Shown here piece after piece: positions 1-64,000 of a stretch of DNA of 64,000 nt. This stretch comes from Bdellovibrionota bacterium (GTDB lineage Bacteria > Bdellovibrionota_C > UBA2361 > JAAYZI01), in contig JBMNIF010000002.1 in assembly GCA_050950765.1 (NCBI GenBank), positions 640,001 to 704,000 on the forward strand, read 5' to 3'. Both the position numbers and the translations under genes were made by a program. Positions within the stretch are counted from its first letter, which is position 1. Every line of letters begins with the position of its first letter. The notes beneath the pieces were generated by a model. That model was not told the origin of the DNA. It was given only the letters and a program-made list of their open reading frames with translations, and made no database searches.

Positions 1-68
1 TCCGAACCTAACGAATCATCTGCATTAAAAACAGATAATAGAGACGATTCGTTAGGTATTTACAGTTA

Positions 69-1136
69 TTAAACAGGTTTAAAGCTGGTGCTTGGCTTAA
101 TGCTTTTAACAAAAGCCGCCACTAATTTTGCAGCGTTCTCCATATCTTTTAAGCTACAAACTTCAACTTGTGTGTGCATATAGCGGTTTGGTATCTGAAC
201 ACTACCCGCTGCTACACCACTCCGTGAAATCTGCAATGCTGCTGAATCGTTGCAAATAATCCTACCCGTCGGTGTTAATTGATATGGGCACTTAGCGTTT
301 TCAGCAGCTTGAACCAACATCTTATCAACGATAGGATTTGAAGTTGGACCACATCCGAAAGCAGGTCCAGCACCTAATTTGCACTCTGCCATTTTTTTAT
401 CTCCGATACCAGGATTATCTGTGGCAAACGTTACATCAACTGCGATTCCCACTTCAGGATCTATACCGAAAGCTGAAGTGCGAGCTCCACGCAAGCCGAC
501 CTCCTCTTGGACGGTGCTGACAGCATAAAGTGCTACGTTAAGCTTTGATTTTGCACATAAACGTAGAGCCTCCATCACCACAAAGACTCCAGATTTATCA
601 TCTAGCCCAGGGCTACAAATTAAGCCGTTGCACAATTCTGTAACACCGAGCTTGACGGTGCCATGGTCTCCGAGTGTGACGTATTTTTCAGCATCTTTTC
701 TATTTTTTGCACCGATATCAACCCATAGATCTTCAAAAGTAATTTTACCTTGTCCACGCTCTTCCTGCTTCTGTAAGTGAATCGGTTTGCGTCCGATCAC
801 ACCTGCGATCTCGCCCTTCTTTTCTGTATAGATTGTAACTTGCGAGCCAGGAAGAACAACCGGATCGTAGCCACCTAACTGTTCAATATAAAGATAGCCA
901 TCGTCAGAGATAAACTTAACCAAGAAACCTAACTGATCGCAGTGTCCTGCTAACATCACTTTACGCTCAGCTTTAGTATTGATTCCGACTATCAGATTGC
1001 CGTGTAAATCAGTTTCAATGATATCGGCATACGGCTCCATCCGATTTTTTATAACTTTTTGAACTTTCTGTTCAAAACCTGTTGGTGAGGGTGTTGTTAA
1101 AAGGTCATATAAAAATTGTTTCGATGTCTGTTCCAT
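69..1136 (-). CDS. M42 family metallo-aminopeptidase (FrvX/YsdC-like)
   Basis: Motifs SPTGFE, LAGHCDQLG, GLDDKSG, VQEEVGLRGA, IAVDVT, RYMHT. Confidence 0.92.
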   Translation of the reverse strand: MEQTSKQFLYDLLTTPSPTGFEQKVQKVIKNRMEPYADIIETDLHGNLIVGINTKAERKVMLAGHCDQLGFLVKFISDDGYLYIEQLGGYDPVVLPGSQVTIYTEKKGEIAGVIGRKPIHLQKQEERGQGKITFEDLWVDIGAKNRKDAEKYVTLGDHGTVKLGVTELCNGLICSPGLDDKSGVFVVMEALRLCAKSKLNVALYAVSTVQEEVGLRGARTSAFGIDPEVGIAVDVTFATDNPGIGDKKMAECKLGAGPAFGCGPTSNPIVDKMLVQAAENAKCPYQLTPTGRIICNDSAALQISRSGVAAGSVQIPNRYMHTQVEVCSLKDMENAAKLVAAFVKSIKPSTSFKPV

Positions 1137-1266
1137 AAAAGATCCATTAAATAAAAGACGTAACGTTATTTTTTATACCTTTAGAAGTAGAGCAACTTCG
1201 TTAGTAAAAATTACTTAAAGTAAAAAACATTACTATCATATAAGAGAGACCTTACAGCAGATCGGA

Positions 1267-1428
1267 ATGTCAAACAATGTAATTTTTTCTACACCTAGCT
1301 TTACTTTTTCTAAAGTGAATCAAAGTTAAGATAAGCAGTAGGTTAAAATGCTAAACAATGTAATTTTTCCTATCCCCAATTCTCTTTTTTGAAGTTAATT
1401 AAAGATTTTAAGATAAAACTATTGAAAA
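1267..1428. repeat. degenerate tandem duplication, 81-bp period, 2 copies
   Basis: AAACAATGTAATTTTT at 1272 and 1353, with further similarity downstream (TTAAGATAA). Confidence 0.65.
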
Positions 1429-2189
1429 TCTCTCTTTGAGAAGAAGAGTGTTGATAAAATAAGTGCAGCACCACAATATCCTACACTATAAAGTATTCCG
1501 AAGAGTAGTAGGTCTGAATCATAAGCGAGGTTGTAAACAACCCTTTCTGAAACATCAAGGAGATTCAGATGTGGTAAGATCTCATAAACAATTTTAAGAG
1601 GGATATTTAGTAGAGTTTCTTCATAACCTTTTAAAAATTGTAAGAAATATTGAGACGATCTACCCGCTAAGAAAAATGCAAAGCTAAAAAAGCCACTTAA
1701 AAACGGCGTGATGACAATTGAAGAAAAGAAGATGGTGCAAGCGCAGACAATAATACTTTGTAAAAAAATAAAAAAAGCTGCATAAAAGAGCATCCAATCA
1801 AAGCTTCCTTCAAGGAAATAGCAGAATAGAAATAAAACTAAAGTTAAGAGCAGAATCAAAACAGAGACTGTTGTGCCTAGCCCTAAAAATTTTCCGCATA
1901 AAAAAGCTGCTCTACTTAACGGTTTTGAAAGGATATTGTGGATAGTTTTAAGGGATAACTCTTTTGCAAGTAAAAGAGAGCCTGCAATAACGGCATACAT
2001 AGCAGAGAAAAAAGAGATGGTGAAGAGTCCGAAATCTTTAACAACTTTTACTTTCTCTCCTATGGTTACACTCCCGAAAAGTGCAGAGGCTACAACTACA
2101 AAAAATGCAAAAAAAAGTGTGGAGTACAACACTTTACTCCGTACAGATTCTTTAAATGTAAGACAGGCAATGGCGATAATCTTTCTCAT
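1419..2189 (-). CDS. ABC-2 type transporter permease (PilI-like)
   Basis: About 6 TM segments, ILSKPLSRAAFLCGKFLG motif, C-terminal FSKRDF; directly follows the ABC ATPase. Confidence 0.85.
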   Translation of the reverse strand: MRKIIAIACLTFKESVRSKVLYSTLFFAFFVVVASALFGSVTIGEKVKVVKDFGLFTISFFSAMYAVIAGSLLLAKELSLKTIHNILSKPLSRAAFLCGKFLGLGTTVSVLILLLTLVLFLFCYFLEGSFDWMLFYAAFFIFLQSIIVCACTIFFSSIVITPFLSGFFSFAFFLAGRSSQYFLQFLKGYEETLLNIPLKIVYEILPHLNLLDVSERVVYNLAYDSDLLLFGILYSVGYCGAALILSTLFFSKRDFQ

Positions 2190-2192
2190 TTT

Positions 2193-3128
2193 TTATTCCT
2201 CTACCTCTTCCCTAACTAACTTTAAAAATAACTCTTGTAATCCACCATTTGTTATCTGATAGGATTCTATCCGCACCCCTAAAACTAAAGCTTGTGCTAA
2301 AGCACTTTTGGCGTTTTTTTCATCATCAAAGATTAGTGTTTGGAGATCTCCATGCACTTTAAGGGCAGGATGAAAAGTTTCTACAATCTTTGAGGTGTTA
2401 TCATCCGTAGCCACAGTTAGCTCAAATTTATTATCTAGAACCTGCCCTAATTCTTTAAGGCTATATGTGCCTTTTAGAGAGCCATCTTTTAAAATTGCGA
2501 CATCATCACACAGCTGCTCAACATCGTTTAAGATATGAGAAGAGATAAAAATTGTAGTGCCGTTAGCTTTTAAGTTTCGTAATAACTCTATAAAGTCATT
2601 ACGTCCAAGTGGGTCTAGCCCTGAAAACGGTTCGTCTAGAATGAGTAGGCGTGGCTTGTGCATAATAGCTTGTGCTAGCGCTATCCGTTGTAGCTGTCCT
2701 TTTGAAAGGTTTTTTAAGGGAGTTTTTTCAGATTTTGTAAAATTTACTGCGGATAATGCTTCTCGAATGGTAGATTTTACTTGAGAAGAGGTGATATCGC
2801 TTAAGATAGCGAGCGTTTCTAATAGTTCTTTAACAGTAAGATAATCATAAAAATAGGGGAGCTCCGCTAAGTATCCGACTGCTTTTCTACTCTCTTTTTT
2901 CTTTGTGTTAATACCGAAGATCTCGATCTCTCCTGTACTAGCTTTGATTAGATCTAAGATGCACTTAATCGTTGTAGTCTTTCCGGCTCCATTGTGTCCG
3001 ATAAATCCGAAAGCACAACCTTGCGGCACCTCTAATGTTAGATTAGAGAGCGCTGCACTTGCTTTATAGGTCCACGGATTTCTATAAAAATAGGTGAGGT
3101 TTTTAATATTGATAGCAGGGGTATCCAT
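2193..3128 (-). CDS. ABC transporter ATP-binding protein (PilH-like)
   Basis: Walker A GHNGAGKTT, signature LSKGQ, Walker B LLILDEP, ISSH switch. Confidence 0.93.
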   Translation of the reverse strand: MDTPAINIKNLTYFYRNPWTYKASAALSNLTLEVPQGCAFGFIGHNGAGKTTTIKCILDLIKASTGEIEIFGINTKKKESRKAVGYLAELPYFYDYLTVKELLETLAILSDITSSQVKSTIREALSAVNFTKSEKTPLKNLSKGQLQRIALAQAIMHKPRLLILDEPFSGLDPLGRNDFIELLRNLKANGTTIFISSHILNDVEQLCDDVAILKDGSLKGTYSLKELGQVLDNKFELTVATDDNTSKIVETFHPALKVHGDLQTLIFDDEKNAKSALAQALVLGVRIESYQITNGGLQELFLKLVREEVEE

Positions 3129-3130
3129 AC

Positions 3131-3799
3131 TTACTCCATTTTGATTTTTTTATAATGTTCCAGTAGTGCCGCTTTCTCTTGCGGATTTTTAGCTTGAGAT
3201 ATGGCGTGTTCTAAGAAACGTAACGCCTCGGAGCGATCTCCTACAAGCTCTTTTGCCGCTAGTTCTGACATAAAGTTCGGAGCATCTTTAAGCCTTGCAC
3301 CGTAGCGAAAATCGGCTGAAGCGAGTTCAGCATCTTTAAAAAAGAAAGAATGATAGATGCCACGCAGATAGTAATACCTCCACACTCGAGGGTTGTTGGC
3401 GATAGCTTTATTAAGGAGGTGCAAAGCTAGTCCAGGTTTCTCTGCTTCCCAAGCTAACATTAGAGCACAAAAATCGTAAGCATAAGTAGCATCTTCATTT
3501 AGATTAGTTACCAGATTGCACATCTGATTTAACCAAGTGTACTCCCTATCACTTTTAAAATGCTTTCCGAAATAATTAACTGTTTTAAACCAGATGATGT
3601 GAGAAAGTACCTTCTGATAACCAAAACTTAGAAGTTTTAAGGCTTTTCCGTTAGGAAGATATAACACCTCTTGAGTAGATATGATCTGTTTATTCCTTTC
3701 AGCGTTGGCGAGGAGAGATAATCTTTTCTCCGCACTTCCTGCAAGAGCTGTAAGTAAACAAAAGAGTATTAAGATGATAAAGGTGCGCATCCTTCGCAA
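3131..3799 (-). CDS. membrane-anchored TPR-like protein (PilG/XapA-like); ATG at 3790 is an alternative start
   Basis: N-terminal hydrophobic anchor, helical TPR-like repeats (KAIANNPRVWRYYYLRG), first gene of the ABC cluster. Confidence 0.6.
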   Translation of the reverse strand: MRRMRTFIILILFCLLTALAGSAEKRLSLLANAERNKQIISTQEVLYLPNGKALKLLSFGYQKVLSHIIWFKTVNYFGKHFKSDREYTWLNQMCNLVTNLNEDATYAYDFCALMLAWEAEKPGLALHLLNKAIANNPRVWRYYYLRGIYHSFFFKDAELASADFRYGARLKDAPNFMSELAAKELVGDRSEALRFLEHAISQAKNPQEKAALLEHYKKIKME

Positions 3800-3938
3800 T
3801 ATAAAGGAGTATTAAAGAAGCGACAAGCTCCTCTTTCTATAAGATAGTGTGCTTTTATAAACCCTTCCTGATAGAGAAACCTTTGCTGGCAATCTTTTGT
3901 TATAACTCCTTTCTGATTGATGAAGCGTTGCATGTTTT

Positions 3939-5744
3939 TTAATTACAGACCTTTCCTGATCTGGGAAGTTTTGCCAGTAAGTTTTCACTTTTATTTGCGA
4001 TACGCCGTGTTTTAGCAAGTGTACGTCGAGCAAAGGTTGTCTGCTTCGGAGCTTTCTTTATGATCCTATAACAACCATTGTTTATAGTATTAATCATCTT
4101 TCGTAAGATAGTACGGCTTTTTACAACGGCTTTCTTATGAGAAAGTTTGCGACATTGTGCTTTTCTCGGGCAGTTATAGACCTGCTCCGGAATTTCAGCA
4201 GTAGCACTTAAAAATGTTTGAAAATCATTAGAGAGATTAAAGTTTAATCTATCTAGATCTATTTTAAGACTTCTTAGTCTTCGTGAAGTGCTCGCTGAAA
4301 ATTTTTGAGCAAGGTTTTCTCCGATAAGATTAATTTGTGTACCGTACCTGATAAGTTGTTTGACATTTAGCTTTGTAGCAACACACCTCGAATAGCTGGG
4401 ATCCGCTTCTACAAGCACATCAATCTCTTGAAGAGGTGCTGTTGCTAAAGTTGAATATGTAGCAGGTGTAAACTTATAGCCGATACGCTCGAACGTTACG
4501 TTGCAGGTCGTTCCCATCTGAATATCGCTAAAGAGGAACTCTCCATTTTCATTGGTCGTGACTTTATGTGTGTCGTTTAATTTTACAACAATACCTGCTA
4601 CGCCAGAGTAGTTTACATCTCTAATATGCCCTAAAAGGGTAGTAGTTGTTATAGCAGGTGGAGCTGCGGTTGGTTGAGGTGGAGGAGTTGGAGTTGGTGT
4701 GGGATCAGGAGGAAAGGTAGCTCTAAGGGTATTCCATTGTAAAAGCCCAAGATGATGTTCTTTATAAGTAGCGTACATGGAATAGTCTATATCCATTTTG
4801 AGTCTATATGTACCTTCTGGTCTTTTTTGTGAGACGCCCCAGCTGTTTAAGATCTCCCAGTAGTGCTTACTTGGATCGCTATCCAAGTCGTTATATCCAA
4901 CAACTAAAACGGCGTGTCCTCCCCCTTCTGAAGAGTTCCAAGCGTATCCGTTGTAGGGGGTCATATCAAAAAGGGTATCTAATGGAGCAGTGACCCAGAA
5001 GTCAAAAAATTCATTCCAGAAGGTGCTATTTTGAAGGTAAAATCCGAGCAGTACGGAGCGACCTGCATTAAGCTCTGCTTTAATATTTGAAATGGCTAAT
5101 TCTTTCGAGATATTTAATGTCTCTATGGAGGATGTGCTTAAAGAATCAATCTGAACATATGGAGTTTCTGTAATATCAGATGCAGCTCTAGCAGAACACA
5201 ATCCATAAAGAGTGGGGCAAGCAACACCGCCAAGTTGATCAACGTAATCAGCACCGTTGTTACTCCACGGAATCGCAATTGAGCCTGAGGTGTTATTAAA
5301 TCTAATATAGTCATCAAACGAAGCACCTTGGCAGGCAAAAAAACCACTTCTTCCGCCATCGTTATAATTTGAATTAACATATTGTATGGATAACTGATTA
5401 TCTATTCCGTAACGTTTTTTATGAGCTATCTCTAAGGCTCCTGTAACTGCCCAAACCCAACAATTGCCGCAATCGGCTTGATTTCTTTTTTCACCGAGAT
5501 AGGGCATATCCCCTAAAAGGGAGATAGAGGCAGGTGGTAAGATATTATTTTCTGATAGGGAAAAAGATCTTAAAAATCTACTCTGTTTTTTCTGCATCTG
5601 CAGCAACTCTTCACCCGTTAGATGTATGATAGGGTGGTGATTACTTTGAGAGATCGCCTCTCCCGTCCATAACAATATGACGGAAAAAAGTGCTGCTATT
5701 AAAGGAAAAAAGTGTCTTATTTTTATGTGTTTGAATATCTCCAT
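3939..5744 (-). CDS. secreted papain-like (C1) cysteine peptidase with Pro/Thr linker, carboxypeptidase-regulatory-like domain and basic C-terminal domain
   Basis: RNQADCGNCW (Gln, Cys), GGHAV (His), LNSWG (Asn); signal peptide; PTPTPTPPPQPT linker; TTNENGEFLF. Confidence 0.88.
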   Translation of the reverse strand: MEIFKHIKIRHFFPLIAALFSVILLWTGEAISQSNHHPIIHLTGEELLQMQKKQSRFLRSFSLSENNILPPASISLLGDMPYLGEKRNQADCGNCWVWAVTGALEIAHKKRYGIDNQLSIQYVNSNYNDGGRSGFFACQGASFDDYIRFNNTSGSIAIPWSNNGADYVDQLGGVACPTLYGLCSARAASDITETPYVQIDSLSTSSIETLNISKELAISNIKAELNAGRSVLLGFYLQNSTFWNEFFDFWVTAPLDTLFDMTPYNGYAWNSSEGGGHAVLVVGYNDLDSDPSKHYWEILNSWGVSQKRPEGTYRLKMDIDYSMYATYKEHHLGLLQWNTLRATFPPDPTPTPTPPPQPTAAPPAITTTTLLGHIRDVNYSGVAGIVVKLNDTHKVTTNENGEFLFSDIQMGTTCNVTFERIGYKFTPATYSTLATAPLQEIDVLVEADPSYSRCVATKLNVKQLIRYGTQINLIGENLAQKFSASTSRRLRSLKIDLDRLNFNLSNDFQTFLSATAEIPEQVYNCPRKAQCRKLSHKKAVVKSRTILRKMINTINNGCYRIIKKAPKQTTFARRTLAKTRRIANKSENLLAKLPRSGKVCN

Positions 5745-6145
5745 GCCGCTTATAATCGACCTTTTAAGTATCTTACTTAACACTCTTCGGCAATATTTTT
5801 TATTAGCCTTTAATTTTTTTAGGAATATTTTTAGGGATCTATCTCCTCAAGTAAGAGCTTTTCTTAATTTAAAATAAGTAACGTCATCTTTTAGAATGAC
5901 TTTATTTAAAAGTAAACCTCCCTCCTTAGAATACCTTACAAAAAGGGAGGGGTAAAAAGTTTATTTTTTTGAAGTTTTTAGAACTTTTTCCGTTAAATCA
6001 CTATACTAGAGAGGTCTCATCACGTGAGGCTTGTTCCGATTAGAAGTTCTTTCGTTAAAACTTATCGCTATGCTAGAGAGGAAAAAAAATTTTTGCTATC
6101 AATCTAAGATCTATTTCTAATAAAGCACCTATTTATTTATAACAC

Positions 6146-8023
6146 CTACTTTTCTAAAGTGTTTGTATTATACCGTTTAAGGTGTATAGCAAGTATTGAA
6201 ACCGCTCCTGTTGTCATGCCAGGAATTCTTAAAGCGTGTCCGAGTGAACGTGGACGAACTTTTTTTAGCTTTTCAATAAATTCGCACCGTAAACCGTTAA
6301 CCGTTTCATAAGGGAAATCTTCTGGAATTAGTGCATCTTCAGAACGGCGTAATTGTAAGATATCTTCCTCCTGTCTTTTTAAATACCCTTCAAACTTAAA
6401 CTCCGTTTCCAGTCTAAAGATAGTATTTTTGTCTAATTGAATCATCTCTTCTTTAGGGAGAAGATCTATTAGATCTGTAAGTTTCAGTTCCGGTCTTTTT
6501 ACAAGCTCTGCTACGGAAAGAGTTTCCTTTAAAGGTGCACTTTGTAACTGTTTTAGCATCAAGTCTGTTGTAGGTGTTGCTTTAATTTTAGTGGTTCTAA
6601 AAAAATCACGTCCTGCTGTGTATTCTTCGGATAATTTTTCAAAAACCTCTCTCTGATCATCTTTTAAAAGTCCATAATGGATACCTTTCGGGCATAGCCT
6701 AGCAATGGTGTTGTCTTCCCTTAAAAGAAGTCGATATTCGGCACGCGAGGTGAACATACGATAAGGTTCATCAACACCTTTTAGTGTTAAGTCATCTATC
6801 ATCACACCGAGATAAGCTTCCGAGCGGTCGATAATTAACGGTTCTTTTTTTAATATAGCTAGCGCTGCATTTGCTCCAGCGTATAGCCCCTGTGCAGCAG
6901 CTTCTTCATAGCCTGAAGTGCCGTTGACCTGCCCTGCTAGAAAGAAACGCTCCAAATACTTTGATTCTAAAGTTGCTTTTAAGTGAGTCGGATCTAAGTA
7001 ATCGTATTCAACGGCATAGCCGTAACGGAGAATTTCAGCGTGCTCCAGCCCCTTAATCTCATGGATAAAGGCATCCTGCACATCAGCAGGTAAGCTGGTT
7101 GATATCCCGTTCGGATATATAACATCAGAATCGTAACCTTCAGGCTCAAGAAAGATGTGATGTTCCGTGCGATCTGCAAAACGATAAACTTTATCTTCAA
7201 TAGATGGACAATAGCGGGGACCGCCGGAGAGGATCTGACCGTTAAAAAGGGGGCTGCGTAGGCGATTGTTTCTAATTATCTCGTGAACTTTTTCATTTGT
7301 AGCGGAGATCCAGCACGAAACTTGTGGTCGAGAGATCTGATCTGTCATCATTGAAAAAAATGGTGCAGGGGTTTCGCCTTGTTGCTCTTTAAGAAGAGTG
7401 TAGTCGATAGAGCTTTTACGTAAACGTGCCGGAGTGCCTGTCTTTAACCTTCCAAGTGGCAGCCCAAGATTATGTAAGTATGCACTTAATTTTTCGGCGG
7501 AAGTGTCTCCAAAACGTCCCCCGCTAGTCTGTTTCTCTCCTGTGTGCATTAGTCCTGCTAAAAAGGTTCCGGCTGTAAGCACGACACCTTTGGCATGAAT
7601 CGTTGTGCCATCAGCTAAGACAACACCACAAACACGATTACCTTCTATTAGTAATTGAATAACTTCAGATTCGATAATGCTTAGATTGTGTTCTTGTTGT
7701 AGAAGATCAAGTAGTGCTGTCTTGTAAAGATCTCTATCTGCTTGAGCGCGCGAAGCTCTAACAGCAGGACCTTTACTGGCGTTTAAAGTTCTAAATTGAA
7801 TTCCGCCCCTATCGATAGCACGTCCCATCAAGCCACCGAGTGCATCGATCTCTTTTACAAGGTGCCCCTTACCAAGCCCTCCGATAGAGGGGTTGCATGA
7901 TAGTTCTCCGATATCTGAAAGGCGCATTGTAACCAAAACAGTTTCCACGTTAAGACGTGCGGCGGCAGCAGCAGCTTCAACTCCGGCGTGCCCTCCTCCT
8001 ATCACCAATACTCCCGTATTCAT
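6146..8023 (-). CDS. mnmG: tRNA uridine-5-carboxymethylaminomethyl modification enzyme MnmG (GidA)
   Basis: [60 protein letters not shown]. Confidence 0.98.
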
Positions 8024-8208
8024 AATTTTATCCTAATAAAACAGCTAGATAGGGTAGCAATATGCTTAAAAAATATCCACTCGCTGCGGCGCACCGTTTC
8101 TATTCTATAAAACATCTAAAAATCACGGAGCGTTATCTCTATTCTTCTGATGAATGCTAACCGTTTATGCCCCTAATATATTAATAGTGAAGGGATAACT
8201 GTTTTAAG

Positions 8209-9882
8209 ATGACTGCTAAAAAAGACATATCTATTGAATCAACTTTGCCTAGACTATCGGTCGATCACCTCTGGGAGGAAGCGCAAAAACTGATCAAGAT
8301 CGGTTGTCTAAAAGAGACACAAAGCCTTTTAGAGAAAGTCATCTCTTTTTCGCACTATTCTCACCAAGAAGCGTTACGTACCATCGCCAATATCTACAAT
8401 TCTAAAGAAGATTCGGTTGAAAGATTAACTGCTCTGTGGAGGTCTGCCACCCTCTTTGCTATGGCTGATGATAGGGAAGAGGATCTCTTTAAACATCTTT
8501 TGAAAGCTCTGAAATATTCGACATCTTCGCAAGATGAACTTTTTATCGCTATTTCTTTATACGCTAAGAGTAAAGGTTTAAATGCTCTTGAAAAAGAGGA
8601 GGTTGCAGAAGATGCAGCAGAGCCAAAGATTCTCGTTGTCGCAACTCAGAAACAGAGTCCTAAGCGGTGTGCTTTACTGAAGTCAATGGCGCGAGATCAC
8701 GGACAAAAAGAGGGAGCGCTTTCTTTCTCTTTTTTAAAAGATGCTTTTAGTGACGAAGAACAAGAAATTCCACAAACAGTTTATGATTATCTGAAAGGTT
8801 TTAAATGTCTTGTTACACGTCAACCTCGTGGACTCTCTCTCTGTGAAAACGTGGCATATTTTAAAGGTGAACTTTTAAAATATGCTCCAAAGATAGTTAT
8901 TTTTATAGATCCTTTTGAAAGCGGATTGCTTACACTCCTCTCTGTATTGCAACACACCTATTTTCAAGTCGCCGTATCAAAAACGTTTTATTCATATCCG
9001 TTAAGCCTTGATCTGGTGTTTGCGCCTGAAAACATCAATCCGATCAATAGAACTCCTCTCGTTAGTTTTTCAACGGAAGAGATCGATCAGACCTTTTTTA
9101 CTACCGTCTTGGAGAGGTTCTCTCACTTTAAAGAAGGGTCTTCTACTAAGATAGAGAAGGGTGCTGAAGAAAAAGAGGATAAAGAAACAGACGTTATTTC
9201 TGAGGAGAAAGAAGCTCTCACCTCTGAACCTTCAGAACAAGGTAATAAAAAAGCAGAGTCGATCTTGAGTGTAGCAGAGCGCTTATATCAAGATAAAAAT
9301 AAGAAAGACAATCCGAAGAAACCGAAAGATTTCTTAGCTACTCAAGTTATGCAGCAGACGAGTGCGCATATTTTACACCGTCCTGATCATCCGTTATTTG
9401 TCTTAAAAAAAGAGAGAGCACTAAAAAAAGCTTCAAGAGGTGCGGAAAAAAATAGAGAAGAGGCCTCTTCTGAACTCCCCACGCCTGCTTTTGTTCCGAG
9501 CATGACGAAGGAGGAGAACGCTAACTTCTGGGCAAAATATATTACTACTGGAGATAGTGTGCCTAAGAGCGATCAAGGTTCTTACGATCTTGAAGATTCA
9601 AAGATTTCTTTTGATCCCTCCTCTGCCAATGAGGTGATTGATGCCGCTATTCATATTTTGCAACAAGGCGATGCCGAGCGCGCTTTAAAGTTAATCTCTT
9701 CCATCCAGCCAACACTTGGTGCCATAAAAGATCTCTCTTACGTAAAAGCGCTTTGTTATGTAGCACTTAATAAGTTGCTAAAAGCTTTAAATTCCGTACA
9801 GATGGAGCTTTCCCACTTTCCCGATAATGAACAAGCCAAGACCTTGTTGACAGATATTGAACAGGTGTTAAAGAATAGATAG
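8209..9882 (+). CDS. hypothetical protein with TPR-like N- and C-terminal regions
   Basis: 557-aa ORF; helical TPR-like ends (ELSHFPDNEQAKTLL); acidic low-complexity linker. Confidence 0.6.
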   Translation: MTAKKDISIESTLPRLSVDHLWEEAQKLIKIGCLKETQSLLEKVISFSHYSHQEALRTIANIYNSKEDSVERLTALWRSATLFAMADDREEDLFKHLLKALKYSTSSQDELFIAISLYAKSKGLNALEKEEVAEDAAEPKILVVATQKQSPKRCALLKSMARDHGQKEGALSFSFLKDAFSDEEQEIPQTVYDYLKGFKCLVTRQPRGLSLCENVAYFKGELLKYAPKIVIFIDPFESGLLTLLSVLQHTYFQVAVSKTFYSYPLSLDLVFAPENINPINRTPLVSFSTEEIDQTFFTTVLERFSHFKEGSSTKIEKGAEEKEDKETDVISEEKEALTSEPSEQGNKKAESILSVAERLYQDKNKKDNPKKPKDFLATQVMQQTSAHILHRPDHPLFVLKKERALKKASRGAEKNREEASSELPTPAFVPSMTKEENANFWAKYITTGDSVPKSDQGSYDLEDSKISFDPSSANEVIDAAIHILQQGDAERALKLISSIQPTLGAIKDLSYVKALCYVALNKLLKALNSVQMELSHFPDNEQAKTLLTDIEQVLKNR

Positions 9883-9942
9883 CCTTTTTAATTGTCTAAT
9901 CTCTTCGTTACTGATTTTAAATCTTTTAGGTAAAATTTCTTT

Positions 9943-10125
9943 GTGGTCGCTATGAGTATTATTGAATCAACTATTGCGTTTTTGTGCGGGGTCTTGGGGC
10001 TTGCTCTTATTATATTTATTGTGAAGATCTTGTTTAATGCACTTCCGTTAAAAAGAACAAAAGGAGGGAGCCCTTATTTTCGCAAAGAGAAGAAAGAGAG
10101 TATTAAGATCACAGTTATTCATTAA
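9943..10125 (+). CDS. small single-TM hypothetical protein
   Basis: One hydrophobic segment followed by a basic tail; co-oriented between two + strand genes. Confidence 0.45.
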   Translation: MVAMSIIESTIAFLCGVLGLALIIFIVKILFNALPLKRTKGGSPYFRKEKKESIKITVIH

Positions 10126-10162
10126 GCATAACGGTGCGCCTCCATTTTTAATAATAGATCTG

Positions 10163-10867
10163 ATGAATTCTTTTAGTGGTAAGATTAAATTTGAAGTGCT
10201 TTTTGAAGATGATGATCTCTTTGTGCTTAATAAACAGGCGGCGATCCATTCCGTTATGTTAACTGACTCTGATCTTGATGATTCCGTTGCAAAATATCTA
10301 AACGATACCTTTCCATTTTTACGAGAAGTTTCAGATAAGGTTGAAGATGGTGCTCTGGTGCACCGTCTTGATTTTGATACCTCCGGCTGTCTTTTAGGTG
10401 CAAAGAAGAGGAGCGTTTGGCTATCTCTTTTTGAAGCGTTAAAAAATGGTGAAATCCATAAAACCTATTTAGCTTTAGTGGAGGGAAGGCTAATCACCCC
10501 GAGACACCTTGAAACCTTTATCGGTGCTAAGGGTAGACACTCTAAAAAGGTGCAAGTTGTGCGCGATAAGAGGTTTGATAGAACCCTTCCAGCGGTTTCA
10601 GATTTTTTCCCTCTTAAATTTTATAAAGAGAGTGATACCTCTCTAGTGCTGGCTAAAGCACCTACGGCGAGGCGGCATCAGATTCGGGCGCATCTGTCAT
10701 ACATTGGCTTTCCCCTTATAGGGGATATTCTGTATGGATCAAAAAGGAAGTTTGAGTTTTCTGATAAGAGAAGCTTTTTCCTGCACGCTAAGAGTTTAAA
10801 ATTTAAACATCCTGTAACAGGGGAAGGGGTTATAGTTGAAGCACCTCATAAAGAGTTTGAAGTGTAA
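10163..10867 (+). CDS. RluA-family RNA pseudouridine synthase
   Basis: VHRLDFDTSG catalytic motif, HQIRAH, PLIGDILYG, LHA. Confidence 0.93.
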   Translation: MNSFSGKIKFEVLFEDDDLFVLNKQAAIHSVMLTDSDLDDSVAKYLNDTFPFLREVSDKVEDGALVHRLDFDTSGCLLGAKKRSVWLSLFEALKNGEIHKTYLALVEGRLITPRHLETFIGAKGRHSKKVQVVRDKRFDRTLPAVSDFFPLKFYKESDTSLVLAKAPTARRHQIRAHLSYIGFPLIGDILYGSKRKFEFSDKRSFFLHAKSLKFKHPVTGEGVIVEAPHKEFEV

Positions 10868-10915
10868 AAAGTGGAGATGTTTTTTTGTTGGTTATGAGTT
10901 ATGTTTAGCGCCCTA

Positions 10916-11055
10916 AAAACCTCTAATACCTACTGAGGCTATACTTAACGCATGAAAAAAACCTCTGCTACCCATTAGAGTTATACCTAGCACATGAAAA
11001 AACCTCTACTACCTACTGAGGCTATACTTAGTGCATGAAAAAAACCCTCTGCCAC
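10916..11055. repeat. tandem repeat, ~41-bp unit x3.4 (higher-order 83-bp period)
   Basis: AAAACCTCT..TACC....CATG units; copies 1 and 3 share CCTACTGAGGCTATACTTA (10929, 11012). Confidence 0.85.
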
Positions 11056-11079
11056 AATATTGTTGAGTGTGGCAGAGGG
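11038..11079 (-). terminator. intrinsic terminator of the 11133-12476 gene
   Basis: 12-bp stem CCCTCTGCCACA/TGTGGCAGAGGG followed by a T-run on the minus strand. Confidence 0.75.
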
Positions 11080-11132
11080 AAAAAGGAATAAAAATAAAAA
11101 TGAAAGATTAAACGGTAATTTAATAAAATAAA

Positions 11133-12476
11133 TTACAAAAGAAAACTATCGTCGTCATCATCGTTATTTGAAATTGTAGGAGGATGTTTTTCAAAATACG
11201 TTGCAGCGAAGATAACGAGCACTCCGGTAGTGCCGAGGATAATCCACGGGAAGATAGAGCTTTCAGTGATTGCAAATTTCAGCTGGGAGAGAATGCCGAT
11301 AATGAAGAAGATAAGGCTGATAACCTCTAAAAACTTATCTTTTATAATATAGCCGTAACAAAATGTTGATAAAGCTATAACCATTAAAAGAGCTGCATGG
11401 TAGCTATCTACATATATCTGTATAGCTGATATTAGAAGTGCAAAGCAGGCGGCAGCTAAATAATACCCTTTTTTATTATGGAAAGAGAGTTTTCCAGCGA
11501 TGATTAATATTACAGAGACTGGCAGGAAGGTTATATCAGGTCTATACGCTTCTTCGATATTAAATGAATCTACCATATCTTTTCCGATAAGAAGCCACCC
11601 TGCGATGGCGCTACACGTTGCAAAAAATTGTAAGACGTTCGCACTGTGTGAATTGTTTTCTTTCTCTGAATAGGATGCTGCAAATAAGGCTAAAGCTAGT
11701 AATATAAAGGTTATTCCGATAACGATAGTCGATCTGTCATAAATGCAATATGTTCTAGCGATTAACAAAACAGCGGGAATGTAGAGCATAAGTCTAACAA
11801 GTCTACCTTCGAGAGACTTTACTTCTGACAAGATAGAGATCCGCTTAAAATCAAAAAATAAGACAGTGCAGAATAAAATAAAAGCTAAAGGTATTATAAC
11901 AGCGGCGCTCCGAAACGGAATTAAGAGAGTGCAGTTTGCAATAAAATATACCTTAGTTAAAAACAGAGCCTTTGAAGAGAAAAGTTTAGAAAGTGATATG
12001 TGGGCGAGGGGTGTTAAAACAAGAAGTCCCACAAGGGTTATTAAAATAGCTGATATGGCTGAATGTGCTTGCCACGTGAAAGCATTGATATATTTATCTG
12101 CTTGTAGGTGACCGAACTGTGAAAAAAGGAAACCTCCTAGTTGTGCAAAATGTACAGGAGCAAGGGCTGCTACAAGGAGATAAAGTGTTTTAGCGCCTTT
12201 CAGATCGTGTTTGCCGCAGATGTACCCGCAAAAAGTTAGGATGGCAGTGAAGCCGAGAAAAGAAAGGTACATCTGAATGTGAGAGTAGTTAGACCAGTCT
12301 TTTACCATAAAAATTATGGTAGAGATGATTATGATACAAGAACCGACCAGACGTAATATTCTAGGCAAGGTGTTTCGAGATGGGGTTTGTTCCGTATTAG
12401 GGGTTGAAGTACCTTCTGAATTATCATCTATTTTATGAAACGTTTTATAGTCCATAATCTCTCCTTCACAATACAT
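11133..12476 (-). CDS. polytopic membrane protein of unknown function (DUF2157-like)
   Basis: 447 aa with more than 12 hydrophobic segments and an acidic C-tail. Confidence 0.7.
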   Translation of the reverse strand: MYCEGEIMDYKTFHKIDDNSEGTSTPNTEQTPSRNTLPRILRLVGSCIIIISTIIFMVKDWSNYSHIQMYLSFLGFTAILTFCGYICGKHDLKGAKTLYLLVAALAPVHFAQLGGFLFSQFGHLQADKYINAFTWQAHSAISAILITLVGLLVLTPLAHISLSKLFSSKALFLTKVYFIANCTLLIPFRSAAVIIPLAFILFCTVLFFDFKRISILSEVKSLEGRLVRLMLYIPAVLLIARTYCIYDRSTIVIGITFILLALALFAASYSEKENNSHSANVLQFFATCSAIAGWLLIGKDMVDSFNIEEAYRPDITFLPVSVILIIAGKLSFHNKKGYYLAAACFALLISAIQIYVDSYHAALLMVIALSTFCYGYIIKDKFLEVISLIFFIIGILSQLKFAITESSIFPWIILGTTGVLVIFAATYFEKHPPTISNNDDDDDSFLL

Positions 12477-12825
12477 GTTACATTATCTCCGATGTCCTTA
12501 TCATATAAACCTTCAGATACGTATAGCTAAAAACATCTTAGGGGTGTTTTTTTTTGTATCTGCCTTTAAAAAATCCTTTTTTTACCTCCCTTAAATTCTG
12601 TAAATTATGGTTACGAGAGCGTCCCCTTTATATCCACAGAATTAAGCTCTATCTTCTTTTATAATAATGTAGGGGCTACGGGCTTTTCCACTTTATAAAC
12701 AGTACGTTGTATTTTTTACTCGTATATTTGGCACCTCTTTTTATAAAATAACTATAAATATAGGGGGGATATCTTATAAAAATTAGGCTTTGCGTTTTAC
12801 TTAAATATTTAGTACATTGTACGGT

Positions 12826-13611
12826 ATGCAGGACTCCAGACTTGATAGATATGATATTTTTGTAGCAGCTGCTATTATCGGTGCAGAGGTAGGGCACGCT
12901 GCTAACGGTTTTAGACACCGTGATGTTCTATTTATGATAGGGCTTTTTACGAATTGGGTTGAAACAACGATCGATGGCTCTCTCCTTGAAGTTCAAAACT
13001 CTCAAATTGCGCGTTATCTGAATACACTCATTACTGAAGGGGCTGCTAAAAAAATTAACAAGAAAGGGTATCCTAGATATAAATTAACAAGGACGGGGTT
13101 AGTTGAATTAATTACACGAGTGGTGCGACGTTCTTTTGTTTATCAACCGAGATGGTTCTTCTTTGCTTATTACTTTATAAAAAGCTATAGCGACCGAGTC
13201 CTTAAGATGATTGAAGGTGAGGGAAGGCAGTTGCCGACCGCCTTAAGGTTAGAGTGTGAAGAGCTCTTTGATACAAAAGCTTTAGTTAATAGAGAGATCG
13301 CCAGTGTAAAGAGAGAGCTAGCAACGTTAAAGGTTAGAATTGATGATTCTTTTTTTGCTGCAAAATTAGCTGAAGAGTTTATTCAAGCTAAACGACCTTT
13401 GAAAGACCTCGTTTCTGAGATCACACGACACGCTCCATACGATCTAGATAGTCAGAAACCACTTTCCGAACTAATAGCGGAGATACCAGCAGACTTACGT
13501 GAATGGGAGCTATCAGAAGGAAATGAAAGAAGAGCAAAATATATCTTCCAGCCGACGGAAGCCATGCTAAAAACCTACTTAACACAACTTGAAAATTTAA
13601 AAGTTAGTTGA
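12826..13611 (+). CDS. hypothetical protein, possible winged-helix regulator
   Basis: IARYLNTLITEG...PRYKLTRTG resembles a PadR/PaaX wing; divergent from the membrane-protein gene. Confidence 0.5.
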   Translation: MQDSRLDRYDIFVAAAIIGAEVGHAANGFRHRDVLFMIGLFTNWVETTIDGSLLEVQNSQIARYLNTLITEGAAKKINKKGYPRYKLTRTGLVELITRVVRRSFVYQPRWFFFAYYFIKSYSDRVLKMIEGEGRQLPTALRLECEELFDTKALVNREIASVKRELATLKVRIDDSFFAAKLAEEFIQAKRPLKDLVSEITRHAPYDLDSQKPLSELIAEIPADLREWELSEGNERRAKYIFQPTEAMLKTYLTQLENLKVS

Positions 13612-13701
13612 GTAAAGGACAAAAGGTAAAAGCCTCTTCCCTTCCTCCTCTTTATGGGTAATTTATTATTTTTTAGCTTTAAAAGATTAGGGGCTAAAAA
13701 A

Positions 13702-14295
13702 TTATTTTACTAGAGCAAAAGAGGTTGCAGAATTTTTCTCTCTGTAAGCATCGATCTTCTCCTCTTTTGAAAAGATATAATCAATGTCATCCAGTCCACT
13801 TAGAAGACAGTGCTTTCTAAAAGGATCGTAATCAAAGTGATGCTTAGTGCCATCTGGAAGAGTTACTCTTTGAGATTCTAGATCAACAGTCACGGTGTAC
13901 TCCTCTTCCTCTGCGCCGTCTAAGATCGTATCGACCACACACTCGGGAAGTGTTATTAGAAGCAAGCCGTTTTTTCCAGCATTCCCTGAAAAGATATCAG
14001 CAAAAGATTTTGCTATTACTACACGAATGCCCCAATCTGTTAATGCCCACACAGCGTGCTCTCTTGAAGATCCACAACCGAAATTGAGATCGGAAACAAG
14101 GATCTGGGCACCGTCATAACGTGCTTGGTTGAAGGAAAAAGCGGGGTCGTTTTCTTTTAAACGTTGGAAGAGCCTAACTCCGTGACCGCTACGTTCAACT
14201 GTTGTCATATAAGAGGCAGGATATAACATATCGGTATCAACGTCCTTAATACGGACAGGAACAACTTTGCTTGTGATGGTAGTAAACTTTTCCAT
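13702..14295 (-). CDS. leuD: 3-isopropylmalate dehydratase small subunit
   Basis: DVDTD, NFGCGSSREHA, SFADIF, CLLSGLDDI. Confidence 0.97.
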   Translation of the reverse strand: MEKFTTITSKVVPVRIKDVDTDMLYPASYMTTVERSGHGVRLFQRLKENDPAFSFNQARYDGAQILVSDLNFGCGSSREHAVWALTDWGIRVVIAKSFADIFSGNAGKNGLLLITLPECVVDTILDGAEEEEYTVTVDLESQRVTLPDGTKHHFDYDPFRKHCLLSGLDDIDYIFSKEEKIDAYREKNSATSFALVK

Positions 14296-14387
14296 AAAAT
14301 GACCTTAAAATACTGTGTTCTGATAAACTCTCAATTAACATAAAACACCGCAACGGTATAAAAACATTTAACGGCGCTTTACTTTGA

Positions 14388-15770
14388 TTAAGCAGTAATA
14401 CAACCTGCTAAGGCACTCTTTGCCACTGTGGCAGGGGAGGCTAGATGCGTTCTACTTCCTGCTCCCTGCCTCCCCCTAAAGTTTCTATTAGAGGAGCTGA
14501 TGGAACGTTTTCCAGCAGGCACTCTATCGTCATTCATCCCTAAGCAGAGTGAACAACCAGGCATCCTAAAATCAGCACCAGCTTCACGGAAGATCTGATC
14601 TAAACCTTCAGCGATAGCTTGATCTCTAACCTTTTCAGATCCAGGAACAACGTAAAAAGTTACATTCGGATGTACTTTTTTACCTTTTACGATCTGAGCT
14701 GCGATCCGTAAATCTTCAATTCTGCCGTTGGTACACGAGCCCACAAAAGCCCAATCAATGGCAACTCCTGCTAGAGATTGTCCGTGTTGTAAACCGATAT
14801 ATTCAAGCGCCTGTTCTGCCGCTAGCCTTTCACTTTGTGGAAGCTCTTCTACCGTTGGGATGTTTCCTGAGATCGGGATGGCTTGCCCAGGGCTTGTGCC
14901 CCAAGTAATCATCGGGGTGAGGTTATCAACATCAACGATCACTTCGCTATTATAACTACATCCGTTATCACTCTTAAATGTTTCCCAGTATTCAACAGCA
15001 CGCTCAAAATCTTGAGCTTGTGGTGCAAACGGAAGCCCTTTTAAATATTCATACGTCGTGGCATCAGGAGCGATTAGACCTGCTCTGGCACCACACTCAA
15101 TACTCATGTTGCAGATAGTCATACGTTCGTCCATGCGTAACTTACGAATGGCTTCTCCACAATACTCTATAACGTAACCTGTACCTCCTGCCGCACCGAT
15201 CTGTGCGATAAGTTGCAAAATAGCATCTTTGGCGTAAACGCCCTCTTTAAAAGATCCTTTAAATTCAACTTTCATAGTTTTCGGAGGTTGTTGTAAGAGA
15301 CAACCCGTTGCTAATACATTAGCCACTTCGGAGGTTCCGATACCGAAAGAGAGCGCACCAAAAGCACCGTGTGTCGAGGTGTGAGAGTCTCCGCAAACGA
15401 TAGTCATTCCAGGTTGAGTTACTCCAAACTCCGGAGCTACAACATGAATGACCCCTTGATTGTTGCCGTAATCACATAAGAAGATGCCGAAATCGTGACA
15501 ATTTTGACGCATCGTTTCTACCTGCTTACGTGCAGTTTCGTCATAGATCTCTTCACGGTTCTGCCGTGTCGGTACGCTGTGATCGAGGGTGCCTAAGATG
15601 CGGCGTGTATCAAAAGGCTTTAGCTTCTTTTCACGTAAGATCTCAAAAGCTTGCGGTGAAGTAACTTCGTGCATCAGTAGAAAATCAATAGCAAGCACAA
15701 CAGGGTGTCCCTCCTGCTGTGTTACGACATGAGCATCCCAAAGCTTTTCAATAATATTGCGTGATTTCAT
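14388..15770 (-). CDS. leuC: 3-isopropylmalate dehydratase large subunit
   Basis: HEVTSPQAF, CGDSHTSTHGAFG, GSCTNGRIEDLR, PGCSLCLGMN, SNRNFRGRQG. Confidence 0.98.
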   Translation of the reverse strand: MKSRNIIEKLWDAHVVTQQEGHPVVLAIDFLLMHEVTSPQAFEILREKKLKPFDTRRILGTLDHSVPTRQNREEIYDETARKQVETMRQNCHDFGIFLCDYGNNQGVIHVVAPEFGVTQPGMTIVCGDSHTSTHGAFGALSFGIGTSEVANVLATGCLLQQPPKTMKVEFKGSFKEGVYAKDAILQLIAQIGAAGGTGYVIEYCGEAIRKLRMDERMTICNMSIECGARAGLIAPDATTYEYLKGLPFAPQAQDFERAVEYWETFKSDNGCSYNSEVIVDVDNLTPMITWGTSPGQAIPISGNIPTVEELPQSERLAAEQALEYIGLQHGQSLAGVAIDWAFVGSCTNGRIEDLRIAAQIVKGKKVHPNVTFYVVPGSEKVRDQAIAEGLDQIFREAGADFRMPGCSLCLGMNDDRVPAGKRSISSSNRNFRGRQGAGSRTHLASPATVAKSALAGCITA

Positions 15771-15861
15771 CTTTTATCTTCTCCGATTTATTTCAGTAAC
15801 GGTTTTAACTTTCATATTCAGCGGTGTTGTAAACTTAAATATGACGTAGTTTGTACTACTA

Positions 15862-17448
15862 CTATCTTCTGAAGTTCATCTCTATATAAGCATGATTTAC
15901 AACATTTATTAAAGCCTTCATAGCTGATATCTCAATATCTTGATCTTCTCCCTGTGCCTGAAAACGTCGTCCATCTGCTATAAGAACGATCGTTGAAAGG
16001 CTTAAAGCGTGGATACTGGTGCCGACGGATTCGCTACTGTAAGAATCGATGGTGGTGTTCGGAAATTTTCTATCTATAAGGTGTTTTAGAACAGCTAAAG
16101 CTGAACTTTTCCCCTCCATAGATTCCTTAATCGTACCTGATTCATCAAAGAACTTTCCCGTTAGACAGATCTCAGATCTATTTTGTGTTTTTGAATAATC
16201 AAAGCTTGAAATATGGATGGGAGCGCGATACTTGAAATAAGCTTTCATTAACTCATTATCAGTGACTCCTTTGCGTCGTTCTTGATAGGTGTCCTTTATA
16301 AACTGTGCTATCTCGGATTTTTCAGAGTCGCTGCAAAGATAACCGTTATTTTCAATAATCGATTTAGCGTGATTGCCTCCGCTAAGTGGTCCGAAGATTA
16401 AACTAATCTCCTGCCCGATCTCATGCGGATCGTAAGGTTGATAAGCCAAAGGATTTTTTAAAACGGCATTGGTATGACCCCCTGAGGAGTGCTTGGCAGC
16501 GTTGTCTCCGCAGATCGGCCAATGCGCTTGACGTGGAAGCATATTTCTTGAGACGAAATCGGAGATCCCTTTAATGTGTTCCGTTTTTACAGTGGTAAAA
16601 AACGGATTGTCTTTATCAAAACAACCTCCGAAGTGTTTTATGATCATAATACACTGTTCAAGTGCAGCGTTTCCAGCACGCTCTCCGATACCATTAAAGC
16701 ACCCTTCAATCTGTCTAGCAGGGCCGTGAAAAACAGCGTTCAGAGTGTTGTCTACGGCTAAGCCGTAATCGTTATGACAGTGTGTTGACCAAGTGATCTC
16801 CTTGTCGGGAAACTCGGAACGGATAATCTGCGCATGACGGATCATTTTTTCTACGAAATACTCCTCTCCCTGTGCGCGATAGGCACCACCTATTGTATCA
16901 GGACAATTTATTACAGTAGCACCAGCAGAAACAGCAGCTCTAATCGAGTCTGTCACAAAATCAAAGTTATCCCCCATCCTTGAATACCCTTCAGGGCTGT
17001 ATTCTACCTCAAGTCCGGCTGCGACTGCTTGTTTGCAAAACTTTGCAAGGTCATCAAGTAGAGCCTCTTTATTGATACCGTGCCCCCCTAAAGATGCCGC
17101 CATCAACTCCGGATCTACCGGCAGATAGATGTGCATACGCCCCTTTTTTACTGCTGCTGCTTTTTCGAGTGATCGGATAGTTGTCTCAACTTGATGCTCC
17201 CGCATCTGGCAAAGTGCAGCTACGATCGGAGAGTCTTCTTCATGACATATCTCATCAACTACTGCTGTAACTATCTTATAATCCAAACTACTCGCTGATG
17301 GAAAACCTGCTTCAATAACATCTATGCCGCAGTTGGCGGCGACACGAGCGTATTGGAGGTTGTGTTCAAAATCCATTCCGGCTCCAGGGCACTGTTGTCC
17401 ATCACGCAACGTCGTATCAAAGATAATAACCCGTCTACTTTCGTCCAT
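15862..17448 (-). CDS. leuA: 2-isopropylmalate synthase
   Basis: IFDTTLRDGQQCPG, HCHNDYG, NGIGERAGNAALE; SD GGAGG upstream of the ATG at 17448; adjacent to leuCD. Confidence 0.93.
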   Translation of the reverse strand: MDESRRVIIFDTTLRDGQQCPGAGMDFEHNLQYARVAANCGIDVIEAGFPSASSLDYKIVTAVVDEICHEEDSPIVAALCQMREHQVETTIRSLEKAAAVKKGRMHIYLPVDPELMAASLGGHGINKEALLDDLAKFCKQAVAAGLEVEYSPEGYSRMGDNFDFVTDSIRAAVSAGATVINCPDTIGGAYRAQGEEYFVEKMIRHAQIIRSEFPDKEITWSTHCHNDYGLAVDNTLNAVFHGPARQIEGCFNGIGERAGNAALEQCIMIIKHFGGCFDKDNPFFTTVKTEHIKGISDFVSRNMLPRQAHWPICGDNAAKHSSGGHTNAVLKNPLAYQPYDPHEIGQEISLIFGPLSGGNHAKSIIENNGYLCSDSEKSEIAQFIKDTYQERRKGVTDNELMKAYFKYRAPIHISSFDYSKTQNRSEICLTGKFFDESGTIKESMEGKSSALAVLKHLIDRKFPNTTIDSYSSESVGTSIHALSLSTIVLIADGRRFQAQGEDQDIEISAMKALINVVNHAYIEMNFRR

Positions 17449-17489
17449 CTGATGTCTTGCCTCCAAAATATATAGTTAAAAATGAACAC

Positions 17490-17516
17490 AAAAAAACCTG
17501 CTCAAGAGGCAGGTTT
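17490..17516 (-). terminator. leu attenuator terminator hairpin
   Basis: Minus strand AAACCTGC-CTCTTGA-GCAGGTTT plus T-run, between the leader ORF and leuA. Confidence 0.85.
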
Positions 17517-17548
17517 ATAAAAGATAAAAACGGTTTTTACGCACCACC

Positions 17549-17626
17549 TCAGTTTAGATAAGCCCCCTTACCTAAAAGTAATAAGGACAACAAGGAGAGT
17601 ACGATTGCGATAAGGATGGTGCTCAT
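17549..17626 (-). CDS. leuL: leu operon leader peptide MSTILIAIVLSLLSLLLLGKGAYLN
   Basis: 25-codon ORF with 9 Leu (run LLSLLLL), 3 Ile and 1 Val, directly upstream of the terminator and leuA; TTGACA at 17662-17657. Confidence 0.88.
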   Translation of the reverse strand: MSTILIAIVLSLLSLLLLGKGAYLN

Positions 17627-17673
17627 AAGATTTAGATAATATCCGTAGAGGCAAGGTGTCAAGTCATTTTTAA

Positions 17674-17919
17674 CCAAAACTCCCCCTCCTTACGTATGTT
17701 AAGAGGTAGTCTCTTCCATTAATAAGACGTAACTCCTTTCTTTTATCTCGATATTTTATTGCCTAATTAAGGGGGATTTTTGTTTTTCTTTTTATACCTA
17801 AATACGTATATCAAGACAGCAAAAAAGTTACCCCCTTTTATCGTTAATTTTTAAAAGATTTCTATCGGTTATAACAATATTGCTACTTTATAGTTACGTA
17901 AATTACAGAAAAGTTTAGG
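17674..17919 (+). mobile_element. MITE-like element, copy A (246 bp)
   Basis: Reverse-complement match to 41754-42001; ends CCAAAAC...GTTTAGG; flanked on both sides by TTTTAA. Confidence 0.8.
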
Positions 17920-17944
17920 TTTTAAAATTCTCCTCCCTTTTTGA

Positions 17945-17971
17945 CAACAAAGAACCTCAACCGTCCGATTT
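17945..17971 (+). promoter_or_regulatory. putative sigma-28-like promoter
   Basis: CAAC-N15-TCCGAT; same spacing and CCGTCCGAT core as 29196-29222. Confidence 0.45.
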
Positions 17972-18038
17972 AATCACCATGTTTAAAAAAATATGGAGAT
18001 AAAGTTTTTAAAGTTTTTTTAAAAAAGGATGTACGATT

Positions 18039-19613
18039 ATGCAAAAAGATTTCTTTTCAAAAGCACAAATTTGCCCCGCACCACTTCATTCGGAGGGAGG
18101 GGATGATCTGGTAGCGGCTAAACGGCTTAGCAACTGCTCCACCCCTGAAGCGCGCGCTTTGGTAGCTTATCAAACCGCTAACCATTTAAAAATATTACCA
18201 CTAGCTATCTTAGATCTAAACGGTGCTACAAAAACGTTTACTGCGGCAGCAGCGCCTGTAATTGATGATTTTGAGCGGCTTAAGATGTTGAAGTTCTGCA
18301 CTAATATGCAGATTCGACTGATCCCCGTTGCAGCTACGATCTTAAAAGAAGCTATTTTTAAAGCTTATTTCGGTGATGATTCCACCTTAAGGGTGTGCGC
18401 CGAACAGGCGCAGGCTGCTGTAAAGGAGGAGCCGCACAGTGATTCTTTTGAAGTTGGAGAGCACGGTGAAGCTGCAACGTTTCTATCAGGGTTAATAGAG
18501 TACGGGGTCTCACATCAAGCTTCAGATATCCATTTTATCCCGACACAGGATGGTGCTCTTTTACGTCTTAGGATTGACGGCGAGTTAAGGGAGAATTGCC
18601 AAGCGGTTAATACGAAGAAGCTACATCAGCAACTCGTTTCGAGAATAAAGGTTTTAGCCAAATTACCTCTGGGCAAAACGTTTTCGCCACTTGATGGAGC
18701 CTTTAAGATAGAGATCGCTGAAAAGCGTATCTCAATACGGGTTAGTATTATGCCGACGATTCACGGAGAAAAAGCTGTTTTGCGTATTTTAGGACAGAGC
18801 AAGGTCGTGCGGCTGGAGCAACTTAATCTGAATGCGCGGATTCGCATAGCTCTGGAAGAGGCTGCACTAACGGGAGAGGGAGCTATTATCTTTTCGGGTC
18901 CGACAGGGAGCGGCAAAACGAGCTCTGCCTATGGTGTGTTGGCTTTGCTGCGTGATAAGGCTAAAAACATTATTACGATAGAAGACCCCGTTGAGATCAT
19001 GATGGATGGTATCTCGCAAACCTCTGTTTCTGAGATCTTGGGGCTAGGTTTTTCGGCAGGCTTAATCTCTGCTTTAAGGCAAGATCCGGATGTGGTGTTG
19101 CTTGGAGAGATTCGTGAAGCGGAAGTGGCGCAACTCGCTTTAAATATGGCGTTAACGGGGCATCTCTTACTATCTACCATTCACGCTCGAAGTGTACTTG
19201 ACATTCCGTTACGGTTATCGAACTTCGGAGTTGATAATGCTTTATTAGCGCAGAGCTTGACGTTACTCGTTTCACAACGGCTTTTACCGAGATTGTGTAA
19301 TCAGTGTAAAGTGCTGGATCTGACAGCATCAAATCACTACGGATTTGATGTTTATCAAGGGACGGGGTGTGCAGCTTGTGATTATTCTGGTTATGCTGGA
19401 CGTATTGTGGCAGTAGAGGCGCTTTCTATTGATGATGATATTCGAAGTGCTTTAGCAAATGGATTTGTAAGTGCTAAAGATTTAAAAAAAGTAACAACCT
19501 CACAAAATTATTTCCCGATGGCAGAAGACCTCCTTGCACTCTTGAAAGAAGGTAGCATTTCAGAAAAATCTTATCAGGAAAGAGCTGGACGGGTGCTGCA
19601 ATTTAAAAGGTAG
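18039..19613 (+). CDS. GspE/PilB-family secretion or pilus-assembly ATPase
   Basis: ASDIH, GPTGSGKT, TIEDPVE, LRQDPDVVLLGEIR, TGHLLLSTIHA, Zn-binding CNQC...CAAC. Confidence 0.93.
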   Translation: MQKDFFSKAQICPAPLHSEGGDDLVAAKRLSNCSTPEARALVAYQTANHLKILPLAILDLNGATKTFTAAAAPVIDDFERLKMLKFCTNMQIRLIPVAATILKEAIFKAYFGDDSTLRVCAEQAQAAVKEEPHSDSFEVGEHGEAATFLSGLIEYGVSHQASDIHFIPTQDGALLRLRIDGELRENCQAVNTKKLHQQLVSRIKVLAKLPLGKTFSPLDGAFKIEIAEKRISIRVSIMPTIHGEKAVLRILGQSKVVRLEQLNLNARIRIALEEAALTGEGAIIFSGPTGSGKTSSAYGVLALLRDKAKNIITIEDPVEIMMDGISQTSVSEILGLGFSAGLISALRQDPDVVLLGEIREAEVAQLALNMALTGHLLLSTIHARSVLDIPLRLSNFGVDNALLAQSLTLLVSQRLLPRLCNQCKVLDLTASNHYGFDVYQGTGCAACDYSGYAGRIVAVEALSIDDDIRSALANGFVSAKDLKKVTTSQNYFPMAEDLLALLKEGSISEKSYQERAGRVLQFKR

Positions 19614-19724
19614 GAGAGGGATATAATTAAAATGCCGCTTTTTTATGATAAGTAGTAAAGGAAAAAGGAGTTTTCTAGAATTTTTTAATTTATAGCGGGG
19701 TTGTTAAAAATCTGTCTAGTAAAG

Positions 19725-19760
19725 GAAAAAAAAGGAGCCTTTAAAAGACTCCTTTTTTTC
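19725..19760. terminator. bidirectional intrinsic terminator
   Basis: GAAAAAAAAGGAG...CTCCTTTTTTTC inverted repeat between convergent genes. Confidence 0.7.
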
Positions 19761-19867
19761 TCACAAATTTCTTTTCACAAATTCTTCTACGTAATATGTA
19801 ATTCATAAAGTTCAATTTTACCCGTTTTAATATCTTAAAGACGCGGGTAAGGGCGATCTCCCCGTAG

Positions 19868-20002
19868 TTATGCCACAACAATTACGTTTTCTTTTTGTGC
19901 TAATTTTTTTAAATTACGAGCTGTACGTTTTAGCCGTTTTACTGCCATTTTCTGACGCTTTTTATTGCGCTTACACTTTGTTACTTTTGCTAGAGAAGCC
20001 AT
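19868..20002 (-). CDS. 44-aa highly basic protein (not in ORF track)
   Basis: MASLAKVTKCKRNKKRQKMAVKRLKRTARNLKKLAQKENVIVVA; SD GGAGGT shortly upstream of the ATG. Confidence 0.75.
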   Translation of the reverse strand: MASLAKVTKCKRNKKRQKMAVKRLKRTARNLKKLAQKENVIVVA

Positions 20003-20194
20003 CTTTAATACCTCCGTTAGTCACTCACCTATAAATATATGAGCATTCCCTTCGTTGAAGAGCACGATATGCTACAAAAAGATTTTATAGCGGTCAACCT
20101 TCACCTATGTAAGTTTAAATACCTTAAAGTAAACAAGCGCAAGTCTTTGCTTTTATGGAGGATATTTTAAAGCGTTTTATTTTAAGCTACTGTG

Positions 20195-20968
20195 CTAGTT
20201 ACTTACTTGCCGTCTCTCTAAGGCCTGTTTTATCAGGTCGAGGTCTGCTGGAGTATTTACTCCTAAAAACTCCGTAGGGTCTTCGTGGAGTGAAGCAGCT
20301 ACGGTTTGTCCTTCTCTAGCCGCACGGTCTACTATATCTGTTAGGTAGTACTCCCCTTGAGCATTATCGTTTGTCAGCCCTGTTAAAGCGGGGGCTAAGA
20401 AGGCGGAGTCAACGGCATAGATACCCGTGTTTGCTTCCGTTAACTCTTTTTCCGTGTCGTTACAATCTTTAAACTCGACGATCTTTAAAACATATCCATC
20501 TTTATCTCGAACGATGCGACCGTAGGCGTTCTCTGCTGTGACACGCATCGAAATGAGTGAAACGGTGGCTTTACTGTCACTGTGAGTTTTAAGTAATGCT
20601 TTTAAACTTTGCGGGCGAATTAACGGAATATCACCACATAAAATTAGAACTGTTCCTGTAAAGTCTTGTAAAAAAGGTAGGGCAGACTTAGCAGCATCTC
20701 CCGTTCCACGCATCTCTTGCTGGACGGCAAAAGATATATTGTTTGAATATCTGCCTAACTTTACTCCTTGAGTGACAACCTCTTTTACTAACTCTCCTTT
20801 GTGTCCGATCACAACAACTGTTTTTTGGGGATGAAGGGAGTCAGCACAACTTAAAACGTGTTCAATTAAAGTCATGTCTCCAACTTTAGAGAGCACCTTC
20901 GGAGTAGCGCTCCCCATCCGTTTACCTAATCCTGCTGCTAAAATAATGATAGCTAAAGAGTCGTCCAT
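20195..20968 (-). CDS. GlmU-like sugar-phosphate nucleotidyltransferase, N-terminal domain only
   Basis: ILAAGLGKRM, PKVL, GTGDA, LCGDIPL, YGRIVR, IVEFKD, NAQGEYYLTD, GVN; no left-handed beta-helix domain. Confidence 0.88.
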   Translation of the reverse strand: MDDSLAIIILAAGLGKRMGSATPKVLSKVGDMTLIEHVLSCADSLHPQKTVVVIGHKGELVKEVVTQGVKLGRYSNNISFAVQQEMRGTGDAAKSALPFLQDFTGTVLILCGDIPLIRPQSLKALLKTHSDSKATVSLISMRVTAENAYGRIVRDKDGYVLKIVEFKDCNDTEKELTEANTGIYAVDSAFLAPALTGLTNDNAQGEYYLTDIVDRAAREGQTVAASLHEDPTEFLGVNTPADLDLIKQALERRQVSN

Positions 20969-21240
20969 AATTGCCAAAAATAAAAAAACAAAAATAATAT
21001 CGCCACCTAAGATCTACTTATATTAAAAGCGGTGTAAGATATTTTTAAGGAGTGTAATTTGTAAAGGTTTAACTATCAAGCAGCTACGAAAAATACACAC
21101 CCTCACCCCATCTAAAATCTTGTAGCGTATTTTAACTATTAAACCGTGAGAAGGGTAGAACTCTCTGTTTTGTTTAAAGGTAAAAAAGAGGGGGATGTGT
21201 AGTGGTTTTTACTATTTTTTCTAAAAAAAGCGCTGAGATC

Positions 21241-21267
21241 TAAAACTTATTGTAAAGATTCCGATAG
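21241..21267 (+). promoter_or_regulatory. putative sigma-28 promoter
   Basis: TAAA-N15-TCCGATAG versus consensus TAAA-N15-GCCGATAA. Confidence 0.5.
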
Positions 21268-21361
21268 CAGTTCAGGGGAAACGCTTTACCTGATATCTGC
21301 CGGATCGGTTAAAAGGTTCTCTAGTAAGTTTAGGGGCGACATTTTATCTGATATTTGTAAT

Positions 21362-21985
21362 ATGCAACTTGGACAAAATAAAAATAATAATAAGAAAAAA
21401 GATCTGCACGAGCGCGCTTTTGAAAAGGTAGATCCTGCTAAGGAGTTAAAAAAGCTGATGCAGTTATTGGATGAATTAAAGATCCAATATGAGCAGTATT
21501 TTCTCGGAATAGTTTCTTTTCCCCCTGATAAATTACATCGCGAAGTGCGGATGCAGATTAGACATGTTAGGAAAGCACCGTTTAAAAAACCGCATCACCG
21601 TTATCGTTTGAGAATGTTGGAGTATCATTACAACACCTACAACGATTATTGGCAGCGGGTCTTGCGTAAAAAAGAGAACGGCACCTATGAAAAAGATATC
21701 TTTAAAGCAAATTTAAAAGAAAGGATTAAGAACGAAGAAAAAGAGGCTTTAACTAAAAAGGGCAAAGCTTCAAAAGCGATGATGAATCTTTTTCAGAGCT
21801 ATAAGCAGGCTTTAGAGAAGGAAACTGGCAAGAAATATAATATAGATTTCGATGCTTTTCAGAAAACATTAGTTGCGCGCGCTCGTGCGCAACAAAATGC
21901 TAGTAAGAAAGAGGGAAAGCTATCGTTTAAAGTCGTTGTAAAAGATGGAAGGGTGCTAGTTAAGGCAACTTTAAAGGATAGTTGA
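21362..21985 (+). CDS. MXAN_5187 C-terminal-domain-like protein
   Basis: LKIQYEQYFLG..PP N-region and C-terminal FKVVVKDGRVLVKA as recalled for this myxobacterial family. Confidence 0.65.
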   Translation: MQLGQNKNNNKKKDLHERAFEKVDPAKELKKLMQLLDELKIQYEQYFLGIVSFPPDKLHREVRMQIRHVRKAPFKKPHHRYRLRMLEYHYNTYNDYWQRVLRKKENGTYEKDIFKANLKERIKNEEKEALTKKGKASKAMMNLFQSYKQALEKETGKKYNIDFDAFQKTLVARARAQQNASKKEGKLSFKVVVKDGRVLVKATLKDS

Positions 21986-22280
21986 TAATGTAAAGCGTGC
22001 TCCTGATACCCTCCCTACAATAAAAGGTTTAGAGTCACCTCTTCAAAAAGGGGGGGAGCACCGAAAGATCCTTAATCTTAGAATTATTTAACTCCTCTCT
22101 ATTCTAATAATCTAATAAGAAAAAATTTCCTATCGAAAAATCGTGCCCAAGTGGCGGTGTTTTATACAAAGATTATATTAAGTAAGATAAAAATCGGTAC
22201 GTAAGGAGCTTGTCTATCTTAAGTTCATAATTTAGATTGAAGCAGCTTTTTTTAAAGATAATTTTTTTGGATTTTCTCTT

Positions 22281-23531
22281 ATGAATAAGATTAAAACAGG
22301 TGGTGCTATCGTTGAAATGGATGGCGATGAGATGGCGGGTGTTGTTTGGCGCATGATAAAAGAACGTCTTATCTCGCCTTACCTTGATGTGCCTATTAAG
22401 TATTTCGATCTCTCCATTCAAAATAGAGATGCTACTGATGATGCTGTTACCGTAGAAGCAGCTCATGCTGTGCTTCAAAACAGAGTTGGTGTTAAGTGCG
22501 CCACCATCACACCGGACTTAGCACGTGTAAAAGAGTTTAGTTTAAAAAAGATGTGGAAATCGCCGAACGGTACCATCAGAAATATTATCGGTGGTACTGT
22601 TTTTAGAGAGCCGATAGTTTGTAAAAACATACCCCGTTTAGTTCCGCATTGGACAAAACCGATCGTGATCGCTAGACACGCCTTTGGAGATCAGTACCGC
22701 GCAACGGGGATGGAGATAACGAGGCCAGGACAAGTTGCCTTACAATTTACCCCTGATGACGGTACAGAGGCGCAAAAAAAAGAGGTCTTTAACTTTACCT
22801 CTAGTGGTGTCGTATTAGGGATGTATAACACTGATGCGTCGATTACTGAGTTCGCCATAAGTTGCTTTAATTACGCTTTACAACGTAGATACAACCTCTA
22901 TTTTTCAACAAAAAATACGATATTGCAGATCTATGACGGACGCTTCAAGGATATCTTCCAAGCGCTCTACGAAGAACGGTTTAAAAAACTTTTTGAGGAA
23001 AACGGCTTACGGTATGAGCACCGCCTGATCGATGATATGGTTGCTTTCGCTTTAAAAAGCGATGGTGGCTACCTCTGGGCGTGTAAAAATTACGATGGTG
23101 ATGTGCAATCAGATTCTGTGGCGCAGGGATTCGGTTCTCTAGGGCTGATGACATCTGTGTTATTAAACGGTGATGGTAGTGTTATGGAAGCAGAAGCTGC
23201 GCACGGAACAGTTACACGTCATTATAGATTACATCAAAAAGGGCTTGAAACCTCAACTAACCCGATCGCCTCAATCTATGCTTGGAGTAGAGGTTTAAAG
23301 AAACGGGGTGAGATAGATGAGAATAATCGTCTTGTGCAATTTGCCGAAGCTTTGGAGAAAAGCTGCATTGAAACGGTTGAAGCAGGGCTTATGACAAAAG
23401 ACTTAGCGTTGTGCTTACACGGTCCTGAGGTGAAACGTGAACAGTATCTCTCAACCGAAGAGTTTTTATCAGCGATAGCTGATAAACTCGCTATGCAAAA
23501 AATCGATGGTTTATTTCTAAAGGATCTATAA
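22281..23531 (+). CDS. icd: NADP-dependent isocitrate dehydrogenase (eukaryote-like type II)
   Basis: [47 protein letters not shown]. Confidence 0.97.
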
Positions 23532-24511
23532 TGGCATTTCCAACTACTCGTCTACGTCGTTTACGCCGTTCAGCAGAGCTGCGTGATTTAGTTCGTGAAA
23601 CAAACTTTGATGTTAAAGACTTAATAGCTCCGCTCTTTGTGGTGTGTGGTGAAAATAAAAAAGAAGAGATCTCTTCACTACCTAAGCAGTATCACTTCAG
23701 TGTCGACACCTTGTTGGAGGAGGTCTCCCGCTTAAAAAAATTAGGAGTAACGGCGTGTTTACTCTTCGGCGTGCCGGAGTATAAAGATGAAACAGGGAGT
23801 GCAGCTTGTAAAGATGATGGTGTAGTGCAGTGTGCGGTACGAGCTATTAAAAAGCACCTTCCGCAGATGTTGGTTATCACGGACCTCTGTTTTTGTGAGT
23901 ACACCTCTCACGGGCATTGTGGAATTTTGTGTGGTACAGAGTTGGATAACGATCGAACCCTTGAGATTATCGCTGCGCAGGCGTTATCACACGCTAGAGC
24001 AGGTGCTGATATTATAGCACCCAGTGGGATGATTGATGGTGCGGTGCAGTGCATTAGAAAAGCGCTTGATGGGGCGGGGTTTCAGAGTGTGGCGATTATG
24101 TCTTATGCCGCTAAATTCAGCTCCTCTTTTTATGGCCCCTTTAGAGAGGCCGCACAAAGTGCCCCATCTTTTGGGGATAGAAAAGGGTATCAGATGGATC
24201 CCGCTAATGTCTTGGAAGCTCTTAGGGAGGTTGAGTTAGATATTTTAGAAGGGGCGGATATCGTAATGGTAAAGCCTGCTTTGTCGTATTTAGATGTTTT
24301 GTATCGAGTAAAGGAACGGTTTCAAGTTCCGACAGCAGCGTATCAAGTAAGTGGTGAGTACGCCATGATTAAAGCTGCTGCAGCAAGGGGCTGGATTGAT
24401 GAAATGAAGATCGTACAAGAAACCCTTCTCTCAATTAAACGTGCTGGTGCCGATATGATCATAACCTATTTTGCAGGAGAGGTAGCTGAAGAGTTAGCGG
24501 TATTATCTTAG
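23531..24511 (+). CDS. hemB: porphobilinogen synthase
   Basis: DLCFCEYTSHGHCG Zn site, SSFYGPFREA, YQMDP, MVKPAL, AYQVSGEYAM; TAATG overlap with icd. Confidence 0.98.
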   Translation: MAFPTTRLRRLRRSAELRDLVRETNFDVKDLIAPLFVVCGENKKEEISSLPKQYHFSVDTLLEEVSRLKKLGVTACLLFGVPEYKDETGSAACKDDGVVQCAVRAIKKHLPQMLVITDLCFCEYTSHGHCGILCGTELDNDRTLEIIAAQALSHARAGADIIAPSGMIDGAVQCIRKALDGAGFQSVAIMSYAAKFSSSFYGPFREAAQSAPSFGDRKGYQMDPANVLEALREVELDILEGADIVMVKPALSYLDVLYRVKERFQVPTAAYQVSGEYAMIKAAAARGWIDEMKIVQETLLSIKRAGADMIITYFAGEVAEELAVLS

Positions 24512-24760
24512 GTTGTAAGATACGGCTAGGAGAAGAAAATCGGTTTAATGTATTGCGAGGGTATGAATAAAAAAATAGAGAGGAAAAAAGGTTATAAGGT
24601 ACAGCTAGGAGAAGAGAATCGGTTTAATGTATTGCGAAGGTAAGGATAAAAAATAGAGAGAAAAAAAAGGTTATAAGGTACAGCTAGGAGAAGAGAATCG
24701 GTTTAGTACATCGTAATGGTATGGATAAAAAAATCGAGGGGGAAAAAAGGTTATAAGATG
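24511..24760. repeat. tandem repeat, 79-80 bp x3 (plus start of a 4th)
   Basis: GGTTRTAAG at 24511, 24590, 24669, 24749; GCTAGGAGAAGA at 24525, 24604, 24683; fills the whole gap between convergent stop codons. Confidence 0.92.
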
Positions 24761-25473
24761 CGAGCGGGGGTGCCGACCGCTGTTTTTCCAGCGGGAACGT
24801 CTTCTCTAACGAGAGAGTGTGCACCGATAATAGCGCCGTCTCCAATAGTAACGCCGTCTAGGATTGTAGCGCGTGTGCCGATCCAAACGTTTTTACCGAT
24901 AGTGACTCCACCTTTAAGATCCATCTCTTGTGCGATAAGTGGTTTTTCACTATCACCCGTTTTGTGATTACCAGGTCCGATATAGACATAAGCGGCAATT
25001 AGGGTGCTTTCTCCGATCTCTATCTTTGATTGTGTTGCAATGCGACAATTTGTGCCGATATTTACCCCGTTTGAAACGGTAATTTTTGAATTTTTGGCAA
25101 CTATGGCGGAGCTACGTCCGAGGCTAACATAATCACCAAAGGTGATAGCGGCATCTTTTCCACGTGCATCTAGAACTGCATAATCATCAATCATACATTT
25201 AGTACCGAGAGAAATTTTGGAGGTGCCTCTAAGAACTAGACCTCTTCCAAAAGGTGTTCCGTGTCCACACGTTGAAAAAAGTTTGGGGTATGTTAAAGCA
25301 CGTGCAGCAAGCCCCAGAGCACCGCATAAGTTAGAGCATAAAAGTTGTGTCAATTCATAATAGGCAAAGTAAAAAAAAGAGCTATCTCCTACGGCTAACT
25401 CTTTATAGCGCGCCAAGGGGGAGCTTTTATCATCAGTTAAGTATGCTTGTTGCGGTGTGATAGCAGGCTTCAT
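24751..25473 (-). CDS. hexapeptide-repeat (LbH) acyltransferase
   Basis: IGKNVWIG, ILDGVTIGDGAIIGAHSLV, VGTPAR. Confidence 0.88.
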   Translation of the reverse strand: MKPAITPQQAYLTDDKSSPLARYKELAVGDSSFFYFAYYELTQLLCSNLCGALGLAARALTYPKLFSTCGHGTPFGRGLVLRGTSKISLGTKCMIDDYAVLDARGKDAAITFGDYVSLGRSSAIVAKNSKITVSNGVNIGTNCRIATQSKIEIGESTLIAAYVYIGPGNHKTGDSEKPLIAQEMDLKGGVTIGKNVWIGTRATILDGVTIGDGAIIGAHSLVREDVPAGKTAVGTPARIL

Positions 25474-25523
25474 AAAAATATATCTATATAATTGAGAGCT
25501 TCATTACAAGGAATAAAAAAATA

Positions 25524-25554
25524 AAAAGCAGACATCTAAAAGATGTCTGCTTTT
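25524..25554 (-). terminator. intrinsic terminator
   Basis: Perfect inverted repeat AAAAGCAGACATCT-AAA-AGATGTCTGCTTTT downstream of the SPFH gene. Confidence 0.8.
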
Positions 25555-25574
25555 CGTTTAAAAACGGTGCGATT

Positions 25575-26504
25575 TTATTGTTTTACGCACTGTTTTTTCT
25601 GTAATAACCCTTTTGCCATCGTAATCATGGAGCCAACATCTGCTACATCAGCTGAAAGGACCATAGTGTTGCTATTTTGAGCAAGTTTACCAAATTCTCC
25701 GATATACTGTTCAGCGATACGTAGGTTCATAGCATCTGTGCCACCATCAAGATTTAGTGATTCTGCTACTCTTGCAATACCCTCCGCTGTGGCGTTGGCA
25801 ACGGCGAGAATAGCAGCGGCTTGTCCTTCTGCTTCGTTAATCTGTTGCATCTTTTTAGCCTCACTTTCTTTAACTATGCGTTGCTTTGCACCTTCAGCAC
25901 GATTTATTTCAGAATCTCTCAACCCTTCTGATTCAAGAATAACAGCTCTTTTTTCACGCTCGGCACGCATCTGTTTTTCCATCGCAGCCAAAACATCAGC
26001 TGGTGGTGTGATATCTTTTATCTCATAACGGAGCACCTTTACCCCCCACGGCATAGCAGCTTTATCAGTTTCTGTAACTACGGCATGATTAACGGCAGCG
26101 CGCTCTTCAAAAGTTCTATCAAGTTCGATCTTGCCGATCTCGCTCCTTAATGTTGTTTGTGCCAATTGAGTTATAGCGTAAGCGTAGTTCGAGATACCGT
26201 AAGAGGCTTTAGCAGCATCAAGGACTTGAAGATAGATCACACCGTCTATTTCAACTTGTACATTGTCACGCGTGATACAGATCTGACGTGGAATATCAAA
26301 GGCGTGCTCTTTAAGAGAGTGCTTATAAGCAACAACGTCAAAGAACGGGAATAGGAAGTGAAAACCAGCATTTAATGTTTTACTGTATTTTCCGAGACGT
26401 TGCACAACGTAAGCTTCCTGTTGCGGAACAACAACAGCTATTTTAATAGCGATAATAACTACAAGAAGCACGAGGACTATGGTTAAGATGGCAGCTATGT
26501 TCAT
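25575..26504 (-). CDS. SPFH/stomatin (paraslipin, QmcA-like) protein
   Basis: VVQRLGKY, ITRDNV, LAQTTLRSEIG, WGVKVLRYEIKDI, MEKQMRAEREKRA. Confidence 0.94.
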   Translation of the reverse strand: MNIAAILTIVLVLLVVIIAIKIAVVVPQQEAYVVQRLGKYSKTLNAGFHFLFPFFDVVAYKHSLKEHAFDIPRQICITRDNVQVEIDGVIYLQVLDAAKASYGISNYAYAITQLAQTTLRSEIGKIELDRTFEERAAVNHAVVTETDKAAMPWGVKVLRYEIKDITPPADVLAAMEKQMRAEREKRAVILESEGLRDSEINRAEGAKQRIVKESEAKKMQQINEAEGQAAAILAVANATAEGIARVAESLNLDGGTDAMNLRIAEQYIGEFGKLAQNSNTMVLSADVADVGSMITMAKGLLQKKQCVKQ

Positions 26505-26581
26505 AAGACACCTCTTTAATTTTACTTTTCGTTAAACTTTACATCACGACGTTTTTTACAAAAAAACTAATAAAAAAACTA

Positions 26582-27016
26582 TTATCTTACTATTAAGAGG
26601 ATGCCATCCTTAGCGCTAACTGAATGCACACTCCCTTTTTGTAAAACTTCCTTAGATTCATTTTTTACAGACCAAACAGTGCCCCTTGTTTCAGCCTGTC
26701 CAATCTCTCCTACGGGGATATCTTCTGTAATTTTAATGTTGTCACCTATTAAATCTTCCGGCATCTCTTCTGCTGAAGTATGGAGTTTGTTTAAAACTTT
26801 TTTTCGTAAAAAGCACATCAGAACGATTGTGAAAACAGCAAAAGATGCCCACTGCATCCAAGGCTCTAGAGGTGTCATCAATAAATCAAAGAAGCTAACG
26901 AGTGTTCCAACAAGAAGCGCTGCCAGACCGAGAAAGAAAAGGTAAAAATCCGTTGCGATTAATGCCTCAGCGATTAGTAATACAAGACCAACAAATATCC
27001 ACATCCACCAGAGCAT
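26582..27016 (-). CDS. NfeD-family (YbbJ-like) membrane protein
   Basis: WWMWIFVGLVLLIAE, TM helices and an OB-fold tail (RGTVW); canonical SPFH partner. Confidence 0.9.
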   Translation of the reverse strand: MLWWMWIFVGLVLLIAEALIATDFYLFFLGLAALLVGTLVSFFDLLMTPLEPWMQWASFAVFTIVLMCFLRKKVLNKLHTSAEEMPEDLIGDNIKITEDIPVGEIGQAETRGTVWSVKNESKEVLQKGSVHSVSAKDGILLIVR

Positions 27017-27169
27017 AGCTATTCCTTTGTATCTTTAAATAATGTTTTTCTAAATACTAAGAACCTCCCTATCTGATCACTAAGATCAATATCCTAGCAG
27101 ATGCTTAAAAAAGCTCCAAGTGAAAATAAGAGCACTTCAAGCGTTAAAAAGTATTTTTAAGTAGCGGCG

Positions 27170-28186
27170 TTATTTTGTAAAATTGGTGCCAAAGGGGTGT
27201 GAAGAGTCTTTTAAAAGGAGGTCAAGTAAGAGGTTGTGCCGCACCCTGCCATCAATAACGGAAACTGCGCCAATGCCGTATTCTAAGGCATCTAAAACCC
27301 CTTCAAGTTTCGGTAAGATCTGTTCGCTCAGCTCTCCGCTCTTTAACATACTGGAAACTTGTGCGGGGGTGAGGTTTGAGCAGAGCTTACAGGAAGCGTC
27401 TAAGATCCCTTCTGCTTCCGTCAGGTATATCAATCTCTCCGCATTGATTTTTGCACCTAAGGTAGCTGCGGCATCATCAGCGTTACAGTTGTAAATTTTA
27501 TGATCACCTCCTAATGAAGAGCTTCCAACAACGGGAATCCCCCCTGCATTTAATACTTCAATAATCGCTTCAATCTTAGCATCCGTTACCTTTCCTACAT
27601 ATTGCAGGTCTGCCTTAGATCCATCAGGTAAAAAAACTTCTCGGGCTTTGCACCTAAAGACATCACTTCCCCTAAAGGATTGCGCTATTACAGTAGTGTT
27701 AATGTTTTTAGCGAGTGTTGTGATAGCGTTAGCAATTTCGTTACTCACTTCCAGTAAAACTTGATCAACAAGTTTGGCAGTGTGCTCATCTGTTACCCTA
27801 TAACCTGCAATCTTTACAGGGTTTGAAACTCCTGTCTTGCGGTTTATGGCCTTACCGCCTCCGTTAACTATAACGGGAAAAAGCCCTGCCATCTTTAAAA
27901 GTAGCACATCGATAGCTAAAGATCGTACGGCGAGAGGGGTGTCTGTTAAGCTACCCCCCATCTTTATCACAATACGTTGTCCTGCATACTTTTGAAGCTT
28001 ACACATAATAAGCATAAAATTATCTATCGCCAGTTGCGCAGAGTGGAGTTGTGGAGAGTTGGCATCTCCTAACTCATTTATTCCCTTAAATATCTCGGAA
28101 AAAATAAGCTCCATCTCGTGTTGCTTCAAAAATAAATGGCACTGAAAATCTGTCATCTTCAAGCTCCTCTTTTTTATACTTTTCAA
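27170..28186 (-). CDS. argB: acetylglutamate kinase (divergent; start uncertain)
   Basis: IVIKMGG, VNGGG, GYRVTD, YVGKV, YNCNAD, LPK, IDGR. Confidence 0.8.
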   Translation of the reverse strand: MKSIKKRSLKMTDFQCHLFLKQHEMELIFSEIFKGINELGDANSPQLHSAQLAIDNFMLIMCKLQKYAGQRIVIKMGGSLTDTPLAVRSLAIDVLLLKMAGLFPVIVNGGGKAINRKTGVSNPVKIAGYRVTDEHTAKLVDQVLLEVSNEIANAITTLAKNINTTVIAQSFRGSDVFRCKAREVFLPDGSKADLQYVGKVTDAKIEAIIEVLNAGGIPVVGSSSLGGDHKIYNCNADDAAATLGAKINAERLIYLTEAEGILDASCKLCSNLTPAQVSSMLKSGELSEQILPKLEGVLDALEYGIGAVSVIDGRVRHNLLLDLLLKDSSHPFGTNFTK

Positions 28187-28272
28187 AATAGTATCATCTC
28201 GGTAAGTTAGTGTGCAGTGCGCAATAAACGCTTTTTACATTATAAAAATAAACAGATTATTGGAACAAACCT

Positions 28273-28974
28273 ATGAATACAAGATTTCTTTTACCTCTTC
28301 TTCTCTTATTATCTTTAAGTGCCTGCTCTACCACATTACCCGATTATTCGGTATCTTTTCGTAATGCCGAAACAATACGAAGTTCCGGCGATCACCTTGT
28401 TCCTATAAAGCTTCAACCGTTCGCCGATACAACAACGTGGGCTGAAAAGGTGAAGTGCTCCGAGAACTTTATTATAAAACTTCCGACAGAGACGTTAGGC
28501 GATTACCTCTATGATGCTATAAAGCAAGAGCTTGTTTTAGCTAAGTTGTATGATGAAACATCAGATCGCACCTTAAGCGCTACTATCGTTAGAGCTGATT
28601 TTGAAACGGATGTTCCGATACGTTTTCCCCTCTCTACAATAAACGGCGGCTGGTGGAACTTTAGTGCGATCTTTACTACGACACAGGGGAGGAGTTTTCA
28701 AGTTTCCGATCGAGATGCCTTTAGAGTGCGTGGAAAGGCTGATATCTCAACGCAAGATGATCTATGCCAAGCGGCATTAGACGCATTTGTGCCCGCACTG
28801 CAGAAGTTCCTTAATGCCGTTTATAACGATCCGGAGTTTCTGTTGTTAATCGGTGCGCCCGTTAAGATTGTGGAGAGTAAGCCGAAAGAGGTAGTCCCCA
28901 CTAAAAAACCTTCTTCCATAAAAGGGAAAAAAACAGATACGGAGAAGATGTTGGATGAGATCTTAAATCGCTAA
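28273..28974 (+). CDS. putative lipoprotein
   Basis: Signal peptide with lipobox LSAC. Confidence 0.75.
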   Translation: MNTRFLLPLLLLLSLSACSTTLPDYSVSFRNAETIRSSGDHLVPIKLQPFADTTTWAEKVKCSENFIIKLPTETLGDYLYDAIKQELVLAKLYDETSDRTLSATIVRADFETDVPIRFPLSTINGGWWNFSAIFTTTQGRSFQVSDRDAFRVRGKADISTQDDLCQAALDAFVPALQKFLNAVYNDPEFLLLIGAPVKIVESKPKEVVPTKKPSSIKGKKTDTEKMLDEILNR

Positions 28975-29010
28975 GTTTAATCTAAACCTCTTTTAAAAAA
29001 GTTGCTTCGG

Positions 29011-29045
29011 AAAAAAGGCGTTCCGGCAGGGGGAGCGCCTTTTTT
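29011..29045. terminator. intrinsic terminator
   Basis: AAAAAAGGCGTTCC...GGAGCGCCTTTTTT. Confidence 0.75.
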
Positions 29046-29195
29046 AAGATTAATCACCCTCCTTCGTTCTTAATGCTTTACTTTTTTTGGGGAAAAGTGA
29101 TCTCTTTACGCCCTGCTAAGGTGTTGATAACAAAGGGAAAACCTTAATTAGCTGCAACATATTCCAACTAAATACAAAAAAATCCCCTCCTGAGG

Positions 29196-29222
29196 CAACG
29201 AGGGCTCTTAGCCGTCCGATAA
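29196..29222 (+). promoter_or_regulatory. putative sigma-28-like promoter
   Basis: CAAC-N15-TCCGATAA, followed by a 5'-UTR hairpin at about 29229-29275. Confidence 0.5.
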
Positions 29223-29308
29223 TGAGGGTATCTTTTCGCCTTTCTATGGTGAGATTCATTTAAAGGGAGAAGATATCAACTTTAATTTATTTTATGGAGA
29301 TTAAAACT

Positions 29309-29563
29309 ATGTTGGAAGTTCTAAATAATTCCAGTAGAGGCAACTTCTCTGCACTTGCAGAGTGTGCCAAAGATGCTGCAAATAAATTATCTAGTGCAGA
29401 AGCTAATTATATCAACGCTGTAAAAAGCGGAAATCAAGGAGAGATTGCGAAAGCTGATGGTGCTTATAAAGAGCGACAACTTGCTTTTGAGTCTATTTCT
29501 CAGATGATAAAAAATAAATTTGAAACGATGATGCGTCTTATACGCAATTTAGCTCTGAATTAG
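29309..29563 (+). CDS. small helical protein resembling T3SS needle/filament subunits (SctF/HrpA-like)
   Basis: 84 aa, no signal peptide, C-terminus FESISQMIKNKFETMMRLIRNL; SD GGAG before the ATG at 29309 (track start 29294). Confidence 0.5.
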   Translation: MLEVLNNSSRGNFSALAECAKDAANKLSSAEANYINAVKSGNQGEIAKADGAYKERQLAFESISQMIKNKFETMMRLIRNLALN

Positions 29564-29602
29564 GGTCTGTTAGGGTTTTATATTTTTTTTCGTCTATTAC
29601 GC

Positions 29603-29654
29603 AGTTTATGCTTTCTCTGAATCTTTTATAGATCAGAAAAGCATAAACTTTTTT
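29603..29654 (+). terminator. long hairpin terminator
   Basis: AGTTTATGCTTT..CTGA / TCAGAAAAGCATAAACT plus T-run. Confidence 0.75.
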
Positions 29655-29820
29655 CCTCACCGTATCTTTTTTACATAGAAGTTATAGGCTTCCTCTTTCT
29701 AGTTATAGACCTCCTACATATATAACCCTCTTTTTTCTCACTTATATCTTTTTACATAGAAGTTATGGGCTTTCTTTTTTGAATTATAGACCTTTACATA
29801 TATAACTCTCTTTTTTCTCC
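29649..29820. repeat. tandem duplication, ~81 bp x2
   Basis: ACATAGAAGTTAT at 29673 and 29754; TTATAGACCT and TACATATATAAC also repeated. Confidence 0.88.
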
Positions 29821-29918
29821 TTTCTACTCTTGCTCAAATTCAAAATTTCATTTAGCTCTATCTTATTGTATGTGCTATAAATTCTGTTCTCAGACCTCTT
29901 ATAGCAAAAGGAGAACTT

Positions 29919-30686
29919 ATGGAGATTATTATCAAACCTAAACCTGAAGAGGTTTGTAAATATGTGGCTCAAATTATATCTGAAACTATTAGAAAAAAGC
30001 CTGATGCTGTTTTAGCGTTAGCAGCAGGTTCAACCTTACTCGGTACATATAGGGAGTTGATAAGGCTCCATAGAGAGGATGGTTTGGATTTTTCCAAAGT
30101 TACTATCTTTGGAGTTGATGAGTATGTCGGTTTACCGAAAGAGCATCCGTGTAGTTATCACGCCATTATGCGCACCAGTTTTTATGACCATGTTAATTTA
30201 CGACCGAAAAATATTCACATCCCTGATGGAATGATAGAAAATATTGAGCAGCAATCAAAAGAGTACGAAGAAAAGATTAAAGAGTGCGGCGGTCTCGATA
30301 TCTGCGCTTTAGGTGTTAGTGAGGATGGACATATCGGCTTTAATGAGCCCTCCTCATCACTTGCTTCTAGAACTAGAATAAAGATGTTAACTGAAAAAAC
30401 GCGGTATGAACGTTCTAGATATTTTCCGGATGGTGATGTTCCGCGACACGTTATTACTATGGGAGTGGGAACTATTCTTGATAGTAAGCAAGTTATTATT
30501 GCAGCTTTTGGTACTCAAAAAGCTGCGGTTATCTCTAAGGTTGTAGAGGGACCGATCACTGCTATGGTTCCGGCGACGGCTCTGCAAAATCATCAATTCG
30601 TAAAAGTTGTTATTGATGAAGATGCTGCTAGATTATTACATATGAAAGATTATTATCGCTGGGCTTTTGAACAGAAGATAGAATAG
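29919..30686 (+). CDS. nagB: glucosamine-6-phosphate deaminase
   Basis: GST, DEYVGL, DGHIGFNEP, ITMGVGTI, EGPITAMVPATALQNH. Confidence 0.95.
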   Translation: MEIIIKPKPEEVCKYVAQIISETIRKKPDAVLALAAGSTLLGTYRELIRLHREDGLDFSKVTIFGVDEYVGLPKEHPCSYHAIMRTSFYDHVNLRPKNIHIPDGMIENIEQQSKEYEEKIKECGGLDICALGVSEDGHIGFNEPSSSLASRTRIKMLTEKTRYERSRYFPDGDVPRHVITMGVGTILDSKQVIIAAFGTQKAAVISKVVEGPITAMVPATALQNHQFVKVVIDEDAARLLHMKDYYRWAFEQKIE

Positions 30687-30746
30687 AAGCGACTCTATCT
30701 TTATAAATTTTGACCTGTTTTTTTTAGAATTTTATTAGAGCTGCTT

Positions 30747-31196
30747 ATGAGCTTTATTCCTGATGATCTCTATCAGAAGATCCTTGAAAATGTGCCTATC
30801 GCCTGTGTTGATATCGCCATTGTAGCGAATGGTGCGGTGCTATTGGTGCAACGTAAAGATGCTCCGGCACGTGGTGAGTGGTGGGTCCCAGGGGGACGAG
30901 TCTTAAAAGGGGAGATGTTGCGAGAAACTGCTTTAAGAAAAGCAAAAGAAGAGGTCGGCATTCAGTGTCATATCGGTCCGATTGTACATACTGCAGAAAC
31001 CATCTTTCCTGATGGTCCCTACGGTGTTGCTGTACACAGTGTTAATACCTGCTTTTTATTATACCCACACGCTAACGAAACTTTACCCGCTTTAGATGAT
31101 CACCACAGTGATTTTAAATGGGTTAGTACCGTTCCTTCCGATCTGCATGAATATGTAAAAAAGTGTTTAGTAGGTGCAGGCTTGCAGGATACTTAA
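30747..31196 (+). CDS. Nudix hydrolase (GDP-mannose mannosyl hydrolase-like)
   Basis: PIACVD, PARGEWWVPGGRVLKGE...RKAKEEVG, LDDHH. Confidence 0.85.
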   Translation: MSFIPDDLYQKILENVPIACVDIAIVANGAVLLVQRKDAPARGEWWVPGGRVLKGEMLRETALRKAKEEVGIQCHIGPIVHTAETIFPDGPYGVAVHSVNTCFLLYPHANETLPALDDHHSDFKWVSTVPSDLHEYVKKCLVGAGLQDT

Positions 31197-31250
31197 GAAG
31201 TACCGATTTTAAACATCTTTTTCTAAAGGCTCTCTTTTTAATATTTTTCT

Positions 31251-31415
31251 AAGAGTTCGGAGATTTTTTTTGTAAAGGGAGATCTGCTTTTATTTGGAGA
31301 GGAAAAAGAGTAATAACAGAACATCTGTGTTTAAGAGAGTTCGGAGGTTTTTGTAAAAGGACAGATGTTTTTATTCTAAGAGGAAAAAAATTAGCGGCAG
31401 AGCATCTGTGTTTGA
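31251..31415. repeat. degenerate tandem duplication, 81-84 bp x2, overlapping the rsmE 3' end
   Basis: GAGTTCGGAG at 31253/31337; CATCTGTGTTT at 31322/31403. Confidence 0.8.
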
Positions 31416-32152
31416 GCGATGGCGGAGACACAGGCTGTATCAACTCTTAAAATACGATCTCCTAGTGAGATAACGGAGAAGCCGAGCTCTTGAAATTTAT
31501 GCACTTCGTGGAGATTCCAACCTGCTTCTGGACCTAATGCGATAAAAACACTTCTTTTTGTTGAAATTTTTGGTAAGTCCGAAAGTTTTTGTGGATTTTT
31601 AAAGTGGGTGTCCGCTATTAGAGTAAGTGGGGGTGTATTGTCTCTCTCTTTAAAAAGCTCCAAACGTTTCGGTAAGAGATCTTCAATAAAAGGTTGAAAA
31701 CGGTGATGGATAAAAACTTCAGGTGTTACCGATGTGCCGGATTGCTCCATCCCTAAGAGCAGGTCTTCTTTTAAACTTTCCGGATCTAAACGTTTTGAAG
31801 AGAGGTAGCTTTTTATAACGTTTTCGGTGCGGATCAGGTGTAACGCTCTAATGCCGAACGTGGCGGTAAGTTGCAGCACTTTTCTTACTGTTTGCGGACG
31901 TGGCACAGCTACGATCAATTCAAAAGGCACCACAGGCAGTTGCGGTGCAAAGTCGCGTAAGGTTAGTAAGATCTGGTCTGGTGTAATACTTGTAACAGTC
32001 GCCTTTTTTATAGCGCCGTTTACAACAAAAGCTGACATCTCGAGACCTTGCACAGGTTTGTGAACTTCAAGAGCGTACTTAGCGCGGCTTCCGCTAAGGC
32101 GTGCTTGATTGGGGGCAAGGAGTTCATCTTCAAAGATAGCAAGGTAATTCAT
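31391..32152 (-). CDS. rsmE: 16S rRNA m3U1498 methyltransferase
   Basis: PRPQ, EQSG, ALGPEAGW, LGDRILRVDTA (SPOUT). Confidence 0.92.
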   Translation of the reverse strand: MNYLAIFEDELLAPNQARLSGSRAKYALEVHKPVQGLEMSAFVVNGAIKKATVTSITPDQILLTLRDFAPQLPVVPFELIVAVPRPQTVRKVLQLTATFGIRALHLIRTENVIKSYLSSKRLDPESLKEDLLLGMEQSGTSVTPEVFIHHRFQPFIEDLLPKRLELFKERDNTPPLTLIADTHFKNPQKLSDLPKISTKRSVFIALGPEAGWNLHEVHKFQELGFSVISLGDRILRVDTACVSAIAQTQMLCR

Positions 32153-32306
32153 AAAATATTTTAAAAATCATCAGTAAAAGAGGAAAGTTTTTTTATTATG
32201 TGGCGAAGAGGGTAACAGGTATTCGTTGGAACGTTAGTAACACATCTCGCATGGTGAAGTTTTAGCGAATTTTTAAAAAATTATCTATTTTTTTGGAGAG
32301 ATTATT

Positions 32307-32927
32307 ATGCCTGATGTAAATCCTGTGAATCCTTCTTCGCAACTTAACTTAAATTGTGCTACCACCAATGAGGTTAGTGGTCAATGTATTGCACAAAGTG
32401 CACTGAATATCATTGCTCATTCTGGGAGAAGCTACGCTTTTTCGGAGGCACCAAGTAGCCCTTATAAAAATCTTTCCGGAAATAAAGTTCCGAATCAGAC
32501 GCAGATTGCGTGGTTAAAGAATAAAAATAAATGCAATCAGTTTGTTGGAGATGCTTTAAGTGCTGCTGGAGTTGGTGTGCCGACAAATCGTATGGCTGAC
32601 GGAACGGAACATTATAAGATTGCAGAATCCTTTCCGAACGAGAGCGCTTACTTTTCAAAGTTGGATAGCACAGCTGATGTGCAGGTGGGAGATGTTTTTG
32701 TAAAAGATTATGGTGCTGATGACGGAGAGTGTGGTGGACACACTGAAGTCGTTGTAGAGGTAGACCGTAGAAGGAATGTGATTAAGTTGGCGGGAGCCCA
32801 TAGAAATGGGGCCTACGTTTCTGAAATGAGTTTAAATAATGAAAGTTGGAAGTTTAATCCACTTCAAAAATCTTGGACAAACGGATTGGATAACATCTAC
32901 TTTTTAAGAGCACGAAAAAAAGCGTAG
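32307..32927 (+). CDS. hypothetical protein with NlpC/P60/CHAP-like Cys-His dyad (putative amidase)
   Basis: NKCNQFVGDALSAAG ... VGDV ... GHTEVV; no Sec signal; Pro/Asn/Ser-rich N-terminus. Confidence 0.55.
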   Translation: MPDVNPVNPSSQLNLNCATTNEVSGQCIAQSALNIIAHSGRSYAFSEAPSSPYKNLSGNKVPNQTQIAWLKNKNKCNQFVGDALSAAGVGVPTNRMADGTEHYKIAESFPNESAYFSKLDSTADVQVGDVFVKDYGADDGECGGHTEVVVEVDRRRNVIKLAGAHRNGAYVSEMSLNNESWKFNPLQKSWTNGLDNIYFLRARKKA

Positions 32928-33160
32928 TTATTTAATTATGTTTTTTAGCGTCGGATTTATAGAGAATTATTAAAAAAATCTTCTGTCTCTTCGATTTCTC
33001 GTTACATCTATAAGTCCGACGTTTTTTTCTTATTTTTTAAGAGCACAAAAAATGTAGTTATTTAATCATGTTTTTTTAGCGTCGGATTTATAGAGAATTA
33101 TTAAAAAATCTTCTGTCTCTTCGATTTCTCGTTACATCTATAAGTCCGACGCTTTTTTTA
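32901..33160. repeat. near-identical tandem duplication, ~133 bp x2 (gene 3' end plus terminator-like hairpin)
   Basis: AAGAGCAC at 32906/33039; each copy holds CGTCGGATTTATAGA...TCTATAAGTCCGACG plus a T-run. Confidence 0.93.
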
Positions 33161-33334
33161 TCTTTCCTAGTGAACTCCTATAAAAACGTGACGTTTTTTC
33201 TTCTTCTCCAGCGAAAACTTTTATTAAATTTAGAATTTTTATTTTTTTGACACATCCCTTAAAGTACCATATATTTTAACGGTCATTTCCCTATTTTTTT
33301 AATAAGTTAGGGAATTTTTTCTTAGGAAAATATC

Positions 33335-34615
33335 ATGTTAGACATCAATAGAATTAGAGAAAATCCGGAAGCCGTTAAAAACGCCCTCCTTAAGAGAATG
33401 GATAGTGTCGATTTTACAAACCTCCTTAAAGAAGATGCGGAATGCCGTAAATTATTGCAAGAAGTTGAAGGTCTTAAAGCTAGAAGAAATAAAGTTTCCG
33501 CAGATATTCCGCGCTTAAAAAAAGAGGGGAAAGATATCTCTTCTTTAATGGATGAGATGAAGGAGGTCGGAGAATCTATTAAGTCTCTTGATGCGCGGTG
33601 TGCAACTTTGCAAGATAGTATCCGTACTTTTATGGAATCGCTACCGAATGTTCCTGCTGATGATGTTTTGCCAGGAAATAAAGAAAACAACAAAGTTGTT
33701 AAAACTTTTGGAGAAAAACCGACCTTTTCTTTTAAAGCGAAAGATCACATTGAGATCGCACAAAGCCTTAAACTGATTGATTATGAACGTGGTGTAAAAC
33801 TTGGTGGTAATGGTTTCTGGATCTATCAAGGAGAGGGGGCGCGCTTAGAATGGGCGCTGCTGCAATACTTTATTGATCAGCACATCAAAGACGGTTACAC
33901 CTTTATGCTTTTGCCGCACATCTTAAACTGGCAATCTGGAATTACGGCAGGGCAGTTTCCGAAGTTTGTTGATGATGTTTTTACCTTAACAGGTGCAGAG
34001 GATAAAGAGCATACGCAATTCCTTCTGCCTACTGCTGAGACGGCTTTGATCAACCTTTATCGTGATGAAATTATTCCTGAAGCGGAATTGCCGAAAAAAC
34101 TGTTCGGTTATACTCCATGTTACAGAAAGGAAGCGGGAAGTTATCGTGCAGCAGAACGCGGCATGATTCGCGGACATCAATTTAACAAGGTAGAGATGTT
34201 CGCTTACTGTTTACCGGAAGATTCTGATAAGATCCTTGATGAGTTAATCGCTAAAGCAAGTGCTTTAGTTGAAGGGCTGGGGTTGCACTATCGTGTTAGT
34301 AAACTTGCTGCGGGAGATTGCAGCGCTTCTATGGCAAAAACTTTTGATGTTGAAGTCTGGATTCCTAGCATGAATGAATATAAAGAGGTTAGCTCCGCTT
34401 CCAATGCTCACGACTATCAGGCACGTCGCGGAAATATTCGTTACAAACAACAAGCCAGTGGTAAAAATCTTTTCGTACACACCTTAAACGCTTCAGGTCT
34501 TGCTACCAGTCGCCTCTTCCCCGCTATCTTGGAGCAGTTTCAGCAGGAAGATGGATCGGTTGTGGTGCCGGAGGTGTTAAGAAAGTGGGTTGGAAGAGAT
34601 CAACTAACTTTGTAA
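33335..34615 (+). CDS. serS: serine--tRNA ligase
   Basis: LLPTAE, YRKEAG, RGMIRGHQFNKVE, EVSSASN, HTLNASGLA. Confidence 0.98.
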   Translation: MLDINRIRENPEAVKNALLKRMDSVDFTNLLKEDAECRKLLQEVEGLKARRNKVSADIPRLKKEGKDISSLMDEMKEVGESIKSLDARCATLQDSIRTFMESLPNVPADDVLPGNKENNKVVKTFGEKPTFSFKAKDHIEIAQSLKLIDYERGVKLGGNGFWIYQGEGARLEWALLQYFIDQHIKDGYTFMLLPHILNWQSGITAGQFPKFVDDVFTLTGAEDKEHTQFLLPTAETALINLYRDEIIPEAELPKKLFGYTPCYRKEAGSYRAAERGMIRGHQFNKVEMFAYCLPEDSDKILDELIAKASALVEGLGLHYRVSKLAAGDCSASMAKTFDVEVWIPSMNEYKEVSSASNAHDYQARRGNIRYKQQASGKNLFVHTLNASGLATSRLFPAILEQFQQEDGSVVVPEVLRKWVGRDQLTL

Positions 34616-34616
34616 A

Positions 34617-34795
34617 CGCTTTTTTCTACTGAAGATTTTATCGGTTAGGAAAATGCCTTAAGCGAGAGGGGGAAAAAAGATCGTTTAACTCCGTAAGTGC
34701 TTTTTTCTACTGAAGATCTTTTTTTTATTAGGGAAATACCTTAAGCGAGAAGAGGGAAAAAAAGATCCTTTAACTCTGCGGGTGCTTTTTTCTCT
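34617..34795. repeat. degenerate tandem duplication, 81-85 bp x2
   Basis: TTTTTCTACTGAAGAT at 34621/34702; CCTTAAGCGAGA and TTTAACTC repeated; begins right after the serS stop. Confidence 0.85.
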
Positions 34796-34889
34796 GTAAC
34801 GGCAAAGATAGTTTTTAGGAGCGATATTATAAGAGGTGTAAATTATTTTCTCTTACAAACTATCGCTCCATCTTTATAAAAAGAAAAAA

Positions 34890-36638
34890 TTATTTAATTC
34901 TTATTTTCTTTAGAGTGATTGAAGAGTCAGTTGTAGCTTCGGTTAAAATATAACCTTTTTTAAGGCTTTTTTTAATGTTGCAATTTAGTTGAATCTTCTT
35001 TGATTTCTTAGGCTTTAAAGTTTTGATGGTGGATTTTTTACAGAGCTTGTCTTTAGAGTCTATAACTTTATTTTTTGAAATATACGTTTTAATTTGGATA
35101 TTATTACCAGCATCTTTGCCGTTATTTTTTATGACAAGTGTAGAAGACAATTTGTTGTTAGTTACTTTAGTATTTCTAAAATTAAGCTTTAGGATGACAT
35201 TTTTTTTGTTGTCATTTATGATAGGATCCTTAGAGTCTTCATTTTTTTCTGGAAGTTTTTCACAAGCATCAATTTTTCCATTGGAGTTATTATCTATAGG
35301 GAAATATTCGGCAAAGACGAGACCTGCTTTGGGAAGGTAATTGTTTATGTCTATAAAATCAGGATCTGAATATAAAGAATCTATATAGCCATCACCATTA
35401 ATATCTCCAATTGTTACAGCACGAGAAAATTTAAATACATCGGAAGTTATTTGACGTTCGATAATAAGGTCTTTGTTGGCACCAGAATAGATGGATAAAG
35501 AACCGTATTCTCCTGTGTAGACCATAAAATCAGCATGACCATCATTATCTACATCAGATAATGGCCAAACATCATCGTATGTTAAATCTGGTGTGCCATT
35601 GTCGATCCTATATAGTTCAGAGAGATCTTTCCCTGATAAAAAGTAGACAATGCCGATTGCGCCTATGTTAGGTGTGGCAACTACAGCTAAATCAGAATAA
35701 CCATCTTTATTTAGATCACCTAATTCACGTAAAATTCCACCAAAGTTAGTTTTTGTATCGGTATCTAAGATGATAATGCCCAACAAATCACCATTAGCAC
35801 CTGAGAGGAGTGCCACAAAGCCATCAATGAGCGTAGAGCTGTAGATATCATCATTATCTTTTGTTAATGAAACCCCTGATGCTGAAACGAGGATATCGGC
35901 TATATTGTCATTATTATAATCATGAAATAGAAGAGCAGCATCTCCGAATGTATAAAACCCACTTACTTTAGCGTACGCAAAATCGTCGACTGTGTAATTA
36001 TTCACCCAAATGAGAGAACCATCTATTCCAGAGTGAGCATAAATTACAGAATTCTCAGAATCTGTAATTATATAATCAGGATAGCCGTCTTTGTTTAAAT
36101 CTTTTCCACCTGTTACTGTAGAGCCATAGTTTGTTATAACCCTTCTTCCATAAATAGGAGAGGTATGATGTCTGATTTTAGTACCTGTTTTTCCTGAAAA
36201 AATAGTGACTACACCGTTTGATCCTATATCAATTGTGCCGCCGATCGCAAAATCATCAAAGCCGTCTTTGTTAATATCACCTAACGGAAATGCAGTATTG
36301 CCATAAACAGATAACGCATTTGAATAACTACTTGTTATTTTGTAGAGCTCTATGCCGGTTTTTCCTGAGTAAACATGTACAACTTGATGGGTATAGTTTG
36401 GTGCTTTAACATCACTATTTGCGCCTAAATAAAAATCAGGAACGCCATCTCCGTTTACATCACCGATAGGACCCAGCGTAGAGCCAAGTCGGTCTGAAAC
36501 GTATGAATTACCAGAAGGGGCAGCTGCACCTTTGTAGTGAAAAATCAATGGACATTCCTGGGCGTAAGCGAAATCGAAATTTAATAAAAGAAAAGTGATA
36601 AAAACATATAAGGTATAAAATTTATTTATTATTTGCAT
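34890..36638 (-). CDS. secreted FG-GAP (integrin-alpha-like) repeat protein with Lys-rich CARDB-like C-terminus
   Basis: Six GD(V/I/L)N.DG..D-type Ca-binding repeats (some degenerate); signal peptide ending AYA; noticeably AT-rich. Confidence 0.88.
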   Translation of the reverse strand: MQIINKFYTLYVFITFLLLNFDFAYAQECPLIFHYKGAAAPSGNSYVSDRLGSTLGPIGDVNGDGVPDFYLGANSDVKAPNYTHQVVHVYSGKTGIELYKITSSYSNALSVYGNTAFPLGDINKDGFDDFAIGGTIDIGSNGVVTIFSGKTGTKIRHHTSPIYGRRVITNYGSTVTGGKDLNKDGYPDYIITDSENSVIYAHSGIDGSLIWVNNYTVDDFAYAKVSGFYTFGDAALLFHDYNNDNIADILVSASGVSLTKDNDDIYSSTLIDGFVALLSGANGDLLGIIILDTDTKTNFGGILRELGDLNKDGYSDLAVVATPNIGAIGIVYFLSGKDLSELYRIDNGTPDLTYDDVWPLSDVDNDGHADFMVYTGEYGSLSIYSGANKDLIIERQITSDVFKFSRAVTIGDINGDGYIDSLYSDPDFIDINNYLPKAGLVFAEYFPIDNNSNGKIDACEKLPEKNEDSKDPIINDNKKNVILKLNFRNTKVTNNKLSSTLVIKNNGKDAGNNIQIKTYISKNKVIDSKDKLCKKSTIKTLKPKKSKKIQLNCNIKKSLKKGYILTEATTDSSITLKKIRIK

Positions 36639-36841
36639 ATGATGCCTTAAAAAAATGTTAAATTATATTCCTGTTATAAGAGCTAATAGTATATGAGATA
36701 GTTATTTTAATTAAGTGTTGTTTCCCATTTTATAAAAGTTCTTATAAGCTGTGTTACTAAAATGTAAATATTGCAATTTAGGTTGAGGCTTCGTGATACA
36801 ATTTAATGATAAAACATTAACATCTATCCCCTTGTTTTAAA

Positions 36842-38131
36842 TTATGCCTGTTTAAAATAAAGCACCTCTTCGGATCTGTTTTGTGGAAGTCCTGTTGCAA
36901 CCTCTCCATTAAGAACGTTATTAACGTAAGTGGCATAATCCGACTGGACGTTTGGGATGGTCTGACCGTTTGCCGTTAAAGCGTTACACAATATTTCGCG
37001 TAAGCCTTGCGGTGTATTTGGATTATCTCCCTGACCGTCTCTTAGGATAGTTTGTAGTGTAGAGGCAGCTTCTGAAACTTTCTGATCAGAGATAATGCGC
37101 AACATCTCATCTGGAGATGATTTTAAACGTAAGATTTCGTTATCTACCTTTGTCGCATATTCTTCTCTGTTCATACCTTTTGCTGGATAAAGCATACCGT
37201 AACGTGATTCTAAGCCGACATTCTTCATCGCCTCTGCTGCAACTCGCATCTCTAACGGATCGGCAGAGAGAACATTTTCTCCAAACATTTCAAAAGAGAG
37301 TTGAGAGCCTTTAATATCTTCTGCTTTTAAGAGAGTAGTATCACCTGTTTTAGCGTAAGCGTTATTGATCCAATGCCCTGTATTGGGGTCATAACCGATG
37401 AACTCTTTCCCAAAACCTTCAACACTACCATCGTTATTATTTCTCTGACTTGCGAAGAGATCACTTTGTTTAGAAAGAGCGGCTTCATAATCTTTAAAAG
37501 AGGGCAGCGCTTCCCTTAATTGTTCGTTTCGTTCTGCTTGATATTCCTTTGTTGAGACGTGAAAAAGTTTATTAGAAACAAACTTTGCTAAGTGTGTTGT
37601 TAAAGGATCCATCTTTCTAACGGTTGAGCTACGTTGATATAGAGCACCGAGTGGCTCCCCTTTAAAAGCAGTCGCTGCCATACACGCTTCACTACCGTTT
37701 AAGTCGTCACCTTTAGCGGCACGCATAGCTTCACCGTTTTTAGCGGTGATATAGGTGCCCATAATAGCGGCAGCGATCCCTGCTGTGGCAGCCCCTGCAC
37801 CAGCACAAGAGGCAGCACCACCTGCGGCGCAACCTGCACTACAAGTTGTGGCGCCTGCTGCGGTAGTAGTAGCGCTGCTGAAGATCGTTCCGGAGAGCCA
37901 ACTTTTTAAATAATTGCTAACGAAACCTTTAAAGGTATTATTTATAACCTCTAAAAAAGCAGGAGTATTATCTATCTGCATATTGTGAGGAGAAAGAGGA
38001 GGTTCTTGAGAGGTTATTTTTTGTTGTGCTGAAATAGAGGGTGTTGTGCCTTGTTGTATCATCGCAGCATTTAAACTCTGATAGTAATTAATCAGATCTT
38101 GATATCTGTTTTGAGATGAGATGGTTTTCAC
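36842..38131 (-). CDS. hypothetical protein with Ala/Gly-rich hydrophobic (glycine-zipper-like) segment
   Basis: GTG start with AGGAG SD; SSATTTAAGATTCSAGCAAGGAASCAGAGAATAGIAAAIMG; Q/S/T/P-rich N-terminus. Confidence 0.65.
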   Translation of the reverse strand: MKTISSQNRYQDLINYYQSLNAAMIQQGTTPSISAQQKITSQEPPLSPHNMQIDNTPAFLEVINNTFKGFVSNYLKSWLSGTIFSSATTTAAGATTCSAGCAAGGAASCAGAGAATAGIAAAIMGTYITAKNGEAMRAAKGDDLNGSEACMAATAFKGEPLGALYQRSSTVRKMDPLTTHLAKFVSNKLFHVSTKEYQAERNEQLREALPSFKDYEAALSKQSDLFASQRNNNDGSVEGFGKEFIGYDPNTGHWINNAYAKTGDTTLLKAEDIKGSQLSFEMFGENVLSADPLEMRVAAEAMKNVGLESRYGMLYPAKGMNREEYATKVDNEILRLKSSPDEMLRIISDQKVSEAASTLQTILRDGQGDNPNTPQGLREILCNALTANGQTIPNVQSDYATYVNNVLNGEVATGLPQNRSEEVLYFKQA

Positions 38132-38337
38132 TGTGTCTCCTATAAAATAAAAAACTACTCGTGAAAAACCTTTCTCTTTTAAATAAAGAAGGAGATTGTG
38201 AAACGTTCAGGATTTCACGAGTAGGTCTATACCACATTTAAGTTAAGAGAATGTGTATAAGGTGTCTTCGCACCTAATTTAAAAAAGTTGTCTTTAAAAG
38301 TATTTTTTTGCACCTTCGATTGAAGGGAGTGTGAAAA

Positions 38338-38446
38338 TTATAAAAAAGCTTAATTAAATAAATATGTTGAAGGAGATATGATATTAGAAAATTTAAATAT
38401 AAAATTAAATTATTGATGCGGACTATATAAAAAACTGAAATTTGGG
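38338..38446. mobile_element. orphan degenerate end of the IS1634-family element
   Basis: Ungapped match to 63176-63284 with 13 mismatches in 109 bp (hand count). Confidence 0.88.
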
Positions 38447-38523
38447 AAGGGTTTCAATCTCCCTCCTGTTTGGAGGTGTGGTTTTATTTTCTTTTATGTT
38501 ACCTATGATCGCACCCTCTTTGC

Positions 38524-39393
38524 TTATTCATCCTCTTCTAAGTTTTCATCTTTAAGCGGAAGTCCTTTTGTTACATCGCTAATAAGCTTTCCAAAATCGA
38601 TGGCGTTTTTAGGTGTAATAACGGGCTTTCCTGTTTCTTGTTCAAGCGTTTCCTTTGCCACCTTCGCTACATTTCCACCTCGTTTGGCAACTTTTTTATT
38701 TTCTTCTAAACCTTCTGGATTTGATGTATTGGCGATATCTTTAGTCGCTGTTTCTGCAAGCATATTTAGAATAAGTTCGGTCGTTGACATATTGTCCCTA
38801 AGGTTTTGCTTTTTAAGTCCTTTGAAGTCTTTATATTCTCTCGTAGTCATGCCTGACCAAGCTTTTGAAATCTCGTTTGTGAGTATGGCGTACTCCATGC
38901 CTTCTTTTACACCGTGGTCTTGCCAAGTATCGGTAAGTTCTTTTCTTACCTGAATTGCCTGAAGCCTTTGGTTAATCCACTCTCGTGAGTAGCCTTTTTT
39001 TAGATATGTTTCCAAAGCACGCTCAATAGTAAGTTCTGGGTCTACTATTTCATCTAATCGTTCTTTACCCACTTCGGCTAACCACATCTTGAAAGGCTCG
39101 GCTTTAGGAGATGGGATAGATTGAATAATACGGAAGATTCCCTGCATATCTGCAACATCGGTATTACGCATTTTCCCATCAGCTGCTTTTAATTTCAAAG
39201 CGTGACAAAATGTCACGGTTTCACTTCCCTCTTCTTTTAAGCGTTGTTTTAGCTTTCTCCAGTATGCTCCTGCGTCTTTACTCTCCGTTAAAACTCCTAC
39301 GATATCTACAACGCTAAAATACCACTCTTCCTTTTCTCTATCCCATAAAGAACGTATCTGATTTCCTTCAAATATTTTAATTTCATTATTCAT
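38524..39393 (-). CDS. Bro-N domain / phage antirepressor-like (DinD-like) protein
   Basis: WYFSVVDIV, YWRKLKQRL, RIIQSIPSPKAEPFKMWLA, NLRDNM. Confidence 0.88.
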   Translation of the reverse strand: MNNEIKIFEGNQIRSLWDREKEEWYFSVVDIVGVLTESKDAGAYWRKLKQRLKEEGSETVTFCHALKLKAADGKMRNTDVADMQGIFRIIQSIPSPKAEPFKMWLAEVGKERLDEIVDPELTIERALETYLKKGYSREWINQRLQAIQVRKELTDTWQDHGVKEGMEYAILTNEISKAWSGMTTREYKDFKGLKKQNLRDNMSTTELILNMLAETATKDIANTSNPEGLEENKKVAKRGGNVAKVAKETLEQETGKPVITPKNAIDFGKLISDVTKGLPLKDENLEEDE

Positions 39394-39739
39394 TGTTCTG
39401 CCTCTGGTGGAAATGGACTTTTGTTATGCCGTGAAAATTTAGTTAGCATACCTGAACTTGTTACTCAATGTTGTAGTTAGTAAGAGAGGGGGGGAGACCT
39501 TACTTTCTAATGGGTGCAGATCTTGTTACGGATAACTTAACACGAAGTGTAGTGATGTCATAAGTTTAAAGTAGAAAGGTGAGAGGGGTGGAGGTGATAA
39601 ATCAAAAGCAATAAAGACCTCCTTAAAAATCTTATATTTTCGAAAAAATAGAAATGGGGTAGAACGACTGATAAGGGTGCGTTAGTTTCAAAAATAGCTT
39701 AGAAACTTTTGAATAAAAGTAGGTCAAGTTTTTAAAAAG

Positions 39740-41626
39740 GTGAACAAAATGAACAGGGAAGAGTTCAATCATCCAGTAAGTGCTAATAATCTTGATTCAA
39801 AAAAAGAAGATATCGAAAACATAAATAACAATCTTCAAGGAGAGAAAAAGAGGAGGATTGCAAAAGTATCAGCGCATCTGATTATCTTGCTAATGGTATT
39901 AGCTGCGGCGTTATTAGTAACTTCATGTAGCGATAAGGCAAATAATTGCCCATTAAAGAAAGAGGAAGTTAGACTTGATGAGATAAAGCTTAGCTCTGAA
40001 GAATTAAATGCCTGCATCGCTCTGGCAGAGAAGGGAAATGTAGTTGTTCAATTAAATTTAGGTAATGTATATCTGCGAGGGCACGGAGTTCCAAAAGATT
40101 TTGTAGAGGCGATTAAATGGTACAAAAAAGCAGCAGATCAAGGAGATGCTAACGCTCAATTTAATTTAGGCGTTATATATAGTGACGGGAAGGTGGTTTC
40201 TCAAGATCTTGCAGAGGGGCTTAAGTGGCTTAGAAAAGCAGCTGACCAAGGATATGCTTTTGCTCAAAATAATTTGGGCTATATGTATGAAAATGGATAT
40301 GGAGTTTCTCAAGATTATAAAGAAGCAGTTAAGTGGTATAAAAAGGCAGCGGATCAAGGATGCGCTCCCGCACAGTTCGGTTTAGGCAATATGTATGGTG
40401 AAGGAAGGGGAGTTCCTCAAGATTATAAAAAAGCAGTTAAGTGGTATAAAAAGGCAGCGGATCAAGGAGATGCTCTTGCTCAAAACATTTTAGGCATTAT
40501 GTATGCTGAAGGACACGGAGTTCCTCAAGATTATAAAGAAGCAATTAAGTGGTATATAAAGGCAGCGGATCAAGGATTTGCTTTAGCTCAAAACGCATTA
40601 GCTAATATCTATTTTTTAGGGCAAGGAGTCCCTCAAGATTATAAAGAGGCGCTTAAGTGGCTTAGGAAAGCAGCTGAACAAGGTGAGGGAGAGGCTCAAA
40701 ATAATTTAGGCTTTATGTATAAAAATGGGCATGGAGTTCCTCGTGATTATAAAGAAGCAGAGAAATGGTTTCGTAAAGCGGTTGAACAAGGGAATGTTGC
40801 CGCACAATCCAATCTAGGTGTTATGTATCTAGAAGGGGAGGGAGTTTCTCAAGATTATAAAGAAGCAGCTAAATGGTTTCGTAAAGCGGCTGATCAAGGA
40901 CATATTCCCGCACAACTTCTTTTAGGCAATATGTATCGGCAAGGGATAGGAGCTCCCCAAGATTATAAAGAGGCAGCTAAATGGTTTCATAAGGCAGCTG
41001 AACAGGGAGATGCTGCTTCTCAAAGTAATTTAGGTCTTATGTATCTAGAAGGGATGGGAGTTCCGCAAGATTTTGTAGAAGCAGCTAAATGGAATAGGAA
41101 AGCAGCAGAACAAGGAGCAGATATAGCTCAACATAATTTAGGGGTTGCATATTATAATGGAAATGGTGTTCCTCAAGATTATAAAGAGGCTGTTAAGTGG
41201 TATAGAAAAGCAGCAGAACAAGGATATCCTCTTGCTCAAAATAGTTTGGGCGATATGTATGAAAATGGGCGCGGTGTTAAACAAGATTACAAAGAAGCAG
41301 AGAAATGGTTTCGTAAAGCGGCTGAACAGGGAAACGTTAATGCTCAATTTAATTTAGGTAATATGTATATATCTGGACAAGGCGTTGCAAAAGATTATAA
41401 AGAAGCATTTAAGTGGTTTAAAAAAGCAGCGGAACAAGGAGACCCTCAAAGTGCTTTAAATGTCGGTATAATGTATTTTCAAGGTGATGGTGTAAAGGTA
41501 GATCATAAAGAATCTTTTAAATGGCTTCAATTGGCTAAAAAGCAGAAGAAAGATTCAGGTGTTATGGTAAAAGCGATATATTTTCAGATAAAACACGGAG
41601 ATGTGTTTGATAAATTTAATGAATAG
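39740..41626 (+). CDS. Sel1-repeat (SLR) protein, probable lipoprotein or membrane anchor; start uncertain
   Basis: 14 tandem 36-aa repeats AQ..LG.MY..G.GV.QDY.EA.KW..KAA.QG; hydrophobic segment ending LVTSC. Confidence 0.95.
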   Translation: MNKMNREEFNHPVSANNLDSKKEDIENINNNLQGEKKRRIAKVSAHLIILLMVLAAALLVTSCSDKANNCPLKKEEVRLDEIKLSSEELNACIALAEKGNVVVQLNLGNVYLRGHGVPKDFVEAIKWYKKAADQGDANAQFNLGVIYSDGKVVSQDLAEGLKWLRKAADQGYAFAQNNLGYMYENGYGVSQDYKEAVKWYKKAADQGCAPAQFGLGNMYGEGRGVPQDYKKAVKWYKKAADQGDALAQNILGIMYAEGHGVPQDYKEAIKWYIKAADQGFALAQNALANIYFLGQGVPQDYKEALKWLRKAAEQGEGEAQNNLGFMYKNGHGVPRDYKEAEKWFRKAVEQGNVAAQSNLGVMYLEGEGVSQDYKEAAKWFRKAADQGHIPAQLLLGNMYRQGIGAPQDYKEAAKWFHKAAEQGDAASQSNLGLMYLEGMGVPQDFVEAAKWNRKAAEQGADIAQHNLGVAYYNGNGVPQDYKEAVKWYRKAAEQGYPLAQNSLGDMYENGRGVKQDYKEAEKWFRKAAEQGNVNAQFNLGNMYISGQGVAKDYKEAFKWFKKAAEQGDPQSALNVGIMYFQGDGVKVDHKESFKWLQLAKKQKKDSGVMVKAIYFQIKHGDVFDKFNE

Positions 41627-41636
41627 CGGGGGTGTA

Positions 41637-41728
41637 GAGGGTGTAATAATTTTTGTGTAAAACTAAAAGTTCACTCCCTCTACATACCCTCTTAAAATAG
41701 TAAAATACACAAAATTATTTACACAACC
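41637..41728. mobile_element. 92-bp IS256-family-like mini-element (TIRs only)
   Basis: GAGGGTGTAATAATTTTTGTGTA ... TACACAAAATTATTTACACAACC imperfect 23-bp inverted repeats resembling IS256-type ends; no TSD seen. Confidence 0.6.
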
Positions 41729-41753
41729 AATTTGTGTCTACAAAGCTTTAAAA

Positions 41754-42001
41754 CCCAAACTTTTCTGTAATTTACGTAACTATAAAATAGCAATATTGTT
41801 ATAGCCGATAGAAGTCTTTTAAAAATTAGCGCTAAAAAAGGGGGGACTTTTTTGCTGCTTCGGCATACATATTTAGATATGGAAAAGAAAATAAAAATCC
41901 CCCTGATTGGGCAAGAAAATATCGAGAGAAAAGAAAGGAGTTACGTCTTATCAATGGAAGATATTACCCCTTAACATACGTAAGGGGAGGAGGGGTTTGG
42001 G
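41754..42001 (-). mobile_element. MITE-like element, copy B (248 bp)
   Basis: Inverted copy of 17674-17919; TIR CCCAAAC/GTTTGGG; flanked by TTAAAA at 41748-41753 and 42002-42007. Confidence 0.8.
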
Positions 42002-42009
42002 TTAAAACC

Positions 42010-42507
42010 TTACTTCTCTAAGATCCAAGCCTTACGCCAAGCACCTTTAAAGCGTTCTTGTAAGGTGTCCTCTAAGGCACGCATCTTTTTCCCCTCTTCT
42101 TTCGGTACATCTACATGATCATAACCGAGAAGGTGCAACATTCCGTGCATCAAAAGACGTAAAACCTCCTGCTCTGGAGTTACTTTAAATTTAACGGCTT
42201 GATTTAACGCCGTATCAAGAGAGATCACAATATCTCCCAAAGATCCCCCTTCAAAATCTAAACCATCTTCGCCTTCAAGTTGAGAAAACGATAAAACATC
42301 TGTCGGTTTGTTTTTATTACGATAGATCTTGTTAAGCCTTCTTATCTCTCTATCGTCAGTAAACACTACTCCGACCTCATTAGCTCGTTTAGAAATACCT
42401 TCCGATGAAAGGGAGGTTAAACCGTCTCTTAATAAACGTACGACAACCTCTTTACGCACCACTAGAGTAGGGTGTTGATTCTGAACTTCGACCTTCCACT
42501 GTTTCAT
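42010..42507 (-). CDS. ybeY: rRNA maturation endoribonuclease YbeY
   Basis: LNKIYRNKNKPTDVLSF, LGDIVIS, HGMLHLLGYDH. Confidence 0.97.
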   Translation of the reverse strand: MKQWKVEVQNQHPTLVVRKEVVVRLLRDGLTSLSSEGISKRANEVGVVFTDDREIRRLNKIYRNKNKPTDVLSFSQLEGEDGLDFEGGSLGDIVISLDTALNQAVKFKVTPEQEVLRLLMHGMLHLLGYDHVDVPKEEGKKMRALEDTLQERFKGAWRKAWILEK

Positions 42508-42537
42508 TTTTATAAGTTATCCTTATGAGTGGGTTGT

Positions 42538-44115
42538 TTATATACCGAGCCGCTTTAAATCTTCCTGCGGCTTCTGTTTCTCTGCCTTTTCTTCATTTTT
42601 AGCGGGGGGCTCGTCTGTAACGTCTGTGGCTTTTGCTGCCTGTTTCTCTGCTGTCTTTTCTGCCGGTTCAGCATAGGCTATGCGCTGATGATAGATGCCG
42701 TTTAAAACTCGATTAAATGTCTTTGCTATAAAGTGTAAGTCTTTTAAGGTTAATTCACACTCATTTAATTCGCCACTTGCAAAAACTTTATTGATCATCT
42801 TTTGAACCATACCTTGAATGCGGTCAGGGGTAGGATCGGAGATAGTTCTTGAAGCAGCTTCTACACCATCAGCTAACATTAAAATTGCAGCTTCTCTACT
42901 TTGTGGCTTAGGACCAGGATAGGCATAAAGGCTGCGATCTACGGTTGTCTCTGTACCTGTCTCCGCTGTTTCTTTTGTGGCCTTATCGTAAAAATATTCA
43001 ATGAGTGAGGTGCCGTGATGTTGAGCAATAATATCGATAACCGGTTCTGGTAGCTTGTATTTTCTGGCTAAATCGATGCCGTCTTTAACGTGAGACCTGA
43101 TAATTAGAGCTGACATGGAGGTGCTTAATTTATCGTGCCGATTTTCTCCGCCACTTTGATTCTCCACAAAATAGAGCGGTTTCTTTGATTTGCCAACGTC
43201 ATGAAAATAAGCACCGACTCGAGCTAAAACAGAGTTGGCACCGATGGCATCCGCTGCAGCTTCTACCATCATACCGATCACCATAGAGTGATTCCATGTG
43301 CCTGGTGCTGAAAGACTTAATTCCTTTAAAATAGGGTGGTCCAGTGTCGCCATCTCTATTAGACGCATATCCGTAACATAACCACAGAGGTGCTCAACAA
43401 CAGGTGTAATCCCCGTAGCTAAAAAACTACACGCCACACCACCAATTAAAGCAACTAAAAAGGCTATTGATATATGTGCAAAATCAAGGGTGTTGCTTGT
43501 TATTAAAGATGCTATTGCAAAGGGGAAGGAAAAGAGCGCTACATATAAACCTGCTTTGACATAATCTCCACGTGATCTAAAACGACGTAAACTAAGAGAG
43601 GCGGCAAGGTTTGTAATTAAAACAAACGGTATGAAAACTTTGGCATCCGGAAAATAAAATCCTGCAATGATCGATAAGTTTAAAGCAAAGACTAGCGCAT
43701 GACTCATCCCTAAAACTGCTTGGATCAGTAAGCCTCCCATCGCAAACGGAATTAGAAAGAAGAGGATATTTTCACTTAAAACACCACCGAATTCTAAGTT
43801 GTGTAACTGCGTAATGACAGCACCGATAATAAAGCGGGTGATGGCAACAATTCCGATTAAGATAGCAAGTGCACTATGAATAAAGAGGAGATCTTTTAAG
43901 CGTCTGCCATAACTACGGATACTTAAGGTTGCGAAAAAATGGATCGTAAAAAGAGAGATAAATAAGATTAAAACTCGTGCAATAGAGTTTGTTAAAACTA
44001 CTTCAGGTAAAAACTTTCTAAAAGCTAACTCTGCTATAATAGAGCTAAGTAAGCAGACGGTTACGCCATGCCACAATTTTAACGGTTGTTTCCCTATTGT
44101 TATAGTATTTTCCAT
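42538..44115 (-). CDS. 7TM-HD (HDIG) phosphohydrolase, PgpH/YqfF-like
   Basis: TM region followed by APGTWNHS, AYFHDVGK, YFVENQ, HHGT, YPGPKPQ, MLAD. Confidence 0.92.
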   Translation of the reverse strand: MENTITIGKQPLKLWHGVTVCLLSSIIAELAFRKFLPEVVLTNSIARVLILFISLFTIHFFATLSIRSYGRRLKDLLFIHSALAILIGIVAITRFIIGAVITQLHNLEFGGVLSENILFFLIPFAMGGLLIQAVLGMSHALVFALNLSIIAGFYFPDAKVFIPFVLITNLAASLSLRRFRSRGDYVKAGLYVALFSFPFAIASLITSNTLDFAHISIAFLVALIGGVACSFLATGITPVVEHLCGYVTDMRLIEMATLDHPILKELSLSAPGTWNHSMVIGMMVEAAADAIGANSVLARVGAYFHDVGKSKKPLYFVENQSGGENRHDKLSTSMSALIIRSHVKDGIDLARKYKLPEPVIDIIAQHHGTSLIEYFYDKATKETAETGTETTVDRSLYAYPGPKPQSREAAILMLADGVEAASRTISDPTPDRIQGMVQKMINKVFASGELNECELTLKDLHFIAKTFNRVLNGIYHQRIAYAEPAEKTAEKQAAKATDVTDEPPAKNEEKAEKQKPQEDLKRLGI

Positions 44116-44127
44116 AATCTTATCGCC

Positions 44128-45120
44128 TTAGTTATCAAACTTTTGATATGCATTGATAATACGAGCCACCAGAGGGTGCCTAATTACATCTTGATCGGAG
44201 AAATAGATCATGCTGATACCTTCAACTCCTGCAAGGATGTTTTCTGCATGAATCAAACCTGACTGTACTCCATTAGGCAGGTCTATCTGTGTAATGTCTC
44301 CTGTCACAACACATTTAGATCCGAAACCTAAACGCGTTAAAAACATCTTCATCTGCCCTTTGGTGGCGTTCTGTCCTTCATCCAGAATTACAAAAGCGTT
44401 CGATAAAGTTCGTCCGCGCATAAACGCTAATGGCGCAACCTCGATCGCTTTACACTCCAGTAGCTCCTCCGCTTTTTCAAAATCAACCATATCATAAAGC
44501 GCATCATAGAGGGGTCTTAAATACGGATTAACTTTATCCGCCATATCACCAGGTAAAAAACCTAACTTTTCACCAGCTTCGACGGCAGGACGACATAAGA
44601 TCAGTTTCTTAACATCCTTTCTCAGTAGCGCCGCCAATCCCATCGCCATCGCCAGATAAGTTTTACCTGTACCAGCAGGACCAATTCCAAAAACTACATC
44701 AGAAGATCTTATAGCATCGATGTAGTGTTTTTGGCACACCGTTTTCGGGGCTATCATGTGTTTGCGTCCACCAACTTTGATATGATCTCGAAAGATATCA
44801 GATAACTTTAAGTTTCTGTTGTCAGATAACATCTTAATGGAGCGTTCAATGTCACCACTAAAAATCTGTTCTCCACGTTGAATAATCTCACTTAACTGTC
44901 GAAGTAGATCAGCTGCTAGTTCTACATCAGCATCAAGCCCTGCAATAGAAAGACCTTTTTCGTGTCTTTTTATCTGTACATCCAAGCGTTTTTCAATTAG
45001 ATGCACATTAACATCATGCTCTCCCATCAAAGTTTGCAGTGTGTTCCCTGTCGTAAACGGTAACACCAACTGTGTAGGTTTGCATTTTGGAGAATTTTTT
45101 ACGCCATTTGTTTTCGCCAT
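44128..45120 (-). CDS. phoH: PhoH-family ATPase
   Basis: GPAGTGKTYLA, RPAVEAGEKLGFLPG, APLAFMRGRTL, GDITQIDL. Confidence 0.95.
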   Translation of the reverse strand: MAKTNGVKNSPKCKPTQLVLPFTTGNTLQTLMGEHDVNVHLIEKRLDVQIKRHEKGLSIAGLDADVELAADLLRQLSEIIQRGEQIFSGDIERSIKMLSDNRNLKLSDIFRDHIKVGGRKHMIAPKTVCQKHYIDAIRSSDVVFGIGPAGTGKTYLAMAMGLAALLRKDVKKLILCRPAVEAGEKLGFLPGDMADKVNPYLRPLYDALYDMVDFEKAEELLECKAIEVAPLAFMRGRTLSNAFVILDEGQNATKGQMKMFLTRLGFGSKCVVTGDITQIDLPNGVQSGLIHAENILAGVEGISMIYFSDQDVIRHPLVARIINAYQKFDN

Positions 45121-45131
45121 ATGTTACTAAT

Positions 45132-47783
45132 CTACGCTATAAGGTGAAAAACTTTATCTAATGCTTTTTGAATCTGATCTGGAGCAAGTCCACCTGCTTG
45201 AGCAAAATCAGCACGACCTCCTCCCTTACCACCACTTACCTTTGCAGCTTCTTTAACAAGAGTTCCAGCAGAGACCCGTTCGGTCAGATCTGGTGTAACT
45301 CCGACAACTAAGACGGCGGCACCGTTCTGTTCAGCTGCTAATGCCACTACACCTGAAACTATCTTTAAACGTAAACGATCTACCATCGTTCTGAGTGTCG
45401 TTACATCAGGTGCCTCAACTATTGCTGTTAAAACTTTCACACCTGAGGCGGAGCTTTTTACTTGACTTTCAAGGTCTCCCACTACACTGCCAGCAAGTTT
45501 ACTCTTTAATAATTCAATCTCTCTCTCAAGATCCTTAGTCTGATTAAGTATGCTATCAATTTTTGTGACGAGTTGATCAGGTTCTGTTTTTAATTTTTCA
45601 ACAAGGGCATCTCTTACAGAACGTTCTGATAACACCTCTTCAAGCGCAGCTGCTCCCGCTAAACACTCTATACGACGCACTCCAGCAGAGATACCACCAT
45701 CGCTTGCAATTATAATTAGACCGATGTCACCTGTCTGTTTAACATGTGTACCTCCACAAAGCTCTTTTGAATAGCCGTCCATACTAACAACACGTACTTC
45801 AGAGCCGTATTTTTCCCCGAAAAATGCGATAGCCCCACTTTTTTGAGCATCAGCTAAACTCATAATGTCGGTACTAACTGTAACGTTTTTTCTAATCTGA
45901 GCATTAACAATCTCCTGCACCTCTTTTAATTGTGCTGCCGTTGGTTGTTCAAAGTGAGAATAGTCAAAGCGCAAAGTCTTTTCAGAAACTTTTGATCCTG
46001 ATTGCTTAACGTGATCACCTAAGACCTTCCTTAAGGCTGCGTGTAAAAGGTGCGTGGCAGAGTGGTGCGCTGCAATGCGAGCGCGTCTCTCCGTATCAAT
46101 TTTTAAAGATGCTATACTTCCAACATCTTTAGCAGAAACTTCACCACTTACTACTTCACAGATATGTAGGTGGTGTACCTCTTGCACCTTCTGGGTATCG
46201 AGAACTCGTAAAGTTGTGTCACCAAAAACGATAGTGCCACTATCACCGATCTGTCCGCCGCATTCAGCATAAAATGGAGTCTTATCAAAAAGCAAAGAGA
46301 CACGATCTCCTGCTTTTGCAAGGTCTGCACCTGCATTCAAAATAACTTGCGTTATCTTAGAGGTGCTTTCAGAAACTTCATATCCGCAAAATTGGCTAGG
46401 GGCGGCTGTTACGTTTATCGTTTGAAAGACGATGTCTTGAGCTTTTCGATCTTCCCTTGAACGTGCTTTCTGTTCAGCCATAGCTTTTTCAAAGGCAGGG
46501 AGATCAACGCGTTTGGAATAGGCTTTTAAAACATCTTCTGTTAAGTCCAGCGGGAATCCGAAGGTGTCGTGTAGTAAGAAAGCTGTTTTGCCAGAGAAGA
46601 GTTCATCTTCGTGCAACTTCTCTACCTCTTTTTGTAGTAAGTTTAGACCGGATTCTAATGTTTCCTGAAATTTCCTCTCTTCTGCTTGTACTAAACGAAA
46701 GATAAGCTCTCTCTGTTCATTTAATTCCGGAAAGTGTCCACCCATAGTTTTAACAACAGTGGCAGTTGTTTCTATTAAAAACGGTTCTTTAAATCCGAGT
46801 ACCCTACCGTGACGAACGGCACGACGAATTAGTCTCCTTAAAACATATCCACGTCCATCAGCGGCAGGTTGCACACCGTCGGCGATCAGAAAGGCGATAG
46901 CTCTGGAGTGATCGGCAATGACGCGCATCGCCACATCGCGAGCGTAAGGGATATCTGTTTTTAAATCGCGCTCAAGATAGGAAGAGCCATCGTATTTATA
47001 ACCTGAAAGCTCTTCACAACGGGTGATAATATCACGTAAGAGGTCGCAATCATAATTAGCTTTTACGCCTTGCATAATAGCAGCAACACGCTCCAGCCCC
47101 ATGCCGGTATCCACTGAAGGGCGTGGTAAGGGGGGCATCGTTCCATCTGCCGATCTATTAAACTGCATAAAAACTAAGTTCCAGATCTCAAGAAAAGATC
47201 CGTCATCTCGTTTTAAATCATCCTCAGTCTGCGCTTGCGGGTTATCTCCAAGATAGTAATGAATTTCTGAACACGGTCCACACGGTCCTGTATCTCCCAT
47301 AGCCCAGAAGTTATCCTTTTCTCCTAGTCTGACGATACGTTCTTTCTGAATTCCCGTTAGATCGTGCCATAAAGTTGCTGCTTCATCGTCTTGTTCAAAG
47401 ACTGTTACCCAAAGCCGCTCCTTATCCAGTTTTAAAACTTCTGTAATAAACTCCCAAGCAAAAGGGATAACCTCTTTTTTAAAGTAATCTCCGAAAGAAA
47501 AGTTTCCCAACATTTCAAAAAAAGTGTGGTGTCGTGCAGTAACTCCAACGTTCTCAAGGTCATTGTGTTTTCCTGAAATGCGTAAGCATTTTTGTGCCGT
47601 TGTAGCTCGAGTGTAATCACGTTTTTCTGCACCGAGGAAGAGATCCTTAAATTGATTCATCCCAGCATTACTGAAGAGCAAAGTCGGATCGTTGTGTGGT
47701 ACCAAAGAAGAGCTGGCGACGATACGATGCCCCTTTGATTCAAAAAACTTTAAAAACGCTTCTCTAATCTCTGCACCTTTCAT
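45132..47783 (-). CDS. alaS: alanine--tRNA ligase
   Basis: NAGMNQFK, RHHTFFEMLGNFSFGDYFK, EIWNLVFMQ, HSATHLLH, ELCGGTH, GGKGGG. Confidence 0.98.
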   Translation of the reverse strand: MKGAEIREAFLKFFESKGHRIVASSSLVPHNDPTLLFSNAGMNQFKDLFLGAEKRDYTRATTAQKCLRISGKHNDLENVGVTARHHTFFEMLGNFSFGDYFKKEVIPFAWEFITEVLKLDKERLWVTVFEQDDEAATLWHDLTGIQKERIVRLGEKDNFWAMGDTGPCGPCSEIHYYLGDNPQAQTEDDLKRDDGSFLEIWNLVFMQFNRSADGTMPPLPRPSVDTGMGLERVAAIMQGVKANYDCDLLRDIITRCEELSGYKYDGSSYLERDLKTDIPYARDVAMRVIADHSRAIAFLIADGVQPAADGRGYVLRRLIRRAVRHGRVLGFKEPFLIETTATVVKTMGGHFPELNEQRELIFRLVQAEERKFQETLESGLNLLQKEVEKLHEDELFSGKTAFLLHDTFGFPLDLTEDVLKAYSKRVDLPAFEKAMAEQKARSREDRKAQDIVFQTINVTAAPSQFCGYEVSESTSKITQVILNAGADLAKAGDRVSLLFDKTPFYAECGGQIGDSGTIVFGDTTLRVLDTQKVQEVHHLHICEVVSGEVSAKDVGSIASLKIDTERRARIAAHHSATHLLHAALRKVLGDHVKQSGSKVSEKTLRFDYSHFEQPTAAQLKEVQEIVNAQIRKNVTVSTDIMSLADAQKSGAIAFFGEKYGSEVRVVSMDGYSKELCGGTHVKQTGDIGLIIIASDGGISAGVRRIECLAGAAALEEVLSERSVRDALVEKLKTEPDQLVTKIDSILNQTKDLEREIELLKSKLAGSVVGDLESQVKSSASGVKVLTAIVEAPDVTTLRTMVDRLRLKIVSGVVALAAEQNGAAVLVVGVTPDLTERVSAGTLVKEAAKVSGGKGGGRADFAQAGGLAPDQIQKALDKVFHLIA

Positions 47784-48028
47784 TAACAAATCTCCATAAG
47801 TTACGGCTTTTGATAGTCTCTAATGTATAATCATTTTCTCTTTTTAGAGAGGTGGTTTTGTAATCATTTATTTTAGTACGCTAACTTAGCGCGATTTAAA
47901 ATAAATGTCGATTTTATAAGCGTTGCTCAAGATAAAATTTTAAAAAACTGCTTTTAAAAGTTTAAAAAATAATAAATTAAGCCGATTTTTTTAAGATAAT
48001 TTAAATAAAATTAAGTATATTTAAGGCA

Positions 48029-48064
48029 TTAAAAAGGGGAAGCTGAAAAGCCTCCCCTTTTTAA
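48029..48064 (-). terminator. groESL terminator
   Basis: TTAAAAAGGGGA...TCCCCTTTTTAA inverted repeat. Confidence 0.75.
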
Positions 48065-48123
48065 GTTTTTCTATGAGTGTGGGTAACACAACTGCATAAA
48101 AGTCATAGTGTTTATGACCTCTA

Positions 48124-49782
48124 TTACATCATGCCGCCCATACCGCCCATGCCACCCATACCGCCCATGCCACCCATACCAGCAGCGGCGTTAGCGTTAC
48201 AATTATCAGCCGGTTTATCAGCGATAAGAGCTTCTGTGGTCAACATCAATCCTGCAATGGAGGCTGCATTCTCAAGCGCTGTACGAACAACCTTAGTCGG
48301 ATCGATAATTCCAGCCTTAATCATATCTTCATAGGTATCCGTTGCAGCGTTGTAACCGAAAGCTCCCTTCTCACTACGAACTTTGTTAACAACAACGGCA
48401 GGCTCTGCACCGGCATTCTCTGAGATTGTGCGAATTGGAGCCTCCAAAGCGTCACGAATGATAGAAACACCGAATCTCTGTGCTTCATTATCAACTTTAA
48501 GAGCTTCAAGGGTTTCAATGGCACGTAAGAGAGCAACACCACCACCTGGAACAATGCCTTCTTCAACGGCAGCACGAGTTGCATTAAGAGCATCTTCAAC
48601 ACGTCCTTTTTTCTCTTTCATTTCAATCTCTGTGGCAGCACCGACCTTAATTACTGCAACACCGCCAACCAACTTAGCCAAACGCTCATGCAGCTTCTCC
48701 TTGTCATAGTCTGAGGTTGAAGCTTCAATCTCAGCACGGATTCTAGCTACACGACCTTTAATGTCATCAGCAGATCCAGCACCATCAATGATAGTAGTAT
48801 CATCCTTTGTAACAACGATACGTTTAGCCTCTCCGAGGTCTGCTAAGGTGATGTTTTCCAACTTCACACCGAGATCTTCAGAGATACATTTTCCACCGGT
48901 CAAGGTAGCGATATCTTCAAGCATCGCCTTTCTACGATCTCCAAAGCCAGGGGCTTTTACGGCGCAAACGTTTAAGGTACCACGAATCTTATTAACAACT
49001 AAGGTTGCTAAGGCTTCGCCATCAACATCTTCAGCGATGATTAATAGTGGACGACCCTGTTTTGCAACTTGCTCGAGAACTGGAAGAAGGTCTTTCATAC
49101 TTGAGATCTTCTTTTCGTGAAGGAGGATTAAAGCACCTTCAAGTTCTGTCTCCATTCTCTCTGGATTCGTTACAAAATAAGGAGAGAGGTAACCACGATC
49201 GAACTGCATACCTTCAACAACATCGAGTGTTGTATCGAGACCTTTTGCATCTTCGACGGTAATAACGCCCTCTTTTCCAACTTTCTCCATCGCTTCTGCA
49301 ATAATTTTACCGATCTCTTGATCGTTGTTGGCAGAGATAGTGCCGACTTTAGCGATATCATCTTTACCGGCAGATGGTTTGCTGAGTTTGCGTAGTGATT
49401 CAGTTACTGCCACAACAGCCTTATCAATGCCGCGTTTAAGAGTCATCGGATCGTGACCTGCTGCTACAAGCTTTAAGCCTTCACAGTAAATAGCATCTGC
49501 TAAAACTGTGGCAGTGGTTGTGCCGTCACCGGCGACATCTGAGGTTTTGGAGGCAACCTCTTTCACCATTTGAGCACCCATATTTTCGAACTTGTTTTCA
49601 AGATCGACTTCTTTAGCAACTGTTACACCATCTTTTGTAATTGTCGGAGCGCCGAAGCTTTTTTCAATAACAACATTTCTTCCGCGTGGTCCCATCGTCA
49701 CTTTTACGGCCTTAGCGAGAGTGTGTACACCCTTAAGGATCTCTCCTCTTGCCTCGAGTCCAAAACTTAACTGTTTAGCCAT
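48124..49782 (-). CDS. groL: chaperonin GroEL
   Basis: [37 protein letters not shown] tail. Confidence 0.99.
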
Positions 49783-49830
49783 GATAATTTTCCTTTTTAT
49801 ATTTTTACACTTAATTAGATATTAGATTAT

Positions 49831-50133
49831 TTATTTCTCAAGAACACCGTAGACATCATCTTCTTTCATGATGAGGTACTCCTCACCATCGACTTTGATC
49901 TCTTGACCGGAATATTTCCCGAAAATTATGATATCACCAACCTTCACATCCATCGGTCTGATGTTCCCATCTTCTTTGACTTTACCTTTTCCGGCGGCGA
50001 TAACTTTTCCTTGCTGTGGCTTTTCCTGCGCTGTGTCGGGGATGTATAAGCCGGATGCGGTTTTCTCTGTATTATCTAATCGTTTTACTATCAGACGATC
50101 TTGTAATGGTCTGATTTTGCATTCGCTACTCAT
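49831..50133 (-). CDS. groS: co-chaperonin GroES
   Basis: [40 protein letters not shown] before the ATG at 50133. Confidence 0.98.
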
Positions 50134-50734
50134 TATATCTTTTCCTCCAAATAAGCTCCCGCTAAACACAGATTACTCTTTGTTTAAAGGGGATAATTGT
50201 TTTATTGATAACCGTTCACGTCATATCTTTAAAGACGATGCGAATTATCACGTTTGTTCAAAGCGAAGAAGTAGGTCTCCAGTATCAATCCGAATTATCA
50301 AAATTAGCCGGAAAATTATTTTAGGATCCCCTGCCCTCGTCCGTTTCTTCTAAATACCGCACAAAAGGCTTCTGCAAAGAAGGTTGCATTTTGCTTAAAA
50401 TAAATAGCGTATTGCTATAAATTGTAGATAAATCAAATAGTTGTTTTTATCTGACAGAGTACGGTAGTAAAAAATACAAACGTTACATCGCTTACGGCAA
50501 AGCCAATATGCGCACGGTTAGAGACGATTTCAAGGGTGAGACACAAAAAATATGCTCTCACATAGAAATAAAATAGCGTTTTATTTTAAAGAGTTATCGA
50601 AAAACACCCCTTAGAACTGTTTTGTGGTGTCACAGTTTGCGGTCACTTACTCTTTTAGCATATCATTAAGGTTTATGCTTAAATAAAGAGGTCGCTTTTT
50701 TCTTATAAGCGTGTAAGTGAGATAGTTTGAGGAT

Positions 50735-51928
50735 ATGATGGCTAGTGTAAATAACGATCTGGGTTCTGCCGAATACGTTGATGATGGCGTTTTTTCCGGA
50801 GTAAGTACTTTGTGTGAAAAAGGTGTTCAGGATGGAACTTTTCCAGGTTGTGTAATTTCAGTTGCTGTCGGTGGTCGCGAATTATATAAGCGTGCCTTTG
50901 GAGTAAAATCTTTAATTAGAGAGAAAGATGAAGCTCCGCTACCGATGCACCTTTCAACTGTCTTTGATATCGCTTCAGTTACAAATGTGCTTGTAACAAC
51001 CACCATTTTGATGAGGTTGGTGCAAAGTGGTCGCATCGGACTTGATGATCGGGTCTTAAGATATATTCAAAGTTTTGGAGTAAACGGTAAATCCACTATT
51101 ACTATTAGACACCTTTTAAATCACTCTTCTGGTTTGCCCTCTTGGGTGCCGTATTTTGAAGAGTTAATACGTTTACACGAAGGTGAGAGACGGGGCATTT
51201 TAACCAGTAGTGGTGCTAAAGAATACGTCTATAACGCCATCAATAGAGCACAGTTAAAGTTTGAACCAGGAACAAAGCAGGTTTATAGCGATGTCGGTTT
51301 TATCTTGTTAGGTCATTTGATTGAGATCGTAACAGGTACAAAGTTAGATCGAGCTGCGCAACAATACGTTTTTCAACCTTTGGGGCTGAAGAGCACTAGC
51401 TTTATTGATCTAGCAATGATTAGACGTAGAGGGATTCATCCAGTTAAAGATATGATCGCTCCGACGGAAGATTGTCAGTGGCGCGGTCGGGTCTTATGCG
51501 GTGAAGTCTTTGATGATAACGCTTGGGCAATGGGTGGAATCACTGGTAATAGCGGAGTTTTTAGTAGTCAAGCTGATCTACACACCTTTGCTGTTAAGAT
51601 GTTGCGCTCTTATACAGGACAAGATGATTTTGTTAGCCGAGATGTGGTGCGAGAGTTTTGGGGTGATGCAGAGATCTCTGCGGGGGATGGTTGGCGCTTA
51701 GGCTGGGATTCTCCAAGTAAAGAAAATGCTCTGTCTGAAACAAAATTATCACCGAATGCTGTTGGACAAAATGGTGCCTCTGGTTGTTCGATCTGGTTGG
51801 AGCCGGAGAGAGGGATCGATATTGTTTTACTTTCAAATAAGGTACATCCTTCAAGATCTAATAAGAAGTTGCGTACTTTCAGACCTATTTTGATTGATGC
51901 AATTTTAACAACACTTGAAAAGTTGTAG
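50735..51928 (+). CDS. beta-lactamase-family serine hydrolase (AmiE-like) with altered active-site motifs
   Basis: FDIASVTN (SxxK has Asn), HLLNHSSGL, YSDVGFILLG, GEVFDDNA. Confidence 0.85.
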   Translation: MMASVNNDLGSAEYVDDGVFSGVSTLCEKGVQDGTFPGCVISVAVGGRELYKRAFGVKSLIREKDEAPLPMHLSTVFDIASVTNVLVTTTILMRLVQSGRIGLDDRVLRYIQSFGVNGKSTITIRHLLNHSSGLPSWVPYFEELIRLHEGERRGILTSSGAKEYVYNAINRAQLKFEPGTKQVYSDVGFILLGHLIEIVTGTKLDRAAQQYVFQPLGLKSTSFIDLAMIRRRGIHPVKDMIAPTEDCQWRGRVLCGEVFDDNAWAMGGITGNSGVFSSQADLHTFAVKMLRSYTGQDDFVSRDVVREFWGDAEISAGDGWRLGWDSPSKENALSETKLSPNAVGQNGASGCSIWLEPERGIDIVLLSNKVHPSRSNKKLRTFRPILIDAILTTLEKL

Positions 51929-52025
51929 CTACCGTCAATAATATTTTTTTGTGTAAAGTAGTGTAGTTTCCTTAGTAGGAATATCTTTTTTTTAATTTTA
52001 TAAGAAGCGCAAGAAAGGTGTCGTC

Positions 52026-53093
52026 ATGTGGACAAGATTAGAAGAGGTGGAAAAGAGATTTGAAGAGTTGGGAAAAGAGCTTTCCTCTCCCGATATTGCG
52101 AATGATGTGCAGGCATTAAAAAAATATTCTAAAGAGCATAAAGATTTAAGTGAGATCGTTGAGACGTTCAGACAATATAAAAAAGTTAAGACCGAGATTG
52201 AAGATAGTAAAGAGCTACTTTCAGGTGGTGATGCTGATCTGGCAGCACTTGCTAAAGAAGAGTTGTCAGAGCTGCAGGAAGAGTTACAAGAGTTGGAGGA
52301 TAGATTAAAAGTCTTACTTTTGCCGAAAGATCCTAACGATGAAAAAGATGTTATTTTAGAGATTCGTGCTGGTGCTGGTGGTGATGAAGCAGCTCTTTTT
52401 GCAGCGGAACTATTCAGATTGTATTGTCGTTATGCTGAACAACGTGGTTGGAAAGTGGATATCATGGGGATAAGTGAAGCTTCTTCGGGTGGATATAAGG
52501 AGGTCTTAGCAACGATCAGTGGAGATTCCGTTTTTAGCAGATTAAAATTTGAACGTGGTGTGCATCGTGTGCAACGTGTGCCTGTAACTGAGACTCAAGG
52601 AAGGATACATACTTCGACGGTTACGGTAGCAGTTTTACCAGAAGCTGAAGATGTTGATATTGAGTTGCTTGATAAAGATCTAAGAATTGATGTTTATCGT
52701 GCCGGTGGACCAGGGGGACAGTGTGTTAATACAACTGATTCGGCAGTGCGCATTACGCATATACCTACGGGAATGGTGGTTGCGATTCAGGATGAAAAGT
52801 CTCAACATAAAAATAAGGAAAAAGCTTTAAAATTGTTACGTGCCAGACTCCTTGAGAAAAAACAGGAAGAGGCTGATGCCGAGAGGCGTGATGATAGACG
52901 TAGCCAAGTCGGAACGGGAGATCGTTCAGAAAAAATTAGAACTTATAACTTTCCACAGTCGCGTATAACTGATCACAGGATAGGGTTGACCATTCATTCT
53001 ATAGATCAGGTGATGATGGGGGATTTAAATCAGTTACTTGAACCGTTAATGGCTTACTACCAAGCGGAAGCATTAAAGGGCGGTAATGGTTAA
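52026..53093 (+). CDS. prfA: peptide chain release factor 1
   Basis: EIRAGAGGDEA, VHRVQRVPVTE (PxT), GGQ, IRTYNFPQ. Confidence 0.98.
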   Translation: MWTRLEEVEKRFEELGKELSSPDIANDVQALKKYSKEHKDLSEIVETFRQYKKVKTEIEDSKELLSGGDADLAALAKEELSELQEELQELEDRLKVLLLPKDPNDEKDVILEIRAGAGGDEAALFAAELFRLYCRYAEQRGWKVDIMGISEASSGGYKEVLATISGDSVFSRLKFERGVHRVQRVPVTETQGRIHTSTVTVAVLPEAEDVDIELLDKDLRIDVYRAGGPGGQCVNTTDSAVRITHIPTGMVVAIQDEKSQHKNKEKALKLLRARLLEKKQEEADAERRDDRRSQVGTGDRSEKIRTYNFPQSRITDHRIGLTIHSIDQVMMGDLNQLLEPLMAYYQAEALKGGNG

Positions 53094-53183
53094 TACTTTA
53101 AAGGGTAGGTATAAAAACTGCTCTTAAGGATTGTTGAAAGCGTGGATATGATTGCGTTTGCAAAGTAGAGATAAGAACTGATT

Positions 53184-54065
53184 ATGAACCAAAGTTACGA
53201 TGAGATACTAATATCTTCTGCGGCTGAATTGGTGGATTATTCAAGCACTCCACGTCTTGATGCTGAAATTTTACTTGCCTTAGCTCTCTCGATAGACCGC
53301 ACTACGTTGCACGCTAATTTAGATCAGAAGATCACCTCTGCTGAATACGATCGTTTCTGTGTTTTTCTTACAAGAAGAAAAGCTTTTGAGCCTATCGCCT
53401 ATATCGTAGGAAAAAAAGAGTTTTATGGTTTAGATTTTTTAGTTAATCGTTCTGTCTTGGTGCCACGCCCTGAAAGTGAATTGATTATAGAGAAAAGCTT
53501 ACGGTTTTTAGAAAATTACAACTCGGATCCTTTAACAGTTCTGGATTTAGGGACTGGTTCCGGTTGTTTGGCGGTTACTTTGGCAGTGGAGTTAAAAAAA
53601 CGGCAGAGGCGGGTTGATATCTTGGCGACGGATCTCTCTGGTGATGCTTTAGATATTGCTGCGGAGAATGCCTTGCGTCACGGTGTGACGGAAGATATAG
53701 CTTTTTTAGAAAGCTCATGGTTCTCTGCTTTAGATCAAAATGAAGATCTTTTTGATCTAATTATCTCCAATCCGCCGTATATCTCACTTAAAGAACAGAA
53801 CTTACCTCGTGACTTGCGCCATGAACCGCAAGAAGCTCTTTTTTCAGGCATTGACGGTTTAAATGATATCGAAGAATTGATTTCTAAGGCATCATCTTTT
53901 TTAAAAACAGGTGGACTCTTTCTTTGTGAGATCGGTGAATCTCAAAAAAGAGAGATAATGGAGCTTTTTTTGCAGATTAATCCGCAATTAAATACACCTT
54001 ATAAAGCCATCACCTTTTATAAAGACTTTGCGGGACGAGACCGCATCATGGCGTTAAAAGTTTGA
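53184..54065 (+). CDS. prmC: release factor glutamine methyltransferase
   Basis: EPIAYI, VLVPRPESE, LDLGTGSG, SNPPY; downstream of prfA. Confidence 0.96.
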   Translation: MNQSYDEILISSAAELVDYSSTPRLDAEILLALALSIDRTTLHANLDQKITSAEYDRFCVFLTRRKAFEPIAYIVGKKEFYGLDFLVNRSVLVPRPESELIIEKSLRFLENYNSDPLTVLDLGTGSGCLAVTLAVELKKRQRRVDILATDLSGDALDIAAENALRHGVTEDIAFLESSWFSALDQNEDLFDLIISNPPYISLKEQNLPRDLRHEPQEALFSGIDGLNDIEELISKASSFLKTGGLFLCEIGESQKREIMELFLQINPQLNTPYKAITFYKDFAGRDRIMALKV

Positions 54066-54109
54066 TCGATCTCTTAACGCAGAAGTAGAGCCTACCTAAA
54101 ATTAACGCA

Positions 54110-55237
54110 TTATGATTTCTGCAAGATAAAGTCTTTACCGTGTAGCGTTGTGTTTAGCGGTTCTATAACAACCTCTCTATCTTTTGCCTCTTCAATCTCA
54201 CCTGCGATTACACCATTTAAGTTTACTGTTTTTGCAAGTTCCACAGCTTTTTCTGCACTTGCTTGATCGGGAAGATAAACAGCAAGCCCTGCACCGTAGT
54301 TAAATATCTCAACCATGCGTGAAGGTGGTGTGTTGCTGTGTTCTTCGATAAAGGAAAATACTTCTGGAACGGGTAGCATCTTGTTTATAACGTAGCGATA
54401 CGGTTTCGCCGAACGCATTAACTTTTGCCAACCGTGACCTGTAATGTTTTCAATGTTTGTAGGTTTTATTCCAGCCTTGAGGAGGGTCTGAACGTAAGGG
54501 GTATAAAGTTTTGAACCACGATTTATAGCACGCCAGTACTCTTCACCACTTGGCAAAGTTGTGCGATAACCGTGAGGCAAGCGGCTTGCTAATTCGCGCA
54601 GTGCTGTAAAACCGTTTTCATGGGGACCAGAGCTTTCGATAAAAACGATCTTGTCTCCAGCTTTAATGGCGTTGCTACTAATCGGGGAGAGTCCCGCTGG
54701 CATAAGTCCGAAAAGTGCCCCTGCGATATCGAGTTTGTCTGTAACGATTTTATTCTTAAGTTGTGGTGTTTCTCCCGAAAAATAAACGCACTTTACAAGG
54801 CGGCAGCCATCTACGAAACCATCAAGAAAGCCTTTTAAAAACTCTTCATTAAAAACTATCTCGGGTGAGCTGCTCGGTAGGTAAAGCCCGAGTAGAATAG
54901 TTTGTAGCCCTGAAGCAGCAGCATCATTGGTTAGTGCAGACATCATCTTTGTAGCGATGTTATACCAGAATTCGTATTGTTCAGATTTTGAGAGATCTTC
55001 AGGGCGGGCATCATCAGCTGTGCCCAAGCCTTCTGGAAGGAGGGTGATATAGAGATTTTCCGCGCCTGATCTGATGTATGGCGCAAGGTTTAGGGAAAAG
55101 ATATTAGCGCTAGCGCCGAGTTTCGTATCAGGCACGAAGCCGAAATCTTCAGCGAACGTTAATGTACGTCGTGCTGCTTCAATAAAAGCCTGTTTGGCGC
55201 GGTCAAGTACGTTATATTCAACTTGATCTAATGTCAT
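54110..55237 (-). CDS. purM: AIR synthase (PurM)-family protein, divergent
   Basis: EGLGT, ND, GET, SSGPHENG, NITGHG, FNYGAG. Confidence 0.72.
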   Translation of the reverse strand: MTLDQVEYNVLDRAKQAFIEAARRTLTFAEDFGFVPDTKLGASANIFSLNLAPYIRSGAENLYITLLPEGLGTADDARPEDLSKSEQYEFWYNIATKMMSALTNDAAASGLQTILLGLYLPSSSPEIVFNEEFLKGFLDGFVDGCRLVKCVYFSGETPQLKNKIVTDKLDIAGALFGLMPAGLSPISSNAIKAGDKIVFIESSGPHENGFTALRELASRLPHGYRTTLPSGEEYWRAINRGSKLYTPYVQTLLKAGIKPTNIENITGHGWQKLMRSAKPYRYVINKMLPVPEVFSFIEEHSNTPPSRMVEIFNYGAGLAVYLPDQASAEKAVELAKTVNLNGVIAGEIEEAKDREVVIEPLNTTLHGKDFILQKS

Positions 55238-55526
55238 GCTAATACCTCACAATAATATAGTAAGAAATATAGTAAGAGCTGTTTTAAAGTAAAAATACAC
55301 TTTTGTTATTAAGTTTAAAACAGATCCTTGCTTTGATTCAAGGTTGTTAAGAACCATTAGGGGGGCTTATGGCTCAAAAATAATGTCACTTTTTGAGGCG
55401 ATGCGGGGTGTTGTATAAGTTCTGAAGGAATACCATTACAAATTCGGGGGGTAAAACGTTATAAAAACAGAGCTACCTGTATAATTTATACTTGAATCAT
55501 AGAAACGGGAGGGGTAGGTTAAGTTT

Positions 55527-56018
55527 ATGGTATTTAATAAAGTCAAAAAATTTCCAGGTTTAAAGATGAAGAAACTTGCAGGTGGCAAACATCCTGTAAA
55601 GTTAGTAGAGGAGTTTATTACTAAGCGCGGCTTCGATCCGAACGTTTGTCTTAGTGAAAAAACAGCCGATACTGTGCGTTGGATGCTTAAACTTGGTGAT
55701 GAAGAAGAGCTTGAAGTTTTAGTCGAAGGTTTAACGAAACCGGCAGAAACTACTATTTATATGGGGGTGAATATCGCAACCGTACCTATTCGGGGTGCCC
55801 TTGATATGTTGGTTTCGGCGTTAGAGATTGCAGATGGGTTGGTTGGGATAAAAGTTAGTTTAGTCGGACATTTTCTAGTATTAAGTGCCAGCTTAGGACT
55901 CTCCGGAGTTTCAGTAGATGATCTAGAGTATAATTATAACCTAATCGAGGCGCAACAAGCTTGGTTTAAAAACGCTCTTTCCGAAGAGTTAGGGTTAGAA
56001 AATTTCTCAGAAGAATAA
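55527..56018 (+). CDS. YbjN / CesT-type (T3SS chaperone-fold) acidic protein
   Basis: About 150 aa, acidic, alpha-beta-beta-beta-alpha-beta-beta-alpha pattern by eye. Confidence 0.5.
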   Translation: MVFNKVKKFPGLKMKKLAGGKHPVKLVEEFITKRGFDPNVCLSEKTADTVRWMLKLGDEEELEVLVEGLTKPAETTIYMGVNIATVPIRGALDMLVSALEIADGLVGIKVSLVGHFLVLSASLGLSGVSVDDLEYNYNLIEAQQAWFKNALSEELGLENFSEE

Positions 56019-56180
56019 TTTTACTATGCGCCTTTAAGTGGGAGAGGAAAAAATGCTCTTTCCGAAGAGTTAGGATTAGAAAATTTCTCAGAAGAATAAT
56101 TTTACTATGCGCCTTTAAGTGGGAGAGGAAAAAATGCTCTTTCTGAAGAGTTAGGATTAGAAAATTTCTCTGAAGAATAA
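55968..56180. repeat. tandem repeat, 81 bp x2.6, copying the last 16 codons and stop of the upstream gene
   Basis: GCTCTTTC.GAAGAGTTAGG at 55974, 56055, 56136; two identical 30-nt linkers. Confidence 0.95.
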
Positions 56181-56219
56181 ACTAAACATAGATCCTCAAG
56201 GGGGGAAAAAATTTTTACG

Positions 56220-57851
56220 TTATAACCGTGGGCGTGGTAAGATGTATTGAGTTACCAGTTCTTCATTTTTCGCTTGTAGTTCGAGGTTTTTGATTAAGAT
56301 TGCTGGTGAGATGGTTGAAACGGGGATGATTCCTGATTCAGCACCGCAGTAGTGATTCTCCAGAATCTGTTCATCTCCAACAGCGATGATGCTACTTAAT
56401 GCTTGTAGAGGGGTTCCGACAAAATTTACTCCGCGCACTACATATTCGCGACCTGTTTTTGTAACAAGGGTAGCGTAAGAAATTTCACCTGAAAAAGCTT
56501 GGAAATCGTATTTTGTCGTATCAGTTTCTCCACCAGCAGTTTCATATACGATCATACCAAACGGTTTCTTCTGTGCTCGAATCTCTTCTATTAGTTTCTG
56601 CTTCAACTCATCCCACGTGACGGGGTTTTTGCCTTTTACGATCGTTACGGCCATACGGCTAATGGGACGTTGATACTTTCGACTGCGTGCGTGTCCGTTT
56701 AAGGTGTTATTTGGAACGGGGATGGCAGCGCGTGAGTTTAAAAATCCCGTTAATGCACCGTCTTGTACTAACTTTGCTTCGGCAGCAGGAGTGCCTTCAT
56801 CATCGAAATCATACGCTCCTATACAACCGCGACTTTTAAAGCGTGTAACTGTGGGATCGTCCGAGATGTCTAGAGGAACTTCAATAATCTTTTGTCCGAC
56901 CTTCCCCTTAAAAGTTTGTCCTTCGCCACTGAAGAGAAGGCGATTCCCTTCAAGTCTGTGTCCGATAGCTTCGTGAAAGAGTAGCCCCGCTGGTTTTTGA
57001 GCAAGTAGTACCGGTCCTGAGAAGGAGTGAATTCGTTTTGAATGTATAAGATTTAGGAGTTGCTTATGTTTTTCAAGGATCAGTTTTTTAAATTGTTTAG
57101 CAGTGGGGAGCTCTTTTTGTGTTGTTACATGGAAAACTAAATTTTGCTCGATATTTACCCCCTCTTTTGTGAGATTGCGCATTACTGCAAATAGGGAAAA
57201 AATTCTAAAGTGACGCACGATGATACGATTTTCTGTACTAACGAAAAGTTTTGTTTCTTGAGAAGTATCAAACTCAACCCAGCTGGTGGAAACTTTTGGT
57301 AGCTCTGCGATCCACTTTGAAGCTGTTTTGCAGAAATTAACCCACTTATTTTCATCTAAGGTTTCTAGTCGTGAGTATTTAACATCATAACAAGGTGGTA
57401 GCTTTGTAAAGGAGGCATATTTACCGTTTTCATCAACCGTAGAAACGCGAGCGGCTTCTTTTTCACTGTAATCAGTTAAGGCTTCACGAAATTTTGCTTC
57501 GGAAAGACGCCATAACGCCAAGCGTAAAGCATCGTGACACTTAGTATCGATCGGTAACGTGATGTGATTGATCGATTCCAACTCATCATCGTTATCAAAG
57601 AGTCCGCCGTTTGTAGTCTGGTCTCTCTTATAACTATTAACTCTGATATCGGCGTAAACGTTACGGGTGTGATCAGATCTTTTGCGGTAGACAGAACCGC
57701 TACTAGCCCAAGTGTTAAACCATTCAATGTCACGTAATAAAAAAGAGCAGTAGTATGGAGACGGAAAACCGCGAACCTTCATCTTTAAGGTTCTTTTGCT
57801 GTCTTTACGCAAAATGGGGATTAACATATCTATTGTCGAACGGTCTAACAT
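56220..57851 (-). CDS. tldD: TldD/PmbA-family metalloprotease (TldD-type)
   Basis: LFHEAIGHRLEG (HExxxH), YDFDDEG, NGHAR, YCGAESG. Confidence 0.85.
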   Translation of the reverse strand: MLDRSTIDMLIPILRKDSKRTLKMKVRGFPSPYYCSFLLRDIEWFNTWASSGSVYRKRSDHTRNVYADIRVNSYKRDQTTNGGLFDNDDELESINHITLPIDTKCHDALRLALWRLSEAKFREALTDYSEKEAARVSTVDENGKYASFTKLPPCYDVKYSRLETLDENKWVNFCKTASKWIAELPKVSTSWVEFDTSQETKLFVSTENRIIVRHFRIFSLFAVMRNLTKEGVNIEQNLVFHVTTQKELPTAKQFKKLILEKHKQLLNLIHSKRIHSFSGPVLLAQKPAGLLFHEAIGHRLEGNRLLFSGEGQTFKGKVGQKIIEVPLDISDDPTVTRFKSRGCIGAYDFDDEGTPAAEAKLVQDGALTGFLNSRAAIPVPNNTLNGHARSRKYQRPISRMAVTIVKGKNPVTWDELKQKLIEEIRAQKKPFGMIVYETAGGETDTTKYDFQAFSGEISYATLVTKTGREYVVRGVNFVGTPLQALSSIIAVGDEQILENHYCGAESGIIPVSTISPAILIKNLELQAKNEELVTQYILPRPRL

Positions 57852-58417
57852 ATTAAATCCGATAAAAATCCTAAAAAATAACACTTCGGCAAACGGTTAT
57901 ATCTCCATAGGAAGGTAAAAACATTGCTTCTTTGTTAGTGGTGACGTTCTATTTTGTCGGCATTCTAGGATAGAAAGTTAAATTTTTAAAGAGATTAAGG
58001 GGTTAGTAAAGATAGTGAAAGGTTAAAAAACATGAGAGGGGATGATTGTTGTAAGGGGGTTAAGTATTATAGCGCAGTTATTCGGCACCCCTGTTTTTAC
58101 TTTTAATTTACCTATCGAGGTAATGAAAGGCGTTTTATTAAAACCATGTTCCAAAAGATGTTGTGATATAGAGGTGCATTCAATAGTTATGAAAAAAGCA
58201 CAAGAGTTTTTATTGAGGAAAAAAGGAAGTCTTAAAAGCAAGAAAGTTCTCGGTGAGGAAAAAAATCTGTTGTGAATGGCAAAGGGGGTAAGGAAAAAAA
58301 TCGAGACCCTATATTTTAAATGAGTGAATGGTATAGGAGCCCTCCTTATTGAGATAATCCCAGTAAGGAGGGTGTGAGGTGTTTTATCCAGAGTTGTGAT
58401 GTTGGAATAGTTTTTCT

Positions 58418-60076
58418 TTATTGTGGTGTGCTGGCTTGTAGTTTGCTAGCAGCTATAATAGCTTGGTCAGCGCTCCAGAAGATATGATCTGCGCCGATAT
58501 CTTCTATTAAGCCACCTCTTTGCAACATCTCTTCTACTTTGGGGTTTAAGCCTGCTAACATCAATCCACCCCCTGCCGCCTGTAAACGATCGTTTAGTTT
58601 TTCAAGTACTCTTAGACCTGAAGAATCGATAAAGGGCATGCCGCGTATTGAAAGCACCAGATATTTTATGCCGTCAATATTAGCAAAGGCTTCATTGAAA
58701 TAACTTGTTGCTGCAAAGAAGAGTGGTCCATACAGGTAGGCAACTTTAATATTTTTACAACCGTGACAGACTTCAAGACCTTTTTTAATAAGCTTATCAC
58801 TATCAACATCTTCAATTACAATATCTATTTCAGAAACTTGGTTAAGGAAGATTAAAGCAGAAAATATAGATCCGACAAGGATAGCTTGTGTAAGATCCAA
58901 CACGATTGTAGCGAGTAGTGTAATTAAAAAGGCAGCAATTCCAGTTTTAAATTTCTTAGAAAAATAAAAATGGATAGCATCCCATTCATTCATGCGCCAA
59001 GCTGTAACTAATAGCACGCCTGCTAAGGCAGCCATCGGAACTTTTGAAATGATACCACTAAGTAAAAACATAGATGCCATTAAAATGATGGCGTGAATGA
59101 TGCTTGCCATGCGGGTTTGTCCACCGGAAGTAATACCGATAGAGCTACGTGCAATTGCTGCTGTGGCGGGTATGCCGCCCATAAAAGGAATTAAGATATT
59201 TCCGACACCTTGTGCTATTAACTCTTGGTTGGCACGTAATCTGATACCTGTCATATTACCGCCGACGGCTCCGCACAGTAAACTTTCAACCGCTCCTAAA
59301 GCTGCGATAGCCATAGCGGGAGCGATGAAGACCTGTAGATTATCCCACGGCATCTGAGAAAATGAAAAATGATCGTCAAGAAAAAGCGATCGCGGGATCT
59401 CTCCGATCTTAGCAATGGGGAGACTGAGCCCTTCACTTATTATAGTTGCTAAGATAATACCCACTAATGAAGATGGAACTTTAGCATTCCACTTTTTAGG
59501 CCAAAAGATCATAAAGGCGATAACAAGGCAACTTATTATCAAAGATGATGGATCAGGGGTTGGAAGCTCTTTAATATACCACAACACTTTGCCTACGGCG
59601 GTGGTTGTTGGTGCACTTTTAACACCAAAAAAATTATCGAGTTGTCCGAATACGATGGACAAAGCTATGCCGGAGGTAAACCCTGTAATAACAGGAGCCG
59701 GAACAAAAGCGATAAAGCGTCCTAATTTTAAAATACCGATCAGGAGTAAGAAGATACCGGCGAGTAGCCCAGCCACCCAGATCCCTTCCATCCCGTATTG
59801 TTGAGCAAGTGGAATTAGAATTGGACACATAGCACCGGTGGGACCTGAGATCTGATACGGTGCGCCGGAAAGGGCTCCGATAACTAAGCCTGCAACTATG
59901 GCTGTAACTAAACCTGCTGCTGCACTTGCTCCGGAAGCTGTACCAAAAGCCAAAGCTAAGGGTAGTGCGACAGCTGCTACGGTGCAGGCTGCAAAGAGGT
60001 CTTGGACAAATTTCTGTTTTGAATAATTACTAAACTCTCGGCGGTACAGTCCCACCAAACTGTGATCTTTTATCAT
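58418..60076 (-). CDS. SulP/SLC26 anion permease with STAS domain
   Basis: VALPLALAF, QISGPTGAM, ELIAQGVGN, ATAAIARS, GPLFFAA, IDSSG. Confidence 0.95.
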   Translation of the reverse strand: MIKDHSLVGLYRREFSNYSKQKFVQDLFAACTVAAVALPLALAFGTASGASAAAGLVTAIVAGLVIGALSGAPYQISGPTGAMCPILIPLAQQYGMEGIWVAGLLAGIFLLLIGILKLGRFIAFVPAPVITGFTSGIALSIVFGQLDNFFGVKSAPTTTAVGKVLWYIKELPTPDPSSLIISCLVIAFMIFWPKKWNAKVPSSLVGIILATIISEGLSLPIAKIGEIPRSLFLDDHFSFSQMPWDNLQVFIAPAMAIAALGAVESLLCGAVGGNMTGIRLRANQELIAQGVGNILIPFMGGIPATAAIARSSIGITSGGQTRMASIIHAIILMASMFLLSGIISKVPMAALAGVLLVTAWRMNEWDAIHFYFSKKFKTGIAAFLITLLATIVLDLTQAILVGSIFSALIFLNQVSEIDIVIEDVDSDKLIKKGLEVCHGCKNIKVAYLYGPLFFAATSYFNEAFANIDGIKYLVLSIRGMPFIDSSGLRVLEKLNDRLQAAGGGLMLAGLNPKVEEMLQRGGLIEDIGADHIFWSADQAIIAASKLQASTPQ

Positions 60077-60240
60077 AATTTAACCTGTAAAGTAGTTTTT
60101 TGTGTTTTGTCTAAAATTACTGATTCCTGTTCGTACCGATCTTCCTTCTTGTACCGATTGTGCCGATTTTTTACCTGTAATCTTGACGCATTGGAAAAAT
60201 GAACTGCTTTGTGTTTATGCCATCTATGGATAGAAAACTC

Positions 60241-60396
60241 AATATTGTTAGGTAAAAACTTCAAGGTAGCCGTCTTTAAGCTGAATGTTGTTAGGTAAAA
60301 AAACTTTAAGGTGCCTGTCTTTAAGCTCAATGTTGTTAGGTAAAAAAACTTCAAGGTGCCCGTCTTTAAACTGAATGTTGTTAAGTAAAAACTTCA
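60241..60396. repeat. tandem repeat, 43-45 bp x3.5
   Basis: AAT(A/G)TTGTTA(G/A)GTAAAAA units at 60241, 60284, 60329, 60374. Confidence 0.92.
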
Positions 60397-60497
60397 CACT
60401 TAAAACGGATCGTAACAATTATGAGGATGAGATAAGTGATATCAAGTGTGTTTACAAGGTTTGATAAAGGTAGCGGAAGGGGCTTCATCTATTTTTT

Positions 60498-61437
60498 TCA
60501 TATATATCTCGCTAAAATTCCGTCACAGGTCTCAACGGACATATTTCGAACACTGATTAGTTCATTTCCCATGTTTTCAATGGATTCCATAGATGGTACG
60601 GGCATGGAGTTAATTTCAGTTGAATTTACTTGGGTAGAGCCGTTCAGAATTCTATAATACTGATCATACAGGGTGGAGTTAAATATGACATATAATCCAA
60701 ACACAACACATTCTGATAAATCCTTAAGTCCTGTTATAAAGTTTAATTTGTTTTGAGTGCTTATTGTATCTAGTTCCGGATACTTTCTTGCGAGGTAAAC
60801 TGCAGACTGTAAGCGTCTTGGTTCTTCTTTAGAAGTAAATCTCTTTACAAAAAGATAGTTGCTGTTATTTTGTAATAGTCTAGGTCGTTTTTTTAATATA
60901 AACTCCTCTTCTCGTCCTATCGGAAATTCAACTTTTCCATTTTTTATATGTTGAGGATAGAACAAGGGGACAGAATTCTCTTCATAATCGTCTACAAGAT
61001 AATCTTTGTTCCTATAATTTACGGTAAGCCCCGTTTTCATTTTAAGCCCTAAATCAGGAAGGGTGTTATCAAATACAGATAGTTTTTCCAGAACTTTTAA
61101 TTCATCTCGGTTGGTAACTAGATAAACATACTTATCTTCTCCAGATACAATGATATTATAAGGAACTTTAAATTCATTAGTTTCAGTAAACGAGTTGCTA
61201 TCAATTGATGTTGAAATGGTAATTTTTTTCAACTTTTCATTAGTTTTTTTAGCCTTTAGGATCATAGTTTCTTGCAATACATTTTCTTGAGTGAAGACCC
61301 TATCTCGACTTTCAAATAAGTGTATATGTTCCAGAGAAGCTTCTTTTAAGAATTTCTTTCTGAATTTTGTGAAATAAGCTCCTGATGTCCAAGATCTTGG
61401 AATAATATAAACTAACTCACCACCATCTATTAGATTA
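60498..61437 (-). pseudogene. 3' part of IS-disrupted BsuBI/PstI-like N6-adenine methyltransferase
   Basis: In-frame continuation IDGGELVYIIPRSWTSGAYF...VKRFTSKEE...NGSTQVNSTE after removing the IS. Confidence 0.9.
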
Positions 61438-63284
61438 CCTAAATTCCCGTTTTTTTTATAGTCTACACCTTAGTATTTAATATTTTATCGACAAAAATCT
61501 TCTGGTCAATTTCTAATGCTTCTAAAATATCTTTTTGTTTTTTTGTTAATGGCTGTAGTAGCATGCTCAGATTTTCATTATCTATGCGTCTTATCATTTT
61601 AAGCGCTTCTAAAACTCTCTGAATGGTTTTTTCTACTTTTTTGTTATTATTATTTATAGTTCTTTGTAAGTCTGACCACATAATTAAGCTAAGAAAGGAG
61701 ACGAAGCTTTTGCCGTCAGTAGTTTTTTCATTATGTGTTAGCATACGGTCATTATCCAATTCATTTTTTAAATTATCGAAAGCTTTCTCAATAAAGTCTC
61801 GTCGTGAATAGATATGAAGTGCTTCTTGTGGTGTCATTGTTGAGTGGTTACTCAAAAAAGCAAAAACTCCTAGCATAGATAAGATATCGGTAATTTTTTC
61901 ATGATCCCTTTCAAAACTTTCTAACTGCACTTCTTTCTTAGTTTTTATTTTGTAGTATTTAGAGTAGCGACTCATACTCATAGGCTTTTTCATTTCTTTT
62001 AGTTCATCTTCTAATCTGTCAATATGAGAGTAAAGAGTGCTCTCTTCCTCAGATGCACTTTTTGTATTTAAGTAAACGTAGAGAGAAAATTTTTCTCCAT
62101 TTATCACAATATCTTTTCTTACCCCATAACAATTTGTCCCAGATATGTGATTCCTAGAAGAGCGAAGAGTAACAGATGCTTCCCTCATAGTATCGTTGTA
62201 ATTTTTCTGAGATTTAGGAACAGCTACGAGAAATTCTATTTGCTCTTTTTTTATATATTCTAAATTTTCTTTTGTAATAAAACCTCTATCCAGAACATAA
62301 AATATATCATCAATACCTAAGCTTTTAGAGTATTCCATCATTGTTGTAAGAAAAACTTTATCAACAACACTTCCACTGTAAAGAAAAAAACTTATTGGTA
62401 AATTGCTGTCGGTAGCGTATAAAAGTCCGACATTTAGTTGTGGTAAATATTCTTTGTCTCTATTGTATCCATTCTCGGCAAGTGGCAAGTCTGCATAAGT
62501 AGAAAGGCTCGTAACATCATAAGCTACAGTCTCATTGTTTTTCATAGCATAGTTTTTCCACACAGAAAAAAACTTCATTTGATCTTGTTTGGTAATCGAT
62601 GAAAAAAGCTCACTTGTCTTTTGCGAAGATAGAGATATGTTTTTAGGGGTAAGAGTATTTTGCGAAAAATTATCTATATTCATCATTACATTGCCTTCGT
62701 AAGCCATGTATAACGCAGTATAAAAGATATCTTCGTATTTATCGGGGAAGATTGTTTTTAAGCATTTTAATAACCCTATAGCCTCAGCTCTCATCTTTAA
62801 TGCGACTACGTGACCTGCGTCCCAAACAAAGCGAGAAGAAGCTAGATCAATAACGTCAGATGGCATTGGATAATATTTTCTAAAGTTCTCATTAGGAATC
62901 ATTCTTCCTTGTCTATCAGGGTCTATCTTTCCCACAATCACTTCATCACAAGTAGGTGTGCCGTTTTTATTACGACGATGACCAAGTACGTGATACACAT
63001 ATTTTACGTTTCCTTTGCTATCTTTTTTATACGAAATCTTTTTTTCTGGAATTGGAATTGAAATATTTATTAAAGCCATTTTGTCTCCTATTTTTTTACT
63101 GTCTCGTAGACTACGGAAGTATAGTCTACAAAGCAAAAGATGTCAATAGTTTTTTTAAAAAAATTAAAAAAACTTTTATAAAAAAACTTAATTAAATAAG
63201 TATGTTGGAGGAAATATAATATTAGAAAATCTAAATATGAAATTAAATTATTGATATGGACTACATAAAAAACGGGAATTTAGG
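61438..63284 (-). mobile_element. IS1634-family insertion sequence (1847 bp)
   Basis: TIRs CCTAAATTCCCGTTTTTT..TAGTC at both ends; 7-bp TSD TAGATTA at 61431-61437 and 63285-63291. Confidence 0.93.
61463..63079 (-). CDS. IS1634-family DDE transposase
   Basis: YDVTSLS (D), GYNRD, LDRGF (D), YSRRDFIEKAF..LK (E); SD AGGAG before the ATG at 63079. Confidence 0.9.
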   Translation of the reverse strand: MALINISIPIPEKKISYKKDSKGNVKYVYHVLGHRRNKNGTPTCDEVIVGKIDPDRQGRMIPNENFRKYYPMPSDVIDLASSRFVWDAGHVVALKMRAEAIGLLKCLKTIFPDKYEDIFYTALYMAYEGNVMMNIDNFSQNTLTPKNISLSSQKTSELFSSITKQDQMKFFSVWKNYAMKNNETVAYDVTSLSTYADLPLAENGYNRDKEYLPQLNVGLLYATDSNLPISFFLYSGSVVDKVFLTTMMEYSKSLGIDDIFYVLDRGFITKENLEYIKKEQIEFLVAVPKSQKNYNDTMREASVTLRSSRNHISGTNCYGVRKDIVINGEKFSLYVYLNTKSASEEESTLYSHIDRLEDELKEMKKPMSMSRYSKYYKIKTKKEVQLESFERDHEKITDILSMLGVFAFLSNHSTMTPQEALHIYSRRDFIEKAFDNLKNELDNDRMLTHNEKTTDGKSFVSFLSLIMWSDLQRTINNNNKKVEKTIQRVLEALKMIRRIDNENLSMLLQPLTKKQKDILEALEIDQKIFVDKILNTKV

Positions 63285-63836
63285 TAGATTAAATACGGAC
63301 ATACCCATAAATAGGAAATATAGATTCGGCGCTCCATAGCAGATATCTTGCATAGATCGGGCTTCCGATTCATTTTTTCCTATTTTCAAATACGGAGGGT
63401 TTCCTATAACCAAATCATATTTTTGAGGATTAGAGCAGGCTCCCAACATTCCATTGTATTCAAAACTCTGACTATTGATGTAGTTCTTAGTTATTATAGA
63501 AAACTTCAACTCTATGTTTATAGTCTCTTTAATCCAAGAAAGATTGTCTTTTAGTACAGGAATGACTTCTTTATCGGTTTCATAGCAAGTTAAAATTATT
63601 CTTTTCACCTTTGATGATTTACATATTCTTTCTATTAAGGCAGAGCTTAAAATTCCTGTACCCGCTCCTGGATCTAGGATATGCAATTCTTCTTTTTGTG
63701 GTATTTCAAATAAATTTGCCATGAAAACAGCTATTTCTTTGCTGGTAAAGAATTGTCCATAAGATTTTCTGTTTTCTTTGGATTTAGATTCAACATATAC
63801 ATTTGTTGAATTTTCAACATAATCAACGATCTTCAT
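63285..63836 (-). pseudogene. 5' part of IS-disrupted BsuBI/PstI-like N6-adenine methyltransferase
   Basis: GQFFT, LDPGAGTG (motif I), IGNPPY (motif IV), PNLY; the track ORF runs on into the IS end. Confidence 0.92.
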
Positions 63837-64000
63837 TCCTTACCACCTTTATAATATCTGAAATGTCACAATTCAAAACGGCACATATTGGCAATAAGAA
63901 CTCCGTCGTAACATTTTCCGATTTTTTTATTTTATAAAAAGTGCTTCTACTTATATACTCACGTTTCATTAAGTCTTTATTAGTCATATCTTCATCGATT

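Follow-up and report, generated by a model that had tools for sequence, protein, structure and literature searches.

Why tandem duplications of nearly one length, but of unrelated sequence, should recur beside genes is the question raised by a stretch of 64,000 nucleotides of the genome of an uncultured Bdellovibrionota bacterium (the whole stretch that was analyzed, here called the window). A sequence-only reading had listed seven such loci of near-equal period; TRF called six of them, and the seventh, at 1272, proved to be a decayed 81-bp duplication. The features of the window on which the analysis rests are as follows.

1262..1443, unstranded: decayed 81-bp duplication that abuts and overlaps the stop codon (1419-1421) of a minus-strand ABC-2 permease gene.
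10915..11052, unstranded: 41-42-bp units, 3.3 copies, 76-77% matches, short class (TRF).
24510..24757, plus strand: 79-bp units, 3.1 copies, 85% matches (TRF).
29648..29819, minus strand: 81-bp units, 2.1 copies, 84% matches (TRF), with a purine word on the minus strand.
31267..31427, plus strand: old 81-bp duplication, 2.0 copies, 75% matches (TRF).
34618..34793, plus strand: units of approximately 85 bp, 2.1 copies, 83% matches (TRF).
55968..56180, plus strand: 81-bp units, 2.6 copies, 96% matches (TRF).
60241..60391, plus strand: 45-bp units, 3.4 copies, short class, with the word, as AGGTAAAAA, in each unit; absent from the earlier list.
61436-61463 and 63259-63286: inverted repeats of an insertion sequence (IS) copy, the one of 33 paralogues checked for flanking repeats.

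The locus at 1272 received no TRF call. It contains a 21-nt stretch repeated 81 bp apart, and the self-identity of positions 1262-1362 at a shift of 81 bp was 50%, the best of 100 offsets (40-139; mean, 31%; standard deviation, 5%); it is therefore regarded as a decayed copy. The array at 10915 lies in a convergent spacer, 48 bp past the stop codon of a pseudouridine synthase gene. The period of 83 bp listed earlier for this locus, at 10929, corresponds to two 41-42-bp units. The array at 24510 begins within the stop codon of hemB and ends 7 bp into the convergent gene, and the first base of the array at 34618 is 2 bp past the stop codon of serS. The claim that the arrays lie at or just past stop codons described six of the seven loci in the window but not that at 29648, which comes after only an unverified 89-amino-acid open reading frame, and genome-wide it reduces to a weak trend.

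The period spectrum of the whole genome was peaked. TRF detected 422 arrays in the 2.64-Mb, 94%-complete genome, and the spectrum was compiled from the 164 with periods of at least 30 bp after one dispersed family was left out. Periods of 77-85 bp accounted for 43 of these 164 arrays, with a mode at 81 bp, and periods of 41-48 bp accounted for 41, compared with just 10 arrays in the gap between the peaks (49-76 bp) and 7 above the long peak (86-113 bp). Only two unit lengths are therefore common, about 44-45 bp and about 79-83 bp. This pattern is far beyond chance. The histogram of periods is not flat, and because it is peaked, the earlier argument that random slippage is insufficient and that a process favoring a particular length is at work gains support. 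The second class, of about 44-45 bp, had been overlooked in the earlier reading.

Most of the arrays in the two length classes (74/84) were intergenic. Long-class periods were often not multiples of three, periods of 79, 80, 82, and 83 bp all being common, and the periods of all 42 in-gene arrays were multiples of three. In-gene periods of 81, 81, and 84 bp occur, in numbers too few to decide anything. Most arrays had 2-4 copies, with a maximum of 6.8 in the genome-wide TRF run. Among the youngest arrays (at least 95% matches), 5 of the 8 with periods below 110 bp were already at 75-81 bp, and periods of 114-402 bp were evenly spread, as in ordinary duplications. A spectrum of 10-mer spacings, computed with arrays masked, was raised at 69-85 bp (39-42 pairs for each bp of spacing versus ~20-25 elsewhere); the rise was spiky, probably because masking missed a few arrays, and is given little weight.

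Enrichment at stop codons and convergent junctions had also been predicted. Arrays lay nearer to gene 3' ends, with a median gap of 47 bp and 37 of 83 gaps no longer than 30 bp, than to gene 5' ends, for which the median was 117 bp and 15 of 65 gaps were that short. However, the distribution among convergent, tandem, and divergent contexts (21, 41, and 12 arrays, versus 16.2, 39.7, and 18.1 expected from intergenic bases) was not significantly biased (chi-square P = 0.17). The enrichment of arrays at gene ends genome-wide is thus weak.

The units themselves are specific to their loci. Of 79 units, 68 had no second copy in the genome, 264 arrays fell into 144 similarity components, and anchored core identity among units was 0.28, compared with 0.27 in rotated controls. 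Rfam gave no match for the three arrays examined. Local sequence copied into the arrays includes parts of genes. The array at 31267 covers the final 37 bp of a minus-strand RNA methyltransferase gene, the Pfam domain of which extends to residue 246 of 252. The unit at 55968 consists of the last 51 bp of a conserved gene for a 163-amino-acid protein plus 30 bp of 3' flank, and alignments with homologues of this protein from 40 of the 41 genomes of the order reach residues 146-163, the majority extending to residue 156 or beyond. Judged from these alignments and from the domain extent, the units at 55968 and 31267 include genuine gene ends, and so the earlier statement that several loci copy the end of a gene is demonstrated for these two. 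Because units are locus specific, in some cases include gene ends, and differ between strains by whole units, it is concluded that the arrays are built in place from local sequence, sometimes with the last codons of the flanking gene, and that they behave as variable-number repeats.

What most units do share is a short purine word, GAGG(A/T)AAAAA, which the earlier reading had not noted. The core GGAAAAA was found in 25 of 49 units, versus 3 expected, and the word score exceeded the 95th percentile of 842 control intergenic segments in 24 of the 40 long-class arrays and in 21 of the 34 in the short class. The word had a density of 1.30 per kb in arrays, compared with 0.17 per kb in other intergenic DNA. 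At 24510 the word, followed by its A-run, closes each unit. In the internal copies at 55968 it spans the unit joint, with the G-rich flank followed by the A-run, and in the first copy this A-run is coding sequence. Thirteen of 40 arrays ended 4-7 nt past the start of the A-run; these frequent ends suggest that A/T runs serve as short homology at the duplication joint. Both length peaks were also present among arrays lacking the strict word (15 arrays without and 25 with it in the 75-84-bp bins, 20 without and 14 with it in the 40-49-bp bins). In tandem gene contexts the word was on the sense strand in nine cases and on the antisense strand in seven, and its strand relative to GC skew, taken as the replication strand, was not robustly biased (24 versus 15; P = 0.20).

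Whole-unit differences between strains, the feature that defines variable-number tandem repeats, were found at 24510, 29648, 32901, and 34618 in contigs from other samples, which are short-read de Bruijn assemblies that can collapse tandem repeats. One-unit alleles were among them. The array at 24510 had one unit (79 bp) fewer in the contig from sample X4 and was 159 bp shorter net in that from X6, which leaves a single unit. At 29648, contigs from X6 and X16 skipped 81 bp, and the X12 contig went back 150 bp and carried 11 extra letters, equivalent to approximately two more units (about +161 bp). The X6 contig differed by a whole unit at 32901 and skipped 85 bp at 34618, the latter a weak case with just 27 bp on the joint's shorter side. 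The joints at 32901 and, in X4, at 24510 lie within 43-49 shared bases, and the 81-bp joints at 29648 share just 5, which argues against assembly collapse. No whole-unit joint was present at 31267 among the contigs covering it (no listed difference in X4, small differences in X12, and small insertions or deletions in X6 and X16). Because near-identical strains differ by whole units, it is concluded that after birth the arrays grow and shrink like ordinary variable-number repeats, by slippage or unequal exchange.

Comparison with relatives was made over considerable phylogenetic distance. Relatives recovered in a metagenome scan had at most 52% identity. The nearest genome compared, with 65% amino acid identity in HemB, yielded no length peaks in 248 kb (40 of 390 contigs) of a fragmented short-read assembly, which may miss repeats, and 313 kb of loci from distant relatives contained no such arrays.

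We regard the loci in the window as lineage-specific, noncoding minisatellites with a fixed unit length and no common unit sequence, the length of which would be set by a ruler acting at duplication, a reading to which we give a little less than an even chance. A sequence-independent physical ruler would act while the duplication is made and so fix the length of the unit. For example, a protein or machine of fixed size could sit on the DNA at the purine word, and the strand could then re-pair or rejoin one footprint (about 45 bp) or two footprints (about 81 bp) away. The unit lengths fit 9 + 36n, a fit that is numerology on two peaks. No candidate gene for the ruler emerged, the multicopy gene families being ordinary ones (ABC ATPases, epimerases, IS transposases), and the genome had no histone-fold match. 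Two structural features were also considered and rejected. Hairpin or REP-like structure was not apparent in the folding z-scores of 40 units (mean, -0.7, compared with -0.83 for 60 control intergenic segments), and helical phasing or curvature was not apparent in the AAA/TTT autocorrelation within units, which lacked a 10-11-bp signal.

The main rival to a ruler acting at duplication is that selection sets the length, with duplications of all lengths arising and only those that place two or more copies of the word ~45 or ~81 bp apart being kept; this is possible but on the unlikely side. The basis proposed for it, of similarly doubtful standing, is a word-binding protein that polymerizes or bridges at that spacing, in nucleoid organization or insulation at gene ends. 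The occurrence of the word once per unit in most long-class and short-class arrays, its 8-fold-greater density in arrays than in other intergenic DNA, and a similar word (GGAGGTTAAAAA) at the equivalent place in the unit of an unrelated 79-bp repeat family are all consistent with selection, as is the finding in PMC8161180, in the part available, of constant length together with species-specific short words, for which a protein was proposed. However, the length peaks held equally in arrays without the strict word, word scores in 16 of the 40 long-class arrays were no higher than the 95th percentile of the controls, the helical repeat divides evenly into neither 81 nor 44.5 bp, and A-tract phasing was absent. 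Near-identical two-copy arrays are already at the right length, and coding gene ends lie within units. The occurrence of the same two peaks without the strict word and the lengths of the youngest arrays likewise count for a ruler at birth. Points against it are the lack of a candidate gene and of a robust replication-strand bias of the word, and the persistence of old arrays with 75% matches, such as that at 31267, without whole-unit change in the contigs covering them, which selection would also explain. On balance, a ruler acting at duplication is favored over selection for a spaced protein-binding array.

Mobile elements provide two further explanations. The Y1 (IS200-like, RAYT-like) transposase of the 79-bp family might also act on the purine word at other sites, excising and reinserting unit-length single-stranded segments and so making local tandem copies. 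Family units are located 177-623 bp upstream of six Y1_Tnp genes in the same orientation, inverted copies of the family's GGTGCCACCC box flank these genes, and the family has the same unit length, with a similar word directly before the box. However, the box is missing from the window (1 one-mismatch match versus 0.8 expected by chance), the window units show no excess of hairpins, the word was not seen as a target when the 5' flanks of 17 solo family units were read, and C2 550-750 kb, exactly the region richest in the unrelated arrays, has no family arrays. Thus, a role for this transposase in the window arrays seems quite improbable. Least credible of all is that a mobile element with very long target site duplications left the arrays as scars, or that a reverse transcriptase copied transcript 3' ends into cDNA, both of which the sequence-only reading had suggested. 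IS1634 family elements are known for long, variable target duplications, a DDE_Tnp_1 transposase has 33 paralogues in the genome, and the arrays lie near gene 3' ends. Against this, copy numbers of up to 6.8 occur, the differences between strains amount to one or two whole units, no long direct repeat flanks the IS copy in the window, the 94%-complete genome had no RVT_1 match, the word occurs on either strand relative to genes, and units lack a source copy elsewhere in the genome. Long target site duplications do not fit, and reverse transcriptase copying is disfavored. Staggered cutting at a protein-wrapped site, the other mechanism suggested in that reading, would be a candidate.

The ruler at duplication may be made more specific. 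A machine of fixed footprint could sit at the G-rich/A-run word near gene ends, with the covered stretch (about 9 + 36n bp) being copied twice; in this detailed form the proposal is improbable. Candidates for the machine would be RNA polymerases that have stalled or collided, acting singly or in pairs, or single-strand-binding tetramers, again one or two, on a displaced strand, and replication or repair would copy exactly the covered stretch a second time. If true, this would amount to a mutational mechanism not described before, by which intergenic DNA is steadily lengthened, and fixed-footprint duplication would account for the published class of constant-length bacterial repeats as a whole.

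That class was described by Subirana and Messeguer in 2021 (Int J Mol Sci; PMC8161180), so that repeats of this kind were already in print, a point that the earlier reading had missed. In the portion of their paper available, bacterial repeats of constant length and variable sequence come in just two sizes, 20-21 and 52 nt (as given in the introduction), the search required at least four repeats, and for the 52-nt repeats a selection-type explanation was preferred, function and origin being left unexplained. The arrays studied here match this class, with new lengths. As described there, many noncoding arrays per genome share length and not sequence, the unit length is not a multiple of three, short words occur species-wide (here GAGG(A/T)AAAAA), and arrays are partly conserved between strains with variable copy number. 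The differences from the published part are unit lengths of 41-48 and 77-85 bp in a Bdellovibrionota lineage, arrays mostly of 2-4 copies, and units that demonstrably contain gene ends.

Two other systems are similar in part, as far as the excerpts available describe them. The parallel with Ehrlichia ruminantium (Frutos et al. 2006; Collins et al. 2005; PMC6547736, PMC10710844), itself an obligate intracellular alphaproteobacterium and thus a different kind of organism, is that noncoding intergenic tandem repeats actively expand and contract by units of one typical length, though a longer one of ~150 bp. MIRU-VNTR loci of Mycobacterium tuberculosis (PMC5056196) are likewise direct, nonpalindromic, mostly intergenic tandem repeats (40-100 bp) with strain-variable copy number, but their units are related in sequence, run in a fixed direction relative to the neighboring gene, and include small open reading frames, whereas the units here are unrelated and occur in either orientation. 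Assignment to other repeat types was rejected: transposon target site scars comprise exactly two copies and a matching element (one IS copy was checked here), retroelement-templated repeats (diversity-generating retroelements, retrons) call for a reverse transcriptase, and in CRISPR fashion unique spacers would separate repeats, while here the entire unit is repeated at 75-96% identity. A few word searches of the open-access literature returned no paper on constant-length repeats of 45 or 80 nt, which is not proof of absence.

Constant-length, variable-sequence repeats are thus a published puzzle without a mechanism. The source genome contributes an example with two clear peaks, at about 45 and 81 bp, and proves that local sequence, which may include the end of a gene, is what the units copy. 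It also contributes a shared word together with unit-step differences between strains found in many digester and bioreactor samples. Population long reads could test directly whether a ruler acts at duplication or selection acts later. A mutational ruler would give bacteria a novel way to gain intergenic DNA in a structured manner.

The 79-bp family is a separate matter. It lies outside the window, is tied to the six Y1 genes, and, among 61 genomes of the order, occurred in the source genome alone; its units had no consensus fold. Concealed homology of the arrays to this family was rejected (anchored identity, 0.26 versus 0.245 in controls). The combination that marks REP/BIME-RAYT systems (Nunvar et al. 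2010; PMC2817692, in the part available), a palindromic dispersed unit with a Y1 transposase, is found in the family and not in the window arrays, which lack the box, hairpins, and dispersed copies. As in those systems, the Y1 genes are flanked by an inverted box, and hundreds of dispersed copies and regular arrays are present. However, box orientation alternates in BIMEs and is direct in the 79-bp family, and the Y1 gene occurs in six near-identical copies and is thus more like an IS.

Tandem Repeats Finder (TRF) detected 422 arrays in the genome (2.64 Mb in 5 contigs, with the window at C2:640001-704000; GC content, 0.40), with a sharp peak of periods at 75 to 84 bp (73 arrays) and another at 40 to 49 bp (48 arrays). 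One dispersed family accounted for 100 of the 264 arrays with periods of at least 30 bp, and the remaining 164 fell into 143 similarity groups, most of them singletons. Periods of 77 to 85 bp (mode, 81; long class) were found in 43 of these 164 non-family arrays and periods of 41 to 48 bp (mode, 44 to 45; short class) in 41, with 10 arrays at 49 to 76 bp and 7 at 86 to 113 bp. Three arrays of 88 to 91 bp were visible dimers of ∼45 bp when their units were read by eye. Periods from 114 to 402 bp were evenly spread, mostly among very young arrays, as would be expected of ordinary unstable duplications. The genome-wide spectrum was thus clearly not flat, and the length preference proposed in the sequence-only reading is real, except that there are two preferred lengths rather than one. 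All 42 arrays located within genes (crude ORF calls across the whole genome) had periods that were multiples of three and intergenic arrays did not, a check that bears out both the gene calls and the intergenic label.

The seven loci from which a recurring ∼81-bp duplication had been proposed proved to be real. TRF called six of them with the expected periods, as well as an additional 45-bp array and a longer duplication:

10915: array, period 41 to 42 bp, 3.3 copies, 76 to 77% matches
24510: array, period 79 bp, 3.1 copies, 85% matches
29648: array, period 81 bp, 2.1 copies, 84% matches
31267: array, period 81 bp, 2.0 copies, 75% matches
34618: array, period 85 bp, 2.1 copies, 83% matches
55968: array, period 81 bp, 2.6 copies, 96% matches
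60241: additional array, 45-bp period
32901-33159: tandem duplication of 130 bp, 2.0 copies, 93% matches

The seventh locus, 1272, gave no TRF call in the window run. However, positions 1262 to 1362 were 50% identical to the sequence 81 bp away, the highest value among 100 offsets (mean, 31%; standard deviation, 5%), and the locus is therefore a decayed copy. In each unit of 32901-33159, a T-run follows a long-range inverted repeat, giving the unit a terminator-like look. A 628-amino-acid protein of 14 Sel1 repeats is encoded at 39740-41626 (TRF periods of 108, 216, and 324 bp); this is ordinary coding repetition, outside the array finding.

The units are of local origin. In 68 of the 79 intergenic arrays of both classes the unit had no other match in the genome, and core identity between arrays anchored on a shared purine word was 0.28, compared to 0.27 in rotated controls. 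The two sharp length classes are independent of sequence. The claim that several duplications copy the end of a gene was borne out at 55968 and 31267; genuine coding sequence is present in several arrays. The 81-bp unit at 55968 consists of the last 51 bp of a gene for a 163-amino-acid protein and 30 bp of flank; alignments to homologues of this protein extended to residues 146 to 163 for 40 of the 41 genomes in the order, most reaching at least residue 156. At 31267, the array and the end of a gene for an RNA methyltransferase overlap; the Pfam domain of that protein extends to residue 246 of 252. The units were therefore copied from local DNA rather than inserted from elsewhere. Hairpin formation was rejected as a property of the units (mean folding z score, −0.7, versus −0.83 in control spacers), as was A-tract phasing, for which there was no 10- to 11-bp signal, and the three arrays compared with Rfam matched no family.

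For the stretch 24900-34800, 18 sequencing runs contained 50% or more of the sampled words, and 20 runs, drawn from 13 studies (digesters, bioreactors, landfill, and wastewater), contained some part of it. Contigs from four runs of other samples (X4, X6, X12, and X16) were compared with positions 22000 to 36500 of the window:

24510, X4 contig: 79 bp skipped, otherwise identical; joint inside 43 shared bases
24510, X6: 177 bp skipped, 18 other letters present; two units shorter (159 bp net)
29648, X6 and X16: 81 bp skipped; joint shares only 5 bases
29648, X12: steps back 150 bp plus 11 extra letters; about two units more
32901, X6: 130 bp skipped; single copy left
34618, X6: 85 bp skipped; shorter side of the joint only 27 bp

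Among the contigs covering the array at 31267, no whole-unit change was found. The contigs were de Bruijn assemblies, which can collapse repeats, and joints lying within 43 to 49 shared bases are therefore weak evidence. Better evidence comes from the 81-bp joints, where 5 bases are shared, and from the X6 allele of 24510, which has its own distinct letters and retains a single unit with a 12-nucleotide direct repeat at its flanks. It was concluded that the arrays act as variable-number repeats, gaining or losing whole units between strains.

All seven loci had been placed at or just beyond stop codons. This held for six of the seven, and five of the loci lie between convergent genes, but across the genome the bias was a weak trend (21 convergent, 41 tandem, and 12 divergent contexts versus 16.2, 39.7, and 18.1 expected; P = 0.17). 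The median gap was 47 bp from arrays to gene 3′ ends versus 117 bp to 5′ ends, and selection against promoter disturbance would account for this nearness equally well. Non-family arrays were concentrated in part of contig C2, with 12 at 600 to 700 kb (3.0 expected; post hoc Poisson P = 7 × 10^−5) and 28 at 400 to 750 kb (10.5 expected; also post hoc). The dense region flanks a GC-skew switch on C2, which is probably the replication origin.

A purine word, GAGG(A/T)AAAAA, recurred among the otherwise unrelated units. Its density was 1.30 per kb in arrays, compared to 0.17 in other intergenic DNA and 0.03 in genes, and the 7-mer GGAAAAA was present in 25 of 49 long-class units versus 3 expected from intergenic frequencies. 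Set against 842 control spacer segments, word scores were above the 95th percentile in 24 of the 40 arrays of the long class and 21 of the 34 of the short class, in a somewhat circular test, as the weight matrix was derived from the arrays themselves. In 13 of 40 arrays the array ended 4 to 7 nucleotides past the start of the A-run. In the internal copies at 55968 the word spans the unit joint (G-rich flank, then A-run, the A-run of the first copy being coding), and directly beyond the array there is a similar G-run with an A-run. We interpret the A/T runs as the short stretches of homology through which units are joined. The same two length peaks were present in arrays without the strict word, and thus the word is not obligatory. 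Its strand was not robustly biased with respect to GC skew (24 versus 15; P = 0.20), and in tandem contexts read by eye it was sense to the genes in 9 cases and antisense in 7.

The dispersed family has a 79-bp consensus common to ∼560 units, or 1.5% of the genome; a search of 60 other genomes in the order did not find it. It is linked to six near-identical paralogues of 322 to 333 amino acids (IS200-like, RAYT-like) that match Pfam Y1_Tnp (29 bits; cutoff, 23):

C1:184279-185247, Y1 transposase gene
C2:7666-8667, Y1 transposase gene
C2:892198-893166, Y1 transposase gene
C2:1186626-1187594, Y1 transposase gene
C3:210795-211763, Y1 transposase gene
C5:7945-8946, Y1 transposase gene

Family units lie 177 to 623 bp upstream of all six genes in the same orientation, and the GGTGCCACCC box of the family is present in inverted orientation at both ends of the genes. 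The family and these genes look like a REP/RAYT-like or IS200-like system, by analogy with those treated in the part of PMC2817692 consulted. An IS element in the window (61436-63286) has 28-nucleotide inverted repeats (93% complementary) and encodes a 557-amino-acid transposase (DDE_Tnp_1) belonging to a set of 33 paralogues genome-wide; no long direct repeat was found at its flanks. A truncated N-6 DNA methylase gene (63261-63836) adjoins it.

What sets the length? We favor a ruler that would act at the duplication step, because the peaks hold without the word, because arrays of two near-identical copies are already of the right length, and because units take in whatever is there, coding sequence included. 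The main rival is selection, by which duplications would be kept when they space a protein-binding word correctly, as has been proposed for 52-nucleotide repeats in section 4.1 of PMC8161180. A role for the Y1 transposase is conceivable, given that the 79-bp family shares the unit length of the window arrays and has a similar word just ahead of its box. It fares worse, however, as the box and hairpin are missing at the window loci; the box was not found in the window, and C2 550 to 750 kb, where unrelated arrays are densest, contains no family arrays.

Two mechanisms offered in the sequence-only reading also fare worse. Long target-site-duplication scars of a mobile element disagree with the copy numbers and with the one IS copy checked, and templated copying of transcript 3′ ends by a reverse transcriptase is at odds with the lack of any RVT_1 match in this 94%-complete genome. 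That reading, in which a dedicated mechanism duplicates a segment of defined length, is partly supported. As speculation on the two peaks, the lengths fit 9 + 36n, and one versus two footprints of a polymerase or single-strand-binding protein are conceivable.

The top named relatives of HemB were Bdellovibrionales or Bdellovibrionota metagenome-assembled genomes (62 to 64% identity), which is consistent with the Bdellovibrionota label but not decisive. The 45- and 81-bp peaks were not seen in 248 kb of the nearest genome compared (65% amino acid identity in HemB; 390 contigs), such arrays were absent from 313 kb of loci from more distant relatives, and a metagenome scan found no relative above 52% identity. 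The trait looks lineage specific, but the evidence for this is weak, as short-read assemblies lose repeats. In the sections of PMC8161180 drawn on here, repeats are described that resemble these arrays in constant length, species-specific short words, and partial conservation between strains, and both are unexplained; section 1 gives 20 to 21 and 52 nucleotides as the only sizes found. To that known unexplained kind of repeat, the arrays here add new lengths and a new phylum, together with direct evidence that units arise in place. Ehrlichia ruminantium gains and loses noncoding units of ∼150 bp, according to second-hand accounts in parts of PMC6547736 and PMC10710844. As far as described in the portion of PMC5056196 used, MIRU elements are similar in size range and copy number variation but differ in having units of related sequence and a single orientation.
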